The position numbers and the translations under genes were made by a program. 64,000 bases of DNA from Candidatus Aenigmatarchaeota archaeon (GTDB lineage Archaea; Aenigmatarchaeota; Aenigmatarchaeia; GW2011-AR5). The notes below the pieces were generated by a model. That model did not search any database and was not told the origin of the DNA. It saw only the letters and a list, made by a program, of their open reading frames with translations. This document shows positions 1 through 64,000 of this stretch, piece after piece (position 1 is the first letter of the stretch; each line of letters begins with the position of its first letter). The stretch spans positions 263,303-327,302 of the forward strand of contig JACPRW010000003.1 of assembly GCA_016193585.1 (NCBI GenBank), given 5' to 3'.

Positions 1-1
1 C

Positions 2-280
2 AAAAATACGAGGGACGTTGCAAAGCACGAGACCGGTCATCTGTTAGGTTACACGACGCATCATGACGGACCTGTCACCGACGTCAGAGGGTACCCTGCA
101 GAACAAAGGTGCAACATGCTTTTTACGGTCCCGGCAGCATACACGTGCAGGAAATGTTCTGACGCGCTTGTGGCATTCTGGCAGGGTATGGAGTACAAGA
201 CAGGAGAACGGTATCTGACTGCCCCAAAAACGGGCAGACTAGCCAGATTGATGCAGAGATGTAAAGGGTATGGGCGGTGA
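2..280 (+). CDS. 3' end of a zinc metalloprotease (metzincin/archaemetzincin-like), partial
   Basis: My translation of frame 2 (not in ORF track): ...HETGHLLGYTTHHD...RCNMLF...CRKC...; HExGHxxG motif, Met-turn-like CNM and CxxC; stop TGA 278-280. Confidence 0.55.
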   Translation, partial: KNTRDVAKHETGHLLGYTTHHDGPVTDVRGYPAEQRCNMLFTVPAAYTCRKCSDALVAFWQGMEYKTGERYLTAPKTGRLARLMQRCKGYGR

Positions 281-284
281 TGAG

Positions 285-494
285 TGCGAGGGGTCGGATT
301 CGAACCGACGAACCCACTAAGGGACGAGATAGCACAAAAGCCTTGTTGCCCTTAAAGCCCTTGGCTCTTTCTTGAGTGTCGCTGTCATCGGAATTGTTCC
401 TGCAAACTCACGGATGGCTCGCGCCTTTTTCTGTCGTCCCTTGAGACCATGCAAGCAGCCTTCATTCGAACGGCTGTGACTTGGCTACCCTCGC
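285..494 (-). tRNA. tRNA-Leu(CAA) with four predicted introns (plus coordinates 450-477, 429-444, 378-417, 331-370); mature length 86 nt
   Basis: Acceptor GCGAGGG/CCCTCGC, T-arm GTCGG-TTCGAAT-CCGAC, Leu variable arm; anticodon arm CGAGA-CTCAAGA-TCTCG reconstitutes only after removing the inserts; intron 1 has a BHB with perfect central and upper helices. Confidence 0.85.
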
Positions 495-539
495 TCAGCC
501 ACACAGAACGCTTAGCGCTTGTGGTGCTTCTTGGTGAGC

Positions 540-587
540 TATAGGTGAAACAAGTTTTTATACAGGTGCCAGTACTGTTTCGCCATA
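540..587. repeat. Single-hairpin TA-flanked module (variant M)
   Basis: TATAGGTGAAACA...TGTTTCGCCATA; same termini and size as the module at 2458-2508. Confidence 0.6.
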
Positions 588-609
588 AACACGGTTCAGT
601 GACCGAGAA

Positions 610-1047
610 TCAGTGCAATTCCTGCAACTCTTTTCTGAGCGCCGCAAGCTGGTGCTGGAGGTCGGAGAGCGAGCCCTCGATATGACGTATCTCTATCTCG
701 CCCGGCGTTTCGATCTCGAACCCCTTCGGCCTGAGCAGTTCCGAGTCCACTTCAGTAACGGTCTTCTCGAGGCGCTGGACCGTCGCGCGGAGCATCTTGA
801 TCGCGTCAGCGCGCACCGCCTCGACGTCGTTGACGACGCCGAGCAGCTGCTTGACGCCCTCGATGAAGACTTTCATCTCCTGGACGTCGGAAAGGATTTC
901 CCGGTATTTTTCAACCTTGACAAACAGCGGCGCCGACATCGGCGCAGCAGGCTCCTGGACTATTTCCTGCTGCTGTGGCGCGGGATACGGTTCTTCTATG
1001 GCCTGCTTTATCTCCTTGGTCTCCTGCTTTTTTGCATGGAAGAACAT
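610..1047 (-). CDS. Conserved-looking hypothetical coiled-coil protein
   Basis: 145-aa ORF with host-like codon usage, PLFVKVEKY motif. Confidence 0.7.
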   Translation of the reverse strand: MFFHAKKQETKEIKQAIEEPYPAPQQQEIVQEPAAPMSAPLFVKVEKYREILSDVQEMKVFIEGVKQLLGVVNDVEAVRADAIKMLRATVQRLEKTVTEVDSELLRPKGFEIETPGEIEIRHIEGSLSDLQHQLAALRKELQELH

Positions 1048-1199
1048 ACTATGCTATCCTTTTCCGGCATACCTTAAATATCTATGTGCAGAATCCAGTT
1101 AGAATAAGATGGCTGCAAGGAAGTAGAGCTTCTTTGAGCTTTGCTTATCTGAGCATGCCAAAGAACCGTCCAATAAGCCACCTCTGGTGGCTTCTGACG

Positions 1200-1313
1200 T
1201 TGGTTCACTTACACCCAAAAAGCAAAGCTTTTTGGTGCACCGGAAAACTTTGTTTTCCGCGTGTAGCGGACAACAAAAGTAATATGTCGGTATTCTTTTG
1301 TTGGTCCACTATA
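1200..1313. repeat. Composite palindromic repeat: end of module A + double hairpin X1 (1212-1263) + module D (1264-1313)
   Basis: Near-identical to 10510-10623; D also at 21185-21236 in the opposite orientation. Confidence 0.9.
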
Positions 1314-1321
1314 ATCACATT

Positions 1322-1422
1322 GCGATGGTAGTCTAGCTGGTAGGACACGGCCCTGCCAATCTTCTGAAAAACCTCGTGTATGCAGACCGGCCGAGACCCG
1401 GGTTCAAATCCCGGCTGTCGCA
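1322..1422 (+). tRNA. tRNA-Gly(GCC), canonical 37/38 intron (1359-1387)
   Basis: Cloverleaf; anticodon stem CGGCC/GGCCG; BHB central helix CTGC/GCAG. Confidence 0.93.
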
Positions 1423-1471
1423 TTCTCACGTCTAGTTAAGAAAACAAAACAGAAAGAGCAAAAAAGAAAAC

Positions 1472-2104
1472 TTAGACTTTGACTTTCCTGACGTATCGCT
1501 TTCCCACGTCTGACACTGCGTCCTTGAGACCGAGACCGAGCGCAAGCGCAACGCCAAGGCCGACCGACGCTATGACAACGACGAGCACGTTATTGACGAG
1601 GGACGCCGTTATGCCCAGTGTTTCCAGCGCAAGCGCAATGGAAACGTAGAGCACAAAAAAGAAAAGCGTCTTGCCAACAACAGTTGCCCAGAGTTTCTGT
1701 GCCTTCTGGAGATGCGATTTGATGTACTCTGCCAGGACATAACCGACGACCATGATGACTGCTGCGCCGATTACGTTCGGGACAAATCGCCGTACGTCTG
1801 ACATCCAGAGGGTGAGCTGCTCAACCTGCAGCACTGCGACCGCCGCGGTGATGAATGCTATGTAGATCCACCATCGCACGATCATCGAGAACATCGCTGC
1901 AAGGCTGTACACTGGTTTCTGCGTTTCGGAGACGTAGTAATCTAGTCGCACTCTGTCAAGCAGTTCGTGCACGACCCGCCCGACTACCTTGCCGATGACA
2001 AGGCCGATGACGAGCAGGATTACTCCGCCCACGAGATTTGGCAGGAAGACCACAGTTTGCGTTGTCAATTGTGTCAGAATAAGTCCGACATCCTGCAATA
2101 CCAT
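1472..2104 (-). CDS. Membrane protein with conserved TM-helix repeats (MscS-associated/CmpX-like)
   Basis: Two repeats of the PNLVGGVILLVIG / PNVIGAAVIMVVG motif, multiple TM segments. Confidence 0.75.
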   Translation of the reverse strand: MVLQDVGLILTQLTTQTVVFLPNLVGGVILLVIGLVIGKVVGRVVHELLDRVRLDYYVSETQKPVYSLAAMFSMIVRWWIYIAFITAAVAVLQVEQLTLWMSDVRRFVPNVIGAAVIMVVGYVLAEYIKSHLQKAQKLWATVVGKTLFFFVLYVSIALALETLGITASLVNNVLVVVIASVGLGVALALGLGLKDAVSDVGKRYVRKVKV

Positions 2105-2195
2105 ATGGTCACCTACGGTAGTCTTGTGCGGGCCCGTTAATAAAGGTTTCTGTAGTGGCGTAGTGCGGGTAAATTACGAAGGAAAAAAGAAAAGG

Positions 2196-2373
2196 CGCCG
2201 AGAGCAGGAATTCCAGACGGTTTCTTTTGGTTGAGCTTTTCTTTCCAAAAGAAAAGGTCATTTGAACCTGCGCGTGCCAGAGGCACACTAGCTCTCAAGG
2301 ATCGCCTGTCATCTCATGTTGATCAAACCTTGAGTTGGCATCTAGCGCGTTTACCAAGTTCCGCCATCTCGGC
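2196..2373 (-). tRNA. tRNA-Ser(UGA) with introns at 30/31 (2301-2341) and 59/60 (2210-2260)
   Basis: Acceptor GCCGAGA/TCTCGGC, long variable arm, BHB helices CGCT/GGCG and TTCA/TGGA; mature 86 nt. Confidence 0.9.
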
Positions 2374-2402
2374 ATAAGGCGAGAACCTATGGTTCTCTTC
2401 CT

Positions 2403-2552
2403 TGCTCAAAGAACTCAAGTTCTTTGGCATCTCAAAGAAGCTTTGCTTCTTTGCAGATATGGTGAATTGCACTGGTTATGTCCTGATATTATTTGCAATT
2501 CACCTATAGAAAATTGCGCGTTAATACGACATAAGCTGCGCAATTATCTATA
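2403..2552. repeat. Composite palindromic repeat: double hairpin + module H (2458-2508) + module I (2505-2552)
   Basis: H-I pair recurs (reverse complement, with nested inserts) at 42255-42478. Confidence 0.9.
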
Positions 2553-2619
2553 TCAACCTTCTCTCCTAATGAAAATATTAAAAGAAGGTCGTTCCAGCCG
2601 CCATGCGTCATGACAGTCA

Positions 2620-3153
2620 TCATAGCATGACCTTCGGCATCAGTGTGTAGGCGATGGTAGCCTTCTTGTACCGCGCATCGAGGCATACGTCGTCCGAGGC
2701 CGCGTAGCTGGACGCAGCTACATCGAGATAGTGCCGCTCGTCGTTTCTCCCGCTGTATTCTTGGTGGCGGACGCTGATTCTGTATTTAGGCCGCCCCCGG
2801 TGCCCTTCGTCCAGCTGCAGCATCGCGTTTTCTATTGATGCAACAGCATCGGCGTCGTAATCGTTGCGCAGCATGGCATCAAACCATCGCCGCCAGTAGC
2901 TGCCCGGGACATCGGGGTGGCCGGTGAATGCGTCATCCAGAAAATCTGCAATTGCTTTCGGAGGGACGCCATCCATTCGGTCATGGTAGCGCTCCGTGTC
3001 CATGAGCCAGTGTAGGTAATACTCGGTGTGGCAGTCTATGCTCGCACGCACAGAATCGTCAAGGTTCCTGACAAGTTCCTTCAGCTCCCAAAAAGTCATC
3101 TGCGTATCAGCTACCTTCTTCCTTCCTGCAAGCCAGTTTGTTATTGTTCTCAC
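2620..3153 (-). CDS. Hypothetical protein
   Basis: 177-aa ORF, no motif recognised. Confidence 0.6.
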   Translation of the reverse strand: MRTITNWLAGRKKVADTQMTFWELKELVRNLDDSVRASIDCHTEYYLHWLMDTERYHDRMDGVPPKAIADFLDDAFTGHPDVPGSYWRRWFDAMLRNDYDADAVASIENAMLQLDEGHRGRPKYRISVRHQEYSGRNDERHYLDVAASSYAASDDVCLDARYKKATIAYTLMPKVML

Positions 3154-3157
3154 TGAA

Positions 3158-3367
3158 TCACCGGTGCCGTATGGCGCGCAGCAGCTGGTTCTGCACGCTT
3201 TTTGGAACGCTTTCGAAATGAACGATGGTGTCAGACGGGTACTGCTTCATTTTTCTGGTCAGGTGTGATGCCGAGAGGTCGTTGTAGAGAGCATCGCTGT
3301 CGATGATTTTGTACGCTTCTCTTGCTGCATCGTACACGATTCGTACCCTGTGTCTCATACGCTTCAC
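3158..3367 (-). CDS. Small hypothetical protein
   Basis: 69-aa ORF ending 4 bp before the next gene. Confidence 0.5.
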   Translation of the reverse strand: MKRMRHRVRIVYDAAREAYKIIDSDALYNDLSASHLTRKMKQYPSDTIVHFESVPKSVQNQLLRAIRHR

Positions 3368-3500
3368 ACCATGTATTATACGCGTGGGACACTATATACA
3401 TATCAAAGAAATTAGAGGATAAAATACAGTATAAACGGAATTAATAATATTTTTTTAAATAAAAGAAAGCTTTTTATGTACAATTTCCAACAATAATGGC

Positions 3501-3965
3501 ATGATAGACGTCACCGATATGGAGATATTGAAGGAGTTGAGCAAAAATTCCAAGAGAAAAATTCATCAATTGGCAGGCGTGCTGCGCTACCCGCGCTCAA
3601 CCATCCATAACAGAATAAGGAAGATGGAGAAAAGCGGCATCATCAGGACGTACATAGCTGTTATTGACCATGCAAAAATAGGCAGGCCAGTCGCCGCGTT
3701 TGTGCACCTCGTCATAACTTCCAAGCAGAGCGCTCACGAGATTGCAAACAAACTCAAAAGCTTCCCCTACGTCGAGGAGGTGCACGTGGTAACAGGGCAA
3801 TATGATATCATTGCCAAGGTCAGGTTCAAGGATACCGAAGATCTGGGAAAATTCATCTTCGACGAGGAGAAGGGCCTGCGCACCATGGAAGGCGTCGACA
3901 GGACGGAAACGATGATTGTCGTGAACACCGAGAAGGAATACGGTCTCGTCCAGAAAGAAAAGTGA
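3501..3965 (+). CDS. Lrp/AsnC family transcriptional regulator
   Basis: N-terminal HTH (D..ILKEL..NS..STIHNRIRKMEKSGII) plus AsnC ligand domain (VTGQYD). Confidence 0.95.
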   Translation: MIDVTDMEILKELSKNSKRKIHQLAGVLRYPRSTIHNRIRKMEKSGIIRTYIAVIDHAKIGRPVAAFVHLVITSKQSAHEIANKLKSFPYVEEVHVVTGQYDIIAKVRFKDTEDLGKFIFDEEKGLRTMEGVDRTETMIVVNTEKEYGLVQKEK

Positions 3966-3984
3966 GCGCCGGCGGCAGGAATAA

Positions 3985-4269
3985 TTATACCTGCACGTAT
4001 TTCTTATGCGCAGCTTCGGCAGTCATAATTTCAGTAACCTTTACGGTTTTGCTGTTCTCTTCTATAATGTAAAAAGCCCTGTAATCGCCTACCCGCATGC
4101 GGAAAGCGCTCTTCGAAGTGCCTTTAATTTCCTTTTTATCACCAATCCCCTGCCCGGGATACGGGGATTCTTTGAGAAGCCGCAATGATTCCTTTATGTT
4201 TTCCATCCTGCGCTGGCCAAGTGATTCAAGATATTTCAGGGCACCATGCTCAATAAGAACTTTCCACAT
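3985..4269 (-). CDS. relE: RelE/ParE family type II toxin
   Basis: FRMRVGDYRAFY motif, 94 aa, downstream of a small antitoxin with TGATG overlap. Confidence 0.9.
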   Translation of the reverse strand: MWKVLIEHGALKYLESLGQRRMENIKESLRLLKESPYPGQGIGDKKEIKGTSKSAFRMRVGDYRAFYIIEENSKTVKVTEIMTAEAAHKKYVQV

Positions 4270-4460
4270 CAGCCCAGCTCCACAAATCTGCCCGATTTGG
4301 CTATTCTGTGCTGTGTTTCGACAAGGTAATCATTCTTCAGCGCCTCTTCATAGAAAGTAACAAGCCTTTCGATGAGCGAATCGTACGTGTCTTCCATCGT
4401 CCCCAAACTTTTCAGCCTATCGCGGGTCATGGACTCTATCTGGATCGACGTTTTAGCCAT
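4269..4460 (-). CDS. Antitoxin (RHH/CopG-like)
   Basis: TSIQIESMTRDRLKSLG..TYDSLIERL pattern; coupled to the toxin. Confidence 0.8.
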   Translation of the reverse strand: MAKTSIQIESMTRDRLKSLGTMEDTYDSLIERLVTFYEEALKNDYLVETQHRIAKSGRFVELG

Positions 4461-4533
4461 ATCTATAATCTTTATAGAAAATTATATAAACTTATTGCTC
4501 AGCAATGATAATACATAATTGAGGTGTTGTGAG

Positions 4534-4659
4534 CGCCGGCGGCAGGATTTTCAACGAGGAAGCGGTCTTCCTCGATTTTGAACCTGCATGTCCGAAGGAC
4601 ACCAGTTTTCGAGATTCGCCCGCCATGTCTGGCGCACTGCCAAGTTATGCGACGCCGGC
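4534..4659 (-). tRNA. tRNA-Ser(CGA) with introns at 30/31 (4615-4628) and 59/60 (4548-4576)
   Basis: Acceptor GCCGGCG/CGCCGGC; perfect BHB helices CGCC/GGCG and TTCA/TGAA; mature 83 nt. Confidence 0.92.
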
Positions 4660-4699
4660 TTCCTTTAATAAATTGCCGGATGATTTTTAAAGGGGTTCT

Positions 4700-4888
4700 A
4701 TGGAGGTTTGCATCGACGGCAAGGCGTGTGCCGTGAAAGATAATGCAACGGTGAGCGAAGCGCTGAAGGAAACAGGGCTTAATCCTGAAATTTTTCTTGC
4801 CAAAAGAAACGGCGCAATCATCCATGAAAATGAAGTACTGAGGAATAACGACCGCATATCGCTCATCAAGGTGATATCCGGTGGATAG
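4700..4888 (+). CDS. ThiS/MoaD/SAMP ubiquitin-like sulfur carrier
   Basis: 62 aa ending VISGG; upstream of a TtuA-like gene. Confidence 0.9.
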   Translation: MEVCIDGKACAVKDNATVSEALKETGLNPEIFLAKRNGAIIHENEVLRNNDRISLIKVISGG

Positions 4889-5837
4889 CGTTATCCTAAA
4901 ATGGGATGCGACGCAGCATTCGAAAAATGCTGCGGGGCATTGCGCCTGCGGCACGAAGGGCATCTACTACCGGCGCTGGGAAGGGAAGTACTACTGCGCC
5001 TCCTGCTTCGCCCGTCAGGTGGAGACGCGTTTCAGGAAAACGGTCAGCGCCAACAAACTTGTTCGAAAGGGCGAGCGGGTGGCCGTTGCGCTGAGCGGCG
5101 GGAAGGACTCCGCTGCGCTGCTGTATCTGCTGAACGAGCTGCGGAAACATATGCCCTTCACGCTCGTTGCCGTCAGTGCCGACGAAGGCATCACCGGCTA
5201 CAGGGATGCAAGCCTCGAAAAAGCGGAAGAGCTTACGAAAATGCTCGGCGTCGAGCACCACACTGCGTCGTTTGCCGAGGCGTTTGCCGTGACGACAGAC
5301 GACATCGAAAAGAAGCACTGCACGTACTGCGGCGTGTTCCGCCGTTATCTGCTCAACAAGAAAGCACATGAGCTGGGCGCAGACAAGCTTGCCGTCGGCC
5401 ATAACCTCGACGACGAAGCGCAGAGCATCCTCATGAATTTCTTCAGGGGCGACATCGCCCGATTCCATCGCCTGGGCGCGAAGCCGGCGTCAGGCGGCGA
5501 CGGTTTTGTGCCACGCATCAAGCCGCTGCGCGACATTCCGGAGAAGGAAACAGCGCTGTATGCGCTCGTCAGGAATCTGCCCTTTTCCGGCAGCGAGTGC
5601 CCGCATTCCTTCGACAACCTGCGCAGGGACGTGCAGGCGATGGTCAACGGCTTGGAAGCGAAGTATCCCGGCACCAAGATGCAGATTGTCAGCTTCTACG
5701 ACAGGCTGAAGCCGTCACTGACAGCAGCCCGCAAGGAGGCAATTGCGCACTGCGCCCAGTGCGGCGAGCCTTCTTCCGGCGGCGTGTGCAAGGCATGCGA
5801 GCTTCTGGGAAAGGTGCGCAGCGCTAAATTTTTATAA
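4881..5837 (+). CDS. ncsA: tRNA 2-thiolation protein (TtuA/NcsA, TIGR00269-like)
   Basis: SGGKDS PP-loop, CTYCGVFRR, GHNLDD, terminal Zn fingers; start approximate. Confidence 0.9.
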   Translation: MDSVILKWDATQHSKNAAGHCACGTKGIYYRRWEGKYYCASCFARQVETRFRKTVSANKLVRKGERVAVALSGGKDSAALLYLLNELRKHMPFTLVAVSADEGITGYRDASLEKAEELTKMLGVEHHTASFAEAFAVTTDDIEKKHCTYCGVFRRYLLNKKAHELGADKLAVGHNLDDEAQSILMNFFRGDIARFHRLGAKPASGGDGFVPRIKPLRDIPEKETALYALVRNLPFSGSECPHSFDNLRRDVQAMVNGLEAKYPGTKMQIVSFYDRLKPSLTAARKEAIAHCAQCGEPSSGGVCKACELLGKVRSAKFL

Positions 5838-5857
5838 TTACCTATGCATCATCTTCT

Positions 5858-7393
5858 ATGGCAGATACCATTCTTGTCGTTGACTGCGGCGGGCAGTACG
5901 CGCATCTCATCGCCCGTGCAATCAGGAAGCTGCACGTCCATTCAGAGCTTGCTGCTGCCGGTGTCAAGGCTTCTTCTCTCGGTCCCGGCGTGAAGGGCGT
6001 CATCATTTCAGGGGGGCCCGCAACCGTCTACGAGAAGGATTCGCCGAAGCCGGAAAAAAAATTGCTCGCGCTGGGCATTCCGGTCCTTGGCATATGCTAC
6101 GGCCACCAGTACATAGCGTACGCCCTTGACGGGAAGGTCGGGAAAGCCGGCAAAAAGGAGTTCGGGTTCACCGATCTCGACGTCCTGAACGACAAGGGCA
6201 TTCTTGCAGGTTTGGGAAAGAAAGAAAAAGTATGGATGAGCCACGGCATAGAAATCCTCTTGCTTCCCGAAGGCTTCCAGAAAATCGCATCGACTGAAAA
6301 CTGTGAAATAGCGGCTTTCGAAGATGCGCGCAGGAAAATTTTTGGCATACAGTTCCACGCCGAGGTCAGGCACACGAAGTGCGGGAAGCGCATCCTCAAA
6401 AATTTCGTTGACATATGCGGCTGCAAAAAGGACTGGAAGGCGCAGAATACCGTGCCCGCGATCATCGAAGGCATCAGGAACGAAGCCGGCGGCAAAAAGG
6501 CGATAGTGGCGCTGAGCGGCGGGATAGATTCGTCGACAGCAGCCATGCTGTGCCACAAGGCGATAGGCAAGAATCTTGTCGCCGTATACATCGACACCGG
6601 CATGATGCGTGAGGGCGAAACCAGATGGATAGAGGAGCATTTCTCGAAGCTGGATATCAACCTCAGCGTAATAGACGCCAAAAAAGATTTTCTGGAGGCG
6701 CTCAGGGGAATAACAGACCCGGAAGAAAAAAGGATAGCCATAGGCGACACGTTCGTTGACGTGTTTGCAAAACAGATAGAAACGTTTGGCGCCGACTACC
6801 TCATCCAGGGGACTATTTATCCCGACAGGATAGAGAGCGCCCAGGCGAGCAGGAGTGCCTCGAAGATAAAGACGCATCACAATGTCGGCTCGCCGAAAAT
6901 AGAGCGGATGAGAATGGATGGCAAAGTCATCGAGCCGCTGAAAGACTTCTACAAGGATGAAGTACGGGCGATAGCAAGGGATATCGGGCTTCCGCAACCG
7001 CTCATATGGCGCCAGCCATTCCCGGGACCAGGGCTTGCGGCACGAATAGAAGGCGAGGTTACCGAAGAAAAGCTGGAAACAGTGCGGCACGCGGACAAAA
7101 TAGTCAGGGAAGAGATAGAGGACGCATCCCAGGAAGGGAAAAGGCCATGGCAGTATTTCGCCGTCCTCAGCAACTCGTTCGCCACAGGCGTCAAGGGAGA
7201 TGAGCGCGCCTTCGGGCATGTGGTCATCGTCCGCGTCGTCGAAAGCCACGAGGCAATGACCGCGAATTTCGCGAAGATGAGCTGGGACGTGCTCGAGCGC
7301 ATCTCGACGCGGATAACGAACGAGGTTCCCGGCATCACGAGGGTCGTCTACGACATCACTCACAAGCCGCCTGCAACCATCGAGTGGCTCTAG
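5858..7393 (+). CDS. guaA: GMP synthase (glutamine-hydrolysing), fused A+B
   Basis: GICYGHQ, QFHAEV, ALSGGIDS, KTHHNVG, KPPATIEW. Confidence 0.97.
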   Translation: MADTILVVDCGGQYAHLIARAIRKLHVHSELAAAGVKASSLGPGVKGVIISGGPATVYEKDSPKPEKKLLALGIPVLGICYGHQYIAYALDGKVGKAGKKEFGFTDLDVLNDKGILAGLGKKEKVWMSHGIEILLLPEGFQKIASTENCEIAAFEDARRKIFGIQFHAEVRHTKCGKRILKNFVDICGCKKDWKAQNTVPAIIEGIRNEAGGKKAIVALSGGIDSSTAAMLCHKAIGKNLVAVYIDTGMMREGETRWIEEHFSKLDINLSVIDAKKDFLEALRGITDPEEKRIAIGDTFVDVFAKQIETFGADYLIQGTIYPDRIESAQASRSASKIKTHHNVGSPKIERMRMDGKVIEPLKDFYKDEVRAIARDIGLPQPLIWRQPFPGPGLAARIEGEVTEEKLETVRHADKIVREEIEDASQEGKRPWQYFAVLSNSFATGVKGDERAFGHVVIVRVVESHEAMTANFAKMSWDVLERISTRITNEVPGITRVVYDITHKPPATIEWL

Positions 7394-7431
7394 CTTTTTT
7401 CTTTTAAAGAGAAAACAGCAAATAATTACGT

Positions 7432-8286
7432 ATGCTCGTCACCAAATCGATTCTGAAGAACGTTTACAAGCCGCGCACGCCGTGGGCCCACAAAGGCAAC
7501 TTCGGCTCCTTGCTGGTGGTCGGCGGCTCGCGCATGTACAGCGGCACGGTTGCCTTCAATGCGCTGGCTGCTTTGCGCGCGGGCTGCGACCTGGTTACCA
7601 TTGCTGCTCCGGAACGGGCTGCTGACACAGCTGCAGCGTTTTCTCCGGACATCATAGCATACCCCCTGAAGGGCGATTTCCTTGCTGCAAGGCACCTGAA
7701 AGAGCTTGAGAAGCTTAAGGAAGGAAAGGATGCGCTTGTTGTTGGCGGAGGCATGGGAAGGGAAAAGGAAACGATGGATGCAATTAATACATTTTTGTCG
7801 GGCATCGAAATCCCTTCGGTGATAGACGCAGATGCAATCCACGCGGTGGCCGGAAACAGAAAGGTCATACAAAGCAATTTCGTCATTACGCCGCATACGG
7901 TCGAATTTCACGTGCTGACAGGAGAAAAGGCGGGCAATGATGTCAAGGAACGGGCGCTTCAGGCAAAAAAATATGCCGCAGAATTCAGATGCACGGTAGT
8001 GCTGAAAGGCCACGTCGACGTAATCTCCGACGGCACGCGAACCGCGCTCAACAGGACAGGCTCGCCGTACATGACCAAGGGCGGAACCGGCGATACGCTC
8101 GCTGGGATATGTGGCTCGCTGCTCGCGCAGGACAATGACCCCTTCACTGCAGCGTGCGCCGCGGCGTACATCAACGGCAAGGCAGGAGAAATCGCTGCAA
8201 AAGAGAAGAGACAGGGACTTCTTGCGTCGGACATTATTGAAAAGATACCCGAAGCCGTCAGAGATCATGTGCATAATGCTTCCTGA
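7432..8286 (+). CDS. nnrD: ADP-dependent NAD(P)H-hydrate dehydratase
   Basis: HKGNFG..VVGGS..YSG, TPH..EF, KGGTGDTLAG. Confidence 0.93.
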   Translation: MLVTKSILKNVYKPRTPWAHKGNFGSLLVVGGSRMYSGTVAFNALAALRAGCDLVTIAAPERAADTAAAFSPDIIAYPLKGDFLAARHLKELEKLKEGKDALVVGGGMGREKETMDAINTFLSGIEIPSVIDADAIHAVAGNRKVIQSNFVITPHTVEFHVLTGEKAGNDVKERALQAKKYAAEFRCTVVLKGHVDVISDGTRTALNRTGSPYMTKGGTGDTLAGICGSLLAQDNDPFTAACAAAYINGKAGEIAAKEKRQGLLASDIIEKIPEAVRDHVHNAS

Positions 8287-8719
8287 TTATCGGCACCGCT
8301 CCTTTCGGCACGAGGTGCTCCCATCGTTTGCCTTGCTTGATGAGCGCCCTTATTCTGGTTGCGCTGTACGTCTTTGGCTTCAGCGCGTTCGGCCTTACGG
8401 TCTTGTAACCCGTGAAACATCGCTGCACCTGCCGGTTGCCGGTGACGATGACATCGAAGCGGGATTTTTTCTGTATGAGCGCCGCCCACGCGGCATCAGA
8501 AGGCATGTCAGGTACGCCGATAATCCTGCATGGTGAAGGCAGCGCAGCCCGCAGCATCGCCGCCCGTTCTCTGAACGAGAAAGGGTTTTTTTCGTCGTGT
8601 TTGTTAATGCTCCCGACAGCGATGATAATGCTGTCGTAGCGCTGCAGCAGGCGCTCTGCGGCGAATACATGCCCCTTGTGAAGCGGCTGGAACCTGCCGA
8701 TGAAGAGCGCCGCCGCCAT
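8258..8719 (-). CDS. nadM: Nicotinamide-nucleotide adenylyltransferase
   Basis: GRFQPLHKGH, NPFS..ER, SAT.IR. Confidence 0.92.
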   Translation of the reverse strand: MAAALFIGRFQPLHKGHVFAAERLLQRYDSIIIAVGSINKHDEKNPFSFRERAAMLRAALPSPCRIIGVPDMPSDAAWAALIQKKSRFDVIVTGNRQVQRCFTGYKTVRPNALKPKTYSATRIRALIKQGKRWEHLVPKGAVPIIRKHYAHDL

Positions 8720-8752
8720 ACCTTTATCTTATCGTAAAAGAGATTTATTGCC

Positions 8753-9157
8753 ATGGGACAGAATAGACGCGGCCAGGCTGCGCTTGAATATATGCTCCTG
8801 CTGGGAGTGCTGCTCGCTTTTCTGGTTCCTGTGCTGATATATTCCACCGAAACAACAGCGCGTTCGGTGAGCGCGCTCGAGGGAAAGCATGCTGTCCAGA
8901 GCATTGCCGACGCTGCGGATAGGATATACGCCATGGGCGGCGGCAGGATATTCACGCTCGTCACCATACCTCCGGGAGTCGCACGTCAGTCGGTAGCCAA
9001 CAAGACCATACGCCTGACGCTCAGCCGCGGCGATACGACCGCTGATATCGTCGGCAGTACGGTCGGCAACATATCGGGAAGCATACCGACCGGCTACGGG
9101 ACGCATCGCGTCGCCGTCGAGATGCTGGCCGGTGGCATCATCAATATCTCATCCTGA
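8753..9157 (+). CDS. Class III signal peptide (type IV pilin-like) protein
   Basis: RGQAALEYMLLLG prepilin motif. Confidence 0.85.
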   Translation: MGQNRRGQAALEYMLLLGVLLAFLVPVLIYSTETTARSVSALEGKHAVQSIADAADRIYAMGGGRIFTLVTIPPGVARQSVANKTIRLTLSRGDTTADIVGSTVGNISGSIPTGYGTHRVAVEMLAGGIINISS

Positions 9158-9528
9158 TGGCTATGAAAGCCCAGACAAGCATGGAAATCGCCGCTATTGC
9201 GTCGTTGGTTCTTATTGCATTCGCGCTTGCCGCCGGCCTTGCAGCAGCCAAGAGCAGGGATTTGGAAACAATGAGGGATGCGGAAGACAAGAAAAGGGCA
9301 TGCAGCGCCTTTGCGCATGAGGTCAACAGCGTGTTCGCCGGCGGCAACGGGACCGTGAGCCTTCTCCAGATTGCGTATGGAATCCAGGTAGTCAATGACA
9401 CGGCGAACACCACGGGCGTCGTGTGCGCGCTCTGCTGCAACACGACCCGAAACGGTCAGGCAGCGTTCACGCTGCCAGGCGGCTGGGTGCGCATTGAAAA
9501 CAGGAACGGTGGCATCGATGTCGGCTAA
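9157..9528 (+). CDS. Pilin-like protein
   Basis: KAQTSMEIAAI plus hydrophobic stretch. Confidence 0.8.
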   Translation: MAMKAQTSMEIAAIASLVLIAFALAAGLAAAKSRDLETMRDAEDKKRACSAFAHEVNSVFAGGNGTVSLLQIAYGIQVVNDTANTTGVVCALCCNTTRNGQAAFTLPGGWVRIENRNGGIDVG

Positions 9529-9970
9529 AGGCCAGCTCTTTCTGGGCGATTTCGTCGTCGCGGTATTCATATTCGCAATCGTGCTTGCTATGCTGGCTGT
9601 GTCATGGGACACGGTTATGGAACGGTACAGCAGTCAGTCTGACGTGCAGGAAATGGAGCTGAAGGCAGCGTGGATTGCCGATGCGATGCTTACATCGGGA
9701 AAGCCGTCAGGATGGGAAAACAGCAACACAAGCGTCATCGGGCTCGTCGACCACGACCGGACGATAAGTCCGGCGAAGCTTGCCGCGTTCAGCGCAATGG
9801 ACTATAACCAGAGCAAGCGAGTCATGGGCGTGCAGGGGTACGAGTACTTTTTCAGCCTGCCCGCAAGCAACGTGACAAAGGGCGACCGCGGCGGCAGCAC
9901 GCGCGCCTTTGCCCGGCGCGTGGTCATGTACAACGGGGTTGAGTATCTTGAATTCATGCTATGGAAGTAA
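9518..9970 (+). CDS. Pilin-like protein
   Basis: MSAKGQLFLGDFVVAVFIF; start reassigned to ATG 9518. Confidence 0.8.
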   Translation: MSAKGQLFLGDFVVAVFIFAIVLAMLAVSWDTVMERYSSQSDVQEMELKAAWIADAMLTSGKPSGWENSNTSVIGLVDHDRTISPAKLAAFSAMDYNQSKRVMGVQGYEYFFSLPASNVTKGDRGGSTRAFARRVVMYNGVEYLEFMLWK

Positions 9971-10361
9971 GGGATTCGCGTTCACAGCGGACATGATGCT
10001 CGCAGCAGGCTCGGTCATGCTCATGATTGCCGTTGTGTACGCAATCTCCTTCGGGCATCCGCAGGAATTCCAGGCGCGGCGCACTGCGGCGGATATCGTC
10101 GCGCTTCTCGATTACACGCAGGTGCTCGACACGTTCAACAGCACCGCCATAGCGAACAACCTCACGGCGTACACGCCGTCCAACATGCGGCTCGGCATGA
10201 ACATAAGCCGTTACACAACAGCAGGAACGTTCGACAGCAGCATAGCAGTCATGTACGAAATGAACGGGACATTTTCTGCAGGCAGATGGTGGTTCGTTTC
10301 ATTCGCCGACAAAACAGTTGATGCATTCTACATAGTCGATTACAGGGTGACGCTCAAATGA
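9948..10361 (+). CDS. Pilin-like protein
   Basis: SKGFAFTADMMLA prepilin motif; start codon uncertain (TTG 9948 assumed). Confidence 0.65.
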   Translation: MNSCYGSKGFAFTADMMLAAGSVMLMIAVVYAISFGHPQEFQARRTAADIVALLDYTQVLDTFNSTAIANNLTAYTPSNMRLGMNISRYTTAGTFDSSIAVMYEMNGTFSAGRWWFVSFADKTVDAFYIVDYRVTLK

Positions 10362-10377
10362 GATGCATGAATAATCA

Positions 10378-10623
10378 TATAGTGAACCAAGTAAATAATC
10401 AGGTATTATAGCAATACAAGGAAATAAACAGGATATATTACTTCCTTGTTTGCTATATGTGAAACAAGAAGCAATATGCCGATGTTATTTTCTTGTTTCA
10501 CTATATAGCTTGGTTCACGTACACCCAAAAAGCAAAGCTTTTTGGTGCACCGGAAAACCTTGTTTTCCGCGTGTAGCGGACAACAAAAGTAATATGTCGG
10601 TATTCTTTTGTTGGTCCACTATA
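10378..10623. repeat. Nested composite repeat: A split by B (10407-10457) + C (10454-10505), then X1 (10522-10573) and D (10574-10623)
   Basis: Each module recurs elsewhere or shares the consensus; junctions are TA/TATA. Confidence 0.9.
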
Positions 10624-10719
10624 AAGCAGGCTTGGTGTTCTGAAAATGAAGTCTCGAGGAAATAAAAGAAGACTTCTTTTCAAAGACACCGTTTATGAGA
10701 TGCATGTGGTGCTCTGAAA

Positions 10720-11562
10720 ATGAAAGGCATTGTGCTCGGCATCGGCGTGCTGCTGCTTGCTCTCGTGCTGTTCAGCATGGCATTCATGCTCGCCGAGAGC
10801 AGCGGCCGCAAAAGCAGGGACATCGACAGGCTGCATGTTTTCGACCGGCTTGACGACGAACTGAAAGCAACGGAAAACGCCTACCGTGATATCGTGGGCA
10901 AGGCAATCATCATTTCCAGGGGCAACCGCACCGTGTTTTTTAACGAAACGCTTCCCAGCGGCGATGCGGCAAGTTTCACGGCGAACGTGGACAACTTCAG
11001 GGCATTTGTCGGGAGTCATTCCCAGTTTGCCATGAAGCTGGATATGAGCCAAGTGACATCAACGCTGCCGCTTACCATACGTCCTGCAGGCGTTCGCTAC
11101 GACCACCCGAGCGGATTCGGCAACGGCACCATCGACATAACGAATGCGCAGGCGGTTCTGCGCTACAATGTGAGCATCCTTGTCAACAGGTCGCATAATA
11201 CCCCTACAAAATGGAAAGACGGACCTAACGTTGATACAAATGGCATTGGATTTGATATCACCATCAGCCACAATGGCGGTACTGATTTTGCCTATTCAAA
11301 CAAGCTGAGCACAACACTGCCTTCCGCCATTGAGATAAAGCTTCCCGGAGGAAATAACGAAATAACCATTACCATAGGGAATGCAAGTATGCCAGGCATG
11401 CTGCATATTACAAACAATGACGCCACCATCCGCGCGTTTGTCGCCGTCAACATGACCGTGAACACGACGGACCTTATTTCCGTCAATTTTCCCGAAAAAA
11501 GTATTAATATGACGGCCCCTGAATATAACATCAGCAAGCTGGACGCGGTGCGAGTTGACTGA
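10720..11562 (+). CDS. Pilin-like/secreted protein of the pilus locus
   Basis: MKG plus hydrophobic N-terminus, Asn/Thr-rich beta domain. Confidence 0.75.
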   Translation: MKGIVLGIGVLLLALVLFSMAFMLAESSGRKSRDIDRLHVFDRLDDELKATENAYRDIVGKAIIISRGNRTVFFNETLPSGDAASFTANVDNFRAFVGSHSQFAMKLDMSQVTSTLPLTIRPAGVRYDHPSGFGNGTIDITNAQAVLRYNVSILVNRSHNTPTKWKDGPNVDTNGIGFDITISHNGGTDFAYSNKLSTTLPSAIEIKLPGGNNEITITIGNASMPGMLHITNNDATIRAFVAVNMTVNTTDLISVNFPEKSINMTAPEYNISKLDAVRVD

Positions 11563-12133
11563 CATGCCAAAACAGCAGGACGAGAAGCTGAAGAAGCTCG
11601 AGGACGACCTGAAGGAGCTGGAGCGCCGCATCGAAGGCGAGATCAGCGACACGAGGCGGCGTGTGAAGGACGACATGCAGCAGCTCGAGGCTTCGTTCAG
11701 GACATTCAGGGACGTGATGAAGAAAATCTACGAGGAGAAGAAGGAACTCGAGAAGGACAGGGACTTCCTTCTCGAAAAGCACAAGGAACTGCTCCGCAAG
11801 CTGCCGCTGCAGGTAGCAGCAGGCGTGCAGGAGAAGCTCGTCGCGCCGGTGCAGCAGGCAATCCAGGAACAGGCGGATTTCATCACAGTAGCTGCCAAGG
11901 GAGGCGATGAGGCCCAGAAGGAAACGACGCCCATCGACGAGCTGTTCGCGTATGTCGCCAAAAACGGCAAGGTCAGGGTGAACGAGGCTGCGAAAAAATT
12001 CAACGTGCACGAGGTTCGCATCGAGGAGTGGGCAAAAATACTCGAGGAGCACGGGCTCATTGAGGTTCATTACCCGCCATTCGGCAAGGCCGAGCTGCGG
12101 AAAGCGCGGATAGAAACCGCCGCAGCGAAATAA
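11555..12133 (+). CDS. Coiled-coil protein with C-terminal winged-helix-like domain
   Basis: 192 aa; IEEWAKILEEHGLIEVHYP; precedes the pilus ATPase. Confidence 0.7.
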   Translation: MTDMPKQQDEKLKKLEDDLKELERRIEGEISDTRRRVKDDMQQLEASFRTFRDVMKKIYEEKKELEKDRDFLLEKHKELLRKLPLQVAAGVQEKLVAPVQQAIQEQADFITVAAKGGDEAQKETTPIDELFAYVAKNGKVRVNEAAKKFNVHEVRIEEWAKILEEHGLIEVHYPPFGKAELRKARIETAAAK

Positions 12134-12181
12134 GACGTCCGGTTCATTAATCTTTAATTCTGCCAAAAGCCATGTACATGC

Positions 12182-13681
12182 ATGGCTGTCGTGAAAAGCT
12201 ACAGCGTTCTTGTTGACGGCGTGAAAATCGACGTTCATGTTGCCGAGAAGGAGGATTTCATCAGGACGTACCGCATTGCGCTGCCCGAAATCTCCTCCGC
12301 GACGCTCGCGCTGCTCGACACCGTAAAGGAGGAGCTCCTCAAGGAGACGAAAATAGCACCGGAGGAAATATTCGACCCGGCGAGGATACTCAGCCTCAGG
12401 GAGGAGTTCCGGAAGAAGGCTGACATGCTGGTGTCGCGCAAGATCCCCGGCGTCAGCGACAGGACGAAAAACATGCTTGCCGCGTTCCTTCTCCATGAGA
12501 TGCTGGGACTGGGAAAGCTCGAGGTACTTCTCGCCGACGGCGATCTTGAGGAGGTCGTCGTCAATTCGGCGAAAGAGCCGGTGTGGGTGTACCACAAGAC
12601 CTACGGCTGGCTGAAGACGAACGTGGTCATGGAAAGCGAGCGGCAGGTCCAGAACTACGCGAGCATCATAGCGCGCCGCGCCGGCAGGCAGATAACAACG
12701 CTCGAGCCGCTGCTCGATGCGCATCTCGTGACCGGCGACCGCGCCAATGCGACGCTGTTTCCCATCTCGACGAAAGGCAACACGCTCACCATCAGGAAAT
12801 TTGCCCGGAAGCCGTGGACAATCGTCGACTTTATAGCCAACAAGACGCTCAATGAGGAAGCTGCAGCCTTCCTCTGGCTGTGCATCCAGTACGAGCTCAA
12901 CATGATCACCGCGGGCGGCACGTCGAGCGGCAAAACAAGCCTCATGAATTCGCTCATGCCGTTCATCCAGCCGAATCATCGCATCATAACCATCGAGGAT
13001 ACGCGCGAGCTCCGGCTCCCGGACTTCCTGCACTGGGTTCCGCTCACCACGCGCCAGGCAAATTCCGAGGGGAAGGGTTCGGTTGAAATGCTCGACCTCA
13101 TGGTAAACGCGCTTCGGATGAGGCCCGACAGGGTCGTTGTCGGCGAAATACGGCGCGGGGACCAGGCGGAAGTCTTGTTCGAAGCGATGCATACCGGTCA
13201 CAGCGTCTATGCAACGCTCCATGCCGATACCGTTGACCAGGTCCTGCGGCGCCTTACCAACCCGCCTATCAGCATCTCGCAGGTGATGCTCGAGGCGCTG
13301 CACGTCGTCAACGTCATGTACCGGGACAGGAGAAAAGGCATACGGAGGCTGTACCAGGTTGCCGAGCTCGTGCCGACAGGCGAGAGCGACGAACAGATCG
13401 TTCTCAAGTCCAATGTCCTCTATCGGTGCAAGCCGTCCGGCGACATCGTCGCGCATGACGAGTGCGTGCGGGTTTTCGACGCGCTGAAGATGCATACCGG
13501 CATGACCGAGAAGGAGCTGGTAGCAGATTTGTCAGAGAAGATTGCTGTGCTTGGATGGCTTGTTGCGCAGAACGTGAGCGATATGCCCGATATAGGTAAA
13601 GTCATAGCAGCGTACTATGCCGATTCCGGGCAAGTCGTGAAGCTCGCCCAGGCAAAAGGAAAGCCGGAAAAACTGTGGTGA
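12182..13681 (+). CDS. Type II/IV secretion system ATPase (CpaF/TadA/VirB11 family)
   Basis: GGTSSGKT, IEDTREL, LRMRPDR, GEIR, MHTGH. Confidence 0.95.
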   Translation: MAVVKSYSVLVDGVKIDVHVAEKEDFIRTYRIALPEISSATLALLDTVKEELLKETKIAPEEIFDPARILSLREEFRKKADMLVSRKIPGVSDRTKNMLAAFLLHEMLGLGKLEVLLADGDLEEVVVNSAKEPVWVYHKTYGWLKTNVVMESERQVQNYASIIARRAGRQITTLEPLLDAHLVTGDRANATLFPISTKGNTLTIRKFARKPWTIVDFIANKTLNEEAAAFLWLCIQYELNMITAGGTSSGKTSLMNSLMPFIQPNHRIITIEDTRELRLPDFLHWVPLTTRQANSEGKGSVEMLDLMVNALRMRPDRVVVGEIRRGDQAEVLFEAMHTGHSVYATLHADTVDQVLRRLTNPPISISQVMLEALHVVNVMYRDRRKGIRRLYQVAELVPTGESDEQIVLKSNVLYRCKPSGDIVAHDECVRVFDALKMHTGMTEKELVADLSEKIAVLGWLVAQNVSDMPDIGKVIAAYYADSGQVVKLAQAKGKPEKLW

Positions 13682-14556
13682 GCTGCATGCGCATCCCCTT
13701 GTGTCCGCTGCCGGTGAACAGGGCCAAGGCAGTTTCAAGACGGCTGTACGGAATTGCCGAGCCGCTGGCACGGCTTTCGCCTGGTCTGAAAGTCGAGCTC
13801 AAACAGGCTGATTTCGGTCTGGACGAGCGCGAATACATGAGCATAGCGCTCTTCACGTCGCTTTTCGTATTCGTCGTAACCGGCGTATCGCTGTACCTTG
13901 CCACGCTTGCGTCGCCGAAAGGCATTGCAGCAAGTGTCACGGCAGCAGCCGTCCTCTCGTTTGCCTCGTTCGTGTATCTGCGGAATTACCCACGTCTTAT
14001 TGTCCAGCGGAAGGTGGCGGACATCGAGAAGAACCTGCTCCACAGCCTGCGCCACCTGTCCATACAGGCAAAGGCAGGCGTCCCGCTCTTCGATGCGCTC
14101 GCATCCGTCGCCGCAAGCAGCTACGGGACAGTGAGCCTTGAATTCAGGAAGGCAGTGAAGGAAATAAACTCCGGGCGCAACGTCGAGGCGGTTCTCGAAG
14201 ATTTGGCAATGAGGAATCCGTCGCCGCATTTCAGGAGGTCGGTCTGGCAGCTTGCCAACGGAATGAAGGCCGGAAGCGACGTGGCGCGCATACTCAATGA
14301 TGTCATCCAGGAGCTCGCAGCTGAGCAGCGCATCACCATACGCCGTTACGGCTCCTCGCTCAATCCGCTCACGCTTGTGTACATGATGATTGCAGTCATC
14401 ATCCCATCGCTGGGTGTCACCTTCCTCATCGTGCTCTCAACGTTCTCGGGAGTGCCGGTAAGCGAAGGGACGTTCATTGCCATAGGCGCATTCCTTCTGG
14501 TCTTCCAGTTCATGTTCCTGGGCATCATGAAAAGCAGGAGGCCCACTATCATCTGA
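13675..14556 (+). CDS. Type II secretion F/TadB-TadC membrane platform protein
   Basis: T2SSF helical domain plus TM segments, follows the ATPase. Confidence 0.9.
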   Translation: MVSCMRIPLCPLPVNRAKAVSRRLYGIAEPLARLSPGLKVELKQADFGLDEREYMSIALFTSLFVFVVTGVSLYLATLASPKGIAASVTAAAVLSFASFVYLRNYPRLIVQRKVADIEKNLLHSLRHLSIQAKAGVPLFDALASVAASSYGTVSLEFRKAVKEINSGRNVEAVLEDLAMRNPSPHFRRSVWQLANGMKAGSDVARILNDVIQELAAEQRITIRRYGSSLNPLTLVYMMIAVIIPSLGVTFLIVLSTFSGVPVSEGTFIAIGAFLLVFQFMFLGIMKSRRPTII

Positions 14557-14580
14557 ACAGGGCCGAAGTGAGGGATAATC

Positions 14581-15543
14581 ATGTACGAATATATTACCAA
14601 GCTGCTGCCGAAGGGTATTACGAGAAGCTATCACGAGCTGCTCCGGTACAATGATGTCAGGATAGACAGTGACCGGTTCACAGGTTTTCTGCTCCTCTTC
14701 GGCATCGGCGCCGCCTTCGCGCTCGCATTCGATTCCATGGTTCTGCTGTCACTGCCAGGAGAGCTTTTTTTCCCCATCTTCGTAGCGTCCTTTGCTGCAG
14801 TCCAGGCAATTGCTTATGTATGGCTTTCCCTCGCCGCGGACGCGAAGGCGCGGTTCGTCGAAAGCATACTGCCTGACGCGCTCAGGCTGATGGCCATGAA
14901 TCTGCGCGCCGGCATGACTGCCGACAGGGCAATGCTTCTCGCTGCAAAGCCGGAATTCGGGGTTCTTGAGCGCGAGCTGTCGAAAGCAGGCAAGCAGATA
15001 CTGGCGGGAAAGGAGGTCAGGTATGCGCTGCTTGAAATACCGAAGCGCATCAGGTCCGAGACGCTTGAGCGCACGGTGCACCTTATCACGGAAGGGATAG
15101 AATCCGGCGGGGAGCTTTCCGAGCTGCTCGAGCAGGCAGCGGAGGATATACAGCATACGCGCCTCATCCAGGGTGAAATCCAGGCGCACGTCTCCATGTA
15201 CGCCATTTTCATATTCATGGCCGCGGGCGTCGGCGCGCCGCTCCTCCTCGGCATCTCGACCTATATTGTCGAGGTACTGGGCAGGCAGTTTGCACGGTTT
15301 CCGGCGAGCGTTGGAAATCCGCTGCCCATCGCACAGGGCAGCATAGCGGTTTCTCCTGATTTCCTCATGGCGTTTGCAGTCGCTTCCCTTTCGCTGACAG
15401 CGCTCTTCGCGGGTCTCATCATCGGCATTATCAGGAAAGGCAATGCCAGAGAAGGAATGCGCTACCTGCTGCCGCTGCTCATCCTTTCGCTCGCCGTGTT
15501 TTTCGGCGTCCGCTGGTTCGTTGCCGGTGCCTTCTCGTTCTGA
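14581..15543 (+). CDS. Type II secretion F/TadC membrane platform protein
   Basis: LPDALRLMAMNLRAG, GIESGGEL. Confidence 0.9.
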   Translation: MYEYITKLLPKGITRSYHELLRYNDVRIDSDRFTGFLLLFGIGAAFALAFDSMVLLSLPGELFFPIFVASFAAVQAIAYVWLSLAADAKARFVESILPDALRLMAMNLRAGMTADRAMLLAAKPEFGVLERELSKAGKQILAGKEVRYALLEIPKRIRSETLERTVHLITEGIESGGELSELLEQAAEDIQHTRLIQGEIQAHVSMYAIFIFMAAGVGAPLLLGISTYIVEVLGRQFARFPASVGNPLPIAQGSIAVSPDFLMAFAVASLSLTALFAGLIIGIIRKGNAREGMRYLLPLLILSLAVFFGVRWFVAGAFSF

Positions 15544-15600
15544 CCGAAAATGCTGCAAGACTTAAATACTCGGGCAGACAGAAATATGTTAGGTGAACAG

Positions 15601-16068
15601 ATGAAAGGACAGGGTGCGCTTGAATACCTCATGACCTATGGTTGGGCGCTTCTGATTATTGTCGTCGTCGGCGCGGCGCTGTACGCGTCCGGTGTTCTCA
15701 ATCCAGCCACGTACACGCAGTCGCGATGCAGCGGGTTCGTCTATTTCTCGTTCCAGAACCAGAAACTGCTGCCAAATAACGGCTACCTTATCCAGGTGCA
15801 GAACGGCAATGCCGAGGTGAATATCACCGGCATCAAGGCGGGCATCATGTCGGCTTCTGCGGCGCCGTCGGCAGTGACCGTCGATGGCTCAACACCGGCA
15901 ACCCATATTGCACAGGCGAAAAGCATCATCATCAACACGACCTCTGACGTGACCGACCGCGCTTCGGGAGACACGGTGACGGATTTCGATGTCGAGATAA
16001 CGTACGACATCCGCAACGGCATAACAGGCATCAAGGATTCAGCCACGTGCACCATGAAGGTGCAATGA
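15601..16068 (+). CDS. Major pilin-like protein (DPANN type)
   Basis: MKGQGALEYLMTYGWALLIIVVV; start reassigned to ATG 15601. Confidence 0.88.
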   Translation: MKGQGALEYLMTYGWALLIIVVVGAALYASGVLNPATYTQSRCSGFVYFSFQNQKLLPNNGYLIQVQNGNAEVNITGIKAGIMSASAAPSAVTVDGSTPATHIAQAKSIIINTTSDVTDRASGDTVTDFDVEITYDIRNGITGIKDSATCTMKVQ

Positions 16069-16077
16069 GGTAAAGAA

Positions 16078-16428
16078 TCAGCGTTTTTTCTTTCGCTTCC
16101 TGACGGGCTTCGCGGGCGGCGCGGATGCATTGGTTTGAGCAAGCCTCACAGAAACTCTGCTCTCGTACATCCTGAAAATCTCGAACGCCCCGAAGAAAAG
16201 CGACGCCGATGCCACGAGCTTTATCCACGGGTTGATTACCGCGATTTCCGGTGTGTCGGCTATGCGCTCGTAGAAGTTGCTGAGGGCAAGGAGGATGAAT
16301 CCCATGATGAAATACATCCAGTAAGGAGGCACCTGCATTCCCCGGAAGTGCTTGATAAGGGTAAAGCTGAGGAGCAGGGCGCTCGCGATGATGAGCGAAA
16401 TAGACAGAATTTCAAGCACGTCAAGCAT
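16078..16428 (-). CDS. Small membrane protein (3 TM)
   Basis: Hydrophobic helices, basic tail. Confidence 0.65.
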   Translation of the reverse strand: MLDVLEILSISLIIASALLLSFTLIKHFRGMQVPPYWMYFIMGFILLALSNFYERIADTPEIAVINPWIKLVASASLFFGAFEIFRMYESRVSVRLAQTNASAPPAKPVRKRKKKR

Positions 16429-16434
16429 ACGGGG

Positions 16435-17064
16435 TCACGATTCCAATAGTATTTTGTTCCCTTCCAATTTATACTTTACTTCCTGCTCCCCGGCAGGATG
16501 TTTGATAAGCAGGGTGCCGGTCCCGAATTCTATGGTGGTGTCCGTGAGCGATTCAAGCACTGAAAGTTCCTTTTCGTCATGCATGCCTTTTTCTACCATG
16601 ATCAGCGTCGTCGATTTCTGCGCCTTGAGTTTCCCCATGTTGACCTCCATGAATTCCTCAATCTGGCTGAGCTTGTTGTGGAGAACGAGCGGCGAGATGG
16701 TGTCGAACACTACCCGCACCGGCGGCTTCACCGACCGCAGGACGTTGGTGAGCGCGATGCTTATCTCATTGAGCGCGTAGGGCCCTGAAACGCGGGTAAC
16801 GGCGCTCTCGTCGAGCTTTGATATGCCGGCGTGGAGCGTGTAGCAGTCGATTATCTTCAGAGGGGTGTCGATGCCGCCTTCCATCTGGCGGAGTATGTTG
16901 TCGACAGCGTACTCGGGGAAGTTGTTGGTTATCACATAGATGCTGTTTTCTTTCATGCGCATGCCGTCGGCAAGAAACTGGCTTGCAAAGAGCGTCTTCT
17001 CGCTCCGCGGCTTGCCGATGACGAGTACCGAAGAGCCTTTCTTGACGAGGTCAAAGAGCTCCAT
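16435..17064 (-). CDS. KaiC/RecA-superfamily ATPase-like protein with degenerate Walker A
   Basis: GKPRSEKTLF, RVVFDTIS, EKGMHD. Confidence 0.8.
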   Translation of the reverse strand: MELFDLVKKGSSVLVIGKPRSEKTLFASQFLADGMRMKENSIYVITNNFPEYAVDNILRQMEGGIDTPLKIIDCYTLHAGISKLDESAVTRVSGPYALNEISIALTNVLRSVKPPVRVVFDTISPLVLHNKLSQIEEFMEVNMGKLKAQKSTTLIMVEKGMHDEKELSVLESLTDTTIEFGTGTLLIKHPAGEQEVKYKLEGNKILLES

Positions 17065-17153
17065 ATGATGCTATTATTGCACGCTGCAGAATTTAAGCAG
17101 TTGCTCCTTGAGAACGGCGCGCCCCGGTGCAGTGCGGTCGTAATGGCCGCGCT

Positions 17154-17972
17154 TCAGGTGATGTCGGTGAAGACCTCTTCTGACGGATAGACGAGCATGC
17201 CGCCGGGCCGCTCTATCTCAACGGGATGGATTTTTGTCGAGTGCTTGGTCGACCGCAGCTTGCGTATCGCCACTGCGCGGAGGAACATGTTTCCTTGGCG
17301 GAGGTAGTAGAGCACGAAGACGCCGTCTGCGACGTACTCCTCGACGCCGTACGGCGAAAGCTCATTCTGTCCCTCCCCTATTTCCGATATGGCAAGCGTC
17401 GTGCAGCCAAGCTTCTTGAGCAGCGTCTCGAGGTCAAGGAGCGACTTGCGGATCTTGAACGGCTCCTCGAAGTACATGCCTATGATCGATAGGGAATCGA
17501 TGACCAGTCGTTTCGCTTTGACCTTGTCGATGGTGTCCTCTATGATGGTGAGCAGTGCCTCGTAATTGTAGAGTTCCGGCTGCACGATGAGCAGCAGCCC
17601 TTTCTCGATAAGCTCGTCAACCGGCCAGCCGAAGAACCGCATCTGGTTGAGCGTCTCTTCCATGCTTTCCTGCAGCGAAATGTAAATGCCCGGTTCCCCT
17701 GTTTGAGCTCCATGGATAAGAAATTTCATGCCAAAAATCGATTTGCCCGTCCCCGTCGTGCCGCTGAGAAGCACCAGGGATTTCTGGGGTATGCCGCCTT
17801 CAATCAGCTCGTCAAAGCCTTCTACTCCCGTCGGTACGCGCTGGAGTTCGCCTGGATTCGCGGTGTACGTGGTGAGAAGCTTTTCAGCCTCTTTCGTTAT
17901 GAGCTCGATTTTTTTGTGGTGGTCCTCAAGCTCATCGTGAAGCGAATGGAATTTGATGTTCACGCCTGTCAT
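17154..17972 (-). CDS. KaiC-like ATPase (RAD55/GvpD family)
   Basis: SGTTGTGKS, RLVIDSLS, EEYVADG, KLRSTKH. Confidence 0.92.
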   Translation of the reverse strand: MTGVNIKFHSLHDELEDHHKKIELITKEAEKLLTTYTANPGELQRVPTGVEGFDELIEGGIPQKSLVLLSGTTGTGKSIFGMKFLIHGAQTGEPGIYISLQESMEETLNQMRFFGWPVDELIEKGLLLIVQPELYNYEALLTIIEDTIDKVKAKRLVIDSLSIIGMYFEEPFKIRKSLLDLETLLKKLGCTTLAISEIGEGQNELSPYGVEEYVADGVFVLYYLRQGNMFLRAVAIRKLRSTKHSTKIHPVEIERPGGMLVYPSEEVFTDIT

Positions 17973-18111
17973 GATATCCTTTGTTCGGCTGCAATAAAAA
18001 GATTTTATGGAAATGTAACACAGACGCGGTGGGGAAATAAACTTTAAATGCTCTTTTCATATAAGATTGTTGGGAGCTTTTCTCCGTGAATTTTCTTGGC
18101 GCGTGGTCTGC

Positions 18112-18447
18112 ATGAAGACGCAGTGTGAAGTTGTTGTCAATGATATTCTGCCCGGACTGCGCGCCGCTGTGTCGCGGGAGCTCATCGTCCAGTACAATAT
18201 GAACCAATCGGAGGTGGCGGAGCGTCTCGGCGTCAGCCAGCCCGCGATATCGCAATACCTGAGGAAGCTCCGCGGCAACAAGCTCATCGAGAACAAGGAA
18301 GTCTCCGACGGGATAAAGCAGCTCTGCTCGAAGATTTACGCTGGCGAAATCGGCACGACCGCCATTTCCCCTGAGCTGTGGAACATATGCAGGCTTGCAG
18401 CGCGGATAAACGACTGCCCTCTCTGCTTCAGCAACGGAAGGAAGTAG
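18112..18447 (+). CDS. Predicted HTH transcriptional regulator
   Basis: MKTQCEVVVNDILPGLRA..QSEVAERLGVSQPAISQY; start reassigned. Confidence 0.85.
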   Translation: MKTQCEVVVNDILPGLRAAVSRELIVQYNMNQSEVAERLGVSQPAISQYLRKLRGNKLIENKEVSDGIKQLCSKIYAGEIGTTAISPELWNICRLAARINDCPLCFSNGRK

Positions 18448-19758
18448 TCATTTCTTTCCTTTGTACTCGTACTTGAATTCGTCCTGCTGCTTCTCTTTCT
18501 TTTTGAATTTATTTTTGAGCTTGTCGAGAATCCCTTCTTTTTTCTCTTTGGGCGACCAGCCTTTTTCCGTATAGCCCGCCGCCTCCTTGACAGGCCAGAG
18601 CACGTACGCAAGCCCGCCGATGACGGCGAGGACAACGACGCCGACAATCCCGAAAAAGAGGTAATCAGGAGGCTTCGGGAGTTCCGTCGTCGCTACGTTC
18701 GATTTGAGGCTTTCCATGGAAGCGCCAACAGAGGCAAGCAGCTGGTTGGCCTTGAAATAATCCTTTGCCGCAAGCGATGCGTTCACCTCGCTGAGCTGCT
18801 CCTTGATCGTCGTCAGAAGCGCCGTCAGCGCCGTCGTATTCGCTCCCTTGCTTTGCAGGTCGGTGATGTTCCTCTCCAGTTCCTGGACGAGCAGCAGGTA
18901 CGCGTCGTATGCCGGCGTTATCTGGGTCTCGACCGTCTCGTTGCTGGGAAGGACCTTCAGCTTGAAGGTTCCGGTCGGCTTCACGCTTGCATTGCTCGTG
19001 CTCAGCTCGATGGTCACATCGTATGATTGCACGGTTGCGTTCTTCGGGATGACGAAGCCGGCGACGAACGTGCCGGTCGCGTTAATGGTAAGGTTGGCGA
19101 TGCGCGATGGCGAGATGGTCGTCCAGTTGCCGATGCCGCTGAGGGCAGCTGATATGTTGTAGAGCATGAGCTCGCCGTCGTTCTTCACGTCCAGGAGCTT
19201 GGTCGCCGAGTACCCCTGCACGATGTCGACGTCAATCGACGAGACGATTTTGAGTGATGCGGTCTTGTACGTTTTCGCGGACGTGTTGGTCGTTGTGTTC
19301 GTGCTTGAGGACGGACCTGTCGTGCCGCTCGTGGCCGACGGTGCTACACAGGACCCGCTTGAGCACACGTTCGTCGACGTGCAGGTCTCGTTTTCCCAGC
19401 TGCCTGCCGTGCAGACGCGCTTCACGGTCGTGTTCGCGCAGACATCGGTGCTGCCTGCGCTGGTGTAGGTGCTGTCGTGCCTGCACCGCGTTTCCGACGA
19501 GACAGCACACCATCCGGCATACGAGCCGCTGCTCGTGCCGTCGTAATCAAAGAAGCACCTGTCGCCCGGGACGCAGGTCGCGTTGCTGTTGCAGTACTGC
19601 CCGTACGTAGCCGCGTAAAGGCCGGTGTAGATGCCGGTCGTATTGGCAGTATTGTTATTGAGCGTGCCGTTGTATTCGGCGGTTACTGGCCAGAGAAGTA
19701 ACAAAAGCACCGCGAATGCCTGTATCGCTGCATTCCTCATCCATCTTCCTCGCTCCAT
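18448..19758 (-). CDS. Secreted, membrane-anchored surface protein (Cys-rich domain + Ig/CARDB-like domain + helical stalk + C-terminal TM)
   Basis: Signal peptide, Cys clusters, Ser/Thr linker, C-terminal TM with basic tail. Confidence 0.75.
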   Translation of the reverse strand: MERGRWMRNAAIQAFAVLLLLLWPVTAEYNGTLNNNTANTTGIYTGLYAATYGQYCNSNATCVPGDRCFFDYDGTSSGSYAGWCAVSSETRCRHDSTYTSAGSTDVCANTTVKRVCTAGSWENETCTSTNVCSSGSCVAPSATSGTTGPSSSTNTTTNTSAKTYKTASLKIVSSIDVDIVQGYSATKLLDVKNDGELMLYNISAALSGIGNWTTISPSRIANLTINATGTFVAGFVIPKNATVQSYDVTIELSTSNASVKPTGTFKLKVLPSNETVETQITPAYDAYLLLVQELERNITDLQSKGANTTALTALLTTIKEQLSEVNASLAAKDYFKANQLLASVGASMESLKSNVATTELPKPPDYLFFGIVGVVVLAVIGGLAYVLWPVKEAAGYTEKGWSPKEKKEGILDKLKNKFKKKEKQQDEFKYEYKGKK

Positions 19759-19763
19759 CGTGA

Positions 19764-21062
19764 TTATGAAACCGACCTGAATATCATGTTATAGGTGGCA
19801 GCCCATGTGGAGGATGCTGTCGACACGCTTGACGGTATAATCATCCTGAGGACGACGGTTATGGGGCTGTTCTGGTTTGCGGTCACTACGACACCATGCG
19901 TACTATCATACTGGCTTGTCACGTTCACCTTGTTGGTGGTGTTGAAATCAGCAGTGAGCCGCAGCGTTGCGAAATTGTCAGTGCTGTTCGAAAGGCCGAT
20001 GATCACCCCGCTCGCGTCGGTCCAGTTGCCCATCTTCATCTGCAGGAGGCCGGTCGTGCTCTCCCCTGCGGTAATGTTGATAGTGAAATTGAATTCCCAG
20101 TAGTCAGTGCCGTTGAGGTATGCCGAGTTCTTCGTTGCCCTGATGTTCGTCACGTTGGCGAGCTGCTTCGTCGTGACGTTCGTCTGGTTGTTCACCACGT
20201 CGGTGGGGACGGACGTCAGGTTGCTCCCTGAAACGGTCGCGTTGAAGAGCCCCCATAGGACACCGGTCGCATTCGTGTTGGCGGTGAAATTGACGACAAG
20301 TGGCAGGGTGGTCGGCGTGACGAGCGTTATGTTAATGGTGTTGCCGCCGACAGCGGCCGTATAATCGCCGGCGATGAGCACCGACCCGCCGCGCGTCACG
20401 TTGACGAGGACGAGGGACGTGAACCCGTCGGGGAGTGTGATGTTGATGTCCCTGATGCCGTCAACGCCGCTCGGCGTTATGTTGTAGATGAACGTCTGGT
20501 TCGTGACGTTGGTGTCCACGTAGCGCGGCGTGATGTTGCCACCGGCGTGCATGTGCTGCAGCTGCACCAGGCTCGAATTTGCCGGCAGCGATGTCGTGTT
20601 CGTTATCGTGCCGTTCGCAACAACGTCCGCCACAGAGGTGACGTTGGCGCCGACGGTGACGCGCGACATGGCTGAGTTGTATAGTTCATACACGATAAGG
20701 ATTGTCTGGTTGCCGTGCGCAGTTACGTTGAGCGGCGTCGAAAAGTTGATGAGCGTGGTATTCCTGTTCGTGAAGTTCGCCCATGTCGTGTTGATGCCGA
20801 GGAGCGACTCGGTTTTGTTCAGAACGCGTACCGCAGAGATGTTGCCGACGGTTCCCGAGCCCGTGAACGTCACGTTGAGCGCCGTTATGCTGATGGGCAT
20901 TTCCCATCCGTAGAACGTCATGTTAAGGACGGTGACGTTCTGTCTGGTATTGGCATACATCGTGAGCGAGGCGGCATCGCCCCACGCCGTCAGGTTTGCT
21001 GCAAACACCGGGGCTACGGAAAGCAAAGCTATCAGTATGAAGAACTCCTTCCTCATCGTCAC
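19764..21062 (-). CDS. Secreted Asn/Thr-rich surface (S-layer-like) glycoprotein
   Basis: Signal peptide and many N-x-S/T sequons. Confidence 0.7.
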   Translation of the reverse strand: MTMRKEFFILIALLSVAPVFAANLTAWGDAASLTMYANTRQNVTVLNMTFYGWEMPISITALNVTFTGSGTVGNISAVRVLNKTESLLGINTTWANFTNRNTTLINFSTPLNVTAHGNQTILIVYELYNSAMSRVTVGANVTSVADVVANGTITNTTSLPANSSLVQLQHMHAGGNITPRYVDTNVTNQTFIYNITPSGVDGIRDINITLPDGFTSLVLVNVTRGGSVLIAGDYTAAVGGNTINITLVTPTTLPLVVNFTANTNATGVLWGLFNATVSGSNLTSVPTDVVNNQTNVTTKQLANVTNIRATKNSAYLNGTDYWEFNFTINITAGESTTGLLQMKMGNWTDASGVIIGLSNSTDNFATLRLTADFNTTNKVNVTSQYDSTHGVVVTANQNSPITVVLRMIIPSSVSTASSTWAATYNMIFRSVS

Positions 21063-21184
21063 AATTAATACTATACGAGAAGACGAATATAAAGATTATC
21101 CGGATTTTGACATGCCACAGACGGCGTACGTATGTCCCTTCGGCAGGCTGAGTGCTGTCATGCCCTGAAAACATAGCTATCCGT

Positions 21185-21281
21185 TATAGTGGACCAACAA
21201 AAGAATACCAACATATTACTTTTGTTGTCCGCTATAAGTGAACCAAGATATAATACCTGATTATTTACTTGGTTCACTATA
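21185..21281. repeat. Composite repeat: module D (21185-21236) + intact module A (21235-21281)
   Basis: Reverse complement of the A/D modules at 1200-1313 and 10378-10623, lacking X1. Confidence 0.9.
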
Positions 21282-21299
21282 AGCCGTAATGTAGTAAAG

Positions 21300-21418
21300 C
21301 GCCCCCGGCGCGATTCGAACGCGCGACCCCCTGCTCTCAACAGGAATCTTCATCCGGGCAGAGCCCGTCAGTTCACCTCTAGGAGGCAGGTGCTCTATCC
21401 AAACTGAGCTACAAGGGC
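21300..21418 (-). tRNA. tRNA-Arg(CCU), intron at about 37/38 (21336-21379)
   Basis: Cloverleaf with CCTGC/GCAGG anticodon stem; BHB central helix is poor. Confidence 0.85.
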
Positions 21419-21469
21419 ATGCATAGTGTTATTGGCTATAAAAAAGCTTTAATAAAAGCCGCGGCAGGA

Positions 21470-23308
21470 TCAGACGAAGATCTTCAGCGTGTGCTTCACG
21501 ATTGCCTTGAGCACGTCCCTTCCCACGTCGGCATCCTTGCTGACGCGGATGACACCGCCTTTGCCGACGGTCGCCGAGAACAGGTACTCCTCGCCGATGT
21601 AGAAGTTCGCTATCTTTCCCGTCATCTTTTCCGGCAGCGTGACGACAAGGTACGCGCCTGTTTCCTCAATGGAGAAGGAGACCTCCTTGCCGAGCGTCGC
21701 GATCTTCGGCAGCACCTCGATGCTGATGCCCAGCTTCTTTTCGAGCTCCTGCACCGTTTTTCCCTGCTTGCCGATGAGGCGGGGGATGACGTCGTTCTCC
21801 ACGCGTATGGCCACCTTGTTGTCGCCGATGATTTCGACGTCCGCATGCCGGTCGAATTTTCTGACCTCAGAAAGGATGTACCTGCGCGCGAGGGCGCTGA
21901 CGGCAGATTGCTTGCTCCCTGTCACCGGTATGATGACTGTTTCCTCGCCGTACGTGTAGAGCTCGTACTCCATTTCGTTGTTCTCGAAATTCCTGACCTC
22001 GACCACCGGCCGCGCCAGGTCTGCCTCGGTCATGCCGGTCGGCGTCCGCACGACGAGCACGAGCGAGTACACCTTCTCTATCCTTCCCGCCCTGATGTAG
22101 ACGATGGTATCGATGACGTGCGGTATCATGCCCAGCTCGACGCGCCCGACGAACCGCTGCACTGCGTCAACAGGATTCGTGGCGTGCACCACGCCGATCA
22201 TGCCGATGCCGGCAAGCCGCATGTCCGAGAACACGAGGAAATCGTTCGTCTTTCGCACCTCGTCGAAGACCGTGTAATCAGGCCTGACGAGCAGGAGCAT
22301 GTCAGCCGTATTCTCGAAGCTGCCTTTCAGTTTCGAGTACTGGGTTATCTCCGGCTTGACCTGAAGGTCGCGCGGCGATTCCATCGTCTTGACTATTTTT
22401 CCCTGCTCCTCGTAAAACTCGGCTATTGCTGCTGCAAGCGTGCTTTTCCCCGACCCCGGAGGGCCGGCAAGTATGACGCCTTCGGCGCGCTTCGCGAGCC
22501 GCTCCTTGAGCTTTTCGGAGAGCTTGTAGTCGTCGAGCGACATCTTGATAACCGGCCGCACCACGGTGATTTCGACACCGTCCGAGAACGGCGGCCGCGC
22601 GACGGCGATGCGCATGTTGCCGTGCTGGATGACGCTGGCGGCATGCCCGCCAACCTCGATGAACGAGTCCTCCTCGTAGCGGGCGGCATCCATGACGTCC
22701 TTGATGATAGCTTCCATCTCCTTGACGGTCATGGGCTCTTCCCTGATGGGAACGAGCGCGAACGAGTCCGGCTTGCCGCGCTTGGCGAGCGGGATGCAGT
22801 TCTCCTTGAGGTGCAGGCTCATGGTGTCCTCGGTGAGCATAGGGGAAAGCTTCGTTTCCTTTTTTTTCTCATACGGCTTGAAGAAAACAGTTTCCACGCC
22901 CTCTGCTTCTGCGACAAGGCTCTGCACCATGTCGCTCGTGTACAGCACCGCCTTTGCGTCGCGGGCCACGTCGAGGATGAGCGCGTCGATCCTGCCGTAT
23001 TTGGCGAGCTGTATCTCCTCCATCGTCTGGCGCCTGCCGAGGCGGGCAACCGTCACCTTTTCCTCCTTCTCGAAATTCCGTATCTTCTTCAGTTCGTCAA
23101 GGCCCTTGAAGCCTATCTCTCTGCCGCGGGAGGCCTGCGCCCTGAGTTCCTCGACGACAAACTCGGGAATGAGTATTTCAGTGTCCTGAATCTCCCCTTT
23201 CTCGATGAGTTCGCTGAGTCTGCCCGATATGATGACGCTCGTATCAGGGACAATTTTCTTTTCCTCTTTCATGTAATCACCTTGTATCTTCACGTAAGCA
23301 AGAAGCAT
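21470..23308 (-). CDS. PINc/VapC-family ATPase with KH domain (PINA-type)
   Basis: PIN (VPDTSVII), GPPGSGKS, KH GKQG motif. Confidence 0.92.
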   Translation of the reverse strand: MLLAYVKIQGDYMKEEKKIVPDTSVIISGRLSELIEKGEIQDTEILIPEFVVEELRAQASRGREIGFKGLDELKKIRNFEKEEKVTVARLGRRQTMEEIQLAKYGRIDALILDVARDAKAVLYTSDMVQSLVAEAEGVETVFFKPYEKKKETKLSPMLTEDTMSLHLKENCIPLAKRGKPDSFALVPIREEPMTVKEMEAIIKDVMDAARYEEDSFIEVGGHAASVIQHGNMRIAVARPPFSDGVEITVVRPVIKMSLDDYKLSEKLKERLAKRAEGVILAGPPGSGKSTLAAAIAEFYEEQGKIVKTMESPRDLQVKPEITQYSKLKGSFENTADMLLLVRPDYTVFDEVRKTNDFLVFSDMRLAGIGMIGVVHATNPVDAVQRFVGRVELGMIPHVIDTIVYIRAGRIEKVYSLVLVVRTPTGMTEADLARPVVEVRNFENNEMEYELYTYGEETVIIPVTGSKQSAVSALARRYILSEVRKFDRHADVEIIGDNKVAIRVENDVIPRLIGKQGKTVQELEKKLGISIEVLPKIATLGKEVSFSIEETGAYLVVTLPEKMTGKIANFYIGEEYLFSATVGKGGVIRVSKDADVGRDVLKAIVKHTLKIFV

Positions 23309-23385
23309 CCTGTACGAAACAAAAGCCTCTGCTAGAGAAGTAAGAGTCTTCTAAGAGTATAGCCGGCATGCTTAAATGCTTTTCT

Positions 23386-24660
23386 TTATTGCTGCGTGAG
23401 CGCCTGCAGTTCCTCGAGGTTGATGCGTATCTCCCGCTCGCTGCCCGATGCCATGTCCTTGAGCTTCAGTTTGCCCTGCTCCAGTTCCTTTTTGCCGACG
23501 ATGATGACATTCCGGACGTTGAGCTTGTTTGCGTACTCCATCTGCTTCCTGAGGTCGCGCCTGCTGAGGTCCATGATTGCGGGCAGGCATCTCTTCCTGA
23601 GCGCCTGCACGACATTTACGGCGTCGGCAAACATGTCGCCGGTGGCATAGGCGACAAAGTACTGGTCGGCGGCGATGGTCGCAGGCAATAGTTTCTTGGC
23701 TTCCAGTGTGATGAGGAGGCGCTCGATGCCGCCGGCAACGCCAGTTGCGGGCATCGGCTTGCCATAGATGCTGAGCAGGTCATCGTAGCGCCCGCCGCCG
23801 GCGACAGCACCTGTCTTCCCGTCGACCCATGCCTCGTAGACGGTGCCGGTGTAATAGTCGATGCCGCGTACGATGCTCAAATCAAGTGTACATCTATCCG
23901 CAATCTTGTACGTCCCGAGGAGCGCGAAGAGCTGCTCCAGCTCCTTGTAACCTTCCTGCGCCAGCTCGTTCTTCGGCATCGTCGCTTTCACGGATTCGAG
24001 CGTGGCGCCGCCTTTGCACAGCGTGAGAATTGCATCCGCCTGTTTCTTGCCAACATCACATTTCGCGAATTCCTTGATGAGCTGCTGCTTGCTCAGTTTC
24101 GCCGTCTTGTCGATGACGCGGAGGACGGCCGCGAGCCTCTTCTTGTCGATGCCAATGCCGAGCACGAAGCCCTCGATGAGCTTGCGGTTGTTGATGCGTA
24201 TCTGGGCATCAAGGCCAAGCCCTTTGAACGCCTCTATCATGAGCGCGATGATTTCCGCGTCAGCTTCCGCGCCCGCGCAGCCATATACCTCGGCGTCCCA
24301 CTGCCAGAACGAGCGGTAGCGGGCGTACTGCGGGTTGTCGTAGCGCCACATGTTCGAGATGCACGCAAGGCGCAGCGGCTTCGGCGCGTCCGTCGAAGCA
24401 ACGTAGCGTGCCATGCCGACAGTGAGGTCGAAACGCAAACCTATTTTGCGTTTCGCTTTATCCTCGAACGCGTATATCTCCTTTTCGAGGTCAGGCCCGC
24501 TCTTCGCCGTGAGCGTTTCCAGGTTCTCCAGCGCCGACGGCTCGACGAGCTGGAAGCCGAAGCGGCGCAGCGCGTCCTTCAGCCTGGCGACGACGTATTC
24601 CCGCTTCGCCATCTCGTCAGGCGCAATGTCCTTCATGCCTTTGGGCAGGGTGAATTTCAT
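23386..24660 (-). CDS. hisS: Histidyl-tRNA synthetase
   Basis: LRFDLT, RYRSFWQWDAE, RGIDYYTG, GGGRYDDL, GIERL, anticodon-binding domain. Confidence 0.95.
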   Translation of the reverse strand: MKFTLPKGMKDIAPDEMAKREYVVARLKDALRRFGFQLVEPSALENLETLTAKSGPDLEKEIYAFEDKAKRKIGLRFDLTVGMARYVASTDAPKPLRLACISNMWRYDNPQYARYRSFWQWDAEVYGCAGAEADAEIIALMIEAFKGLGLDAQIRINNRKLIEGFVLGIGIDKKRLAAVLRVIDKTAKLSKQQLIKEFAKCDVGKKQADAILTLCKGGATLESVKATMPKNELAQEGYKELEQLFALLGTYKIADRCTLDLSIVRGIDYYTGTVYEAWVDGKTGAVAGGGRYDDLLSIYGKPMPATGVAGGIERLLITLEAKKLLPATIAADQYFVAYATGDMFADAVNVVQALRKRCLPAIMDLSRRDLRKQMEYANKLNVRNVIIVGKKELEQGKLKLKDMASGSEREIRINLEELQALTQQ

Positions 24661-25886
24661 TGCTTCATCAACCTCATCACGGCTGATTTTTTGTGGGCAT
24701 CAAGCCCTTCCACTTCGGCCAGTTGTATCGCCTGCTTGGAAACCGTGTCAAACCCCTTTCTTGTTACATATTGCCCGGCGCGTATTAAAATAAAGTCCTT
24801 TACCGAGAGGACGGAGGAAAATCGTGCGCTCCCTCCGGTAGGCAGGATGTGGTTCGAGCCGGTGACGTAATCGCCCAGCATATTTGCCGAGTAATAGCCG
24901 GCAAAGAGCGTTCCATAGTTCCTCAGTCCTCTATATTTTCTTGGGTCTTTTACTTGGAGTTCTATGTGTTCAGAAGCCAGCTCGTTAGCTAGTCGAACTG
25001 CTTCTCCGGCAGTTTTCACGAGGATGATTTTCAAGTTGCTTTGCACCGCGCTTCGTGCAGTCCTGCTGGTCTTTAATCGCTTCAGCTGTTTGGTTACCTC
25101 CTTTCCGGTTTCACGTGCTACTGTCTTCGAATTGGTGATGAGGACAGGCACGGCATCTTCGTCGTGCTCTGCTTCAGAGAGAAGATCCGCGGCTACTGCA
25201 CCGGAATCCGCGCTTTCATCAGCGATGACAAGTATTTCGCTCGGTCCTGCAAGCATGTCAATGCCGACATCTCCGTAGACGAATTTCTTCGCCGCTGTCA
25301 CGAATCTGTTGCCAGGACCGGCAATTTTGTCGACTTTTGGGATTGTTTCCGTGCCGTATGCCATGGCTGCGATGGCATGCGCCCCGCCTACCCTGAAAAT
25401 TTTTTGGACGCCGCACAGGTCAGCTGCTACAAGGATAACGGGGCTTATGGAACCTTTGTACGATGGCGGGGAGCACAGTATAATTTTCTCGACTCCGGCG
25501 ACCGTTGCAGGGACAGCAGCCATGATGACGGTTGACGGAAGCGGGAAGTTTCCTCCTGGAACGTATATGCCTACCCTCGCTACAGGTATCGTCTTTTGTG
25601 TTATGGTGACGCCCTTAACAATCTGCAGTTCAAAATCGCCGAATTGCCGCATCTGCCTTTTTGATAGCTTCTCTACGTTTCGTTTTGCAAGCGTTAGCGC
25701 CGCAAGCGTTTCCTTCCCGACCTGCCCGTACGCAGCCTCTATTTCTTTGTCCGTGATTTCTAGATTCTCCAGTTTAACCTTGTCGAATGTTTCTGTAAAT
25801 TTGAGCAGCGCTTTATCTCCTTTTTTCTTCACTTCGCGGCAGATAGACGAAACTAATGCTTCTTGTTGCAGGCTCTTCCGTTTCAT
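24657..25886 (-). CDS. hisD: Histidinol dehydrogenase
   Basis: GIYVPGG, GPGNRFV, AGPSEI, EAEHD, HILPTGG. Confidence 0.97.
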   Translation of the reverse strand: MKRKSLQQEALVSSICREVKKKGDKALLKFTETFDKVKLENLEITDKEIEAAYGQVGKETLAALTLAKRNVEKLSKRQMRQFGDFELQIVKGVTITQKTIPVARVGIYVPGGNFPLPSTVIMAAVPATVAGVEKIILCSPPSYKGSISPVILVAADLCGVQKIFRVGGAHAIAAMAYGTETIPKVDKIAGPGNRFVTAAKKFVYGDVGIDMLAGPSEILVIADESADSGAVAADLLSEAEHDEDAVPVLITNSKTVARETGKEVTKQLKRLKTSRTARSAVQSNLKIILVKTAGEAVRLANELASEHIELQVKDPRKYRGLRNYGTLFAGYYSANMLGDYVTGSNHILPTGGSARFSSVLSVKDFILIRAGQYVTRKGFDTVSKQAIQLAEVEGLDAHKKSAVMRLMKQ

Positions 25887-27064
25887 TTTCTTCTCCCCCC
25901 GAGTTCGTTCATCACATCCCTGAAACTGATCCCGGTCTTGGCCGCCTTTACTGTAGTAAAGTACACGAGGTCAGCCAGTTCATGAATGAGTTGCTCTTTC
26001 GTTCCGGCGGTCGTGACTTCCTCGGACTCTTCAATAATTTTTTTGTCGAGCTCTTCATCGGTAAGCGAAGACGTATAAGAGCCTTTTGTGGGGTTCTGGA
26101 GCCTGTTGAGAACAATGCCGTAGAACTCTTGCATGCCGAATGCTTTATTCCCGAAACAGGAATAGCTGCCGGCGTGGCACGCGACGTTTTTCTGCTCCAC
26201 GGTGAAAAGCAGCGCATCGCTGTCGCAATCCTTGCGCAGTTCCACAAGTTCCTGAAAATTCCCTGATGTTTCGCCTTTTGTCCACAGGCGTTTTTTTGAC
26301 CTCTTGTAATACGTCGCCTTTCCTGTAGCGATGGTTTTTCGTATCGAGTCCTCGCTGCTGTACGCAAGCATCAAGGGCTGCCCTTCGCTATCCTGCACAA
26401 GCGTCGGGATAAGGCCATTATCAAAACGGAGCGTCTGGATGAAAGCCTCGGTAAGGTCAAGAACTCCGGACGCACGCGCCATGCCTACGACCGCATTTAC
26501 CCCGCGTGCTTCTATCTCCTGTATCTGGCCGGGTGATGAAATGCCACCTGCGATAGTTATTTTGCTTTTTATCGTTGCTGCCGCATTTTGCACAAAAGAC
26601 GTGTCGTAGCCTTCAAGCGTGCCTTCTTTGCTGACATCGGTAAAAAGAAATTCGGAGCAGTACGGCTCGAGAGCCTTCGCTTTTTCTATTGCGCGTGCTT
26701 TCTCTTCTTCGCCGTTGACGTCGAAAGCGGCAATGATGCAATCCCGCGGCAAACGACGCAGGAACTCCTCCGTAGCCATCGTTCCGATGATAATCTTCCC
26801 GGCCCCTGCTTTGAGTAACGCTCTCGCCTTTTCTTCTGTTCGTATGCCCCCGCCGACGCGGCATCGTGCTGCCTTGCAGAGTTCCTTCACCAACTCAAAA
26901 TTATCTCCTTTATTCAAGGCTGCGTCGAGGTCGATGACCTGAATCTCCCCGAACAATTTGAGCTTTTCAGCTATTTCAATAGGATCGCCGATGTCCACCC
27001 GTTCCTTCCTCCGGACAAACTGTACCGCTGTGCCGTCCATTATGTCGATAGCCGGGATGATCAT
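25883..27064 (-). CDS. hisA-hisIE: HisA-HisI-HisE fusion protein
   Basis: IIPAIDI..VIDLDAA (HisA), [20 protein letters not shown] (HisI), [13 protein letters not shown] (HisE). Confidence 0.9.
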
Positions 27065-27816
27065 AGTCTCACCAGTATGCCGCGTTTCCTGAGGTATTCC
27101 TTCACTTCCTGTATCCTGTATCGTCTGTAGTGGAATATGGAGGCGGCAAGTGCCGCATCGGCGCCCCCCTCCAGAAACACGTCGGCAATATCCTTCAGCG
27201 AGCCGGCTCCGCCAGACGCAATCACCGGTATCCCCACCGATGTGGCTACCGTCCTTGTCAGTTTGATGTCGTAGCCGCCAGTAGTTCCGTCAGAATCCAT
27301 GGACGTCAGGAGTAGTTCTCCTGCGCCAAGATTTTCAGCCTGCCGCGCCCATGCTATTGCGTCGAGCCCTGTATCTTCTGTCCCGCTCCTGGTGAAGACT
27401 TCCCACCTTCTGTTGCACTTTTTTGCATCGATGGCGACAACTACCGCCTGCGAGCCGAATTTTTCCGCCGCCCGTTCTATGATGCGGGGCTTTTTCACTG
27501 CCGCGCTGTTTATGGAGACCTTTTCAGCCCCCGCGTCAAGCAGGCGGCGCATGTCAGCGATGCTCCGTACGCCGCCGCCGGCGGTGAACGGGATGAAAAG
27601 GTTCTTTGAAACGTTTCTCATGATATCCACCATCGCAGTTCTTTTTTCGAGCGATGCTGTTATGTCAAGGAATACCAGCTCGTCGGCGCCTTCGTTGCCG
27701 TACAACCGGGCTAGCGCCACCGGGTCGCCGGCGTTCCTCAGGTTCGCAAAGTTAATTCCCTTCACGACCTTGCCGTCTTTGACGTCGAGGCACGGTATTA
27801 TCCTTTTAGTCAGCAT
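27061..27816 (-). CDS. hisF: Imidazole glycerol phosphate synthase cyclase subunit
   Basis: [29 protein letters not shown]. Confidence 0.97.
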
Positions 27817-28390
27817 CCAACCACCGTGCAAGTATCTCCAGACCGAACGCGCCGCTTTTTTCAGGATGAAACTGTGTCGCCATTATGTTCCCTCGCTTGA
27901 CAGCGGAAGCGAATGGTATGCCATAGTCACTCGTTGCCGCTACAATTCCCTTGTCTTCTGGTAGCGGATAATAGGAATTGGCGAAGTAGGCAAATCCTTC
28001 CCGGAATGGTTCTTTTTTCACCGGCCTGACGAGATTCCAGCCAACCTGCGGCACTTTGCCTTTCCTGAACTTGACTACGCTTCCTTCCAGTATGCCAAGG
28101 CCCCGTATACCAGGGCTTTCCTCGCTCGCCTCAAACAGCACCTGCATGCCGAGGCATATGCCGAAAAATGGCACGCCATTTTCGAGCGCCTTGGTGAGCG
28201 GTCCGATGAGGCCTTTCCTCTCAAGATTCTTCATCGCGTTGCCAAAAGAGCCCACTCCCGGAAAGATTATTTTCCCTGCTGTTGCCACGGCTTTTTTCCC
28301 CGACGTTATGGTGCTCTCAAAACCAAGGTAACGCAGCGCATTCTCAACGCTCCTTGCGTTCCCTGAGCCATAATCTATTATTGCTATCAT
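27806..28390 (-). CDS. hisH: Imidazole glycerol phosphate synthase glutaminase subunit
   Basis: [22 protein letters not shown]; start reassigned to 28390 (ATGA overlap with hisB). Confidence 0.96.
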
Positions 28391-28977
28391 TCGATAACGC
28401 CCTTCGTGCTCGGAATACCATTCAGAAGCTTCTTGTCGCGCGAGCACGCCATGTACAGCGCTTTTCCGAATGCCTTGAACAGCGCCTCGCATTTGTGGTG
28501 GTCGTTCTCCCCGTACGGCATCGTTGCGTGCAGCGTTGCCTGCAGGCCCCTGGTAAACCCCTGGAAAAACTCCTGTATGGTGTCTGCTTCGAGGTCGCCA
28601 ATTTTCGGCCGCCTGAATTTCACGCCAAAATTCAGGTACGGCCTGCCCGAGATGTCAACAGCTACCAGCGCGAGGGATTCGTCCATGGGGAATGCGAAAT
28701 AGCCGGCGCGGTTTATCCCCTGCTTGTTTCCCAGTGCCTCCCTGAACGCTTGCCCAAGGGCTATGCCGCAATCCTCTACTATGTGGTGCTGGTCCACGTC
28801 CATGTCTCCTGTCGCTTTGACGCCGATGTCAAATGCCCCGAAAAGAGAAAATGTTTCCAGCATGTGTCTGAGGAAGCCTATAGGCACGTCCAGCTTTGAT
28901 TTTCCAGAGCCTTCGATAACCAGGGAAATTTCTACCGACGTTTCAGACGTGGTTCTTGTAATTTTTGCAGGCATCAT
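28387..28977 (-). CDS. hisB: Imidazoleglycerol-phosphate dehydratase
   Basis: RTTSET, DQHHIVED, NDHHKCEA. Confidence 0.96.
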   Translation of the reverse strand: MMPAKITRTTSETSVEISLVIEGSGKSKLDVPIGFLRHMLETFSLFGAFDIGVKATGDMDVDQHHIVEDCGIALGQAFREALGNKQGINRAGYFAFPMDESLALVAVDISGRPYLNFGVKFRRPKIGDLEADTIQEFFQGFTRGLQATLHATMPYGENDHHKCEALFKAFGKALYMACSRDKKLLNGIPSTKGVIE

Positions 28978-30665
28978 TTCAGCACCTCGCTCAACCTGGC
29001 CACGTCATCCAGAACGTCTTTTGCGCCCTCTCTGAGAAGCAGCGTTTTCGTGATACTGTCCGAAGTCACGCCTATTGATTCGATGCCGGCATTTTTGGCA
29101 GCGATGATATCCTCCACGGAATCGCCTATGTAAACTGCAGAGGCGACGCCGATGCTGGTCACCGCAAGCTGTATGCCGTACGGGTCGGGTTTCAGCCTGT
29201 CGCCGACATCATCCATCGCAATGAGCGTTTCGAAAAGTTCTTTGGTTCCTGCAGACTGCAGGGCGTACAGCGCCTCTTTTTTCGGCCTTCCGGTGACCAC
29301 GCCCAAGGCGTATCTCTTTTTCAGCGAAATGAGAAGGTTCCTGTCAACGAGCCATCGTTCATTTGTCTTGTAGCTTGAATAAAATTCCTGGAATTTCCCA
29401 ATAACAGTCTTTAGTTCAGGCGCACAGACTTTTCTTCTGATGAGCTCGAATGACAGTTTCCAGTCGTTGTTGTAGTTCCCCGTGTTTTTCAGCGATCGTA
29501 TCGCTTCGTCGGTCGGGTACGTGCCGGTGAAGAATTTGACCGTTTCTTGTATGGATTTTCGGTACGATCCGCCGACGTCAACGAGGATGCCATCCATGTC
29601 GAACAGGATCGCCCTGCTTCTGAGGACTTCTCTGAGCGTCTTCAGGAACCGGCTTGCCTGTTCTTTTGTCCCAACCCCGATCCTCAGGAACCCCTCAAGC
29701 ATGGGGTAGCCTGAAACGTTCCTGACAAGGATGCCCCTGCTTTTCAGGCCGCTGAAAACGTAGTCGCAGTTAATGCCGAAATCCGCAAGAAGAAAATTCG
29801 CGTCGGTCGGGAATGTTTTTATTCCGAGATTCCCCATTTCTTCGGACAAAAAATTCTTTGCATCGCTGACTTCTTTGACATAACGTTCTACAAATTCCAC
29901 ATCGTCAAGTGCAGCAGTCGCAAGCTTTGCTGCAACGCTGTTCACGCTGTACGGGGAGGCAGCCTTCCGCACGTAGGACATGTTCTTTCTGTTTGAAATA
30001 ATGTAGCCGATGCGCAGCCCGGCAAGACCGAAGGCCTTCGAGAACGTCTGAATGATAATCAGATTCTCAAATTCATTTATTTTTCCCTTGAAACTGTTCC
30101 CTGCATATTGATAATACGCTTCGTCGAGAAGGACAATGGCATTTTTTGCCTTCTTGATAATTGCTGTAATGACAGCATCGTCAACCGACGTCCCTGTGGG
30201 GTTGTTAGGATTGACGAGAATCACCATTCTTGTTTTGCCGGTTATGGAATCAAGGAATTTTTCTCCGGGGAATGAAAGGTCTTTCTGGTAGGGAATTTCT
30301 CTTATTCGTGCCCCTGCGATGCGTGCGTAGAACCCGAACATGGCAAAGGTTGGCACTGCGAGAACCACCTCGTCCCCCTTTTCAAGGTAGACGTCCATGA
30401 CGAGTTTTATCGCCTCGTCGCTGCCGTTTGTCGGAATTAGTTCTTCTTCGCTGAGCGACAGGTAATTTGCCAGTTTTCTAGTGAGCGCGCTGTATTCCGG
30501 ATACGCCGAAAGCTCTTCGGAGGTTATTTTACGCAGCGCTTCCATGGCCTTTGGCGAACAACCTGCAGTATTCTCGTTGAAGTCAAGCCGCAACGCTCCC
30601 AATCTCCCGGTATTCGGAGGCTTGTAGGGCTCCATCTTTATTATGCACTTCTTAGGCTGAACCAT
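28974..30665 (-). CDS. hisC: Histidinol-phosphate aminotransferase fused to a HAD-family phosphatase
   Basis: LDFNEN, NPNNPTG, DEAY, TFSKAFGLAGLRIGY followed by FDMDGILVD..TGRP..KP.P..YIGDSVED. Confidence 0.92.
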   Translation of the reverse strand: MVQPKKCIIKMEPYKPPNTGRLGALRLDFNENTAGCSPKAMEALRKITSEELSAYPEYSALTRKLANYLSLSEEELIPTNGSDEAIKLVMDVYLEKGDEVVLAVPTFAMFGFYARIAGARIREIPYQKDLSFPGEKFLDSITGKTRMVILVNPNNPTGTSVDDAVITAIIKKAKNAIVLLDEAYYQYAGNSFKGKINEFENLIIIQTFSKAFGLAGLRIGYIISNRKNMSYVRKAASPYSVNSVAAKLATAALDDVEFVERYVKEVSDAKNFLSEEMGNLGIKTFPTDANFLLADFGINCDYVFSGLKSRGILVRNVSGYPMLEGFLRIGVGTKEQASRFLKTLREVLRSRAILFDMDGILVDVGGSYRKSIQETVKFFTGTYPTDEAIRSLKNTGNYNNDWKLSFELIRRKVCAPELKTVIGKFQEFYSSYKTNERWLVDRNLLISLKKRYALGVVTGRPKKEALYALQSAGTKELFETLIAMDDVGDRLKPDPYGIQLAVTSIGVASAVYIGDSVEDIIAAKNAGIESIGVTSDSITKTLLLREGAKDVLDDVARLSEVLK

Positions 30666-31236
30666 TGGCACCACCGATGACAAGAAAGTCGCTCCCGAAA
30701 ATCTTCTGGTAAACCTGCAGCTTGTTGTCCCTCATCGAATCGCCTGTATACACTATGTCGATAACGAGGTCGGAAATCCCTTCCGCGCATGCCATTTCCA
30801 CGCAGCCATTGAGGTACGTTTTCCTGAACGTGTAGCCCTGACGCTCAAGGGCATTGAGAAATCTCCTCGACATATTTTTGTATTTCGCGTTTATGCAAAC
30901 CGTAGGAATCGGAGGCACGTCGTCAAGGCCCTTGCCTTCCGGTCCGAGCAGACAGAGCGTTGGCTTCCCGAACATGGCGCTTGGGTCATTCCAGACAATT
31001 CGTTGTACGACAGAGAGCCCGCCTCTCCTGTTTCCCAGGCACCATTCCCTGTACAAGTCCTCTCCAGTGAGTCCCAATGTTTGCTTTCCCAGACTCGAAA
31101 ACTCGTATACCAATGACGGGACGTCCTCTCCCCTCGCCTCTATTATCTTGCTTCCGTTGATGTCCATGGAAGAGAGGGCTATTTGCCGGTATGCTCTGAG
31201 GCCGCTGTTTTTCGGGACGACTATTATGGAGTTCAT
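30652..31236 (-). CDS. hisG: ATP phosphoribosyltransferase, short form (divergent)
   Basis: RGEDVP, GLTGEDL, KY, GCVE, IDIVYTG; first gene of the operon. Confidence 0.85.
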   Translation of the reverse strand: MNSIIVVPKNSGLRAYRQIALSSMDINGSKIIEARGEDVPSLVYEFSSLGKQTLGLTGEDLYREWCLGNRRGGLSVVQRIVWNDPSAMFGKPTLCLLGPEGKGLDDVPPIPTVCINAKYKNMSRRFLNALERQGYTFRKTYLNGCVEMACAEGISDLVIDIVYTGDSMRDNKLQVYQKIFGSDFLVIGGANGSA

Positions 31237-31242
31237 GAAACA

Positions 31243-31464
31243 TCACGTTTTCAGGGACGCAGCCGGGAATTGAACCCGGGATAAAGGATTCACAGCCCTT
31301 TGTGTTTTCACTACACCACCGCAGCCATTGGCAACAGTAAAAGAGACGTAATCTCCAGAAGCAAGCCCCAGGGACCTTCGTATGTCTGCCGGGACGAATA
31401 CCCTGCCCTTCGCGTCGAGGCAGTATCGTCCGTTGCCGGAGATGACTACCCTGCGATTGGGCAA
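31243..31464 (-). CDS. AbrB/MazE/SpoVT-like DNA-binding protein whose 3' end reads through a tRNA-His-like sequence
   Basis: LDAKGRVFVPADIRRSLGL..GDYV motif; TTG start. Confidence 0.6.
   Translation of the reverse strand: MPNRRVVISGNGRYCLDAKGRVFVPADIRRSLGLASGDYVSFTVANGCGGVVKTQRAVNPLSRVQFPAASLKT
31255..31326 (-). tRNA. Second, intronless and atypical tRNA-His(GUG)
   Basis: G-1:C73, AAGGG-CTGTGAA-TCCTT anticodon arm, CCGGG-TTCAATT-CCCGG T-arm; C2.U71 mismatch and D-loop lacking GG. Confidence 0.75.
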
Positions 31465-31713
31465 ATCAGCAGAAAACGATGCAGAAGGAAAACTGCCCTT
31501 AAGGCGTGCAGGGACATAGATTCTGCCGCGGTCGTCAATCTTCGCGGAAAACGTCCGGGCGGCAAAGCTAGAGAAATCGCGCTTCAGATTGCCGCGCTTA
31601 CTGCAGGTGAAGGCACTCGCCTGTGGGGTCTATCAACTCTCACTGGTAACACCTTCCATTCCTTACCGCACAGTTCTACTTAAAGATTTTGTGGGTAAAT
31701 GGTTGTGTTTACT

Positions 31714-31808
31714 TATAGTTAACCAAGTAAAGAATCCGGATATTATAACTTGGTTCACTATATGTGACCAACTTGTGTAATACCTGAATATTAAGTTGGT
31801 CAGCTATA
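31714..31808. repeat. Two single-hairpin modules: A' (31714-31762) + J (31759-31808)
   Basis: TATAG...CTATA termini, shared TATA junction, AATNCNGGATATTAT-like loop. Confidence 0.85.
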
Positions 31809-31923
31809 AAGGTTGATTTTTCCCATGTTAAAAAATTGGTTGTTTCGTTGTTTTTTGTTAAATTTTCGGTTACATAAAGTAGAATTAAAAGGTTTATGAT
31901 TCATGTAATAAAATCTGATTTTA

Positions 31924-32706
31924 ATGACAAAATTAAATCTCATACGTCCTTTAGCTTTCATTGACTTAGAAACTACTGGTCTCAATACGCAACAAGATCG
32001 TATTGTAGATATATGCGTAACAAAAATTTACCCAGATGGAAAAGAAGAATCATTGAGTTCTTTTATTAATCCAACTATACTGATTTCTGTTGAAGCTACA
32101 AATATCCATGGCATAACAAATGCAGATGTTGAAGGTAAACCAGTTTTTGGAGAATTTTCATCACAATTATTTGATTTTATAGATGGATGTGACTTGGCCG
32201 GATTCGGAATAATAAAGTTCGATTTTCCTGTTCTTGAATCTGAATTCAAGAGAGCCGGAATAGTTTTTTCAAAAGATGGCAGACAAATAGTCGATGTTCA
32301 AAATATTTATCACAAATTAGAACCCAGAGATTTAAGTGCCGCACACTTAAGGTACTGTGGCAAGGTTTTAGAAAATGCACATAGAGCACAGTCCGATGTT
32401 AAGGCAACTATAGATGTGCTTGAATCTCAATTGGAACACCACACTAATTTGCCACATGATATTTTCGGTCTGAATGAATTTTGCAACCCGAAAGACCCTA
32501 CGTGGATTGATGAGGACGGAAAATTTGCATGGTTTAAGGACGAGGCTATTGTAAATTTTGGAACTCACAAAAGCAAGACACTTCAATCTATATGTAGGGA
32601 TAAACCTGACTACCTTCAATGGATTATAAGTAAAGATTTCTCACCGAAGGTCAAACAGATAGCTGAAGACGCCCTTCGAGGCAAATTCCCAATACGGCAA
32701 GCATAA
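31924..32706 (+). CDS. DEDDh 3'-5' exonuclease (DnaQ/PolIII epsilon-like), AT-rich
   Basis: FIDLETTG, FD, HRAQSDV; far more AT-rich than neighbours by eye. Confidence 0.92.
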   Translation: MTKLNLIRPLAFIDLETTGLNTQQDRIVDICVTKIYPDGKEESLSSFINPTILISVEATNIHGITNADVEGKPVFGEFSSQLFDFIDGCDLAGFGIIKFDFPVLESEFKRAGIVFSKDGRQIVDVQNIYHKLEPRDLSAAHLRYCGKVLENAHRAQSDVKATIDVLESQLEHHTNLPHDIFGLNEFCNPKDPTWIDEDGKFAWFKDEAIVNFGTHKSKTLQSICRDKPDYLQWIISKDFSPKVKQIAEDALRGKFPIRQA

Positions 32707-32723
32707 AGTTAGGTCTTGTGAAT

Positions 32724-32820
32724 TATAGCTCTACAAGGAAACAACCAAGATATTATTTCCTTGTGAGCTATATGTGAAACCAGTTGTAATATATCCAGAT
32801 TATTTACTGGTTTCACTATA
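32724..32820. repeat. Two single-hairpin modules: K (32724-32772) + F (32769-32820)
   Basis: Same consensus as the other modules. Confidence 0.85.
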
Positions 32821-33073
32821 ATTATAATACATTTGGCATGCTGGTACACGCGCTCAATCATGATCGCGCTATTATGGAGCGTGTGCTGAATGAGATGTAT
32901 GAAATAAACAATTGGAAAGAGAGAAAAGGGCTAAAAGCCGAATGCTGCAAGAGTACTTCTGTCCAAATCGACATGATGCCGAGTTACTGAAAAAAATTCT
33001 TCCGGATATATTCCCACTTTTCACTCTCATACGCTCGGCGCGCTTTTATTACAACGGGAAGCTAATACTACGC

Positions 33074-33715
33074 ATGTTCTCGCTTTCGCCGACGGCGCTC
33101 AACGAGTTCCGTGACTGCCCGCTGTGCTTCTGGCTGCACCGGAGGAAAGGCATCGCTTCTCCCGGCGGCCCCTTGCCGACCATCACCAACGGCTTGGACC
33201 GCGTCATCAAGGAGTACATGAACCGTTACCGTCCGCGCGGCAGCATCCCGCCGTTCCTCGAGGGTAAAGTTCCGGGAAGGCTCATTGAGTTTCTGCCCGC
33301 GACGCTCGCGTGCAGCATCGGCGGCAATACGCTTTCCGGCAGGCTCGACGAATGCCTCGTCATGGACAGCGGCAACCACGCGCCGCTCGACCACAAGACG
33401 CGCGGATTTGCGCTCAAGGACGGCCATGAGGTGCACCCGTCGTACCAGCTGCAGATGGACTGCTATGCGCTGCTCCTGCAACGGAGAGGGCATGCCATCG
33501 GCGACGAGGCGTTCATCGTCTACTACTATCCTGATTTCGGCGAACTGCACCAGGGCATCCCCTTCAGGGTGAGCGTGCACCGGCTCAGGACGAATCCGCG
33601 CCGCGCGGAACAGGTGTTCGCGGATGCGGTAGCGTGCCTGCAGGGAGAGAAGCCCGAGCCCGGAGCCGGCTGCGGCCTGTGCGCGTACGTGGGCGAGCGG
33701 TTGCAACCTTCTTAA
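33074..33715 (+). CDS. PD-(D/E)XK nuclease (RecB/Cas4-like)
   Basis: LSPTALNEFRDCPLCF, GRLDEC..LDHKT, QMDCYA, CGLC; start reassigned. Confidence 0.85.
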   Translation: MFSLSPTALNEFRDCPLCFWLHRRKGIASPGGPLPTITNGLDRVIKEYMNRYRPRGSIPPFLEGKVPGRLIEFLPATLACSIGGNTLSGRLDECLVMDSGNHAPLDHKTRGFALKDGHEVHPSYQLQMDCYALLLQRRGHAIGDEAFIVYYYPDFGELHQGIPFRVSVHRLRTNPRRAEQVFADAVACLQGEKPEPGAGCGLCAYVGERLQPS

Positions 33716-33747
33716 ACCACGGCAGCAGTAAGTAGTTTGTTGATTCC

Positions 33748-33951
33748 ATGACGACGGCAGAGCGGGGCAGGCACATCAAGGCGTTTGCCGGCTTGATTAT
33801 CATCGTGCTGCTCATCACTACCATCTATTTCTTCTACATGGGCACGCTCGACTTCTTCGGTCGCAAGCCTACGTATGTCCAGGACTACGGCATCGGCATC
33901 GTGTCGCTCATGCTGCTCTTCGTTTCGGTCAAGGTCAGGGACAAGCTCTAA
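33748..33951 (+). CDS. Small 2-TM membrane protein
   Basis: Two hydrophobic helices. Confidence 0.55.
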   Translation: MTTAERGRHIKAFAGLIIIVLLITTIYFFYMGTLDFFGRKPTYVQDYGIGIVSLMLLFVSVKVRDKL

Positions 33952-34029
33952 TAGTAAAGAACACTGATTCTGGAACATTTTATGATTGCAATCTACTATA
34001 AGAATAAAATTCGTGCGCTGCTGCGGCGT

Positions 34030-34293
34030 CTATTTAACATCGAGCTTGAGACCGCCCCACCGCTTGGCGCCGAAATTGTAGGCGAGCGCCACAAGAAAGC
34101 CGAGCAACGCCCCCAATGCGACCATGATGACAAAAAAGAACAGTGCAAACAGCACGCCGAAGCCAGCCATCATCGGTGCAAACAGCGACAGCAGCGCAAA
34201 AAAGAAGGCGTACACTATGCCGAGCATCCCGTAGAAAACGGCAAATACCTTTGCCGCAGAGCCGGGGTCGATGCGCGTGATTTCCCTTTTCAT
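34030..34293 (-). CDS. Small membrane protein (DUF3566-like)
   Basis: ITRIDPGSAAKV...YN..AKRWGG. Confidence 0.7.
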   Translation of the reverse strand: MKREITRIDPGSAAKVFAVFYGMLGIVYAFFFALLSLFAPMMAGFGVLFALFFFVIMVALGALLGFLVALAYNFGAKRWGGLKLDVK

Positions 34294-34357
34294 GCTAACC
34301 GTTGCGTGGCAAATTATAAATACAAACCTTTAATTGCCAGTCCATCTATAGGTGCGT

Positions 34358-34930
34358 ATGGCGCGGAAAAGAAAAACAGCCACGAAGACGCTGCAGGAAA
34401 TTGAGAAGAAAGAGGAAGCAATCGAGAAGATCGAGGAACGCATCGAGCAGCTGGAGGAGAAAGACCAGGAAACGCTGGAGAAAATAGAGCAGAAAGAGGA
34501 AGCAATCGAGCAGATAGAGGAGCGCATTGAGAAAGCCATCGTGGGCTTGGGTAATTTCACCCTCAAGAAAAGCTATCTGCTCGAGACGACGCGCGCGCTC
34601 GCTGGCGCAGCGCTCGGCGTGAGCGTCGGCATGGGGCTGCGCATCATCCCGGAAATCGCCGAAAACCTGCCGTGGGTCAATATCGCCGGCATCCTGATGT
34701 TCATCGTGTTCGTGGCCATCGTGCTCATCTACCGCACGGAGCGCGTCACCGGAAGAGGTCATGTCCTCGGCAAGCTGTTCGAAATAGTGTTCATTTCCCT
34801 GATGGTCGAGATCACGGCACTGTCGCTCTTCAATATATTGCCGCCAGACGCCGAAAGCGTGGTGAAGGTGCTTGTTGTCGGCCTGTTCCCGACGATGTCA
34901 GGGGCAATTACGTTCAGGATAATGGATTGA
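34358..34930 (+). CDS. Membrane protein with N-terminal 28-aa coiled-coil repeat
   Basis: KEEAIEKIEERIE / KEEAIEQIEERIE repeat then 4 TM. Confidence 0.7.
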   Translation: MARKRKTATKTLQEIEKKEEAIEKIEERIEQLEEKDQETLEKIEQKEEAIEQIEERIEKAIVGLGNFTLKKSYLLETTRALAGAALGVSVGMGLRIIPEIAENLPWVNIAGILMFIVFVAIVLIYRTERVTGRGHVLGKLFEIVFISLMVEITALSLFNILPPDAESVVKVLVVGLFPTMSGAITFRIMD

Positions 34931-34931
34931 G

Positions 34932-35029
34932 GGCCGCTGCCGAGATTTGAACTCGGTCCGAAGGCTCACCGCAGCACGTTCGCCAAGTGCATCCACAGGC
35001 CTGCATGCTGCCGTTACACCACAGCGGCC
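34932..35029 (-). tRNA. tRNA-His(GUG), canonical intron (34967-34992), encoded G-1
   Basis: Acceptor GCCGCTG/CAGCGGC, loop CTGTGG|A, BHB CTGT/GCGG. Confidence 0.9.
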
Positions 35030-35108
35030 ATGTTCAAGTCACCGGCATTGCGCCTCCTAATGGCCAAGCATACTAGTTCAGCATGAAATTTAAATCCGTG
35101 AAAGCGGG

Positions 35109-35558
35109 CTAGCCGAGTTTCCGTTGTTTCTTCACTTTCACGTCAGCGACGTCGCCTAACGTGATGTCAGGCTGTTTTTGGTGCAGGGCAGGCGGTGCTT
35201 TCGCCTCGTAGCCGAGCATGCGTATGCCAAGCGCGCGCTCGAGCTTCCGGGCAAGCTGCTTGTCCGGTCGCATGCCGCGCTCAACGCGCTCGATGGCAGA
35301 CAGCTTTTCGTTCAGCTGTGTGGCAAGCTGCTGCCGCGTGAGGCCGCGCTGTTCGCGCGCCCCCTTAACGAGCTGGGCAAACTGCGGATGAAGAACAAGC
35401 TCTTCCGGCGGCTTTTCAGGCAGCGGCGCCGCGGGCTTCTGCGGCGGCTGCTCGGCGACGGCGGTGCCGAGCGTGCTGCAGCGCTCGCACACGCGCAGCA
35501 CCGTTTCTTCGATGAGCGCCCTGCGCACCGCTTCCCTTCCACACAGCTCGCATTCCAT
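35109..35558 (-). CDS. mbf1: Archaeal multiprotein bridging factor 1 (Zn ribbon + HTH)
   Basis: MECELCG..VCERC, AREQRGLT..LA..LNEK..I..VE; start reassigned. Confidence 0.9.
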   Translation of the reverse strand: MECELCGREAVRRALIEETVLRVCERCSTLGTAVAEQPPQKPAAPLPEKPPEELVLHPQFAQLVKGAREQRGLTRQQLATQLNEKLSAIERVERGMRPDKQLARKLERALGIRMLGYEAKAPPALHQKQPDITLGDVADVKVKKQRKLG

Positions 35559-35764
35559 ATCAAACCACTCGTCGTAAATCCTGCGCTGATGAAGCTTTTT
35601 AAGTATTGGCATGCTACATAAAAGGAGTGGGAAACAAGTGGGTGAACAAGGATGCGAGTTGAGTGCCCCATTGGCAGTTGATTCCGGATTCTTTAGTGTT
35701 CACGAGATTTCTCTGATAGGAATTATTACGCAGATTATTATCGTCATCGGCCGCTAGGCCATCG

Positions 35765-36058
35765 ATGACGATTGCTCCGCCGCTTTCTTGCGTTTTGAAA
35801 AAATTTCACGGTGGAGACGTCACGCTATACAACGAAGCGAGGTGGAAGATGATGGAAGAAATGAACGGAAACGGCGAGTATCTGGGAAGAAGAACGGTGC
35901 TCTGGGACAACGGCAAGTCACGCGAAATGGACGTATACAGGAGGAACATTCCGCGAGGCGGAAGCGTGTACGAGACGCTGTACATGGCAGCGTCGAACCC
36001 GCATGTGGTAACCCTAAGGTCATTAGATAACAGGACATTCGCGCGCGTGTCGCGGTGA
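35765..36058 (+). CDS. Hypothetical protein
   Basis: 97-aa ORF; start uncertain. Confidence 0.45.
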   Translation: MTIAPPLSCVLKKFHGGDVTLYNEARWKMMEEMNGNGEYLGRRTVLWDNGKSREMDVYRRNIPRGGSVYETLYMAASNPHVVTLRSLDNRTFARVSR

Positions 36059-36072
36059 AGGAGGTGTAAAAC

Positions 36073-36388
36073 ATGGTGGAATCAACAGGAGTGGTGAGTG
36101 GAAGGCCCGCGCGAAGCGTCGTGAAGGTGTATACGACAACTGACGGCAAAGAACCTGCCGCTTGCCTTGGCAGGGGCGCCGGTGTGGCACGAAAACGGTG
36201 CGCCATATGGCGACTTGCACCGCTACGGGATGGAAGAGGAAGTTCCTCTCGTTCGTGCGACTGAAGGCCGCAGGAAAGGCGCGTACATGGTTCCCGACGA
36301 CAAGAAGCCCGATGAGGGAGAAGGCACGTTTCCCAGTGGAGCAGACTTTTACAACATACGCGACAGCGAGCTTGGACTGAGGGGGTAA
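36073..36388 (+). pseudogene. Hypothetical gene with apparent +1 frameshift near 36160
   Basis: Strong SD (GGAGGT) start at 36073; protein-like sequence continues in the next frame to 36388, abutting the next ATG. Confidence 0.4.
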
Positions 36389-36640
36389 ATGATGCAACAG
36401 GCACTTGAAGTCGTAAGGACAACGCGAGAGTACGATCTTCGAAATCCATCATACAACGCAGCAGTGCAGTTGCTTCTGAATGTCAGTAGGCATGCGGTAA
36501 GCTCCCAGGAAAGGCGGCGATTTGGGCTCCTCTTAGTTGAGCATGTACCGCAAGGCTATATGCAAGCATTGGCTCAGTACAATTCAGCTGCACGAGAAGT
36601 TCTCGGCATGTACCCTGCGCCAGATCCGTCACAAGCTTAA
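36389..36640 (+). CDS. Hypothetical protein
   Basis: 83-aa ORF directly after the preceding stop. Confidence 0.5.
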   Translation: MMQQALEVVRTTREYDLRNPSYNAAVQLLLNVSRHAVSSQERRRFGLLLVEHVPQGYMQALAQYNSAAREVLGMYPAPDPSQA

Positions 36641-36665
36641 AAGTTATGAGCGGCTATTGAATGGT

Positions 36666-39485
36666 ATGAACAGGCAACACGAAGAGGAAATCATGGCGTT
36701 CTGGAAGGAGAACGCCGTTTATGAGAAGGTAAAGGCAAACGTCAAAGGAAAGAAGAAATTCTATTTCCTCGACGGCCCGCCGTATGCCACGGGCGCAATA
36801 CATATCGGCACCGCGTGGAATAAGATCCTCAAGGACGTGTACATCCGCTTCTGGCGCATGTCCGGATTCGATGTGTGGGACCAGCCGGGCTATGACACGC
36901 ATGGCATTCCCATTGAGAACAAAGTCGAAAAAGAGCTGCAGCTGCGCGCAAAGCACGACATAGAGCGGCTGGGCATCGAGCGTTTCATCCTCGCCTGCAG
37001 GAAGTTCGCGACCGAGCACATCGGCACGATGAATGAGCAGTTCGCCAATCTGGGCGTGTGGATGGATTTCGACAACCCGTACCTGACGCTCAGCAACGAG
37101 TATATTGAGGGCGCATGGCACACCTTCAAGGTGGGCTATGATAAAGGATTGCTCTATCACAGCTCGTACTCGGTGCATGTGTGCCCGCACTGCGAAACGG
37201 CGGTGGCGTACAACGAAATCGAATACACGAAGCTCACCGACCCGAGCGTCTTCGTGAAGTTCCCTGTCGCCGGCAAGGAGAACGAATTTCTGGTCATATG
37301 GACGACAACGCCGTGGACGCTGCCCTCAAACACCGGCATCATGGCGCACCCGAAAGCCGACTATGTCAGAGTGAACGTGGATAGCCAGACACTCATCCTT
37401 GCAAAGCAGCTTGTTGAGAGCCTCATGAAAAAGATCGGCGTTTCTTCCTACACTGTGCTCGAAACAATAAAAGGGAAAAATCTTGAAGGGATGAAGTATG
37501 TTCACCCGCTGACAGACCTGTTCCCATTCCTCAAAAGTCTTGGGAATGCTCATCGTGTGGTATTGTCAGAACAGTACGTTTCCCTCGAAGAGGGCACCGG
37601 TCTGGTTCACACAGCACCAGGACACGGCAAAGAAGACTACGTCGTGGGACTGGAAAACAAGCTGCCTGCTGTCAATCCGCTGAAAATGAACGGCACGTTC
37701 AATGAGGAATGTGGAGAATTCTCCGGCATGTTCGCCAAGCATGCTGACAGGAAGATAATTGACATACTCAAGGAGCGCGGCCTGCTCCTCCTCGAAGAAA
37801 AGGTCACGCACGACTACCCCCAGTGCTGGCGGTGCAGTTCGCCGCTGCTCCAGATGGCGGTGCCACAGTGGTTTTTCCGCGTCACGGCAATACGCGACAA
37901 GCTGCTCAAAGCGAACAAGAAAGTCGCGTGGAACCCGCCGTGGGCGCAGCAGCGCTTCCAGAACTGGCTCGAGAACCTGGGCGACTGGCCTATCTCGCGC
38001 CAGCGCTACTGGGGCATCCCGCTGCCGATATGGATGTGCGGCGAATGCAAAAGCGTCAAGGTCGTCGGCTCAAGCGACGAGCTTCCGGATGCGCCAAAAG
38101 ATCTGCACCGGCCGTATATCGACAAGGTCGTCTTCGACTGCGCGTGCGGCTCGGTGATGCGCCGCATTTCCGACGTGCTCGACGTCTGGTTCGACTCGGG
38201 GCTGGCTGCGTGGGCGTCGCTCGGCTACCCGAAGCACAGGGAAACGTTCGAGCGCCTCTTCCCGAGCGATTTCCAGACCGAAGGTCCCGACCAGTTCAGG
38301 GGCTGGTGGAATTCTGAAATAATCACCAGCATGATAACCTTTGACAAAACGCCGTTCAAGAGCATCCTGCTCCACGGCTTCGTCCTCGATGCGCACGGGA
38401 ACAAGATGTCGAAGAGCAAGGGCAACATCGTGCAGCCCGAGGATGTCATAGAAAAGTACGGCAGGGACGTCCTGCGGCTGTACCTCGTCTCCAGTGCGCC
38501 GTGGGAGGATTTCTACTTCAAGTGGGTCGATGCCGAAACCACGGCTAAATCGTTCACGGTCATCGAGAACACGTTCAACTTCGTGAAAAGCTATGCGGTC
38601 CCTATTGCAAAGCCCAAGACCCTCGCTCCTGCGGACAAGTGGATTCTGTCGAGGCTCAACTCGCTCATTGCCCAGGCGACAGCAGATTGCAAGTCGTACA
38701 ATGCGCACAGGGCGGCAACGGCGGTGCATGATTTCCTCCTCAACGACTTTTCGCGCCTGTACATCAAGCTCGTGCGCGACCGCGTGTGGCCTGCCTACGA
38801 TGGCAAGGACAAGGACGCAGCGATGTACACGCTCTTCACCGTTTCTCATAAATCCGCAGCGCTGCTCGCGCCGTTCTGCCCGTTCCTTGCAGAGCACGTA
38901 TACCAGCACGTCCTCAAGCCGCTCGGCGCCGAGCTGGATTCGGTGCACATGGAGAAATTCCCGAAGTTCGACAAGAAGATGGTTGACAAGGAGCTTGAGG
39001 CGCAGATGGAGCTCGCGAAGGCGGTCACTGAGGCGGTGAACGCGCTCCGTCAGGAACACAAAATCAAGCTTCGCTGGCCTCTCGGGAAGGTGGTCGTTTC
39101 TGCCGAGGTTTCAGAGGAGATGAAGGACATCATAAAGTTCATGTGCAACGTGAAGTCAGTCGAGACGGGCAGTGGTGCACCGTTTCCCTCGAGGGAGTTC
39201 GCCGGCGGGAAGGTCTATCTCGACACGACGATCACTGGGGAGCTGAAGACCGAGGCGCTGCTCCGGGAGGTCGTGCGCAGGGTGCAGGACATGCGGAAGA
39301 AGGCAGGCATGGTCGTCAGCGACCGCATCGTGCTCACGCTCGAGCAGTGCGACGAGCTCAAGCCCTTCAGCGAGCAGCTGCGCAGGGATGTCGGCGCGGA
39401 CCAGGTGCACTATGGCAGCGCGCAGGGCGAGAAGCTTGAATTCGAGGGCAGGACGGTAGGAATCGCGGTGGAAAAGCTTTCCTGA
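36666..39485 (+). CDS. ileS: Isoleucyl-tRNA synthetase
   Basis: DGPPYATG..HIG, WTTTPWTLP, DWPISRQRYWG, KMSKS; start reassigned. Confidence 0.97.
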   Translation: MNRQHEEEIMAFWKENAVYEKVKANVKGKKKFYFLDGPPYATGAIHIGTAWNKILKDVYIRFWRMSGFDVWDQPGYDTHGIPIENKVEKELQLRAKHDIERLGIERFILACRKFATEHIGTMNEQFANLGVWMDFDNPYLTLSNEYIEGAWHTFKVGYDKGLLYHSSYSVHVCPHCETAVAYNEIEYTKLTDPSVFVKFPVAGKENEFLVIWTTTPWTLPSNTGIMAHPKADYVRVNVDSQTLILAKQLVESLMKKIGVSSYTVLETIKGKNLEGMKYVHPLTDLFPFLKSLGNAHRVVLSEQYVSLEEGTGLVHTAPGHGKEDYVVGLENKLPAVNPLKMNGTFNEECGEFSGMFAKHADRKIIDILKERGLLLLEEKVTHDYPQCWRCSSPLLQMAVPQWFFRVTAIRDKLLKANKKVAWNPPWAQQRFQNWLENLGDWPISRQRYWGIPLPIWMCGECKSVKVVGSSDELPDAPKDLHRPYIDKVVFDCACGSVMRRISDVLDVWFDSGLAAWASLGYPKHRETFERLFPSDFQTEGPDQFRGWWNSEIITSMITFDKTPFKSILLHGFVLDAHGNKMSKSKGNIVQPEDVIEKYGRDVLRLYLVSSAPWEDFYFKWVDAETTAKSFTVIENTFNFVKSYAVPIAKPKTLAPADKWILSRLNSLIAQATADCKSYNAHRAATAVHDFLLNDFSRLYIKLVRDRVWPAYDGKDKDAAMYTLFTVSHKSAALLAPFCPFLAEHVYQHVLKPLGAELDSVHMEKFPKFDKKMVDKELEAQMELAKAVTEAVNALRQEHKIKLRWPLGKVVVSAEVSEEMKDIIKFMCNVKSVETGSGAPFPSREFAGGKVYLDTTITGELKTEALLREVVRRVQDMRKKAGMVVSDRIVLTLEQCDELKPFSEQLRRDVGADQVHYGSAQGEKLEFEGRTVGIAVEKLS

Positions 39486-39543
39486 GCCCCTGCCTTTCCT
39501 TGGATGTGGATGTCTATAAATACGCTTATTCTAATGTGGGTGT

Positions 39544-40599
39544 ATGTCCATTGATGATGCAGCGCGTTTCCTCAGCGACCTGAAGCCGGGCGACGAGGTT
39601 GTCATCGTCTTCAACAACGATGCAGACGGCATCTGCTCGTGCATTCTCGTCAAGTCCATCATCCAGTCGCGGACAAAGAAGAAGCCCTATATTATTTCCC
39701 AGCCGATGCCAACAGAGAAGAACCTCATACGGAAAATACAGACGACGCTGCCGACAAAGATAATCTTCCTCGACCTGGCGATGGACCAGCAGGAGGGCGT
39801 TATCAAGAAGCTCAAAGGCATCTGCGACATTATGGTTATAGACCACCACATGGTCATGAAGGACCTCAATGCCAAGGGAATTGTCCACTATAATCCGCGG
39901 TTCGCGGGCAGGGAAATATACCAATCCACCTCGTATTGCGCGTACAGGATATGCTCCCGTATCGAGGACGTGTCAGACCGGTTGTGGATAGCGGCGGTCG
40001 GCATCATCGGGGATTACAACCTCAAGGATTCTCAGGACGTTGTCGCGGAGGTGCGCAAAAAATACAGGAGCCTTGTCGGCGACCGCGAGCTCTACGAGAC
40101 GCCGCTCGGCAGGATAGCGGACATGATAGCGGCATCCAAGGCGACCAGGGCGCTCACGTGCGAGCGCGTTGCGGAAATCCTTGAAAACATGCACAATCCC
40201 GACGAGGTCTTCGGGAACGAGAAGATGGTCGAGGCGTACAAGAGCGTCGAGCTCGAGATGGCAGCCCTTGTTGCAGATGCAGAAAGGAACGCGGAGGTGC
40301 ACAAGGACCTGATGCTGTACGAAATCAAGTCCGCGTACAATCTTGCCTCGCCGTTTTCCACACGTTTCAGCGACAAGTTTCAGGAAAAGTTCGTTGCCGT
40401 ATACGAGCGTATCAATAAAATTGTGAAAATATCGGCGCGGAACCAGTCGGGAACATACGACGTCGCGCACACGCTGAAGCGGGCTGCCCGCGGCCTCAGC
40501 GCATCGGCAGGCGGCCACGACAGGGCGGCAGGAGCTACCGTGAGCGAGAAGGAATGGGAGCAGTTCAAGGTGCGCCTGATAGAAATACTGTCGAGATGA
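39544..40599 (+). CDS. DHH/DHHA1 family phosphoesterase (RecJ-like)
   Basis: DADG, DHH, GGHDRAAG. Confidence 0.88.
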   Translation: MSIDDAARFLSDLKPGDEVVIVFNNDADGICSCILVKSIIQSRTKKKPYIISQPMPTEKNLIRKIQTTLPTKIIFLDLAMDQQEGVIKKLKGICDIMVIDHHMVMKDLNAKGIVHYNPRFAGREIYQSTSYCAYRICSRIEDVSDRLWIAAVGIIGDYNLKDSQDVVAEVRKKYRSLVGDRELYETPLGRIADMIAASKATRALTCERVAEILENMHNPDEVFGNEKMVEAYKSVELEMAALVADAERNAEVHKDLMLYEIKSAYNLASPFSTRFSDKFQEKFVAVYERINKIVKISARNQSGTYDVAHTLKRAARGLSASAGGHDRAAGATVSEKEWEQFKVRLIEILSR

Positions 40600-40604
40600 T
40601 GCTC

Positions 40605-41267
40605 CTATTTTATGGCGGCGATGAGCGCATGCTTCTGCTCGTACGGCTCGAGGTTGACGAGCTGGAGAACGCTGAAGCCGGCCTTCCGCAGTTTTTCAGC
40701 CTCCTCCTTGTAGACTTTGCTCGGGTCCTTGGTGACGTCGATGCTCTGCGATTTTACCGCGATGAGCACAAAGCCGCCCTTATTGAGGAACATATGCGCA
40801 TTCCGGATGGCAATCTCCGTCTCGTCCGGCTGTGCCACGTCAGTGACGAGCGTGTCGCATGCTTCAATCCAGTTGTAGAGTTCAGGCTTGCGCGCATCGG
40901 CAAGGATGGGTGCTATGTTGCCCCGTGCTGCTGCAAGGTCCGCGATATTCCTGAAGCTTCGCTCGGAGAATTCGATTGCGTACACGATGCCTTCCCTTCC
41001 TGCAATATCAGAAACGTGCGACACTGTTGTCCCGGTTGCCGCGCCGAGATAGAGGACCTTCGAGCAGCTTCTGACTGGAAACTGCTTGATGCCGTTCATG
41101 AGCGCTGCGGCGAGCTTGCTTCGCTCAGGAACCCATTCCCGCAATTCGCTGCCGCCCTGCCTGACAAGGCGCTCGCCGTACACCTTCTTTCCCGGCAACA
41201 GGTTTACGGTGTAGAGGCTTTTGCCTCCCCTGAAAATTCCTGGAAACAATTCCTGCATGCTGTTCAC
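40605..41267 (-). CDS. flpA: Fibrillarin
   Basis: VYGE, RSKLAA, LYLGAATGTTVSH, DVAQPD. Confidence 0.96.
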   Translation of the reverse strand: MNSMQELFPGIFRGGKSLYTVNLLPGKKVYGERLVRQGGSELREWVPERSKLAAALMNGIKQFPVRSCSKVLYLGAATGTTVSHVSDIAGREGIVYAIEFSERSFRNIADLAAARGNIAPILADARKPELYNWIEACDTLVTDVAQPDETEIAIRNAHMFLNKGGFVLIAVKSQSIDVTKDPSKVYKEEAEKLRKAGFSVLQLVNLEPYEQKHALIAAIK

Positions 41268-41270
41268 AAC

Positions 41271-42188
41271 CTACTTTATGGAATCGATTTCCTCGTCCAT
41301 TTCTTTCCTGAGTTTCTCCTCGAGCCTGCCCGAATAGTAGTCTATGCGCGCCGCAACCATGAGCTTGGAGGCGATGATGCGCGCGACCTTCCCGCGGTTC
41401 TCGGCGCGCGCGTTCTGTATGCGGTTGTCGAGGAACAGAATCCCGTATTTCGGTGATTTTCCCTGTTTCTTGAGATGCCTGAACAATGCCTTTTCCGCCC
41501 CGAGCAGTTGGATTGCCGAGGCAGGAAGCCGCGCGAGCTTTTGCAGCGACCCCGCGCCCGCAAGCATCTTCGCTGCCAGGAGCGGATCGACGAGCGAGCA
41601 GGTCGTCGGCGCAATCTCTGTCATGACGCGGCGCACGTAGTGCTCGAGCATTCTTCGCTCTTCGTTGACGGACGCGATCATGCGCGCATACGCGAACAGG
41701 GCTTCCTTGTCGCTGTCGGTCAGCTCTGCGCCGGCGCTCCCGGCGAAATCAGGGAATTGCTCCCGCGTCCCGTATGCAAGCGTTTTGGCAAGCAGCTCTC
41801 TCCCCGCTATGCGAAGCTCGGGATAGTGGAGCGTGTACCATTCGGTCAGGCGCTCGAGGAATACGGAGAGGACCTTGTCGAGGCTTTCGAGGGCGTTGTT
41901 TGCATGGACTGCGAGTTTGTCCCTGCCGATGATGCCCTTGAGTCCTTTGCGCGAGAGTGCGAGCGCAAACTGTGACATGAACCTAACCCATGCACTATCG
42001 TCGGCGACAAAGCCGAGGGAAATCGCGTGCGGGCGCAGGCTGGCGCCGATATACGCTGTCTGCTCTGGCGCCGCCAGGAATTCATCGACGGCCTTCTCCG
42101 GGTCGGTGACGAAGAGCGCATGCTTGGCAAGCCTGCCGTCGTCTGAGAACGTCAGTATGCCGATGGGCGTTTTAATCGGTGATGCCAT
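41271..42188 (-). CDS. nop5: Nop5 (Nop56/58) C/D snoRNP protein
   Basis: EWYTLHYPEL, PASAIQLLGAEKALF, SPKYG. Confidence 0.94.
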   Translation of the reverse strand: MASPIKTPIGILTFSDDGRLAKHALFVTDPEKAVDEFLAAPEQTAYIGASLRPHAISLGFVADDSAWVRFMSQFALALSRKGLKGIIGRDKLAVHANNALESLDKVLSVFLERLTEWYTLHYPELRIAGRELLAKTLAYGTREQFPDFAGSAGAELTDSDKEALFAYARMIASVNEERRMLEHYVRRVMTEIAPTTCSLVDPLLAAKMLAGAGSLQKLARLPASAIQLLGAEKALFRHLKKQGKSPKYGILFLDNRIQNARAENRGKVARIIASKLMVAARIDYYSGRLEEKLRKEMDEEIDSIK

Positions 42189-42254
42189 GCGTATTTAAAA
42201 TTAAGGAAGGTATTAAAGCGTTTGACGGTGGATGCATTACGTTGTAAAATGGGA

Positions 42255-42681
42255 TATAGATAATTGCGCAGCTTATGTCGTATTATAGCAATACAAGGAA
42301 ATAAACACGATATTACTTCCTTGTTTGCTATATGTGAAGCAAATGTATAATATCGGTATTATTTATTTGCTTCACTATAACGCGCAATTTTCTATAGGTG
42401 AATTGCAAATAATATCAGGACATATAGTGAACCAAGTAAATAATCAGGTATCCACTATAACCAGTGCAATTCACCATACATGCAGAAGCAATGCTTCTGC
42501 TGTACAGGTGGAACAGAGTTCCACCATGTATCTTGAAGAGCAAATCTCTTCGAGGTGCTCAAAAACCAAAGGGTTTTTGGCATGCCAAAGAAGCGCAGCT
42601 TCTTTGAGCATGGCAGAAAGCATGCGCTTTCTGAGCACGACACGCGTAATATGGGATACGACGCACGGAGTGCGGGGTATT
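42255..42681. repeat. Large nested array: I[B+E] + H[A/D remnant] + X3 + four-hairpin chain + Z motif
   Basis: Comparison with uninterrupted H-I at 2458-2552 and with 54803-55061. Confidence 0.9.
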
Positions 42682-42870
42682 ATGGGACGAATCAAGACTG
42701 CCGATATCAAGAAGGCTTCAGGGGAACTTCTGTCTGCCTATAGCAACAAGTTCTCAACCGATTTTGCAGCCAATAAAGAGGTACTCAAGGAGTTCAATAT
42801 CACTGACGAGAAGCGGACCAAGAACAAGATAGCCGGTTACATCACGCGGAAGATGAGGCAGCGGGCGTAG
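42682..42870 (+). CDS. rps17e: 30S ribosomal protein S17e
   Basis: MGRIKT...F..DF..NK...KRTKNKIAGYIT; true start 42682 (the ORF-track N-terminus is repeat-derived). Confidence 0.95.
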   Translation: MGRIKTADIKKASGELLSAYSNKFSTDFAANKEVLKEFNITDEKRTKNKIAGYITRKMRQRA

Positions 42871-43395
42871 CTAGCCTGTACGGCTCTCGAGCACCTTCTC
42901 CAGAATAAGCTTGAACCACGGCGTGTAGCTATCGGGATGCTTCTCGACGTCTTTCTCAAGCGTGGCGACATCGACATATTGGTAATCCTTTATTTCCTGC
43001 GGGTCCGGCTTTACATGCCCACCGTAGGTGCCGATAAAGACCCAGTCAACCTCGTGCTCCCCCCATTCGCTGTCGTACGTTGCGTTGTACTGGAACTTGA
43101 ACAGAAACCGGAGGCTGCACGAGAACCCCAGTTCCTCTTGCAGCCGCCGGTGCGCAGCTGCGGCAGTGTCCTCGCCCTTCCGCGGGTGGCTGCAGCAGGC
43201 GTTCGACCAGTAGAGCGGCCACGTTTTTTTCTTCCCGCTGCGCTGGGTGATGAGCATCTTATCCCCGTCAAAGATGAACACCGAGAATGCGCGGTGGAGC
43301 ATTCCCTTGCCGCGGTGGCACTGTTCCTTCCCTTCGTAGCCCAGCTCATCATCGTTGTCGTCAACAAGAATAATGCGCTCCATATCGTTAATCAT
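42871..43395 (-). CDS. idi: Isopentenyl-diphosphate isomerase type 1
   Basis: LHRAFSVFIF, QRS..K.TWP..WSNACCSHP, EHEVD. Confidence 0.95.
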   Translation of the reverse strand: MINDMERIILVDDNDDELGYEGKEQCHRGKGMLHRAFSVFIFDGDKMLITQRSGKKKTWPLYWSNACCSHPRKGEDTAAAAHRRLQEELGFSCSLRFLFKFQYNATYDSEWGEHEVDWVFIGTYGGHVKPDPQEIKDYQYVDVATLEKDVEKHPDSYTPWFKLILEKVLESRTG

Positions 43396-43408
43396 CCCAA
43401 TAAAATAT

Positions 43409-43610
43409 TATAGTGAAGCAAATAAATAATACCGATATTATACATTTGCTTCACATACATGGTAAAGCAAAGCTTTACCTGTACGGGTGAAACGTTGTTT
43501 CACCATGTATAGCAAACAAGGAAGTGATACAAGGTGGATTCCATGAATCCACCTGTACAGGAGAATCTTCGATTCTCCTCGTATCGTGTTTATTTCCTTG
43601 TATTGCTATA
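43409..43610. repeat. Composite E (43409-43457) + X2 (43458-43507) + B interrupted by X5 (43530-43581)
   Basis: Recurs at 44765-44912 (inverted, without X5) and 51634-51771 (truncated). Confidence 0.92.
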
Positions 43611-44723
43611 ATCCTGCTTCACGCCGCTGCCGTCGATTGCAACGTCAAGCGTGCGGATGCCTGCCGCATCCCACGCTTCCCTCACGCGACGTGCTGTTGC
43701 CTCGTCGAAGCACACCGCAATGCCGCAATCGCCGCCACCCGCTCCTGAGAGCTTGCCCGCGGCTCCGCATGCATTCGCGGCTTCTGCCAGTTTTCTGAGG
43801 TCAGGCGTTTCGATGGGCACGCCGGTCTCGTCGCCGAGCCGCCGCAATGCGTCCTCGTTCTCCCTGAGCAGCGCGATTATTCTTCCTTTGTCACCGTTCT
43901 TCCACGCCTCTACTGTGCTTTCCGCAATGCCTCCTATCGCCTGCATGAGACCGGCGTACCGCTCCTTGTTGATTGCCTTGAATTCGTTCATTCGTTTGAC
44001 CATCGTGCTGGTGGACGCCGGCTCTTTCGTCCAGCCAACCAGCAACATGAGGCCTGAAGGATTGGCGAGTTTCTCGACATGAAAGCTTGGCCATTGTTCC
44101 GAAACAACGTCCGAGAGTCGTTTCTTTTCAAGTTCTCGCACGAGCCATTCGGGGTCAAAGCGGCTGTATACAAAGACGCCGCCGAACGTCGAAGCCGCAA
44201 CGTCGAAGCCGCTTCCCACTTTCCCCTGTCCTGTGTAATGGGCAATGGCCGCAAGCTTGTAAATCTCCTCGTTCGTCGCCTGGTGCCCGTGCAGGTCGAG
44301 TATCGCCGCAATCGCGGCGACGACAACGGCAGCCGACGAGCCGAACCCAACCTTTGTATGCTCGCCATCGACAGAAACAAGAGTTTCTCTGCTCTCTGTG
44401 GTTATCTTGAACGGGACAAATTTCAGGCCCTTTTCTTCTGCGTACTTCACTGCTACGGTTACCGCCTCGCCAAGCAGCCTGAGCGTTTCCTTGGTTTTGT
44501 CGTCAGCGTTCATGAAAACGAGCTTGCCGTTAAGCATCTTTGCGCGGGCATCAGTTATCTTGAATTCCCGTGCGGTGACAGAAATGCCATTATATCCGGC
44601 AAGCGGCTCGACAAACACGTGAACGCGGCTGTTGACTGCCGCAACAATGCCTTTGGTTCCCATTTCAAGAATAGCCCACTCGCCGCTGACGAAGAGCTTG
44701 CCGGGGGCGCTGTAGTGGATCAT
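43590..44723 (-). CDS. Phosphomevalonate kinase (ERG8/Gram-positive type, GHMP family)
   Basis: SAPGKLFVSGEW, KVGFGSSAAV, GSGFDVAAS, KLSGAGGGDCG; C-terminal YSNTRK* comes from repeat B. Confidence 0.88.
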   Translation of the reverse strand: MIHYSAPGKLFVSGEWAILEMGTKGIVAAVNSRVHVFVEPLAGYNGISVTAREFKITDARAKMLNGKLVFMNADDKTKETLRLLGEAVTVAVKYAEEKGLKFVPFKITTESRETLVSVDGEHTKVGFGSSAAVVVAAIAAILDLHGHQATNEEIYKLAAIAHYTGQGKVGSGFDVAASTFGGVFVYSRFDPEWLVRELEKKRLSDVVSEQWPSFHVEKLANPSGLMLLVGWTKEPASTSTMVKRMNEFKAINKERYAGLMQAIGGIAESTVEAWKNGDKGRIIALLRENEDALRRLGDETGVPIETPDLRKLAEAANACGAAGKLSGAGGGDCGIAVCFDEATARRVREAWDAAGIRTLDVAIDGSGVKQDYSNTRK

Positions 44724-44764
44724 ACAAAACACTTATAGGAGAAGCATTTTAAACAGCGTATCTG

Positions 44765-44912
44765 TATAGCAATACAAGGAAATAAACACGATAGTACTTC
44801 CTTGTTTGCTATACATGGTGAAACAACGTTTCACCTGTACAGGTAAAGCTTTGCTTTACCATGTATGTGAAGCAAATGCATAACATAGGTGTTATTTATT
44901 TGCTTCACTATA
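44765..44912. repeat. Composite B + X2 (44814-44863) + E
   Basis: Inverted copy of the 43409 composite. Confidence 0.92.
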
Positions 44913-44938
44913 AACGCATTGCGGGCAATAACGGTTAT

Positions 44939-45901
44939 ATGGCAGCCCTATACACCCCGAAGGTGAAAATTGCAGTTGCGAGCAGCTTCGAGGGCATAGT
45001 AAATAACGGAGCACCGGAATGCGCACTTGTTTCACTGAATGCATATCATGAGCAAAATCCCAGCTCGTTTTTCGAAAGAAAATTAACCGCATCCGAGTTT
45101 AATCAGTCATATCGAAGTGCTGATGCTGTACAGAAGTTTCTTGCGCTGCGACCGCTGGTAGAAGTCGCAGAGGATTACAGAACGGTACTTGACGTGATAG
45201 AACGCTATCCAGCAGAATCCGGTGTATTTGCTGCAAACCCCAATGACGTCAAAACGTATCTGTTTCTTGCGGAAAAGTTCAACGGGCTTAAGCAGGAAAA
45301 GCAGGAAGAAAGGGATGAATTCGGCAAAGGTAAGGACAGCTTTTTCTACAAAGAAAGACGCGCATTGCAGAAAGCCGGCTATGAGGCGTGGCTTAACACG
45401 CAAGCTCCTTTTGATGATGCGTTGCCACAATTCCGCCACTTGGTCGAAACGCAAGTATGGGATGGCGGAGAGCCTGTCAGCGGCTTTTTCCCTCGGTTTG
45501 CGACGTCAAAAGATGAAGCTTCGACATACGCGCTCTGCAGGTTCTACGCGGCGGTGAAGAAACTGGATGTGTCGGACATGGAAGGTACGCGATGTATCAT
45601 CCCGCGGGATGGTATCATAGGCATGGAAACAGTTCCTTCACGCAATAAAGTGCAGCAGCTCGTTGTTATTGCCGACCGTCTGGAAGTCCCGCGAAGCCAG
45701 GTATGGCGGCTGAACGACCGCTACGACCCTCGGCAACAGGAAGAATTATTTTATAACGGATTCGTGTACCAGTTTTTCGTGCCAGGGTATGCAGCACCTG
45801 TTGAAATAGAAAGAGCCCGGCATGACAGGTTTGTCAGGGTTCTTGAAAGAAAAAGCTTTGCACAGCAACTGGCAGCATATGCAGAACAGTGGGGGTTCTA
45901 G
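44939..45901 (+). CDS. Degenerate HAD-like protein
   Basis: Resembles 47312-48019 (LRPLVEVAEDY, FATSKD) but motif I reads SFEG; start reassigned (the ORF-track N-terminus is repeat-derived). Confidence 0.6.
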   Translation: MAALYTPKVKIAVASSFEGIVNNGAPECALVSLNAYHEQNPSSFFERKLTASEFNQSYRSADAVQKFLALRPLVEVAEDYRTVLDVIERYPAESGVFAANPNDVKTYLFLAEKFNGLKQEKQEERDEFGKGKDSFFYKERRALQKAGYEAWLNTQAPFDDALPQFRHLVETQVWDGGEPVSGFFPRFATSKDEASTYALCRFYAAVKKLDVSDMEGTRCIIPRDGIIGMETVPSRNKVQQLVVIADRLEVPRSQVWRLNDRYDPRQQEELFYNGFVYQFFVPGYAAPVEIERARHDRFVRVLERKSFAQQLAAYAEQWGF

Positions 45902-46923
45902 CTTTCAATCCTCACCCCTTCTGCGCCAAGCTCGGCGTCCCACAACTCGTAGCCCAGCTTATGAACAGCTGCAGCGAGCTTTGCCTTGTCCTCGTGGCAG
46001 CAGAGCACGATGCCCCCTCCGCCTGCGCCGCAGAGTTTGGCTGCGCCGCCGATTCGTTTCACCGCTTCATGGATTTCATCAATTTCCGGTATTGAAACGC
46101 CGAGTTCTTTGAGCAGCAGTTGGTTTTTGTTGATGACGTCTTTAACAAGCCTGGAGTCCTTCGTGCCAAGCGCTTCCTTCATCATGTGCACGAGCTTTCC
46201 TATCTCACGTACCCTCTGGCTGCGGTACGCTTCGTCAAGGTTCCGCACGTGCTGCACGAGTTCGCCTGTCGTCTTCTCCGGCGGTCCCGTGTAGACGAGG
46301 CCGAAGTGGTCGAGCGTATGCGGTGTGGAAAGCGGCTCGATGACGTTGTGCTGTCGCTTCTGGAACCAGATGAGGCCGCCATAGCAGGCAGTTGTATTGT
46401 CGCCGCCCGACGGCGTCCCGTGGATGAGCTGCTCAAGCTCGAATGCAATGGCATTGATCGCTGCAAGATCCAGCTTCACTCCTTGAAATGATGCCATAGC
46501 TTTGGTCAGCGCAACCGCAAGTGAAGCTGATGACCCTAGCCCTGCACCAGCTGGGATGTCGGATGTTATGCGGATGTCGGCGCCGTACTCAAGGGAAAAT
46601 TTCTGCGCGAGCGCGCCGACAACCGCTTTCCGGTAGTTGCCGTAGCCGTCGGCTTTGATGAACGCAAACAGGGCGGAAAAGTCGCTGGTGACCACGCCTT
46701 CGTCCCACAAATGCCGCGCCGTTTCCACAGCATATATCGCATCCTCCACCGTAAACCTGACCGTTCCACGAAATCTGCTATCACTATATGCAAAGCCTTC
46801 GAGCGGCTCTACGGAAACCGCTGTCCTCCGCCCGACTGCCGCGATTATCGCCGGCTCGCCGTAAACGACGGCATGTTCTCCGGTAAGGATGCATTTCCCC
46901 GGGGCTGAAGCGCGTGCCATCAC
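45898..46923 (-). CDS. mvk: Mevalonate kinase
   Basis: APGKCILTGEHAVVYG, GAGLGSSA, HGTPSGGD, KLCGAGGGG. Confidence 0.95.
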   Translation of the reverse strand: MMARASAPGKCILTGEHAVVYGEPAIIAAVGRRTAVSVEPLEGFAYSDSRFRGTVRFTVEDAIYAVETARHLWDEGVVTSDFSALFAFIKADGYGNYRKAVVGALAQKFSLEYGADIRITSDIPAGAGLGSSASLAVALTKAMASFQGVKLDLAAINAIAFELEQLIHGTPSGGDNTTACYGGLIWFQKRQHNVIEPLSTPHTLDHFGLVYTGPPEKTTGELVQHVRNLDEAYRSQRVREIGKLVHMMKEALGTKDSRLVKDVINKNQLLLKELGVSIPEIDEIHEAVKRIGGAAKLCGAGGGGIVLCCHEDKAKLAAAVHKLGYELWDAELGAEGVRIES

Positions 46924-47315
46924 AGAACCCTCGCATAGAGCTTGTTGAGTATCTTCTTCGTGTAGTGCGTCAGGTTCATGCGCTGCATCTGTTTGAGGGT
47001 GAACCAGCCGAGTTTTTGCGCGTCGCTGCGGGCATGCATGCTGCCTGCTGCCATGCCGCGGAAGAGATGCGCTCTATGACGATGCCCCAGTTTCGCGTCG
47101 TGGGTGAATGTGAATAGCGGGCGATTTGGCGTTATGTGCACCGTGCCCACCTCCTCCTTGCATTCACGGACGATTGCCTCGAGCAGCGTTTCTCCTTTGT
47201 CGACGTGCCCTCCGGGAACTGCCCAGTAGTTCCGCTCAGGCTGGTACAGGCGCTTGACGAGAAGTATTCTCCCTTCTTTCTCGATGACGGCTGAAACAGT
47301 ATCGTGCAGTATCAT
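46920..47315 (-). CDS. NUDIX hydrolase
   Basis: PGGHVDKGET...RECKEEVG Nudix box. Confidence 0.92.
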   Translation of the reverse strand: MILHDTVSAVIEKEGRILLVKRLYQPERNYWAVPGGHVDKGETLLEAIVRECKEEVGTVHITPNRPLFTFTHDAKLGHRHRAHLFRGMAAGSMHARSDAQKLGWFTLKQMQRMNLTHYTKKILNKLYARVL

Positions 47316-48019
47316 AGCAGGTCCCGTATCTGCTTGGTCAGACCTGCTGCAGTAAGCACAGGTATGCCACGCGTGCGCGCTTCCTTTACTTGAAAATTAT
47401 TAGAGCCCCACGATGCGAGCGCCGGCTCCACGCCCGTCGATGCTGCGATGTCAAGCTGATCGAGGTTGTTGTCGATGAAAAGTATGTCCGGCATTTTTAT
47501 CTTCAGCGTTCGTGCTATGTGACTGAAATGCTTTTCCTTGTCAGGTGAGAGTTCCTTCGAAAGGATGCGGCTTTCAGGAACTGCAATTGCATACGCTTTC
47601 ACTTGTGCGAGCGTCCCTTCCTTGTCGGATGCGGTGGATATGTAAACAACATGGCTCCGGGAAAGCTGGTTGCATGCGCGTATGGCAAAGCTGAAAGGCT
47701 GTATCATGGAGAGCCATCTTTTGTACGAGTGAGCGATGAGCGAATGGCGGGAAGCATAGAATGCTTTCTTGAACAGCGCTGCCTTGCTCGTATCGTATGC
47801 GCCGAGAGAGGTTACGCCATGTATCTCTTCATTCCCTTCTATGAGCTTCATAACCGCGTATATGTCTTCAGCCTTTTTTGCGAAGGGGTAGAGGCTCCTG
47901 AATTTTTCCAGATTCTTTTTGCTCTCAGCTACAGTTCCGTAAGCTGCAACTGCTTCATGAAATATCTCCCTGAGCGAATCGACCAGGACGCCGTCCTTAT
48001 CGAACGCGATGGCTTTCAT
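47312..48019 (-). CDS. HAD superfamily hydrolase
   Basis: FDKDGVLVDS motif I, ST, FIDN; start reassigned. Confidence 0.85.
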   Translation of the reverse strand: MKAIAFDKDGVLVDSLREIFHEAVAAYGTVAESKKNLEKFRSLYPFAKKAEDIYAVMKLIEGNEEIHGVTSLGAYDTSKAALFKKAFYASRHSLIAHSYKRWLSMIQPFSFAIRACNQLSRSHVVYISTASDKEGTLAQVKAYAIAVPESRILSKELSPDKEKHFSHIARTLKIKMPDILFIDNNLDQLDIAASTGVEPALASWGSNNFQVKEARTRGIPVLTAAGLTKQIRDLL

Positions 48020-48024
48020 ATCGA

Positions 48025-49017
48025 TCAAAATAAGTGTTTGTTGACAAGCTTCGCCCCGTCTCCGGGCTTGCACAGGATTGTTTTCTGCACGCCCTTCAGC
48101 CTGAGCAGTCTTTTTGTTATTTCCCGTTCGTCCTTCTGCAGGCACATGACCTTCACCTGCGGTCCGCCGTCGATGGTGAAGTAGGCCTCAATCCCCTGCT
48201 CGCGCATTGCCATGACTGCGTGCATCACCTCTACTGTTTCAGGAATCCAGTAGAGTATTGCCGGCTTTGTCGTCATCATGAGCGCGTGCATCTTGAGGCA
48301 GTTCGCTTCAGCCGTTGAGCCAACCAGCGCAAAGTCCCTTGACCGTATTCCTTTCCTTATGATGTTCAGGTCGTCCTCAACAGTTCTGAGCCATCCGCCA
48401 TAGAACGGGCATGTTTCGACCGTTTGCTTCATGCCTGCCCTGCTGCCGGTTTTCTTTTTTTCTGTTGAAACAATAGTCGCAATCATTCTGAACTCCGGCC
48501 AGTAGTTCTTGCGCACGATGCTTTCCGCAAAACTGTCCGAGCCGTCAGGCATGACGCCTTTGTGCCATTCAACAAAGCCCTCGCATATGCTTCGCGAAGC
48601 CGATCCAGACCCCTGCCGTGCCAGTATGCCCAACTCCTTCTCGTGTAACGAAAGCCCCGCTGCTTCAGCAGCAGCCACCGTCAGCGCCGCAAGCCCGCTC
48701 GCGCTGCTCGCCAGGCCTGCAGCAACAGGAAAGTTGCTTTCGCTCACGACCTTCGCTTTCTCCTGTATGCCTGCAAGCTTCCGTATCCGTTCAATATGCC
48801 CCAGTATATTTTTCTCGTCCTTCTTCAGTTCTTCGTCGTTGATGACGATGGTATCGCTCCGGTACTTTTCCGAGAACTCGGCGGTCGTTGTCGTCGACAG
48901 CCCGTCGCAGCTCATGCTGATGGACGAGTTCTGCGGCAGGATGAGCGCGTCGTCCCGCTTGCCCCAGTACTTGACGAGCGCGATGTTCGCGTTTGCCGTT
49001 GCCGTCGCCTTTGCCAT
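48025..49017 (-). CDS. mvaD: Diphosphomevalonate decarboxylase
   Basis: NIALVKYWGKRD, GLASSASG, GSGSASRS, TIDGGPQ; start reassigned. Confidence 0.95.
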   Translation of the reverse strand: MAKATATANANIALVKYWGKRDDALILPQNSSISMSCDGLSTTTTAEFSEKYRSDTIVINDEELKKDEKNILGHIERIRKLAGIQEKAKVVSESNFPVAAGLASSASGLAALTVAAAEAAGLSLHEKELGILARQGSGSASRSICEGFVEWHKGVMPDGSDSFAESIVRKNYWPEFRMIATIVSTEKKKTGSRAGMKQTVETCPFYGGWLRTVEDDLNIIRKGIRSRDFALVGSTAEANCLKMHALMMTTKPAILYWIPETVEVMHAVMAMREQGIEAYFTIDGGPQVKVMCLQKDEREITKRLLRLKGVQKTILCKPGDGAKLVNKHLF

Positions 49018-49145
49018 AACGAACCTTTTTGCAGAAAGTAATATAAAATGCACGGGAGGGGAATCAGGAATAGGAGAGAACATGAGGAAGGGTTTTGGAG
49101 TCGGAGAGAACTAATAGTATGTTCAGTTTATTTTGGAACATTTTA

Positions 49146-49509
49146 TCTTGAATGCCTTGAAAATTGCTGCCATCGTACAAAAGACTTCCGTGAAGTCTTT
49201 TGGCGACTTAGGTTAATCCTCGATTAACCTCAAGTCAGGCAGCAGATGCAAAGAAAAGCAACGCTTTTCTTGCACTGGAAGACTGCACGTCTTCCTTGTG
49301 CAACAAGGCATTCGGGATCTTCAAAGAGCAGAGCTCTTTGAGATCTCAAAAACCTCTGGTTTTTGCAGATGCCATGCTCCACGGAAACCACCGACTGCAG
49401 TCGGTGGTATAGAGGAGCATATCATGCTGAACATACAGTATAGCAGGTTCGAACGAAAAGTTCCAGTATTATTCGAACCTGCTATAAGGGAAACCTGAGG
49501 TTTCCCTTG
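49146..49509. repeat. Continuous ~360-bp array of hairpins including an AGATCT-linked double hairpin (49317-49370) and module L (49439-49486)
   Basis: At least nine perfect or near-perfect stems read directly from the sequence. Confidence 0.85.
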
Positions 49510-49518
49510 GGTCCTCAA

Positions 49519-49636
49519 TGGGCCCGGCAGGAATTGAACCTGCGACCTTCGCCGTTTCTTCAACACTTTCCTTCTGAAAGCTTAGTGAAGGCGACATTTG
49601 GTAGACACTCGTCTCATACCACTAGACTACAGGCCC
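49519..49636 (-). tRNA. tRNA-Val(CAC) with introns at about 23/24 (49598-49614) and 36/37 (49556-49584)
   Basis: BHB helices GGTA/TACC and CTTC/GAAG; only these boundaries give a 7-nt anticodon loop; mature 72 nt. Confidence 0.88.
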
Positions 49637-49711
49637 TCAGCACTGCTTGTTCTAGCATTCTATTAAAGCCTACCGGATACTGATTTAAAAATTCACTCTG
49701 ATGAGTAGAAT

Positions 49712-50362
49712 GTGTATAGCGTGAAAAAATTCGACATGCTTGTCTCCGTCTACGTCTTCTGCATCGCGGCAACCGAGCTCATGGGCGCCAAGACCTTTCC
49801 TCTGGGGGAGTTCTTCGGGATTTCCTTCAACGCGAGCGTTGCCATTCTTGTCTTGCCGCTGGTTTTCACGATAAACGACATTATAACAGAAGTGCACGGA
49901 AAGGAGCGGGCGCGGAGCGTCATCATGTCCGGGCTGCTCGTCGTCGCCCTCATTTTGCTGTTCTCGCTCGTGGCCACCAGCCTTCCGCCTTCGACGCGGT
50001 TCCAGAAATCAGAAGCGGCGTATGACGCGGTATTCGGATTGTCCGCCAGAATCGCCGCGGCAAGCCTGACGGCATTTGCCGTTGCAGAATTCCTCGATGT
50101 CATTATCTTTGTCAGGATGCGGCAGGCTTTCGGCAAAAAGGCGCTGTGGCTGCGGAACAACGCCTCCAACTTTATCTCCCAGTTTGCGGATACGGCCATA
50201 TTCATGTTCCTTGCATTTTACGCTATCGACAAGCCGTTCAGCGAAAATGCCGTTTTCTTGTTCGGGCTCATCCTTCCGTACTGGATACTGAAATGCCTCA
50301 TGTCCGTGCTCGAAACGCCGTTGGTCTATCTGGGAGTTCGATGGCTGAAAAAAGGCGAGTGA
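49712..50362 (+). CDS. yhhQ: Queuosine precursor transporter (YhhQ/Vut_1 family)
   Basis: DIITEVHG..RAR, LWLRNNAS..SQ..DT. Confidence 0.88.
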   Translation: MYSVKKFDMLVSVYVFCIAATELMGAKTFPLGEFFGISFNASVAILVLPLVFTINDIITEVHGKERARSVIMSGLLVVALILLFSLVATSLPPSTRFQKSEAAYDAVFGLSARIAAASLTAFAVAEFLDVIIFVRMRQAFGKKALWLRNNASNFISQFADTAIFMFLAFYAIDKPFSENAVFLFGLILPYWILKCLMSVLETPLVYLGVRWLKKGE

Positions 50363-50887
50363 ATGAAAGTTGTCATGGTCGCGGTTTCATCCCTTGACGG
50401 GAAAATAACCAGGGGCAGCAGCGCCGACATATACCAATGGACATCCGGGGAGGATGCCGCCCTGTTCTCCTCGTTGGTGAAGAAACATAATCTCATTATA
50501 ATGGGCAGGAAAACGTACGAGGCAGCAAGGAAGAAAATCAGGTTCTCGCCCGGCAAACTCAGGGTTGTGCTCACGAAAAGTCCGGGAAACTTCAAGGACA
50601 AAGAAGGGCTCGAATTTACCGGCAAGCATCCAATAAAGCTGCTCAGAGATATGGAGGCAAGGGGTTACGAAAGGGCCCTTGTGGCAGGAGGTGGAGCCGT
50701 AAATGCATTGTTTCTGAAAAATAATCTTGTAGACGAAGTCTGGCTTACCGTTGAGCCCTGCATGTTCGGGAAGGGAAAATCACTGGTAGAAGGCGCCGTG
50801 AAGACGCAGCTTGTTCTCATCGGGACTAAAAAACTCAACAAGCGCGGCACACTGCATTTAAAGTATAAGGTCAAGTCTAAGGCGTGA
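50363..50887 (+). CDS. Dihydrofolate reductase / RibD C-terminal family protein
   Basis: SLDGKI, IMGRKTY, VAGGG, DEVWLTVEP..FGKG. Confidence 0.88.
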   Translation: MKVVMVAVSSLDGKITRGSSADIYQWTSGEDAALFSSLVKKHNLIIMGRKTYEAARKKIRFSPGKLRVVLTKSPGNFKDKEGLEFTGKHPIKLLRDMEARGYERALVAGGGAVNALFLKNNLVDEVWLTVEPCMFGKGKSLVEGAVKTQLVLIGTKKLNKRGTLHLKYKVKSKA

Positions 50888-51654
50888 AGGTTTCGCCTGT
50901 AAAAACAGGAAAGATTGTCGCCGGGCAGGACCTCTATTCTTTGCTCGACACGTGCCTGGAAACATGCGAAGAAAAATCACTGCTCGCCATCACGTCCAAG
51001 ATAGTTGCTCTATGCGAAGGCCGCATCGCCAGCATGGATGCGGACAAAAAAGCCCTTATACAGCAGGAAGCCGAATATTATCTGCCTCATGAAGAAAGCA
51101 GATACAACACCACGCTTGCGATAAAAGGGAACATCATCGTCCCTGCTGCTGGCGTGGACGAATCGAATGGCAACGGCTGCTACGTGCTGTGGCCTTTGGA
51201 CCCGCAGAAATCAGCGAATGAGATACGGTCGTACCTGCGCAAAAGATTCTTTCTGAAGCATGCCGGCGTGCTTATAACCGACAGCAGGACAACGCCGCTG
51301 AGACGGGGGACGACGGGTGTCGGCATCGCGCATAGCGGCTTTTCCGCCATCAAAAATTACATAGGTCGTAAAGACGTATTCGGCCGTACGATGAAGATAA
51401 CCAGGGCAAACATACTGGATGCTCTGGCAGCAGCAGCCGTCGTCGTTATGGGAGAAGGTGCAGAACAGACGCCCCTTGCTGTACTCGAGGACATCCCGTT
51501 AGTGGCGTTTCAGGAAAGGAACCCGACACGAAAAGAGCTGCAAGACCTGAGCATAAGCATCGAGGACGACCTGTACGCGCCTATCCTCAAAAGGGCGAAA
51601 TGGAAGAAGGGAGGGCAATATAAAAAATCTTTTTATAGTGAAGCAAATAAATAA
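50884..51654 (+). CDS. CofE-like gamma-glutamyl ligase (putative folate polyglutamylation, FolC2-like)
   Basis: ITSKIVALCEG, AGVDESN, ITDSRTTPLRRG, GEG.EQTP; C-terminal YSEANK* comes from repeat E. Confidence 0.85.
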   Translation: MKVSPVKTGKIVAGQDLYSLLDTCLETCEEKSLLAITSKIVALCEGRIASMDADKKALIQQEAEYYLPHEESRYNTTLAIKGNIIVPAAGVDESNGNGCYVLWPLDPQKSANEIRSYLRKRFFLKHAGVLITDSRTTPLRRGTTGVGIAHSGFSAIKNYIGRKDVFGRTMKITRANILDALAAAAVVVMGEGAEQTPLAVLEDIPLVAFQERNPTRKELQDLSISIEDDLYAPILKRAKWKKGGQYKKSFYSEANK

Positions 51655-51771
51655 TACCGATATTATACATTTGCTTCACATACATGGTAAAGCAAAGCTT
51701 TACCTGTACAGGTGAAACGTTGTTTCACCATGTATAGCAAACAAGGAAGTAATACAAGGTGGATTCCATGA
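51634..51771. repeat. Truncated composite E + X2 + B/X5
   Basis: Near-identical to 43409-43546. Confidence 0.92.
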
Positions 51772-51822
51772 TGCCGTGGCACTCGCATACGTTGTATCCG
51801 TTCTCTGGCTTCTCAGGATAAT

Positions 51823-52467
51823 TTAGCCGATGAGCGTGCCTTTTTCCTTGCCCTCGAGAACGTCGAGAAGCGCTTTCGGTTCCTTCCCGTTCATGATGAC
51901 GGTCCGTATGCGGTGCTTGGCGATGAGGTCGATGGCCAGCGGGTCGAGGATGCCGTAATCGCCCGGCATGCCTTTTTTCGCGTACGCGCGCAGTTCGCCA
52001 AACGGGATGAAAGGGATTTTCTTCGCATGCGTGAACGTGTTCGGGTCTTTGTCGTAGACGCCGTCGACGTTCGTCAGTTTTATGAAATAATCAGCCTTGA
52101 TAGCCACCGCCGCGTACGCGGCGTTCGCGTCGGTGCTTCTCCCCGGAGCGATGCCGCCGATGACGCCGCTCGTGGAGGGGGTGATGTCCCCGAGCGCGAA
52201 CAGGGGTTTTTTCCCCACGAGCAGTGAGAGAAAACGGACGTTGGCACGGAGCAGCTCTATCGCGACCAGTTCCATTTCTTCGTTTTTCATGCCGAGTTGC
52301 TGGAGTATCCGGTAATAATTCCGTACGAATGCGCCGCCGCCGATGGAAACGATGAGCTGGTGCTCATGCAGTCGTTTGAGAACAGGGACGAGCTTCTTGA
52401 AATAGGGAACGCGCGGGCCATCGTCAGCAATGGCAAGCGAGCCGCCGATTTTCACGACAAGCTTCAT
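51823..52467 (-). CDS. pyrH: UMP kinase (archaeal type)
   Basis: VVKIGGSL, GGGAFVRNY, PGRSTDA, TNVDGVYDKDP. Confidence 0.93.
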   Translation of the reverse strand: MKLVVKIGGSLAIADDGPRVPYFKKLVPVLKRLHEHQLIVSIGGGAFVRNYYRILQQLGMKNEEMELVAIELLRANVRFLSLLVGKKPLFALGDITPSTSGVIGGIAPGRSTDANAAYAAVAIKADYFIKLTNVDGVYDKDPNTFTHAKKIPFIPFGELRAYAKKGMPGDYGILDPLAIDLIAKHRIRTVIMNGKEPKALLDVLEGKEKGTLIG

Positions 52468-52494
52468 AGCAAAACAAGTCTTTTATAGTTTCGC

Positions 52495-52971
52495 TTGTTT
52501 AATAAAGTCATGGTCCCTGCTGAGCGATACAAGAAGATGCAGGAAAAATTCCAGCTCCCGCACCTTACCGAGCTCAGGCAGACGTTCAAAATCGAAATCG
52601 ATGAGAATGGGGAGATTATCGACCAGATTCGCAACGAGATTTCTGACCATCTTTTCACGTTCACCGAACGCATCATAGAGCCGATAATATCCGGTTCCGA
52701 AGCGCTCTGCTGCCTCTACGAGCAGGGAATGCTCACGAAGGAGGAAAAGCAGCGCCTGTTCGAACTCTACAGGCAAATCCAGTCGCTCAAGTGGGAAAAC
52801 AACCTGCTCCTCATCAGGCACGACGACAAGGCAACAGCGAAATGGATACGGAAGACGTGGGATTTCTGGAACGAGGACCTCGAGAAGGACATGACCAAGC
52901 TGTGCAAGAAGCTGTCCGCAAGCTGGAAGGATTTAAGATTCAAAAAGGAAAGAACAAGTTATCATGGTTAA
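52495..52971 (+). CDS. Hypothetical protein
   Basis: 158-aa helical ORF with host-like codon usage. Confidence 0.7.
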   Translation: MFNKVMVPAERYKKMQEKFQLPHLTELRQTFKIEIDENGEIIDQIRNEISDHLFTFTERIIEPIISGSEALCCLYEQGMLTKEEKQRLFELYRQIQSLKWENNLLLIRHDDKATAKWIRKTWDFWNEDLEKDMTKLCKKLSASWKDLRFKKERTSYHG

Positions 52972-53357
52972 AGAACAAAAAACAAAAAACGCATTATTTT
53001 ATTATTTCTTCTTTTTCTTCTTTGCCATTGTCACCACCAAAATATTTCTATACTAACACATGAGGTCAGTTCATATATATAGTTAACGGTATTTCCGTAC
53101 ACACGATCGCAATTTTTCTGATTGAGTTCTCGGCGAGCGGATGCAGCGCAATTGCGTGAAATGCGTTTGGAAAAGAATCGTACATGATGTTGCTGTCATT
53201 TGTCTCGCACATCAGGCACGCTGTTCTTGTGGAGCAGCGATGTGTTCTTTTACAGCAGCAACAAAGGAAAGAACACGCCGTTGCGAATCGGGAATGCCGT
53301 ATCCGCTGTTTCCGGTAAAGTATTTATACTGCGGACTGCATTATTATTTAGAGCATT

Positions 53358-53753
53358 ATGAAAGGCCTTTCACTGCCGATAAACCTCATCGTCATTCTGG
53401 CGATTGCGGTGCTTATCCTTGTCGTGGTTTCTGCGTGGGTCGTCGGAGTCCTCACGTCAAACCAGCTATCACTCAACGACAACGACGCGTGGCAGAAAGG
53501 CTGCGGAATCGCCAAGGCGCGGGGCTGCGTGACTAGTGATTTTGCACCGGCCTCGGCCGTCGCAGGCTTGTACATCAGCGGTTACGACCCGCTGGGAAAT
53601 GATCCCCGCGATTCTACCACAAGAGCAACGACATGCTCCCAGACGACCATAACCACGAGTGGCTGCACCGATGATACGGTAAACAATGCATGCACGAGAG
53701 CAGTCCAGGGGACGGGCAACGAAGAATGCAGAAGGCTGTGCTGCGGCTTCTAA
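53358..53753 (+). CDS. Stand-alone pilin-like protein
   Basis: MKGLSLPINLIVILAIAVLILVVV; Cys-rich C-terminus. Confidence 0.75.
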   Translation: MKGLSLPINLIVILAIAVLILVVVSAWVVGVLTSNQLSLNDNDAWQKGCGIAKARGCVTSDFAPASAVAGLYISGYDPLGNDPRDSTTRATTCSQTTITTSGCTDDTVNNACTRAVQGTGNEECRRLCCGF

Positions 53754-54763
53754 AGCCACCGGTCGAGCGACTTCTGGCCTTTTTCCTTCTCTTCGCCAAG
53801 CTTGCGGATTGCGCTGTCGATGCGCTCCTCCGAGAAGTCGTGCTCGTTGCACAGGAGCTTCCTGAGCAGCTGCTTGTTGACCTCGCCAAAGGTGATGCGG
53901 TAGTCCCCTGCAGCAGGGTGTGTGAAGAACTCGTATATGTCTTCGGCAGCCACGTCAAAATTCCATGAAACCGTCTCAAGCACCCCGTCGAGCGTTTTCT
54001 TGTCGCGGACGAGTTCCAGCGCCTTCTTCGGCCCGAAGCCGGCAACGCCTCCCGGGTTGTAGTCGGTGCCGACGAGGATGCCGGCGATAATGAGCTGCTC
54101 CTGCGTGATGCCGAGGCGCTCGAGCGTCTCCTTGAGCAGGATGAGCTCAGGCTTGACGTCAACAATGCCCGTGCCCCGCTTCCGCTTGCCGGTTATCGAC
54201 AGATTCCGGACGAGGCGGGGGCAGCCGAACAGAAGCGCATCATAGTCCTGCGTCGCCGTTGCATAGGCATCGCCGTTTCTGGTCATGAGAGAGCAGAGCG
54301 CTTCTCCCTCCGACGGCGCCTGGACGACGGGGACGCCGAGCGCCTCAAGCAGCAGCTTGCTGTCCTCGATGATGGCATCGGTAACCGTTACGCTTCGCTG
54401 GGCGTATTTCCTGGCAGCCTCGAAATCATTCCGTGCGAGCGCTTCCTGCCATTCGCGCATCGCCTCTGCCCTGACGTCGCGCCGCTGTTCCGCTGTCGCG
54501 TGCTTGAGTGCAGGCGGCTCGCCGTCAAAGACGTAGATAGGCCGCACGTGCGCCTCGAGCAGCTTGAGCGTCCTGTAGAACAGACCGGACAGGTGAGAAG
54601 TGACGTTGCCTCGCGAATCCTTGAGCGGTGTCCCGTCCTGCTGCCTGATTATTGAAAGGAACTGGTATATCCAGTTGAGCGCGTCAATCGCGACCCTTTT
54701 TCCTGCCAGCTGCTCGAAAGAAATTTCATTGCTCTCTATAAGTGCCGTCAGCTGTACGCCCAT
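53750..54763 (-). CDS. fen: Flap endonuclease 1
   Basis: IDALNWIYQFLSIIRQ.DG, FDG.PP, APSEGEA, GTDYNPGG. Confidence 0.97.
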   Translation of the reverse strand: MGVQLTALIESNEISFEQLAGKRVAIDALNWIYQFLSIIRQQDGTPLKDSRGNVTSHLSGLFYRTLKLLEAHVRPIYVFDGEPPALKHATAEQRRDVRAEAMREWQEALARNDFEAARKYAQRSVTVTDAIIEDSKLLLEALGVPVVQAPSEGEALCSLMTRNGDAYATATQDYDALLFGCPRLVRNLSITGKRKRGTGIVDVKPELILLKETLERLGITQEQLIIAGILVGTDYNPGGVAGFGPKKALELVRDKKTLDGVLETVSWNFDVAAEDIYEFFTHPAAGDYRITFGEVNKQLLRKLLCNEHDFSEERIDSAIRKLGEEKEKGQKSLDRWL

Positions 54764-54802
54764 TGCTCATACTCTTGTAAACAAAGTTTAAAACGGGATA
54801 AC

Positions 54803-55061
54803 CTTGAAGAGCAAAGATCTTCGAGTTGCTCAAAAACCAAAGGGTTTTTGGCGTGCCAAAGAAGTGCAGCTTCTTTTGGGCATGTAGAAAGCACGTGCTT
54901 TCTGAGCACGACGCAGCATACAACAAGGAGTTCCGAAGAACTCCTTGTGTACACAAAGACTTTCGAAGAAAGTCTTTGTTGTAAGCCAAGCGTTGCTGCG
55001 GGGCATGGTCCATTTAATATGGGATACGACGCAGCATAAGCCAAGCGTTGCTGCGGGGTAT
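54803..55061. repeat. Four-hairpin chain + duplicated Z motif, first copy interrupted by double hairpin X4 (54921-54981)
   Basis: Homologous to 42532-42681; local filled/empty pair with TA duplication. Confidence 0.9.
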
Positions 55062-55331
55062 TTAGACAAGCGTCACGTCGCCTGCCTCGACGCTCTCGAC
55101 GTCGGGAATAGCTGCAAGAGCCTTTTCAATGGCGTCGGTTCCGTGGGCATCGGGCATGAGCAGCAGCACGCTAAGCGCCTTGAGGCCGAATGCTATCGGC
55201 TTTTCCTCGATGCTCTGCAGCTTGACGTCCTGTACCGCGCTGGCAGCGCCGCGTATCGCCTCCTTGATGCGTTCCAGGTTGGCGTCAGGCGATGCGGGCA
55301 TGACCTGCAATGTTACCGCAACAGTTCCCAT
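55062..55331 (-). CDS. ef1b: Translation elongation factor 1-beta
   Basis: VMPASPD, IEEKPIAFGLKAL. Confidence 0.95.
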   Translation of the reverse strand: MGTVAVTLQVMPASPDANLERIKEAIRGAASAVQDVKLQSIEEKPIAFGLKALSVLLLMPDAHGTDAIEKALAAIPDVESVEAGDVTLV

Positions 55332-55355
55332 AATCATAACCCATGGAGAAGGAAG

Positions 55356-55514
55356 TCAAGGTCCTTCGAAGTCGCATTTCGTGCAGGTGTAGAGATTCGT
55401 CTTTCTCCTGCATTTGGTGCAGCGCACGGTGGTCGTTTCGAGGCACTGGGGGCATGCGAACTTCGTGAAATTTTCCTCTGACATGAGATTTTCGTGACAC
55501 GTTGTGCACTTCAT
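55356..55514 (-). CDS. Zn-ribbon protein (DUF1610/HVO_2753-like), 52 aa
   Basis: My translation (below the ORF-track cutoff): MKCTTC...FACPQC...RCTKCRR...YTCTKCDFEGP; typical neighbour of EF-1beta. Confidence 0.9.
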   Translation of the reverse strand: MKCTTCHENLMSEENFTKFACPQCLETTTVRCTKCRRKTNLYTCTKCDFEGP

Positions 55515-55631
55515 AGTCGAATCACTCAAGTAACGTGCGTTTATTCGGCTGTAATCTTTTTAAATGTATAATCGCACACCTGTGTAGACGGGCTCCTGTG
55601 GCCTCATGAACAGGAAGAGTGGTTGACGAAA

Positions 55632-55756
55632 GCCCTTGTAGTCTAGCTTGGATATCTGAGGAAAGCAGAGCTTTCCAAGATCTCGAAAAACAGGTTTTTC
55701 GAAGAGGACACGAGGTTGCGGACCTCGGAACCCGGGTTCAAATCCCGGCGGGGGCA
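55632..55756 (+). tRNA. tRNA-Arg(GCG) with a D-loop intron (about 55654-55704) made of a double hairpin
   Basis: CGAGG-TTGCGGA-CCTCG anticodon arm; D-stem GTCT/GGAC restored on removing 51 nt. Confidence 0.9.
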
Positions 55757-56851
55757 CTATTTCTTCGGGGTCTTATACCAGGAGATAGGGATTCCGAGCG
55801 CCATTTTCGCCAGCACGACGAGCACCACCCCGATAGAGAAAAGCGCGAGCAGGGAGGCGATGAATGGCGCGCCTATCGTTTCTGCTGCCGTCAGGTAGCG
55901 CGCAGCCTGATACATGGCAATGAGCATGGCAGCAGCCACGCCAGCCAGCGCAAGCGCATTGCCGGTGAAGAAGAAGAGCGCGGCGAGGAGCGGGATGAAG
56001 GCGTAAAAGTATACGACGGTCACGACAACGGGGAACATGAGGATGACCGACATGAGGTCGGTGCGGCCGGCTTTTCCGACCTCGCCTATGCAGCCGCGGA
56101 CCCAGCGCTCGTGCTGCCTGAACATATGGCCGAGTTCAGAAGGGACGAGCTCGCTTCCTCGAACGCCGGGATGGTAGAGGATTCTGCTCTTGCTGTGGAA
56201 CAGCCGGTGGTTGAGGTTGATGTCTTCGGTGAGCCCGTGGCGGAAGCCGCCGAGATGCATGAGCCTCTTCCGGTATATGGCAAAATTTCTGCCGCCGATG
56301 CCGGCAGTCATGAACACGCGGGAGAACAGGTAGTTTGCTACAGGCAGGAGGACAAGCTCGAGACGTGCGAGGAGCGGTGCCATGCCTCCTTTGTTGGTGC
56401 CTATTGTTATGCCCACGACAACCGGCGTTTCATCAGACAGCGATGACGCGATGGCCGCGAATGCGCCCCGTTCCGGCGTCGTGTCGGCATCGAGGAAATA
56501 CAGCACCTCATTTCCCGCTTTTCTGATGCCTATGTTGAGTGCGGCGCCCTTTCCCGAACAGCGCGTGTCCCTGCAAATCTTTGCGCGGTAGGTTCGTGCA
56601 GCCCGCGCGACGTCCTTCTCTCCGGTGCTGTCGATGACGATGATTTCTATCGACCGCTGCGGGTAATCAGCCGCCCTGATTGCGGCGAGTGTCTTCCTGA
56701 GAATCCGTCCCTTCTCGGCATTCGCAATGAGGACGGAAAACGTCGGCCGCCCTGCGCGCCGGCGCGGTTCGTAGGGAACCAGCATGCAGAGGAGCATTGC
56801 AGCATATACCGCCGTAAATCCTGCGCCAACAAGGGCGGCAATGTCTGCCAT
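55757..56851 (-). CDS. Membrane GT2 glycosyltransferase
   Basis: GKGAALN, FLDADT, TEDI, RQHERWVRG; start reassigned. Confidence 0.88.
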   Translation of the reverse strand: MADIAALVGAGFTAVYAAMLLCMLVPYEPRRRAGRPTFSVLIANAEKGRILRKTLAAIRAADYPQRSIEIIVIDSTGEKDVARAARTYRAKICRDTRCSGKGAALNIGIRKAGNEVLYFLDADTTPERGAFAAIASSLSDETPVVVGITIGTNKGGMAPLLARLELVLLPVANYLFSRVFMTAGIGGRNFAIYRKRLMHLGGFRHGLTEDINLNHRLFHSKSRILYHPGVRGSELVPSELGHMFRQHERWVRGCIGEVGKAGRTDLMSVILMFPVVVTVVYFYAFIPLLAALFFFTGNALALAGVAAAMLIAMYQAARYLTAAETIGAPFIASLLALFSIGVVLVVLAKMALGIPISWYKTPKK

Positions 56852-56885
56852 GCAGATAGTTGCAGCAACGAGAATAAAAAAGGTG

Positions 56886-57740
56886 TTACCCGGCCAGGTT
56901 AATCCATAGGAGATGAAGAAAAACGATGGAAAATCCGATGACAAGAAGGAACCTGATTTTCTTGTCGCGGGCAATGAACGCAGCGCCGTTGATGCGGGGG
57001 GAGCGGTACGTTTTCACGAGGAAATTGAGGTAGACTGCTACGGGGACAAGCGTGGCGAAAACGTACAGCGGGAAGTAGAGGTACGTGATGAGGGCGAACA
57101 ACAGGATTGAGGCGGCGTACAGCACGATGACGAGCAGGATGCTGTTGCGGATGCCGAGCGTGCACACGGTATTCCTGAAACCCGCCTTCTTGTCGTACGC
57201 GAAGTCCCGTATCTCGCCGTAGAGCGCCTGCACGACCGAGAATATGAACATGAGCAGCGAGAAAAGCGCTATCATGGAATCGGCAGGAGCAAACAGGAGA
57301 TAGCCGATGAGGATGACGACAGAACCCATGGCGCCGTGGGTTGCCACGTCGATGAGGAAGCGTTCCTTGAACCTGAACGGCTTTGCCGAGTACAAAAAGC
57401 TGATGGTCATCGAGGCGAGGAACAGGTGGAGGATGAAAGACGGCAGCAGGAAGTAGACGATGGAGAACGCGATGGCAAGAGAGGCTGCCGCAAGTCCAAG
57501 CGCCGCCCCTTTGCTGAGCTTGCCCTTGGCGATGGGGTTGGTGTTGTTCTTCTTGAAGCGGTCGTACGGTGCGTCGAAATAGTCGTTTATTATAAAATAG
57601 GAGGACGTGGCGAACAGGAACGCCGCGAAGATGGCAATCAGCGGTCCCGGAGCCGCGGCGTACGACAGCAGCGCACCGAGAAGGATGACGCTGAAATCAG
57701 GCAGCCACTCGCCGATGCGCGTGACCTTGAGAGGGTCCAT
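56886..57740 (-). CDS. UbiA-family prenyltransferase
   Basis: INDYFD..YD, YSAKP.RFK, EIRDF.YD. Confidence 0.88.
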   Translation of the reverse strand: MDPLKVTRIGEWLPDFSVILLGALLSYAAAPGPLIAIFAAFLFATSSYFIINDYFDAPYDRFKKNNTNPIAKGKLSKGAALGLAAASLAIAFSIVYFLLPSFILHLFLASMTISFLYSAKPFRFKERFLIDVATHGAMGSVVILIGYLLFAPADSMIALFSLLMFIFSVVQALYGEIRDFAYDKKAGFRNTVCTLGIRNSILLVIVLYAASILLFALITYLYFPLYVFATLVPVAVYLNFLVKTYRSPRINGAAFIARDKKIRFLLVIGFSIVFLHLLWINLAG

Positions 57741-57783
57741 GTGGTAGTAATCCTCAAAAAAGGTTAAAATAGTTCATAGGGCG

Positions 57784-58134
57784 ATGAGTATAATGAGTTA
57801 CGGCATTATTCTCGCCATTCTGGCATCGCTGTTCGTGGCAGTGTCGTTTTACTACCAGCGTATAGCCCTCAAGAGGATGAGGAAGTTCTCTGTCCGCGGC
57901 ATGCTCCTGTCAAGGACGTGGCTTTTCGGACTCGTGATAGTCGGCGGCATTTCATTCATATTTTATCTGCTGGCGCTGAGGAGCGAGCGGGTGGCGCTTG
58001 TGCAGCCGCTCATGAATGCCTCGATTGTGTTCTCCCTGCTGCTCGGGCATTTTCTCCTCAGGGAACGCATAACGAACAAGGAGCTCGCGAGCATCGTTGT
58101 CGTGTTCCTGGGTATTATGCTGACCGCGGCGTGA
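57784..58134 (+). CDS. EamA/DMT family transporter subunit
   Basis: 4 TM, VQPL, LLRERIT. Confidence 0.82.
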   Translation: MSIMSYGIILAILASLFVAVSFYYQRIALKRMRKFSVRGMLLSRTWLFGLVIVGGISFIFYLLALRSERVALVQPLMNASIVFSLLLGHFLLRERITNKELASIVVVFLGIMLTAA

Positions 58135-58475
58135 TGCGTATGAACCCGAGCGTCCATGCAACCATTGCTGGTGTTCTCATCGGCGCCGGCGCAGTTTTTC
58201 TCAAGCTCTTTCTGGAGGGCTTGCAGTTCCCCATAGCGCTCGCGAGCCTCGTGCTCGGCCTTGTGGGAGGTTACCTGCTCCAGTACAGCCTGAAGAACCA
58301 GAAGATGCATGTAGTCGCCTCGCTAAGCTCCGGGTCGTCGTCGCTTGTTTCAGCAGTCGGCGGCATAGCTCTGCTCCAGGAAACGCTTTCGTTGCAGGAA
58401 GCAGCGGGCATCGCCTTTATAATAATTGGCATCGTCTCATTGCTGTATACCGGCGGCAAAAAACGGAAACAATGA
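58134..58475 (+). CDS. EamA/DMT family transporter subunit
   Basis: 4 TM, LLQETLS; TGATG coupling to the previous gene. Confidence 0.75.
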   Translation: MRMNPSVHATIAGVLIGAGAVFLKLFLEGLQFPIALASLVLGLVGGYLLQYSLKNQKMHVVASLSSGSSSLVSAVGGIALLQETLSLQEAAGIAFIIIGIVSLLYTGGKKRKQ

Positions 58476-59503
58476 TGGTATGTATGGTGAGGGTAAATTT
58501 TATCGTCGAGGGCATGGGACTGGCCAGAGGCAGCGGCGTTTATTCAGCGGCCTCCCGCCTTGCATCGTTCCTCAGGGACGAGGGGGTGGACGTCGACATC
58601 AACGGAAGGGGGTATACGTACGACATCATGCATTCCCATACCCCGCTCTTGTTCTCGCTCATGAAGCTGAGGAAGGCGAAAAAGCACGGCGTCAAAATCA
58701 TAACGCATGCCCACACGACTGCTGAAGATGCGAAAGGCAGCTGGACGCTTACCGAAAGCGACAGCGTTCTCAACATGGTCGGCAAGTACCTGACGTTCTT
58801 CTACAATAACGCTGATCTTGTCCTGACACCGAGCCAGTGGACGAAGGAAACGCTCATGAAGCGGCACGTGGTGAAGCCCATCAGGGTTATAAGCAACGGC
58901 ATCGACCGGGAGATTTTCAGGTTCAGCAGAGCAGGAAGAAAGCAGTTCAGGGACCATTACGGCATCACGGGCACAGAGACCGTTGTGTACTGCGTCGGGC
59001 TCATCTACATCCGTAAAGGAATAGAGCAGTTCGTGGAGGTTGCACGGAGGTTTCCCGGCGTCAGGTTCGTCTGGATAGGGAAGCGCTACCCGTCTTTTTT
59101 CATCGGGTTCTCGAAGATAGCGAAAATACTCAACGGCATGCCGGACAACGTCCACCTGCTCGGTTATGTCGACGACATCGTGGCCGCCCATTCCGGTTGC
59201 GATGCGCTTTTCTTCCCGTCATATGTGGAGAACCAGGGAATCACGGTTCTCGAGGCGCTCGCCTGCGGCAGGCCCGTCGTGGTGAGGGATTTGCCAAGCT
59301 ACAGGAGCTGGGGATTTGTGCACGGGCAGGATTGCATGATGGGGTCATCCGTAGACAATTTTACGGTGCACATCGAAAATGTCATCCGGGACGCGAAGTT
59401 GAGAAGCAGGCTTGCACGAAACGGCAGCAGGCATGCGGAACGGCACGACATCCGTCATGTCGCGGCAGAGCTCGCGGAGATATACGAAACGCTTGCGGAC
59501 TGA
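58472..59503 (+). CDS. GT4 glycosyltransferase (CpoA/LafB-like)
   Basis: GSGVYSA, RKG, FPSYVENQGITVLEA. Confidence 0.88.
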   Translation: MMVCMVRVNFIVEGMGLARGSGVYSAASRLASFLRDEGVDVDINGRGYTYDIMHSHTPLLFSLMKLRKAKKHGVKIITHAHTTAEDAKGSWTLTESDSVLNMVGKYLTFFYNNADLVLTPSQWTKETLMKRHVVKPIRVISNGIDREIFRFSRAGRKQFRDHYGITGTETVVYCVGLIYIRKGIEQFVEVARRFPGVRFVWIGKRYPSFFIGFSKIAKILNGMPDNVHLLGYVDDIVAAHSGCDALFFPSYVENQGITVLEALACGRPVVVRDLPSYRSWGFVHGQDCMMGSSVDNFTVHIENVIRDAKLRSRLARNGSRHAERHDIRHVAAELAEIYETLAD

Positions 59504-60574
59504 TTATTTGTTCTTCCTGGCGAGAAGCGTTGTGTAGACGCCCAGTAACTTCCGGGACATGCGGTCCATGCTATGCAACCGCACCGCCCGCGCTGCGTTG
59601 CGCCTCAGGCGCTTTCTCAGGCGCTTGTCGTAGACAGCCCTGCGGATGCGCTCGCCAAATTCGCTTCTCCTGGCAACAATGCCGGTGCCGTATGCGCGGA
59701 CGAACGAGGCAAGGACCGGCGTGTCAAGCACGACAACGGGAAGGGCAAAGGACGCTGCCTCAAGGAGAACGATTCCCTGCGTTTCGGTCTCCGACGCAAG
59801 AACGAAGACATCAGCAGCGGCGTAGAGCTTTTCCAGGTCGTCCTGGCTGAGGTATCCGGTAAACAGCACGTTCTCCATGCCGGCTGCATGCTCCTCGAGC
59901 CGCTCCCGGTAAGGCCCGTCTGAAGCGATAATGAGCTTGATGCGTCTGTCCCGGAGCTGCCGTACCGCGTCGATGACAAGCTCGATGTTCTTCTCTTTCG
60001 AGAGCCTGCCGACATGGAGCACGACCTTGTCGTTTGCATGGATGCCGAATCTCCGCCGCGCTCTCGGTATCCGCCCGCGCGGTTCGATGCCTGTCGGAAC
60101 GACCGTGATGTTTCTGATGCCCTGCCGCTCCAGAACGCTCCGCGTTTCCTCCGACGGGACGATGACGGCGTCGCAGCTGTTGTAGAACCACTTCGTGTAG
60201 TTCCATACGCACCACCGCAGCACGGACTGGAGCATGCCGTTGCCCGTTACGTAATGCACGTACGCGGGAAGCAGCGTGTGATAGGACCCGACGACGGGGA
60301 TGCGATTCCGCTTCGCCGCGATGAGCCCCGCGATGCCGGCGGTGGCTGGCGTGTGGACATGGATGATGCTGAACGTTCTGAAGCAGGTGCTCGCGAAGGA
60401 CAAGGGAAAGGAAACCTTGTACTCGGGATACGGGGGGAAACGCACGGAAAAAAAGCGGTCAGGAGAGAACACCTCCACGTCCGCAGCGAGGTGCCGCCTG
60501 AACAGCTGAATAGACGAGACAACGCCGTTTATCTGGGGGGTGTAGGTATCGGTGAAAAAAGCCACCTTGAGCAT
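59504..60574 (-). CDS. GT4 glycosyltransferase (1,2-diacylglycerol glucosyltransferase/LafA-like)
   Basis: FTDTYTPQINGV, GRLSKEKN, SETETQGIVLLEA. Confidence 0.9.
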   Translation of the reverse strand: MLKVAFFTDTYTPQINGVVSSIQLFRRHLAADVEVFSPDRFFSVRFPPYPEYKVSFPLSFASTCFRTFSIIHVHTPATAGIAGLIAAKRNRIPVVGSYHTLLPAYVHYVTGNGMLQSVLRWCVWNYTKWFYNSCDAVIVPSEETRSVLERQGIRNITVVPTGIEPRGRIPRARRRFGIHANDKVVLHVGRLSKEKNIELVIDAVRQLRDRRIKLIIASDGPYRERLEEHAAGMENVLFTGYLSQDDLEKLYAAADVFVLASETETQGIVLLEAASFALPVVVLDTPVLASFVRAYGTGIVARRSEFGERIRRAVYDKRLRKRLRRNAARAVRLHSMDRMSRKLLGVYTTLLARKNK

Positions 60575-60599
60575 AGAGTAGTTATGGTATACGTAAGCT

Positions 60600-62558
60600 T
60601 TAAGTTACGACGCTCGTCACCAGCGGCTCGAACACGTAGAGAGTGACGGCGAGCGTGACAACGAACACGACGAAGCCGATGATAAGCGATTGGGCGATGA
60701 TGTGCTGCCTGCCGATTCTGTCCTCGCCGTTCTCTATGCCGTTGATGAAGATGCCGAGGACGAAGGCGCTCTCAATGAGGTACACGCCAACAACGAGCGT
60801 GAATTCGAAGGGTGATACGCTCACATTCCTCAGGGACTGGAAGAAGGGAACTATCTGTCCGGGAGCGCCCCCTATTTTCGCGGCGAGGTTCTCGATTATT
60901 TCCAGCATGATGATGGTCAGCGTCACCACGACGCCCGATATGAGCGGGGAAAGGAAGTAGGTCTGGAATTTCATGGCGCTGAGCGGCTCGGAAAGCTCTT
61001 CCCGTATCTCCTCCTGCGTCCGGTGCAGTCCCCGCAGGTATTCCGACACGGCGAGCATGGCAAGCGAAGCGCTCCGCGCACCCTTTTCCGAGCTTTCCAC
61101 GATCGTTCTCATAACCGATTTTATAAGGCGCGACGGGAAAAACCTGACCGCGCCGTACGTCTTGTCAAAGAACGCCTGCCTGAATGTCATGCCGAGAGCC
61201 CGCATGTTGGTCAGCGCGCGCGAGAACAGTTCCTTTACCTTCAGGTTTTTGGAGTGGTTGACCGACTGCGTGACGGACATCTCTACCGGAACTCCTGTGT
61301 ATATCTGGTTCCCCATCTGGAACAGGGTTTCAGCGAACTCGCTTTCGATTTCTCGCGTCTTCTCGCGGACCGACATGCGCTGGAACGAGAGCAGGTGATA
61401 GTACAGGGCGATGCTTGCTGTGGCGCCGCCTATGATGACCATCGAGGCGAGAATGCCGCGCGGGTCGCTGCTGTAGAGGAGCAGCCCTGCTGCCATCGAA
61501 ACACCGGCAACCACTGCTGCCGGTATCCATGCAGGGATTGCTTTCCCGGAGAAAAAGAACGAGCCTTCCGGAGGCACGTCAGGATTTTCCGATATGTCTA
61601 TTTTGCTGAACGTCGACGGACGCGTCTCGAGTATGTTGGTGATGACGAAGAGGAGGACAAGCGGCAGCACGATGTCATAGCCGATGAAGAGGATGAACGG
61701 CCCGACGCCGAGAAAGATGGCCACAAGCGGGAAGATGACGAGACCGAGAACAGGAAGGATGATTCCCAGCGCATGGACAACGAGCACCGGCATCCTGAGC
61801 CTCTGGTTGAAATGTTTTGTCCTGTCGCGGTTCCCTTCGAGGATGATTGATACCGCTTCACTGAGCAGCGCAACGCGCCTGTCTCCCAGTTGCCGCAGCG
61901 ACGTCACGATAAGGTCGATAGACTCCGTAAACTCCCTGTTTTCTTTCCATTTCCTGGCGTAATCGATGAGCGCATCTTCCATGGTCAAGTAATTCCCGAC
62001 ATGGACATCCCACATGAGCTTCTTGAGCTCGTAGCTGAGGCTCCCTGTCACATTGTCCGCGGCGAACCGCACCGCTCCCTCGAGGCTTGGCGTGTTGCGC
62101 ATGTACATGGCGATATAGAGAATCATCGAGACTATCTCAGAGCCTGCGTCCATTTCATACCGCCTGCGGAGATGCACAGGGTACATGTAGAGGTAGTAGA
62201 CGAACGGCAGAGCGAGCATGAGAAGAATCATGCCGCTGCCAAACGTGACAGGATTCGCATACAGAGGCTTTCCGTCTATGATGAGCATGTTGAGTGTCAT
62301 GAGAACGAACGTCGGAATCGTGACGAGTGCGGTGAAAAGCATGGTGAGGGAGGCGATGCCCCTCGGCGTCGCTTTGAGATGGGAGAACGTGATGGCGTCT
62401 TCGAAGCGCTTTGCCGTCTGCTTGTCCGGGTCTATATGCAGGTTTTCGGCAAGCTTGCACGCCTTCTCGTAGAGGGTCCTCGGCAGCGACTGTACGCGCT
62501 CCTCTTCGAGGAAGATTTTGTACTCCCGCGATTCATACCGGTCGTCGCGCAAATCCAT
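60600..62558 (-). CDS. Large T2SS-F/TadC-like pilus platform membrane protein
   Basis: Duplicated T2SSF-type helical and TM architecture, downstream of an ATPase. Confidence 0.8.
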   Translation of the reverse strand: MDLRDDRYESREYKIFLEEERVQSLPRTLYEKACKLAENLHIDPDKQTAKRFEDAITFSHLKATPRGIASLTMLFTALVTIPTFVLMTLNMLIIDGKPLYANPVTFGSGMILLMLALPFVYYLYMYPVHLRRRYEMDAGSEIVSMILYIAMYMRNTPSLEGAVRFAADNVTGSLSYELKKLMWDVHVGNYLTMEDALIDYARKWKENREFTESIDLIVTSLRQLGDRRVALLSEAVSIILEGNRDRTKHFNQRLRMPVLVVHALGIILPVLGLVIFPLVAIFLGVGPFILFIGYDIVLPLVLLFVITNILETRPSTFSKIDISENPDVPPEGSFFFSGKAIPAWIPAAVVAGVSMAAGLLLYSSDPRGILASMVIIGGATASIALYYHLLSFQRMSVREKTREIESEFAETLFQMGNQIYTGVPVEMSVTQSVNHSKNLKVKELFSRALTNMRALGMTFRQAFFDKTYGAVRFFPSRLIKSVMRTIVESSEKGARSASLAMLAVSEYLRGLHRTQEEIREELSEPLSAMKFQTYFLSPLISGVVVTLTIIMLEIIENLAAKIGGAPGQIVPFFQSLRNVSVSPFEFTLVVGVYLIESAFVLGIFINGIENGEDRIGRQHIIAQSLIIGFVVFVVTLAVTLYVFEPLVTSVVT

Positions 62559-62611
62559 GAGATTACTTGTGGTTCTGTCCTAATAAATAGGATTCCGGGA
62601 AAGAGGGCTTT

Positions 62612-64000
62612 TCAGCGGTTTTTGTTCTTGAGCCAGTTGCTCCACCGTTCCATGATGAGCTTGCTGTCGAGTGCGCCCACCTCCTCCTTGACCTCGCTGC
62701 TGAACAGGTGGAAATAGGAATTAGACTCTATCACGAACGGCGCTTCGAGCGTGTCGGGGGATGCTGCTCCGTAATGCGCGAGCGCCTGGAGCACCGATGC
62801 GCGCAGGTTGATGTTCTCCCAGACGGCATCCCATCTGCCTTTCCATTCGCGGACGCGCGATGCAATGCTGTTGAGCACCTGCGATTCGCCGACAAGCAGC
62901 GTCTGCGTCGGCCTGAGCGCATCCTGAAGTGCCGAGTATTCGAGCAGGTTGACGAAGCCGCCTTCCTCGGTAGGGTCATTTTTCCAGTGCTTCCTGACCT
63001 CGGTAATCTCCACGACGCGCCGGAAGCTCCGGAGATAGTCGGGAGACCTCAGCATGTTGCAGACGAGAATGATGTCGGTTGCCTTGAAGCTCGTCGGCGG
63101 CACTCCCAAATCATTGACGACGCGGTCGAACACGCCGTATGCCGATTCGCCATGTATGGTGCCGGCAACAACGTTCGCGAGCGCGCCGATGCGCATCGCT
63201 TCGTATAAAGCCAGCGCTTCCTTCGAGCGCACCTCGCCGACGATGAGCGAAGAATCGCCGAGGCGGAGCGCGGTGCGAAGCGCTTCTTCGGCAGCGAGCT
63301 CGGTTTCGACGTGCGTTATCACGCTGCGCGCCTTCAGACGCTCCACGTTGTATCCCAGCTGGCGTATCTGCTCGATGGGAAGTTCTAACGTGTCCTCTAA
63401 TGACACAATCCTGATTTTCGGCATTATCTGGACCATGCATGCGGACAGGAACGATGTTTTTCCAGAGGACCGCGTGCCTGCAATGAGCATCGTGCGCGCC
63501 CCGTCGATGATGAACCAGAGCAACCCGGCGGAAAACGCGTCTATCATGTTGTTGCGGATGAAGAGCGGGAATGTCCACGGCTTTTCCCTGTGGCGGCGGA
63601 AGGCGAAGGCGAGCCCATCGGGCGACAGCGTTCGCGTGATTGCCGCAACCCTTGCCCTGCCTCCGGGAACGTTGAGTTCCGTGTCAAGGACAGGGTTCGC
63701 CTCATCGAGCGGCCTCCCCGAGCGCAGGCGCAGCCGTGTCGCCCATACCTCGGCGTCCTCCATGCTCGGGACGATGTTCGTTTCGCACTCGTAGTGGTTT
63801 CCGTGGAAGAGGTAGATGGGCGACATCCCGATAGGTGAGTTGACCATGATGTCCTGCACGTTGTCGTCCTGAAGCAGCAGTTCCAGGATGCCGATGCCAG
63901 CGGTGTATCGCGTGAGTATGTCAGCGAGCCTTCGCAGCGTGTCTTCCGAGATGTAAATCTTGTTCGTGCGCGCAATGTCACGAAGCAGGTCGAGGCCGAT
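62612..64000 (-). CDS. Second type II/IV secretion ATPase, 5'-truncated by the window edge
   Basis: GTRSSGKT, LEDTLEL, GEVR, GTIH; frame is open to position 64000. Confidence 0.92.
   Translation of the reverse strand: MGLDLLRDIARTNKIYISEDTLRRLADILTRYTAGIGILELLLQDDNVQDIMVNSPIGMSPIYLFHGNHYECETNIVPSMEDAEVWATRLRLRSGRPLDEANPVLDTELNVPGGRARVAAITRTLSPDGLAFAFRRHREKPWTFPLFIRNNMIDAFSAGLLWFIIDGARTMLIAGTRSSGKTSFLSACMVQIMPKIRIVSLEDTLELPIEQIRQLGYNVERLKARSVITHVETELAAEEALRTALRLGDSSLIVGEVRSKEALALYEAMRIGALANVVAGTIHGESAYGVFDRVVNDLGVPPTSFKATDIILVCNMLRSPDYLRSFRRVVEITEVRKHWKNDPTEEGGFVNLLEYSALQDALRPTQTLLVGESQVLNSIASRVREWKGRWDAVWENINLRASVLQALAHYGAASPDTLEAPFVIESNSYFHLFSSEVKEEVGALDSKLIMERWSNWLKNKNR

Follow-up and report, generated by a model that had tools for sequence, protein, structure and literature searches.

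Micro-exons and probable stepwise splicing in a four-intron tRNA-Leu(CAA) gene of an Aenigmatarchaeota archaeon

The window analyzed here, a contiguous stretch of 64,000 nucleotides (64 kb), carries a tRNA-Leu(CAA) gene of 210 nt on its minus strand (494 to 285), composed of five exons and four introns. Exon 1 (494-478, 17 nt) covers tRNA positions 1-17, i.e., the 5′ acceptor strand, the 5′ D-stem strand and the start of the D-loop, and has the same sequence as exon 1 of two related genes, L008 and L009, that are described below. It is followed by intron 1 (477-450, 28 nt), which interrupts the D-loop at 17/17a with a canonical bulge-helix-bulge (BHB) motif, and then by exon 2 (449-445), a micro-exon of only 5 nt, UGGUC (TGGTC in the DNA), that carries G18 and G19. 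Intron 2 (444-429, 16 nt) lies in the D-loop at 20a/20b and has a relaxed BHB whose formation depends on the junction of exons 1 and 2, while exon 3 (428-418, 11 nt) supplies the end of the D-loop, the 3′ D-stem strand, G26 and residues 27-30 of the anticodon stem. The second micro-exon, exon 4 (377-371, 7 nt), has the sequence ACUCAAG (DNA ACTCAAG), spans positions 31-37 including the anticodon CAA, and is flanked by two introns with relaxed BHBs, intron 3 (417-378, 40 nt) in the anticodon stem at 30/31 and intron 4 (370-331, 40 nt) at the canonical 37/38 site. Exon 5 (330-285, 46 nt) comprises position 38, the 3′ strand of the anticodon stem, the long variable arm, the T-arm, the 3′ acceptor strand and the discriminator A; CCA is not encoded at its 3′ end.

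Removal of the 28, 16, 40, and 40 nt leaves a tRNA of 86 nt which ARAGORN identifies as tRNA-Leu(caa) and in which there is no stem mismatch. It forms a class II cloverleaf whose acceptor, D-, anticodon and T-stems measure 7, 3, 5 and 5 bp, respectively, and whose variable arm is long. In its unspliced form the gene was detected neither by ARAGORN nor by Rfam at the gathering threshold, and in E-value mode Rfam returned for the locus only a partial tRNA match of 13.7 bits to the 3′ part. When the mature sequence of L008 was aligned onto the 210 nt as a spliced product, all five exons were recovered exactly. A sequence-only reading of the window had proposed a tRNA-Leu(CAA) with four introns and micro-exons of 5 and 7 nt; its coordinates, lengths and exon sequences were all correct, the introns and micro-exons are upheld by the spliced alignment and the orthologs, and the identity it assigned is borne out by the ARAGORN call on the spliced 86-mer, by the orthologs and by covariation. 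We also considered a split or permuted tRNA gene and rejected it, as all five exons follow one another in order on a single strand, within 210 nt.

Directly upstream of the tRNA, on the minus strand, is an ORF of 145 aa (610..1047) to which no Pfam family could be assigned and which provided the synteny anchor for orthologs. In all of the loci fetched, a homolog of this ORF (47-70% identity) lies ahead of the orthologous tRNA, and tblastn on related contigs found the synteny of an MscS-like gene, the 145-aa ORF and the tRNA to be kept. All of its named homologs are labelled Candidatus Aenigmatarchaeota or Aenigmarchaeota, the named top matches to the isoleucyl-tRNA synthetase that the window encodes (57-63% identity) nearly all carry this label too (a few read only "archaeon" or Micrarchaeota), and genes for archaeal markers are present as well (fibrillarin, Nop5, ribosomal protein S17e, FEN1, and mevalonate-pathway enzymes). 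Judged by these sequences, the host is an Aenigmatarchaeota (DPANN) archaeon and not a member of the Thermoproteales. Neither EndA, the splicing endonuclease of archaea, nor the ligase RtcB was found among the 62 ORFs of the 64-kb window that were scanned against Pfam.

A putative archaeal TATA box, TATAAAAA (555..562, minus strand), was read from the sequence upstream of the gene, and TTTTAAAACTTG is present upstream of the tRNA gene of L017. It is possible that TATAAAAA at 562-555 is the TATA box of the promoter; it ends 61 nt upstream of the mature 5′ end, which is farther upstream than usual for archaeal tRNA genes and counts against our preferred explanation of the locus.

With the exact protein of the upstream ORF (610-1047) we located the locus on short contigs from several runs of one project; a neighboring run of the same series derives from groundwater at Modesto, California, and belongs to the data set of He et al. 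(2021). The 210-nt gene and ~1.1-1.2 kb of flank are 100% identical in five contigs, each assembled separately from a different sequencing run. All five of these short-read contigs stop within window positions 1185-1239, just short of a tRNA-Gly gene at 1322-1422, and there may be strain variation or a repeat at this point.

Related genes were first found by pattern scans of GTDB genomes and JGI metagenomes; a genome scan with the 3′ exon returned mostly unrelated haloarchaeal tRNAs, L008 alone being useful, and further loci were fetched by using homologs of the 145-aa ORF as anchors. This yielded nine positional orthologs on other Aenigmatarchaeota contigs, all nine of which ARAGORN identifies as tRNA-Leu(CAA) once their inserts are removed. 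Counting the window gene (n = 10), the orthologous gene has from one to four introns at seven insertion sites, and five of the ten have four: the window gene itself (D-loop 17/17a, D-loop 20a/20b, 30/31, and 37/38), its closest relative L017 (D-loop, 30/31, 37/38, and T-loop), L009 (D-loop, 30/31, variable arm, and T-loop), and both L022 and L026 (D-loop, 37/38, variable arm, and T-loop). Three introns are present in L008, which equals L011 (D-loop, 30/31, and a 10-nt intron at 37/38), and in L025 (two D-arm sites and 37/38), two in L021 (30/31 and variable arm) and L028 (30/31 and T-loop), and a single one in L020 (T-loop).

The orthologs place the boundaries of the introns in the window gene site by site. 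The intron 1 site is also occupied in L008, L009, and L017, where the inner-helix sequences are unrelated yet still pair. In the same three genes TGGTCAAAGGCG is uninterrupted, with UGGUC contiguous with AAAGGCG, and the boundaries of intron 2 are thereby fixed independently of any motif; none of the other nine orthologs has an intron at this site, the second D-arm intron of L025 being situated elsewhere. The intron 3 site (30/31) is common to L008, L009, L017, L021, and L028, with a central helix of 4/4 pairs in four. L008 and L017 likewise have an intron on either side of the 7-mer of exon 4, ACUCAAG, which in L009, L021, and L028 runs on uninterrupted into the 3′ half. Between genomes the introns have diverged beyond alignment, whereas the exons average 89% column identity. 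No paralogous copies of the four introns, which would be a sign of intron transposition, were found in the window or in any of the fetched loci.

To score the spliced product, eight spliced orthologs (the window gene included) were aligned and compared with the cloverleaf. Standard pairs occupy all 184 of the 184 pair cells (100%), and double compensatory changes have occurred in 11 of the 23 pairs. The observed covariation values were reached by none of 500 shuffles, and when the 3′ partner was slid out of place pairing fell to 29-50%. One of these changes is specific to the window gene, in which G28:C42 takes the place of the A:U found in all seven of the other aligned orthologs; G28 is in exon 3 and C42 in exon 5, with two introns and a micro-exon between them. 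The kept pairs, the compensatory changes and the exon-spanning G28:C42 pair are together hard to reconcile with a pseudogene. The codon UUG is in use in the window (36 occurrences in 14 genes, 7% of leucine codons).

The BHB motifs were read in a strict register on both strands: a 4-nt helix strand, two bulge bases, the cut, and the third bulge base. Intron 1 has the feature of two bulges and a 4-bp helix in textbook form, with a central helix CAAG/CUUG (4/4), 3-nt bulges (UCA and CAU, each cut after its second base) and a 5-bp inner helix CAGCC/GGCUG. In introns 2-4 this feature is relaxed, at most three of the four central pairs being formed. For intron 2 the unspliced RNA offers only AUGG/ACAG (2/4 pairs), and after removal of intron 1 this becomes CUGG/ACAG (3/4) with an additional outer U-A pair, giving a contiguous UCUG/CAGA. 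Intron 3 has the central helix CGCG/AGCG (3/4, with a G.A mismatch), an outer helix of 2 bp, and an inner helix CAUC/GAUG whose offset by 2 nt turns the 5′ bulge into an internal loop, and intron 4 has CUCA/UGUG (3/4, with a U.U mismatch), an inner helix of 3 bp and, once intron 3 has been removed, the anticodon stem as its outer helix. Read in this way, most introns of the orthologs also have four or three of the four central pairs. The sequence-only reading had described a clean motif at intron 1, which the register confirms in every element, and a central helix at intron 2 that depends on the exon 1-exon 2 junction, which agrees with the gain from 2/4 to 3/4 plus the outer pair; it had also singled out introns 2 and 4 as relaxed, and this is so for both (3/4 each, for intron 2 after removal of intron 1), but intron 3 is relaxed as well.

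A BHB motif alone is no evidence of an intron here, because in an open, strict-register scan of the region 572 candidates had all four central pairs, and a comparable flank score was attained in 96% of shuffles, which is the level of chance. The motifs carry weight because they fall at boundaries that the orthologs establish on independent grounds, and at the four preset site pairs the central scores of 4, 3, 3, and 3 have a chance of ~7e-5 by a rough calculation that assumes independence of the sites. When all 15 splicing intermediates were folded thermodynamically, the BHB helices had ensemble probabilities near zero, and even the perfect motif of intron 1 reached only ~1%, so that folding is uninformative on the order of splicing. 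That the ensembles favor none of the BHBs, and that introns 2-4 have only 3/4 central pairs, also counts against the explanation that we prefer.

Several other explanations of the 210 nt have to be weighed against four introns with the boundaries given above. Intron 2 could be cut one base further out on each side, which would make it 18 nt long and the D-loop two bases shorter (UCUGGU joined to AAGGC). Such a cut would employ UCUG/CAGA as central helix, which is the one 4-bp helix open to intron 2 with Watson-Crick pairs throughout, and either site would show the usual offset of two bases; D-loop length does vary among the orthologs. However, it is the 16-nt boundaries that reproduce GUCUGGUCAAAGGC of L008 and L009 exactly and that lie in the standard register, with a G.A mismatch placed in the helix just as it is in intron 3, and we regard the 18-nt form as unlikely. 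A fold with fewer introns, which the sequence-only reading had named among the findings that would overturn it, does arise: spliced alignment with a higher intron penalty, or with references from orthologs that have a different D-loop, yields three introns, one of which is a D-loop intron of 46-49 nt that takes in TGGTC. The mature tRNA would then lack the conserved G18G19, and the cut pair 17/66 has one of four central pairs by hand count, as against a perfect BHB that ends right before TGGTC, a segment that also matches the ortholog exon in both sequence and position. We therefore hold the three-intron parse to be very improbable, and the four introns stand.

It is similarly very improbable that the gene is a decaying pseudogene whose tRNA-Leu(CAA) is supplied by another gene. 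The failure of the standard detectors to score the gene and the imperfection of three of its four BHBs would fit with decay, but the cloverleaf is broken at no exon position, the lineage-specific G:C compensation spans two exons, the locus is a conserved positional ortholog in ten genomes, and introns that cannot be aligned adjoin exons with 89% average column identity; a second Leu(CAA) gene was not found within the 64-kb window. Since the source is a metagenome assembly, an artefact of assembly or binning could in principle have joined unrelated fragments. Against this, the gene and its flank are 100% identical in contigs from five sequencing runs, and identity across five independent assemblies means that the tRNA-Leu(CAA) locus is no assembly artefact; we give this explanation practically no credence. 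We thus return to four introns in the tRNA-Leu(CAA) gene of an uncultured archaeon from groundwater; the gene is real and almost certainly functional, and represents an extreme case of known archaeal interruption rather than a new mechanism.

The motifs that flank each micro-exon share nucleotides. A45 and U46 lie in the 3′ bulge of the intron 1 motif and at the same time in the central helix of the intron 2 motif, and C119 and U120 (C32 and U33 of the tRNA) likewise fall in both the intron 3 outer helix and the intron 4 central helix, such that the neighboring motifs cannot coexist and stepwise processing would be required. By sequence logic only, the intron 2 helix draws U16 and C17 from exon 1 and, once the two exons are joined, U-G from exon 2, and the order intron 1 before intron 2 is favored because only the exon 1-exon 2 junction completes this helix. 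Taken together, we consider it very likely that the locus is a functional tRNA-Leu(CAA) gene with four BHB-type introns, at 17/17a, 20a/20b, 30/31, and 37/38, that are spliced stepwise.

Expression of the gene would then proceed as follows. The gene probably has a promoter of its own from which the precursor is made, and EndA would cut this precursor and an RtcB-type ligase rejoin it in steps, the enzymes and the order of removal being predicted from sequence. Intron 1 would be a canonical substrate within the primary transcript, and the joining of exon 1 to the 5-nt exon 2 would create the UCUG/CAGA helix that presents intron 2. Introns 3 and 4, on either side of the 7-nt anticodon exon, would compete for C32 and U33 and so be removed one after the other. 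We infer that if both introns flanking a micro-exon were cut prior to ligation the free 5-mer or 7-mer would be lost; with stepwise removal each micro-exon would always keep a covalent bond to at least one neighbor, and this loss would be avoided.

Intron 3 of the window gene also contains a module that recurs in the orthologs. Its first element, (U)UGAG(U/C), is the complement of positions 31-36 (A31-A36) in the anticodon loop; one base further on, at fixed spacing, comes a 4-nt WUGA-like box, then a variable loop or hairpin, and lastly RAUGA, which is located a few bases before the 3′ helix strand. In the window gene (410-385, minus strand) these elements are UGAGU at 410-406, a small hairpin at 400-390 and GAUGA at 389-385. 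The module is present exactly once in nine of the ten orthologs (the window gene, L008, L009, L017, L021, L022, L025, L026, and L028), in the 30/31 intron in six genomes, including that of the window, and in the 37/38 intron in three. The 4-nt box ends in UGA in six of the nine module introns (AUGA or UUGA) and is a degenerate UGCA in the window gene; RAUGA occurs in 9/9 within intron sequence that has otherwise fully diverged.

If the 4-nt box is read as a D′ box, the base five upstream pairs with C34, the pairing being of 5-7 bp only. The minimum-energy structure from RNAfold pairs UGAGU with ACUCA, and the BHB of the 30/31 intron does not require the module segment; the UGAGU pairing crosses the central helix of that BHB, and the two would have to be alternative folds or form a pseudoknot. 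A terminal box C (RUGAUGA) and box D (CUGA) were absent from intron 3, its flanks and the ortholog introns when these were read by eye. Reading the module as a full box C/D RNA or as a canonical K-turn was rejected for this reason and because the bulge is on the wrong strand in several orthologs and the GAUGA of L028 is a strand of the 9-bp inner helix of its BHB.

It is conceivable, though rather improbable, that the module is a conserved helix between anticodon and intron with a function of its own, which would be either to guide modification of C34 or to control the order of splicing. In the first case C34 could undergo 2′-O-methylation by the fibrillarin/Nop5 of the window or, by analogy with eukaryotic tRNA-Leu(CAA), Trm4-like methylation. 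For Pyrococcus, box C/D targeting has been predicted at C34 of tRNA-Leu(CAA), and in eukaryotes the intron of tRNA-Leu(CAA) is required for C34 methylation by Trm4 (PMC4090602). As in the box C/D guide in the intron of pre-tRNA-Trp (Clouet d'Orval, 2001), an intron segment would pair with the anticodon loop of its own precursor; unlike that archaeal guide, the window module has no terminal boxes C and D, pairs over 5-7 bp and has the degenerate UGCA. In the second case the module could mask the 37/38 site until intron 3 is removed. The genes for fibrillarin and Nop5, core components of the box C/D 2′-O-methylation machinery, are adjacent in the window (40605-42188, minus strand), from which it follows that this DPANN genome keeps RNA-guided methylation; L7Ae was not found in the 64-kb window.

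Two further observations concern introns of the related genes. The T-loop introns of L009, L010, L017, L020, L022, L026, and L028 are long (49-82 nt where measured) and have perfect BHBs, and several of them have blocks in common, e.g., CCAATCCCTTCTTT...AAGAAGGTCTTGG...GATTGGTGAAAT. As L010 is a Leu(UAG) gene with a similar T-loop intron, this suggests an intron family that is spreading between tRNA genes. Secondly, the 37/38 inserts of L022, L025, and L026 (54-92 nt) look composite, with a part resembling intron 4 of L017 followed by the anticodon-complementary module. In the L026 insert UGAG pairs 4/4 with CUCA in the BHB register, and if it is read so, two introns may be present in tandem there, and the count for L022 and L026 would rise to five.

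Over the whole window ARAGORN detected one tRNA gene and Rfam at the gathering threshold four, none of them at 285-494, and three of the seven tRNA genes in the window, for Leu(CAA), Arg(GCG), and Arg(CCU), are missed by standard tools. The tRNA-Arg(GCG) gene (55631-55757, plus strand), missed by both ARAGORN and Rfam, extends from the acceptor strand GCCCTTG to CGGGGGCA and has an anticodon loop TTGCGGA and a D-loop insert of ~50 nt with two hairpins that may be two adjacent introns. The tRNA-Arg(CCU) gene (21297-21425, minus strand), likewise missed by both detectors, has an intron of ~43 nt near 37/38 with CTGA, a hairpin (CGGGCTCTGCCCG) and GATGA, which resembles a box D′/C′ pair. The window also has two tRNA-His loci. 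A normal tRNA-His that contains an intron and has G-1 and C73 is at 34932-35028, and a second tRNA-His(GUG)-like gene (31254-31325, minus strand), with a C2.U71 mismatch and a D-loop without GG, immediately precedes hisG (30652-31236) and heads a cluster for histidine biosynthesis whose last gene is that of histidyl-tRNA synthetase (23386-24660). This odd copy could be a tRNA-like leader or a regulatory element.

As the standard tRNA finders miss such genes, the tRNA complements of DPANN genomes are undercounted, and inferences on genome completeness and codon capacity are biased as a consequence. The gene described here extends the documented upper range of tRNA fragmentation (four introns and a 5-nt exon) to the Aenigmatarchaeota, for which we found no previous report: in the main-text literature we encountered no tRNA introns from this phylum, and no four-intron archaeal tRNAs other than those of an Asgard supplement discussed below. 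One orthologous gene with one to four introns at seven sites also constitutes a natural series for studying the gain and loss of BHB introns, and the same series is suited to the study of overlapping motifs that enforce stepwise splicing.

In relation to known systems, DPANN lineages have been reported to have more disrupted tRNA genes and incomplete tRNA sets, suggestive of hidden genes, which was linked to inserts in EndA (Kaneta et al., 2018, PMC5829648); the Aenigmatarchaeota were not among the lineages analyzed in that study, and no four-intron gene or micro-exons were reported in it. ARMAN has an epsilon2 EndA (PMC3239211). In the Thermoproteales (e.g., Pyrobaculum calidifontis; Sugahara et al., 2007/2008, summarized in PMC8450103), BHB or relaxed introns similarly occur at many positions with rapid gain and loss, and can be so close together that one must be removed before the motif of the next can form; these are Crenarchaeota with an (alpha-beta)2 EndA and a stated maximum of three introns per gene, whereas the host here is DPANN. 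The nuclear tRNA genes of a eukaryote, the red alga Cyanidioschyzon merolae (PMC3728597), are likewise disrupted, by up to three BHB introns whose order of removal was shown experimentally; their BHBs can each fold independently and the order follows motif stability, in contrast to the shared nucleotides of neighboring motifs in the window gene.

The sequence-only reading had placed four introns with dependent splicing at or beyond the known range; neither the number of introns nor the dependent splicing is in fact beyond it. The tRNAscan-SE 2.0 paper gives up to three introns for archaeal tRNA genes and already describes dependent splicing of closely spaced tRNA introns (PMC8450103). Four-intron tRNAs have been recorded for Asgard archaea, namely Arg-TCT, Ile2-CAT, and Leu-GAG of Freyarchaeia and Trp-CCA and Lys-TTT of Atabeyarchaeia (Valentin-Alvarado et al., 2024, Supplementary Data 4, PMC11291895), and with them stand the five of our ten orthologs that have four. 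Like the window gene, those of the Asgard archaea have short introns at mostly non-canonical positions, and some of these introns are missed by standard detectors (PMC11291895). That record consists of a supplementary table in which neither motifs nor the order of splicing are analyzed, its Leu(CAA) genes have two to three introns as against four in our DPANN, non-Asgard host, and the micro-exons that can be derived from its tabulated coordinates are of 7-9 nt, so that the 5-nt exon is shorter than any derivable from it (PMC11291895). The number of introns in the window gene is consequently at the documented maximum, and its 5-nt exon is probably below the documented minimum exon length.

Follow-up and report, generated by a model that had tools for sequence, protein, structure and literature searches.

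The window, by which is meant the whole stretch of about 64 kb of DNA that was analysed, comes from an uncultured archaeon related to Aenigmatarchaeota (DPANN); the genomes nearest to it are Aenigmatarchaeota MAGs. It harbors 13 types of hairpin at 12 loci (A, B, D, E, F, G, H, I, J, K, L, M, plus a degenerate type at position 540), all of them 48-52-bp palindromes of the form TATAG...CTATA. A preliminary description had reported at least 12 palindromes at 12 loci, and all those it quoted are present, exactly or within a few bases. The pattern TATAG-N(32-52)-CTATA has 9 exact matches in the window, compared to 0.12 ± 0.36 in shuffles. One of the nine, at 39837-39892 in a DHH-family gene, is due to chance and does not form a hairpin. 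Folded as single strands, the hairpins reach -12.6 to -22 kcal/mol, and DNA folding of whole doublets, the paired units described below, gives z = -7.7 to -9.7 relative to shuffles.

The window also contains a second TA-inserting family, consisting of ~50-bp double mini-hairpins with the form TA·CAYG...CRTG·TA (dots mark the element ends). In each, two mini-hairpins flank a TGTACA or TGCA centre, and the ends read 5'-CA...TG-3'. This family was absent from the preliminary description. The ends are two-fold symmetric in both families (TATAG/CTATA in the doublets, CAYG/CRTG in the mini family). With units of 95-99 bp and ~50 bp, at least 12 loci in 64 kb and no ORF, the elements are short, non-coding and multi-copy, as expected of MITEs. 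They are intergenic, beside tRNA genes and at gene ends, where stop codons come from them. A search of the window against Rfam matched no family to the elements: only tRNAs reached the gathering score, and permissive settings gave just sub-threshold miRNA-hairpin matches, far under threshold and attributable to chance. The features are as follows (dh, double mini-hairpin).

540..588, plus strand: solo degenerate H-like hairpin (TATAGGTGAAACAAG...CTGTTTCGCCATA), recognized from the sequence, with a weak covariance-model match at 520-587 (22 bits).
1200..1313, minus strand: composite that joins 10 nt remaining from hairpin A to a double mini-hairpin (TA·CACCC...CGCGTG·TA, ~1208-1267) and to hairpin D (1266-1313), with a tRNA gene 8 nt beyond its end.
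2458..2552, minus strand: intact doublet I+H (covariance model 63.9 bits), the "empty" reference for both insertions nested in 42256-42478.
10381..10625, minus strand: composite A...D doublet, with a whole doublet B+M (10407-10507, plus strand) at a TA in the loop of A and a double mini-hairpin (~10518-10577) within the A/D junction.
21185..21283, plus strand: intact doublet D+A (covariance model 82 bits; z = -9.7), 14 nt past the 3' end of an intron-containing tRNA.
31714..31808, plus strand: intact doublet J+K (66 bits), upstream of an AT-rich DEDDh exonuclease gene; Logan contigs break within the doublet.
32724..32820, plus strand: intact doublet F+G (103 bits), downstream of the same gene.
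42256..42478, plus strand: doublet I+H with two nested insertions and exact restoration; the loop TA of I is occupied by doublet B+E (42284-42379, 109 bits), and that of H by a 35-bp deletion derivative, A-left/D-right (42425-42459).
42476..42640, no strand assigned: double mini-hairpin TA·CATGCAGAAGC...CCACCATG·TA (~42476-42532), then a four-mini-hairpin array (42533-42640).
43409..43610, minus strand: composite B-dh-E, with one dh (~43453-43512) in the junction TA and another (~43531-43588) in the loop TA of B; its terminal TATAG gives a GHMP-kinase ORF its stop codon.
44765..44913, plus strand: composite B-dh-E (58.7 bits), with the dh (~44809-44868) in the junction TA.
49178..49486, no strand assigned: array of six perfect mini-hairpins (49178-49408), then solo hairpin L (49439-49486), adjoining an intron-containing tRNA.
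51634..51771, minus strand: copy of the 43409-43610 composite (E, a double mini-hairpin, the start of B and the start of a second mini-hairpin), ending abruptly at 51771; the final six codons (YSEANK) and stop codon of ORF 50884-51654 lie inside it.
54803..54912, no strand assigned: second copy of the four-mini-hairpin array at 42533-42640.

Anatomy and covariation of the doublet

The recurring unit is a doublet of ~96 bp, in which a left hairpin, distinguished by a conserved bulged T, is joined through a constant CTATA-N-GTGAA junction to a perfect right hairpin. Its formula is TA·TAG-(left: 8 bp + bulged T + 8 bp + ~15-nt AT-rich loop)-CTATA-N-(right: perfect 11-13-bp stem)-CTA·TA. The arrangement was found in 6/6 intact cases in the window, at 12/12 metagenome loci and in all copies of the public MAG GW2011_AR5, and it does not support the earlier proposal of the ~50-bp single hairpin as the mobile unit. 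The ends TATAG...CTATA are invariant, and the outer arms of B/E are 73% complementary over 33 nt, forming terminal inverted repeats; past TATAG and CAA the two outer arms have little in common.

The two arms of the stems co-vary, by Watson-Crick changes only. The preliminary description had recognized this covariation, together with a loop that is semi-conserved and one base left unpaired, both of which were seen. When 14 doublets are aligned by fitting to the model, pairing holds in 95.3% of cells, and 14 of the 26 pairs changed on both sides. This level was reached by 0/500 shuffles, and sliding the partners by 1-3 columns left 39-47% paired. Stem changes comprise 32 double changes versus 4 single changes of the G:T type. 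Near-identical copies of E within the window differ by a compensatory change (ATAATA/TATTAT at 42334, ATAACA/TGTTAT at 44867). At position 9 of the left hairpin, types B and F and AR5 types a, b and d keep the bulged T, and the neighbouring pairs vary. The covariance model scores 100 bits on one strand versus 40-50 on the other, and the left and right loops read as inverted copies, a call of orientation that the quasi-palindromic loops make soft. Doublets occur on both strands of the 64 kb (~6 plus and ~5 minus covariance-model matches) with no orientation bias.

It seems unlikely that the mobile unit is instead a single hairpin of ~48 bp, made of two abutting inverted repeats, and that doublets result from a preference for inserting at the terminal TA of a resident monomer. 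Left hairpin B is paired with at least seven different right partners, and the modules are therefore combinatorial, as a mobile monomer would predict; the solo hairpins at 49439-49486 and 540-588 are also consistent with it. Each arm resembles a complete Correia inverted repeat, so that one hairpin would equal two repeats with nothing between them. However, the CTATA-N-GTGAA junction has a constant length that is one base short of two complete TA-sharing monomers, and bulged left and perfect right hairpins form separate conserved classes in the window, the JGI contigs and AR5. A partner hairpin accompanies all 12 metagenome copies of B, and each loop insertion observed in another element consists of an entire doublet or of the 35-bp deletion derivative, which keeps just both outer ends.

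Nested insertions and the distribution of sites

When the insert and a single TA are taken out, element I is recovered at 47/47 bases and H at 45/45, the two filled/empty pairs singled out in the preliminary description. Two more nested events, into A (10381-10520) and into B (43511-43610), restore the interrupted copy with one mismatch each. Seven of nine nested events are cleanly bounded by TA...TA, two of them restoring the host copy exactly; the D/A-junction mini-hairpin and one event in L040 lack a clean TA gain. All intact copies have TA flanks, and one junction event has no net gain of TA. The target is a symmetric T-TA-A, with T at -1 in 17/23 sites and A at +1 in 16/23. Because both element ends read TATA, a true 2-bp duplication is indistinguishable from duplication-free insertion beside TA; the former is presumed here.

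Archaeal metagenome contigs of 34-53% GC carry the same elements, as does GW2011_AR5, and never at orthologous sites. Left hairpin B is common to these contigs, with near-identical copies at unrelated loci. Orthologous loci in relatives, whose comparison had been proposed, reveal lineage-specific insertion: syntenic loci of GW2011_AR5 (L036) and L061 have element-free intergenic spacers of 21-95 bp where the window has clusters of 150-390 bp, and the Nop56/fibrillarin spacer is empty in the window and filled in AR5. L060 likewise has no doublet, in a locus that spans just part of the window synteny. These results uphold the proposal that a DPANN archaeon harbors a small mobile family that is multi-copy, non-coding and flanked by TA. 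The further suggestion that the family is active was not borne out: its copies are near-identical, but read-derived contigs gave no clean empty allele.

That the hairpins no longer move and are structural or regulatory motifs kept by host selection (palindromes bound by proteins, modules of promoters or terminators, or small RNAs), their spread being ancient or due to recombination, is very improbable. Such selection would be in keeping with the conservation of structure across lineages whose housekeeping proteins are just ~57% identical, with the placing of elements between genes, beside tRNA genes and at gene ends to which they supply stop codons, and with the absence of element polymorphism among more than nine sequencing runs. 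Against it are the complete difference in insertion sites between related genomes, the exact TA boundaries of nested copies, and near-identical copies at unrelated loci and in genomes of very different GC. No Rfam family matches, and wobble pairs are nearly absent, which argues against selection at the RNA level.

It is hardly credible that the palindromes were produced by assembly. Short-read contigs from more than nine runs break at the elements, as expected of dispersed repeats, and Logan contig L057 joins other DNA precisely at an element end. Within the composite at 51634-51771, the window and a Logan contig differ by a deletion of ~130 bp; a read-derived contig has the remainder of B and 56 nt absent from the window. 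However, the same architecture and consistent covariation occur in independent assemblies, namely the JGI contigs, Logan contigs that read into the ends and the 2011-era GW2011_AR5 MAG.

The mobilising enzyme

The best explanation, which we hold with slightly better than even confidence, is that these are Correia-like, TA-duplicating non-autonomous transposons (MITEs) of an Aenigmatarchaeota-like archaeon, moved in trans by a DDE transposase. Flanking by TA upon integration is the behaviour of cut-and-paste DDE transposases, namely IS630/Tc1-mariner and some IS5/IS427. Both families would integrate into the symmetric T-TA-A and be left with a TA on either side. This symmetry points to an ordinary double-strand mechanism, and the enzyme is probably of the DDE class. 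Since the elements, at 27-35% GC against 54% for the genome, have conserved TA-rich motifs in their loops and at their ends, they would be the best targets around, which would explain why insertions nest in loops and junctions and why composite arrays grow. Hairpin modules would reassort among doublets, and the family would have spread between co-resident archaeal lineages.

As the preliminary description had stated, there is no transposase in the window: the ORFs scanned contain no detectable transposase domain (no DDE_3, no HTH_Tnp). No autonomous element with the same ends was found in the ~64 kb window or in ~250 kb of loci from carrier genomes. Nor was a transposase found next to copies in these fetched loci; the only one seen is an IS66, in L042, a family that makes 8-bp duplications. 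IS630 elements are present in archaea (PMC13343696). Several observations sit uneasily with a DDE enzyme. A double-strand enzyme that binds terminal inverted repeats gives no reason for hairpin ends, yet the stems co-vary and the bulged T is kept. The outer arms are dissimilar past TATAG/CAA, two of nine nested events are not clean, and no transposase was found.

A considerably less likely alternative is movement in single-stranded form, driven by an HUH (Y1) enzyme that reads hairpins, on the model of REP/REPIN-RAYT systems or of the two-hairpin PATEs derived from IS200/IS605. Such an enzyme would read the stem, bulged T and loop together with the TATAG at the hairpin foot, and insert beside TA without true duplication. 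The earlier suggestion that the enzyme may read the fold fits the hairpin kept at each end by compensatory Watson-Crick changes and the bulged T, which is conserved (B, F, AR5 a, b, d) despite differing flanking pairs; in IS608, TnpA recognizes an extrahelical T of the hairpins. The conserved short motif at the foot of the hairpin is comparable to the GTAG of REPs, and insertions favour hairpin loops, which are single-stranded in an extruded palindrome. The alternating hairpin orientation recalls BIMEs and REPINs as treated in PMC2817692 and bioRxiv 10.1101/2021.07.10.451892, and IS200/IS605 is the most widespread IS family of archaea (PMC13343696). However, the T-TA-A target is as strongly constrained at the downstream base as at the upstream one, which speaks against reading of the fold and for a double-strand DDE enzyme. 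The ends are two-fold symmetric with cleavage points at the stem base, not outside it; ~11 doublets are without orientation bias; and most nested events have a net gain of one TA. The window ORFs scanned and the fetched loci yielded no Y1_Tnp match and no other Y1/HUH gene. The DEDDh exonuclease gene (31924-32706) is the only one bracketed by doublets, and no RAYT gene is bracketed in the available DNA.

Comparison with known systems

The doublet family is apparently undescribed. No published description of the elements was found in the literature, in agreement with the preliminary description, and four element arm sequences have no occurrence in searchable literature. The elements share with archaeal MITEs, such as the SM elements of Sulfolobus and those of a MITE-Tracker census that includes DPANN, their non-autonomous nature; high MITE densities are reported for some DPANN genomes, and the passages of the census that were consulted hold no analysis of architecture or target (PMC11602168).

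PATEs resemble the doublets in being short, non-coding and mainly a left-end plus a right-end hairpin. Their hairpins are subterminal and in the same orientation on one strand, and they insert 3' of an asymmetric 4-5-nt target with strand bias and no duplication. In contrast, the target here is a symmetric T-TA-A and the hairpins are inverted, a soft call given the quasi-palindromic loops. REPs, to our knowledge, are known only from bacteria; they make no target duplication, and the system is defined by a single-copy RAYT gene flanked by REPs. Here most nested events gain a TA, ends and target are symmetric, and no RAYT gene was seen. The likeness to REPs, BIMEs and REPINs, as portrayed in PMC2817692 and bioRxiv 10.1101/2021.07.10.451892, lies in variable-stem hairpins with a conserved foot motif (TATAG here), a bulge or mismatch, inverted pairs, arrays, extragenic placing and long structural conservation.

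Bacterial MITEs derived from IS630/Tc1-mariner (such as MITEEc1/ERIC, RUP and Nezha) have in common with the present elements TA flanks, a symmetric NTAN-type target, terminal inverted symmetry, the 5'-CA...TG-3' ends of the mini family and a transposase supplied in trans. They differ in that no parent IS with matching ends is seen here and each end is a palindrome kept by compensatory change; sizes of ~96 and ~50 bp are at the lower limit for MITEs.

The Correia elements of Neisseria (CREE/NEMIS) are likewise small, non-coding, intergenic, multi-copy and TA-targeting, with no known mobilising enzyme in either case (PMC2649163). CREE are single units of 104-157 bp (104-108 or 153-157 bp, rarely 69-73 bp), in which a core is flanked by 26-bp inverted repeats (PMC2649163); the longer forms carry an IHF site, and the host is bacterial. 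In contrast, the elements described here have no core and consist of two abutting self-folding hairpins of 95-99 bp. The resemblance in sequence noted earlier for D holds at 16/19 bases between its outer arm and the published TATAGTGGATTAACAAAAA. Past TATAG the similarity is statistically borderline: the best alignment score is 14, compared to 9.1 ± 1.8 in shuffles, of which 7/500 reach 14, and when all arms are averaged the score lacks significance (51/500). Both families have ends that begin TATAGTGGA..., the arm of H shares ATCAGGACA with Correia, and TCAGG and CCGG variants occur at the same relative place in both.

Structure of the doublet

The hairpins of the window are built as pairs. 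Thirteen hairpin types (A, B, D to M and a degenerate one at 540) are present at 12 loci, with folding energies of -12.6 to -22 kcal/mol, and whole units folded as DNA give z-scores of -7.7 to -9.7. The pattern TATAG-N(32-52)-CTATA occurs nine times in the window, compared to 0.12 expected; one of the nine is a chance match within a coding region. Every sequence quoted in the preliminary description is present, as are the features it ascribed to the hairpins: a semi-conserved loop, with AAATAAnCnGATATTA-like motifs common to the loops, and a single unpaired base in several stems. Types B, D and F are bulged, and I and J contain a mismatch. The mobile unit proposed there, a single hairpin of approximately 50 bp, is not supported as stated; the hairpins occur as fixed doublets, which in the window are I+H, B+M, B+E, D+A, J+K and F+G. 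A search of the JGI metagenome collection with the left arm of B (24 nt) returned 12 loci, and a second hairpin directly follows B in all 12. The junction of the two hairpins is CTATA-N-GTGAA without exception. The left hairpin consists of 8 bp, a bulged T, a further 8 bp and the loop, while the stem of the right hairpin is perfect and its loop reads as an inverse copy of the left one. With a covariance model built on the 96-nt doublet, the scan recovered all window copies at 50-109 bits and exactly one copy per JGI locus. The real unit is the doublet.

Whole doublets and the covariance model replaced an alignment of single hairpins with MAFFT, which broke the pairing and from which RNAalifold gave no pairs. 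A crude ungapped hairpin scan of loci from relatives was likewise too strict; because bulges shift the register, it missed the copies in the public genome GW2011_AR5 that were later found by the covariance model.

In an alignment of 14 distinct doublets, pairing holds in 95.3% of cells, and 14 of 26 pairs have changed on both sides. None of 500 shuffles reached the observed pairing, a count that is not a probability because the alignment is model-fitted and the sequences are related; the control in which partners were slid by 1-3 columns is nevertheless clear, leaving 39-47% paired. Stem changes comprise 32 double changes and only four single changes of the wobble type. The constraint on the stems is therefore Watson-Crick complementarity, that is, of DNA rather than RNA. 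An RNA-gene reading of the elements was rejected, as no Rfam family matches them and wobble pairs are nearly absent. The bulged T at position 9 is retained in types B and F and in GW2011_AR5 types a, b and d, with variation in the pairs on either side. Under simple "palindrome correction" through template switching the bulged T would be lost, yet it persists. The hairpin fold itself seems to matter.

Nested insertions and the proposed mode of transposition

Doublets are inserted into one another. The B+E doublet lies in the loop TA of hairpin I, and removal of the insert with one TA restores the copy at 2458-2552 in 47 of 47 bases. A 35-bp derivative, containing only the outer ends of an A...D doublet, lies in the loop TA of H, and its removal with one TA restores 45 of 45 bases. 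The two filled and empty pairs reported in the preliminary description are thus both exact. Restoration with one mismatch each was found for B+M in the loop of A and for a mini-hairpin in the loop of B. The latter insert belongs to a second TA-inserting family of double mini-hairpins of approximately 50 bp, which have two 8-10-bp stems, 3-nt loops, a TGTACA or TGCA centre and CAYG...CRTG ends, and are flanked on both sides by TA.

Double mini-hairpins in the window (approximate positions)
1208-1267, double mini-hairpin
10518-10577, double mini-hairpin
42476-42532, double mini-hairpin
43453-43512, double mini-hairpin
43531-43588, double mini-hairpin
44809-44868, double mini-hairpin
51678-51737, double mini-hairpin

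Double mini-hairpins are also present in GW2011_AR5 and in two JGI loci (L040 and L051). Further insertions of this family occupy the B loop of L051, the loop of a left hairpin in GW2011_AR5 and the TA of the B/E junction. Seven of nine nested events have clean TA...TA borders; an event at a D/A junction has no net TA gain, and one in L040 is without the right-hand TA. The composite at 43409-43610, nested parts included, is copied again at 51634-51771. Perfect mini-hairpins number 37 in the window, compared to about three expected (~12-fold), and form arrays with 8-12-bp stems, often CAAAGAAGC-like, and mostly 3-nt loops. One four-hairpin array of 110 bp is present in two copies (42531-42640 and 54803-54912).

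Arrays of perfect mini-hairpins in the window
49178-49408, mini-hairpin array
42533-42640, mini-hairpin array
54803-54979, mini-hairpin array
1175-1259, mini-hairpin array
2407-2453, mini-hairpin array

At 23 insertion sites, the flanking TA is preceded by T in 17 and followed by A in 16; thus, the preferred target is the palindrome T-TA-A. The elements have a GC content of 27-35%, and their conserved ATATTA loop and TATA end motifs supply sites of the T-TA-A type, which is enough to explain the self-targeting.

In line with the preliminary description, no transposase of any kind was found in the window, nor beside the copies at the other loci examined. The best reading, which is somewhat favored, is that the elements would be moved in trans by a TA-duplicating, dimeric, double-strand DDE transposase, similar to IS630/Tc1-mariner or possibly to IS5/IS427. 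This reading is based on three features: ends and target alike are two-fold symmetric, the mini-hairpin family terminates in 5'-CA...TG-3', and the doublets show no orientation bias (about six on the plus strand versus five on the minus strand in the window). A DDE mechanism does not explain why the ends are hairpins with a conserved bulge. Such ends would be favored by a HUH enzyme that recognizes hairpins (RAYT or IS200/IS605 TnpA), a rival mechanism considered unlikely. It is also rather doubtful, though conceivable, that the elements are the archaeal counterpart of REPIN-like "structure-defined" replicators. The enzyme, of a type so far unrecognized in DPANN archaea, would then read the fold (stem, extrahelical T and loop) instead of the sequence and insert wherever other hairpins expose a TA in their loops. 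The hairpin population that it serves would diversify by compensatory change and be exchanged among co-resident DPANN lineages. The idea of fold reading is the interesting part of the finding.

Candidate enzymes were also sought among neighboring genes. A 3.5-kb archaeal metagenome contig (L042) encodes, at 976-2771, an AbrB-like ORF and a transposase of the IS66 family, 400-870 bp away from a doublet. IS66 insertions create 8-bp duplications, and this transposase was for that reason judged to be probably unrelated to the doublets.

The elements in the host genome and in other genomes

The window is archaeal chromosome with a GC content of about 54%, encoding IleRS, HisRS, a histidine operon, mevalonate-pathway genes, Nop56/fibrillarin, type IV pilus-like genes and intron-containing tRNAs. 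The source contig measures 345,983 bp. Within the GTDB species set, the window is nearest to MAGs of Candidatus Aenigmatarchaeota (GHMP kinase at most 60% identical in amino acids), so the host had been correctly named as a DPANN archaeon. Hairpin elements account for ~3.6% of the 64 kb.

Genes beside elements
31924-32706, DEDDh (DnaQ-like) exonuclease gene in an AT-rich, low-GC patch, flanked by two complete doublets of the same orientation (31714-32820)
32912-33715, PD-(D/E)XK ORF, weakly Cas4-like, after the exonuclease gene
44939-45898, orphan ORF of 320 aa adjoining a doublet, between two GHMP kinases of the mevalonate cluster
21297-21418, minus strand, tRNA gene of ~122 nt with a long intervening sequence, two G:U pairs in the acceptor stem and a clear T arm

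The DEDDh exonuclease region resembles a foreign gene that the elements either brought in or frame. It has no homologue in the syntenic locus of GW2011_AR5, and in short-read assemblies the gene forms its own contig of 989 bp. The exonuclease and the PD-(D/E)XK ORF were considered as mobilizing enzymes and found no support. The orphan ORF is ruled out as a novel transposase; it is a conserved single-copy Aenigmatarchaeota protein with syntenic neighbors in many related assemblies. It has no Pfam, NCBIfam or PDB match, a homologue was not detected in the syntenic GW2011_AR5 locus, and its position suggests it may be a lineage-specific enzyme of the mevalonate pathway. Two host ORFs end inside elements: the stop codon of a GHMP kinase is supplied by the terminal TATAG of B (43590-43610), and the last six codons (YSEANK) and stop codon of an F420-ligase-like ORF lie within element E (51634-51654). 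The tRNA gene was missed by ARAGORN and by Rfam at the gathering score; introns are also present in three other tRNAs of the window. The ~925 bp between an MBF1-like gene and IleRS (35612-36537) contain neither a doublet nor, even with permissive settings, an Rfam match, and no ORF there is convincing. DPANN genomes are tiny and streamlined, yet the elements at gene ends, the stop codons they supply, the foreign-looking gene they bracket and their adjacency to tRNA genes visibly shape this one.

Element positions differ between genomes at orthologous sites. The syntenic GW2011_AR5 locus (L036) has at least six doublets in 21 kb, with none at the positions occupied in the window, and its Nop56/fibrillarin spacer is filled where that of the window is empty. 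At S17e/Nop56, NUDIX/GHMP and GHMP/MK, where the window has clusters of 150-390 bp, the GW2011_AR5 spacers measure 95, 27 and 7 bp, and those of a closer relative (L061, 69% identity in a neighboring protein) measure 51, 21 and 40 bp. Neither L061 nor L060, a locus that covers part of this synteny, contains doublets, and doublets are absent from 26 of 28 other loci from relatives. A DHH-family gene in L061 (3432-5891) has an intein with a LAGLIDADG domain that is lacking in its ortholog in the window (39544-40599). The same B hairpin is found in archaeal contigs of 34-38%, 43-48% and 53% GC, which carry FttA, a PriS/PriL fusion and pilus genes; therefore, the family is shared among different genomes. 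No IMG/VR viral contig matched the right-hairpin pattern, the B arm or the left-hairpin pattern.

The same strain as the window is contained in Logan assemblies of SRR12113418-31. The family had been called active, which is not supported as stated; the search of these read-derived contigs recovered no clean empty alleles, as short-read contigs simply terminate inside the elements. A same-strain contig (L054, 13150-13291) has ~130 bp that are missing from the window at 51771: the remainder of a mini-hairpin and of hairpin B, followed by 56 nt of unique DNA. Either the deletion is a genuine variant, or the assembly of the window has collapsed at this point. A Logan contig from SRR12113419 (L057, 1-300) is 100% identical to the window until the terminal TA of H (2458-2460) and continues into unrelated coding DNA with no doublet; the junction represents a variant, rearranged or empty, or else a k-mer chimera. 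Another assembly of the same population (L001, 10445-10753) departs from the window directly after the tRNA 3' end (21297 downwards), where it carries another surface-protein-like gene and lacks a doublet. Strains vary at this tRNA flank.

Relation to known repeat families

As far as we can tell the hairpin family is undescribed, as had been surmised; four arm sequences searched in the searchable literature gave no match. As a small natural data set, it combines numerous stem variants with a conserved bulge and loop self-targeting, and it lends itself to the question of whether DNA shape, instead of sequence, is recognized in transposition. Present in several lineages of very different GC, the family marks recent exchange of DNA between co-resident episymbiotic archaea. 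Such repeats also fragment short-read DPANN assemblies.

The likeness of D to the end of the Correia element of Neisseria, proposed in the preliminary description, holds against the published sequence but is statistically borderline. Compared to the published repeat, TATAGTGGATTAACAAAAATCAGGACAA (PMC5039591; bioRxiv 10.1101/2021.07.10.451892), the outer arm of D is identical at 16 of the first 19 bases, and ATCAGGACA is common to the repeat and the arm of H. When TATAG was kept constant, the best score was reached by 7 of 500 shuffles, and the average across all arms was not significant. The resemblance of these arms may be regarded as a lead, not as membership, and the Correia-like ends could help trace the enzyme that moves Correia elements. 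A deep link to these orphan elements is conceivable. Correia elements likewise target TA, and their mobilizing mechanism is undetermined (PMC2649163); unlike the family described here, they are built with a core and not as hairpin doublets. The family is best filed as a new structural variant among MITEs, Correia-like and TA-targeting, in DPANN archaea.

Follow-up and report, generated by a model that had tools for sequence, protein, structure and literature searches.

Aenigmatarchaeota-like archaea carry a previously undescribed family of mobile elements of about 50 bases, which we call X elements and describe here from a 64,000-nucleotide stretch of DNA (the window) and its relatives. X is almost certainly a real insertion element. 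Its mobile unit is very probably an obligate dimer of adjacent stem–loops (5′-CA…TG-3′) separated by a palindromic linker of 4–6 nt. By analogy with known systems, we suggest that X elements are non-autonomous, structure-defined units of about 50–60 bp that may be moved in trans as folded DNA, following the logic of IS200/IS605 or REPIN/RAYT (probability of roughly 0.45). A literature search returned no description of such elements in DPANN or Aenigmatarchaeota.

Eight X elements were reported in the window by an earlier note, and all eight were found where it placed them, with TA on both sides of each (Table 1); a relaxed scan revealed no further X elements in the window. All are intergenic, between gene ends. 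The TGTACA linker that had been ascribed to three X2 copies is present in two of them, the copy at 43458 having TGTACG, and the CA…TG ends ascribed to most elements stand as conserved termini, but X5 ends in CG. The three X2 and two X1 copies are not independent insertions; they belong to copied larger composites with 98–99% identity. Nor are the variants unrelated in sequence, as had been proposed: their stems have in common a 5′ arm that is rich in purines (roughly GGNGAANC), and individual modules turn up again in different genomes. The window contains 37 hairpins (stem of at least 8, loop of 3–5) versus 3.15 in 100 dinucleotide shuffles, 13 double hairpins versus none, and 8 double hairpins with a GTAC or GTGCAC linker, again versus none; a chance origin of the double hairpins is excluded. 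An Rfam scan of the window identified four tRNAs only and no match to X elements.

Table 1 X elements, empty sites and class-1 hairpin pairs in the window
Feature	Position	Sequence or type	Flanks and context
X1 copy 1	1212–1263	Type iii: CAC-hairpin-GTGCAC-hairpin-GTG	TA at 1210–1211 and 1264–1265; host is a 115-nt composite repeat, 1200–1314
X1 copy 2	10522–10573		Within composite 10510–10624, 98% identical to 1200–1314
X1 empty site	21233–21236	CTTGGTTCACT-TATA-GCGGACAAC	Minus strand
Class-1 hairpin pair (X host type)	31716–31806		Insertion versus empty site of contig L177; TA duplicated, 31714–31715 and 31807–31808
Empty TA	31761–31762		Class-1 pair junction; X elements at homologous site in contigs L011, L018 and L030
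Class-1 pair 2	32726–32818		Insertion versus L177; TA duplicated, 32724–32725 and 32819–32820
X5 empty TA	42311–42312		Hairpin B loop; X5-filled at 43530; second empty copy at 44792–44793
X2 empty TA	42331–42332	GCTA-TA-TGTG; GCTATATGTG (42327–42336) is the empty counterpart of GCTATA[X2]TATGTG	Class-1 hairpin B/A junction; filled at 44814, 43458 and 51683
X3	42479–42528	Type i: GCAGAAGC / TGTACA / GGTGGAAC	TA at 42477–42478 and 42529–42530
X2 copy a	43458–43507	GGTAAAGC / TGTACG / GGTGAAAC	Hairpins A′ and B′ on either side
X5	43530–43581	Type ii: TACA-AGGTGGATTC hairpin-GTAC-AGGAGAATC hairpin-CGTA	In hairpin B′ loop
X2 copy b	44814–44863		Inverted in window; orientation relative to B and A unchanged
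X2 copy c	51683–51732		In 139-nt block 51633–51771, 99% identical to 43408–43546
X5, truncated second copy	51755–51771		Window stops here; contig L001 carries on with the remaining host hairpin
X4	54921–54981	Type ii; stems of 11 and 12 bp, linker GTAC	Occupies a loop TA of a GCAGCA/TGCTGC hairpin
X4 empty TA	55037–55038	GCAGCATAAGCC (55037) is the empty counterpart of GCAGCATA[X4]TAAGCC	Duplicated GCAGCA-TA-AGCC hairpin

A search with half of X2 recovered about 75 more copies in 18 archaeal assemblies, mostly of Aenigmatarchaeota, and all are two-hairpin units. The same pattern gave 17 unstructured matches in non-target genomes (mostly bacterial, three from high-GC archaea) and none in viral contigs. 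The left hairpin lies outside the search pattern; it nevertheless pairs at 8 of 8 positions in 50 of the 84 matches and at 7 of 8 in 12 more, and is built from 14 distinct stems. The two-hairpin structure is conserved over genomes of 31–54% GC. The earlier note had held that a lack of further copies or empty alleles would tell against such elements; we found roughly 100 more copies, as well as 36 empty sites. The 93 dimers form 49 stem-pair families, only 9 of which occur in more than one flank context (2–3 unrelated contexts), and much of the copy number is therefore due to duplication of larger composites. No X elements occur in 17.5 kb of a syntenic relative.

Hairpins occur in twos or fours. 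Chains comprise 84 dimers, 12 X-type tetramers and no X-type trimers, and each tetramer is one dimer within the central TA of another. In one genome both states of such a site are seen, empty in contig L032 (7069–7112) and filled in contig L029 (7756–7857); one inner pair is nested in three or more different outer pairs in one assembly and in four or more in another. The proposal of a dimeric mobile unit defined by its fold is supported; its termini (CA…TG) and palindromic linker are conserved, and TA lies on both sides. The further suggestion of assembly from monomers of about 25 nt was rejected: no true monomers were seen, and the 25 apparent single hairpins that we examined are all halves of imperfect or cut dimers.

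Among 47 distinct elements, both partners have changed in 13 of the 16 stem pairs, showing that the hairpins are maintained by compensatory changes. Flanks and linkers also co-vary, in a pattern based on about three independent lineages: TACAT occurs with TGTACA (41 cases), TATAT with TATACA (13) and TGTAA with ATTACA (7), mixed combinations are absent, and a TGCA/TGCACA/TGTG variant was found as well. Each terminus, together with its flanking dinucleotide, is complementary to one half of the linker, and the termini do not co-vary with each other; the elements thus form two side-by-side extended hairpins rather than a T. Minimum-energy DNA folding likewise gave two side-by-side hairpins, one extended via TACA/TGTA, with the outer stem absent, and pair 3–26 is compensated where pair 3–52 is broken or a wobble. 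The T shape put forward earlier, in which an outer stem closes a three-way junction as in the AAV inverted terminal repeat, is rejected on both counts.

Matching empty sites were identified for 36 elements of the TGTACA/GTAC type, and nearly all are a single TA. The three filled and empty pairs in the window (X2, X5 and X4), from which TA duplication had been deduced, are real. The TA…TA of the types other than X1 can also be read as target plus element end. Contrary to the earlier account, duplication does not extend to X1. Elements of this type (GTGCAC) inserted CAC…GTG without duplication in four of four comparisons, and the X1 empty site already contains TATA, so that duplication is not needed; X1 is therefore not a possible product of a TA-duplicating DDE enzyme.

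In 51 of 85 cases an X site falls in the loop of a strong hairpin, at its foot or between two such hairpins, compared with 73 of 800 control intergenic TAs. (Minimum-energy folds leave the TA unpaired in 66% versus 55%; the strong-hairpin context test was used instead.) X elements thus prefer to land next to or within other hairpin repeats, in their loops, at their feet or between them; the central TA of another X is one such site, and nesting of this kind yields four-hairpin chains and the re-pairing of hairpin modules. Nesting in repeats could also mean retention at harmless sites, not target choice. The class-1 hairpin pairs that serve as hosts share the TA-bounded two-hairpin design of X, and both pairs that are lacking in a 93% identical segment of contig L177 are clean insertions.

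No transposase was found in cis with X. In approximately 610 kb of X-bearing DNA, no open reading frame (ORF) lies between X-like termini and none is present in multiple copies, and a search for distant inverted X-type termini enclosing an ORF yielded only repeated composites. No gene at the X-bearing loci is found repeatedly between two X elements, and a Pfam search of about 50 ORFs in the window returned housekeeping genes and no transposase. Clustering of multi-copy ORFs and paralogues from X-bearing loci yielded three IS200 Y1 genes as the only transposase-like family; Y1/HUH transposases do occur in related assemblies (three loci). We found nothing to connect these genes with X: their end hairpins are unrelated to X, and no X elements occur in 234 kb around 80 relatives of the genes at metagenome loci. 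Y1 homologues are absent from the window, and none of the three genes lies in about 36 X loci sampled from the most X-rich assembly.

How might such elements move? Whether X folds as a single strand or is extruded as a cruciform, its two ends and its centre would be brought together, and an enzyme supplied in trans would recognise the two neighbouring hairpins and cut and join at their feet. In this model a dimer would bind the two hairpins, with cleavage sites set by internal-guide pairing, as for IS200/IS605 TnpA and REPIN/RAYT. A hairpin-guided, HUH-like single-strand route is our tentative choice, somewhat short of an even chance, and is favoured over an IS630/Tc1 route. Two features run against an HUH enzyme: TA on both sides combined with CA…TG ends is the hallmark of IS630/Tc1-mariner, and X is pseudo-symmetric, whereas IS200/IS605 ends are asymmetric. 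Hairpin conservation could merely reflect geometry, given that the ends of a 50-bp element must meet whatever the enzyme. It is possible, if unlikely, that a DPANN-type system reads shape only, that is, two adjacent hairpins with feet that pair with the palindromic linker, and that the same machinery handles 50-bp X elements and 90-bp class-1 pairs with an enzyme that is neither a classical IS200 Y1 nor an IS630 DDE. In that case the linker would be a built-in guide whose central dinucleotide matches that of the target: TA for TA and, in one variant, CA for TG. X elements and class-1 pairs could also nest mutually and re-pair modules. We similarly doubt a rival account in which X elements are ultra-short MITEs that a DDE transposase of the IS630/Tc1-mariner type moves by cut-and-paste of double-stranded DNA, duplicating the 2-bp TA target. 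Each hairpin would then be a pair of inverted binding sites of about 10 bp, and cruciform extrusion would do no more than bring the ends close. The TA on both sides, the empty sites, the clean TA duplication in class-1 pairs, the 5′-CA…TG-3′ termini and halves similar enough for terminal inverted repeats (CA(T)GG…/…CC(A)TG) all fit this account, and IS630 elements are known in archaea (PMC13343696). The X-bearing DNA nonetheless lacks an X-bounded or multi-copy ORF, and X1 inserts without duplication; furthermore, covariation within hairpins and between termini and linker is not required of a double-strand binding site, and 49 stem-pair families among 93 dimers are unlike the usual sequence-homogeneous MITE bursts.

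The near-identical composites around the X2 and X1 copies, the 40 of 49 families confined to one flank context and the shared orientation of X at the B/A junction in several genomes would also be expected if X were not self-mobile but an optional module of hairpin composites spread by duplication, gene conversion or transfer, with presence and absence explained by precise deletions that the hairpins stimulate between the TAs on either side. This is improbable: nine families occur in 2–3 unrelated contexts, one inner pair recurs in different outer pairs, the same kind of site is occupied by different X pairs, and deletion alone cannot account for X reaching so many sites. That the host maintains the hairpin pairs, for instance for protein binding or as signals for RNA 3′ ends, stability or termination, is compatible with a mobile origin and agrees with the intergenic placement between gene ends and with structure conserved across a wide GC range; such roles are reported for REPs, the nearest analogue in bacteria (PMC3733652). 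It is nevertheless improbable, considering that homologous sites are optionally occupied, that X is absent from the 17.5 kb of the syntenic relative and that the symmetry of X leaves no strand preference. Archaeal terminators are oligo-T tracts longer than the 3-T runs that are the only ones in X stems, and X has no Rfam match. Template switching during replication can generate palindromes, and one repeat-associated assembly discrepancy exists in the window (51771/51772, relative to contig L001); that X elements are by-products of template switching or assembly errors is nevertheless barely credible. Termini, linker and stem consensus are conserved in 18 independent assemblies (termini and linker already refute the by-product reading), the X4 region is 100% identical in four independent short-read contigs (L001–L004), and inserted X sequence is unrelated to its flanks.

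Several known systems resemble X in part. In bacteria, REPINs (REP doublets) are mobilised by RAYT tyrosine transposases (PMC3116915). Like X, they are tiny, extragenic and non-autonomous, with the doublet as replicative unit, higher-order clusters, hairpins kept by compensatory changes and movement thought to involve folded single strands and an enzyme supplied in trans from a single-copy gene. In a REPIN, however, two REPs in inverted orientation fold into a single long hairpin whose head, GTAG or CGTC, is conserved, and REPINs flank their RAYT gene, whereas X is archaeal, had no associated Y1 in the DNA examined and consists of two independent side-by-side hairpins with TACA/TGTA feet, a palindromic linker and TA flanks. 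IS630/Tc1-mariner (Stowaway-like) MITEs and the Correia elements of Neisseria have TA duplication, CA…TG-type termini, terminal inverted repeats, and intergenic and nested insertion in common with X. Known examples are about 80–500 bp in length, homogeneous in sequence and defined by the match of their inverted repeats to a transposase gene. By contrast, X is 50–60 bp, structure-defined and spread over many stem-pair families, with one subtype lacking duplication and no parent element found in X-bearing DNA. IS200/IS605 elements and their minimal derivatives (PATEs) have a hairpin at each end and cleavage sites that adjoin the hairpin feet and pair internally, reminiscent of the covariation of X termini and flanks with the linker halves. 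They also insert without duplication, as X1 does, and Y1 genes occur in related genomes; their ends are asymmetric and strand-specific, with insertion 3′ of a fixed 4–5-nt target, in contrast to the pseudo-symmetry of X, in which only TA is conserved. The small dispersed repeats (SDR) of heterocyst-forming cyanobacteria, described by Elhai et al. in 2008 (a work cited in PMC3116915), are reportedly palindromic single units of 21–27 nt that, like X, are very small and nest mutually and in MITE-like elements, and that, unlike X, are bacterial and without a TA-bounded two-hairpin design. The AAV inverted terminal repeat, a T-shaped HUH Rep substrate, shares two small side-by-side internal palindromes with X; the outer stem that closes the T finds support in X from neither folding nor covariation, and X has no terminal-repeat role. 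The palindromic GC clusters of yeast mitochondria, such as GC42, are hairpin-forming, about 40 nt and mobile (PMC4478555). They share with X a 2-nt target duplication, a constrained stem, units that merge and shuffle, and the lack of a known transposase, but are organellar, GC-rich single palindromes with an AG target, whereas X is archaeal and obligately two-hairpin, with a TA target. Integron attC sites and CRISPR repeats, which stand in arrays with cassettes or spacers between them, do not match X, which is single or nested rather than in regular arrays and matches nothing in Rfam.

At 50 bp, X would be among the smallest target-specific mobile DNA units. As a structure-defined family of the REPIN kind it would also be the first described in archaea, and its hosts are small-genome DPANN lineages, in which little selfish DNA is expected. 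Its many stems share one architecture, it nests in itself and it shuffles modules; it is a clean system that could reveal how a transposition enzyme reads shape over sequence and how the intergenic regions of reduced genomes arise. X elements disrupt short-read assemblies, in which contigs end at them, and they should be masked or modelled when DPANN genomes are annotated. Contigs of possible population variants, located by exact-protein look-ups, either end at repeats or are identical.

All eight X elements that the earlier note had placed in the window (units of about 50–60 bp in which a palindromic linker joins two hairpins: two X1, three X2 and one each of X3, X4 and X5) were verified by reading the sequence, each with TA on both sides, and the three comparisons drawn there between filled and empty sites were correct on re-reading. 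The window contains 37 hairpins with a short loop and a stem of 8 bp or more, compared with 3.15 in dinucleotide shuffles; its 13 adjacent hairpin pairs, and its 8 pairs joined by GTAC or GTGCAC, have no counterpart in the shuffles. X-type structures are therefore not chance products. Nor are they assembly artefacts, as the X4 region is identical in four independent short-read contigs. A relaxed scan revealed no further members in the window.

The elements fall into three subtypes that share a common plan (Table). Their stems, previously described as unrelated in sequence, have in every case a purine-rich 5′ arm (about GGNGAANC), and individual modules reappear with different partners; in a comparison of 47 distinct elements, both sides had changed in 13 of 16 stem pairs. 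Folded as DNA, the elements give z-scores of −5 to −9 and form two hairpins next to each other, one of which continues through TACA/TGTA, rather than the T-shaped junction proposed earlier. Changes in the left flank and terminus are matched in the 5′ linker half (TACAT with TGTACA, 41; TATAT with TATACA, 13; TGTAA with ATTACA, 7; mixed combinations, 0; a further variant is TGCA/TGCACA/TGTG), although only some three lineages underlie these variants. The left–right pairing that a T requires is broken or wobble in those sequences, and the covariation agrees with the side-by-side fold.

We searched one genome per species with the right half of X2 alone (GGTRRARCNNNGYTYYACCATGTA) and recovered 90 stretches. 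Seventeen were unstructured chance matches, mostly bacterial, with three in high-GC archaeal coding sequence; the others come from 18 archaeal assemblies of 31–49% GC, the majority labelled Aenigmatarchaeota. In every non-chance match, a second hairpin and then a linker (TGTACA in 55) lie 5′ of the matched hairpin. This left hairpin, which lay outside the search pattern, is perfectly paired in 50 of 84 matches and, in a further 12, has 7 of its 8 positions paired, with 14 different stems, whereas left-side pairing in chance matches never exceeds 5 of 8. The same half gave no match in viral contigs.

We regard X elements as miniature, structure-defined, non-autonomous mobile DNA. For 36 elements of types i and ii, a paralogous or homologous empty site was found, nearly always with a single TA, so the TA duplication claimed for the whole class stands for these types; it fails for type iii (X1), in which CAC...GTG was inserted without duplication in all four comparisons, one at a site without any TA. 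Chains contain two hairpins (84 cases) or four (12 X-type cases) and never three, and seeming singles proved to be half of a dimer that is imperfect or truncated. The dimer is thus the unit, and the monomers suggested earlier were not found. A tetramer is a dimer inserted in the central TA of a second dimer: within one assembly, an identical outer pair occurs both empty and filled (Table), and in one assembly a single inner pair is nested in at least three different outer pairs. Insertion sites are over-represented at strong hairpins, whether in a loop, at a foot or between neighbours (51 of 85 X sites, compared with 73 of 800 control intergenic TAs). Copy number is modest: 93 perfect dimers represent 49 stem-pair families, of which only 9 occur in more than one flank context. 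The three X2 and two X1 copies of the window are embedded in composites that are 98–99% identical, so the window itself documents few independent events.

The surrounding DNA is archaeal chromosomal, carrying a his operon and genes for HisRS, IleRS, GMP synthase, Nop56/fibrillarin, FEN1, mevalonate-pathway kinases, S17e and intron-containing tRNAs, with no transposase among the window genes; protein identity to the best orthologues, which come from assemblies of Aenigmatarchaeota and unclassified archaea, is 60–72%. Intergenic regions are crowded with other tiny hairpin repeats. The commonest, class-1 hairpins of about 45 nt with AT-rich loops, are nearly always paired, with TATA joining and flanking the pairs, and are the usual hosts of X. 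Two such pairs bracket a DEDD 3′–5′ exonuclease gene in a low-GC island (31600–32900; 30–38% GC compared with 54%). Both are missing from a syntenic but distant relative (L177), which has one TA per site and, over 17.5 kb, no X or class-1 element, indicating that the unit inserted at TA is the hairpin pair and that the insertions were recent. The exonuclease gene is 93% identical in DNA to the L177 segment, compared with 31–72% protein identity for the other L177 genes, so it was recently transferred horizontally. It occurs widely among Pacearchaeota and Woesearchaeota-type archaea.

In the X-bearing loci searched, no enzyme was found in cis: there were no multi-copy open reading frames (ORFs), no ORF with X-like ends and no gene that is recurrently flanked by X. 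Tentatively, with a probability of roughly 0.4, we propose that folded X is moved in trans by an enzyme that follows a logic like that of HUH, IS200/IS605 or REPIN systems; such an enzyme would read two neighbouring hairpins and cut at their feet. Selection on intrastrand pairing, including that between terminus and linker, the obligate two-hairpin unit and the subtype that inserts without duplication all favour this proposal. The main rival, an IS630/Tc1-type DDE enzyme, would account directly for TA...TA and CA...TG, and the hairpins might then serve only geometry by drawing the two ends of a 50-bp element close to each other; we consider it rather unlikely. Passenger spread combined with hairpin-stimulated deletion, or a host function of the hairpin pairs, may each be part of the explanation.

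Three IS200-type Y1 transposase genes (Pfam PF01797), on X-bearing loci of two assemblies, have their own flanking hairpins. We found no association between these genes and X: the end hairpins are unrelated to X, and no X occurs in 234 kb around 80 relatives. On L083 the Y1 gene lies between direct repeats, next to an AbrB/PIN-like pair.

Among known systems, X most resembles bacterial REPINs (PMC3116915), TA-duplicating MITEs, minimal IS200/IS605 derivatives and yeast mitochondrial palindromic GC clusters, whose 2-nt duplication, merger and shuffling (PMC4478555) are shared by X. Each has at least one defining feature that X lacks, and a literature search found no description of X elements in DPANN archaea.

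Table. Element layouts and positions of features in the window and in compared contigs (L numbers)
Feature	Location	Layout or remark
Subtype i (X2, X3)		CAT-hairpin-TGTACA-hairpin-ATG between TAs
Subtype ii (X4, X5)		CA-hairpin-GTAC-hairpin-TG between TAs; longer stems
Subtype iii (X1)		CAC-hairpin-GTGCAC-hairpin-GTG
Outer pair, empty	L032 7069-7112	
Outer pair, filled	L029 7756-7857	
DEDD exonuclease gene	31924-32706	within low-GC island
PD-(D/E)XK nuclease gene	32912-33715	after exonuclease gene and second class-1 pair
Class-1 site 1	window	...GTTTACT-TA-(pair)-TA-AAGGTTGA
	L177	...GTTTACT-TA-AAGGTTGA
Class-1 site 2	window	...GTGAAT-TA-(pair)-TA-ATTATA
	L177	...GTGAAT-TA-ATTATA
Y1 transposase genes	L017 2389-2832, L068 5360-5815, L083 1627-2031	
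tRNA genes	1322-1422, 34932-35028, 49519-49636	found by Rfam, missed by ARAGORN
Hairpin repeats abutting two of these	1200-1314, 49439-49508	
B/A composites	42284-44913	
NUDIX gene	42871-43395	
GHMP kinase gene	43590-44723	
110-nt arrays	42532-42641, 54803-54912	87% identical
A-rich hairpin chains	2380-2460, 49178-49370, 55660-55702	
Larger double hairpin (CAYJTG01)	L006 398-457, L028 1198-1257, L032 3583-3643, L055 7079-7138, L008 1207-1266, L070 7413-7472	

The tRNA genes missed by ARAGORN presumably contain introns. An ORF contains an in-frame 60–84-nt tandem repeat rich in GAG/AAG codons (34388–34531; E/K-rich, coiled-coil-like). At 51771/51772, the first loop of an X5 copy runs straight into unique sequence; at this junction the independent contig L001 has the remaining host hairpin and about 55 nt extra before rejoining the window, which reflects a collapse of the assembly at the repeat or else a strain deletion. 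Inverted copies of one composite of the class-1 hairpins B and A bracket each of the consecutive NUDIX and GHMP kinase genes, in an orientation that alternates from spacer to spacer. Their AT-rich loops and TATA ends stand about as far from some start codons as a promoter would (TATAA at 44909–44914, for instance, precedes the ATG at 44939 by about 28 nt). GCATGC/AGCATG and GTGCT/AGCAC connect the four short hairpins of the 110-nt array, which may be a structured leader or represent a further repeat class; in both copies, TAATATGGGATACGACGCA and then a small hairpin come next. One copy precedes the S17e gene; the other, close to EF-1beta, has a local duplication of GACGCAGCATAAGCCAAGCGTTGCTGCGGGG. 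The A-rich chains of short hairpins, with AGATCT/GATCT/GCATCT-type linkers and pairing flanks (ATCTG/CAGAT), appear to be a third hairpin-repeat class, and similar arrays occur on L010, L015, L025 and L081. Assembly CAYJTG01 carries a larger double hairpin, in which 12-bp stems with 4-nt loops are joined by AGCT or GGTAGA and enclosed by an outer stem of 9–10 bp (GGTCGACGT...ACGTCGACC); unlike X, this structure would be truly T-shaped.
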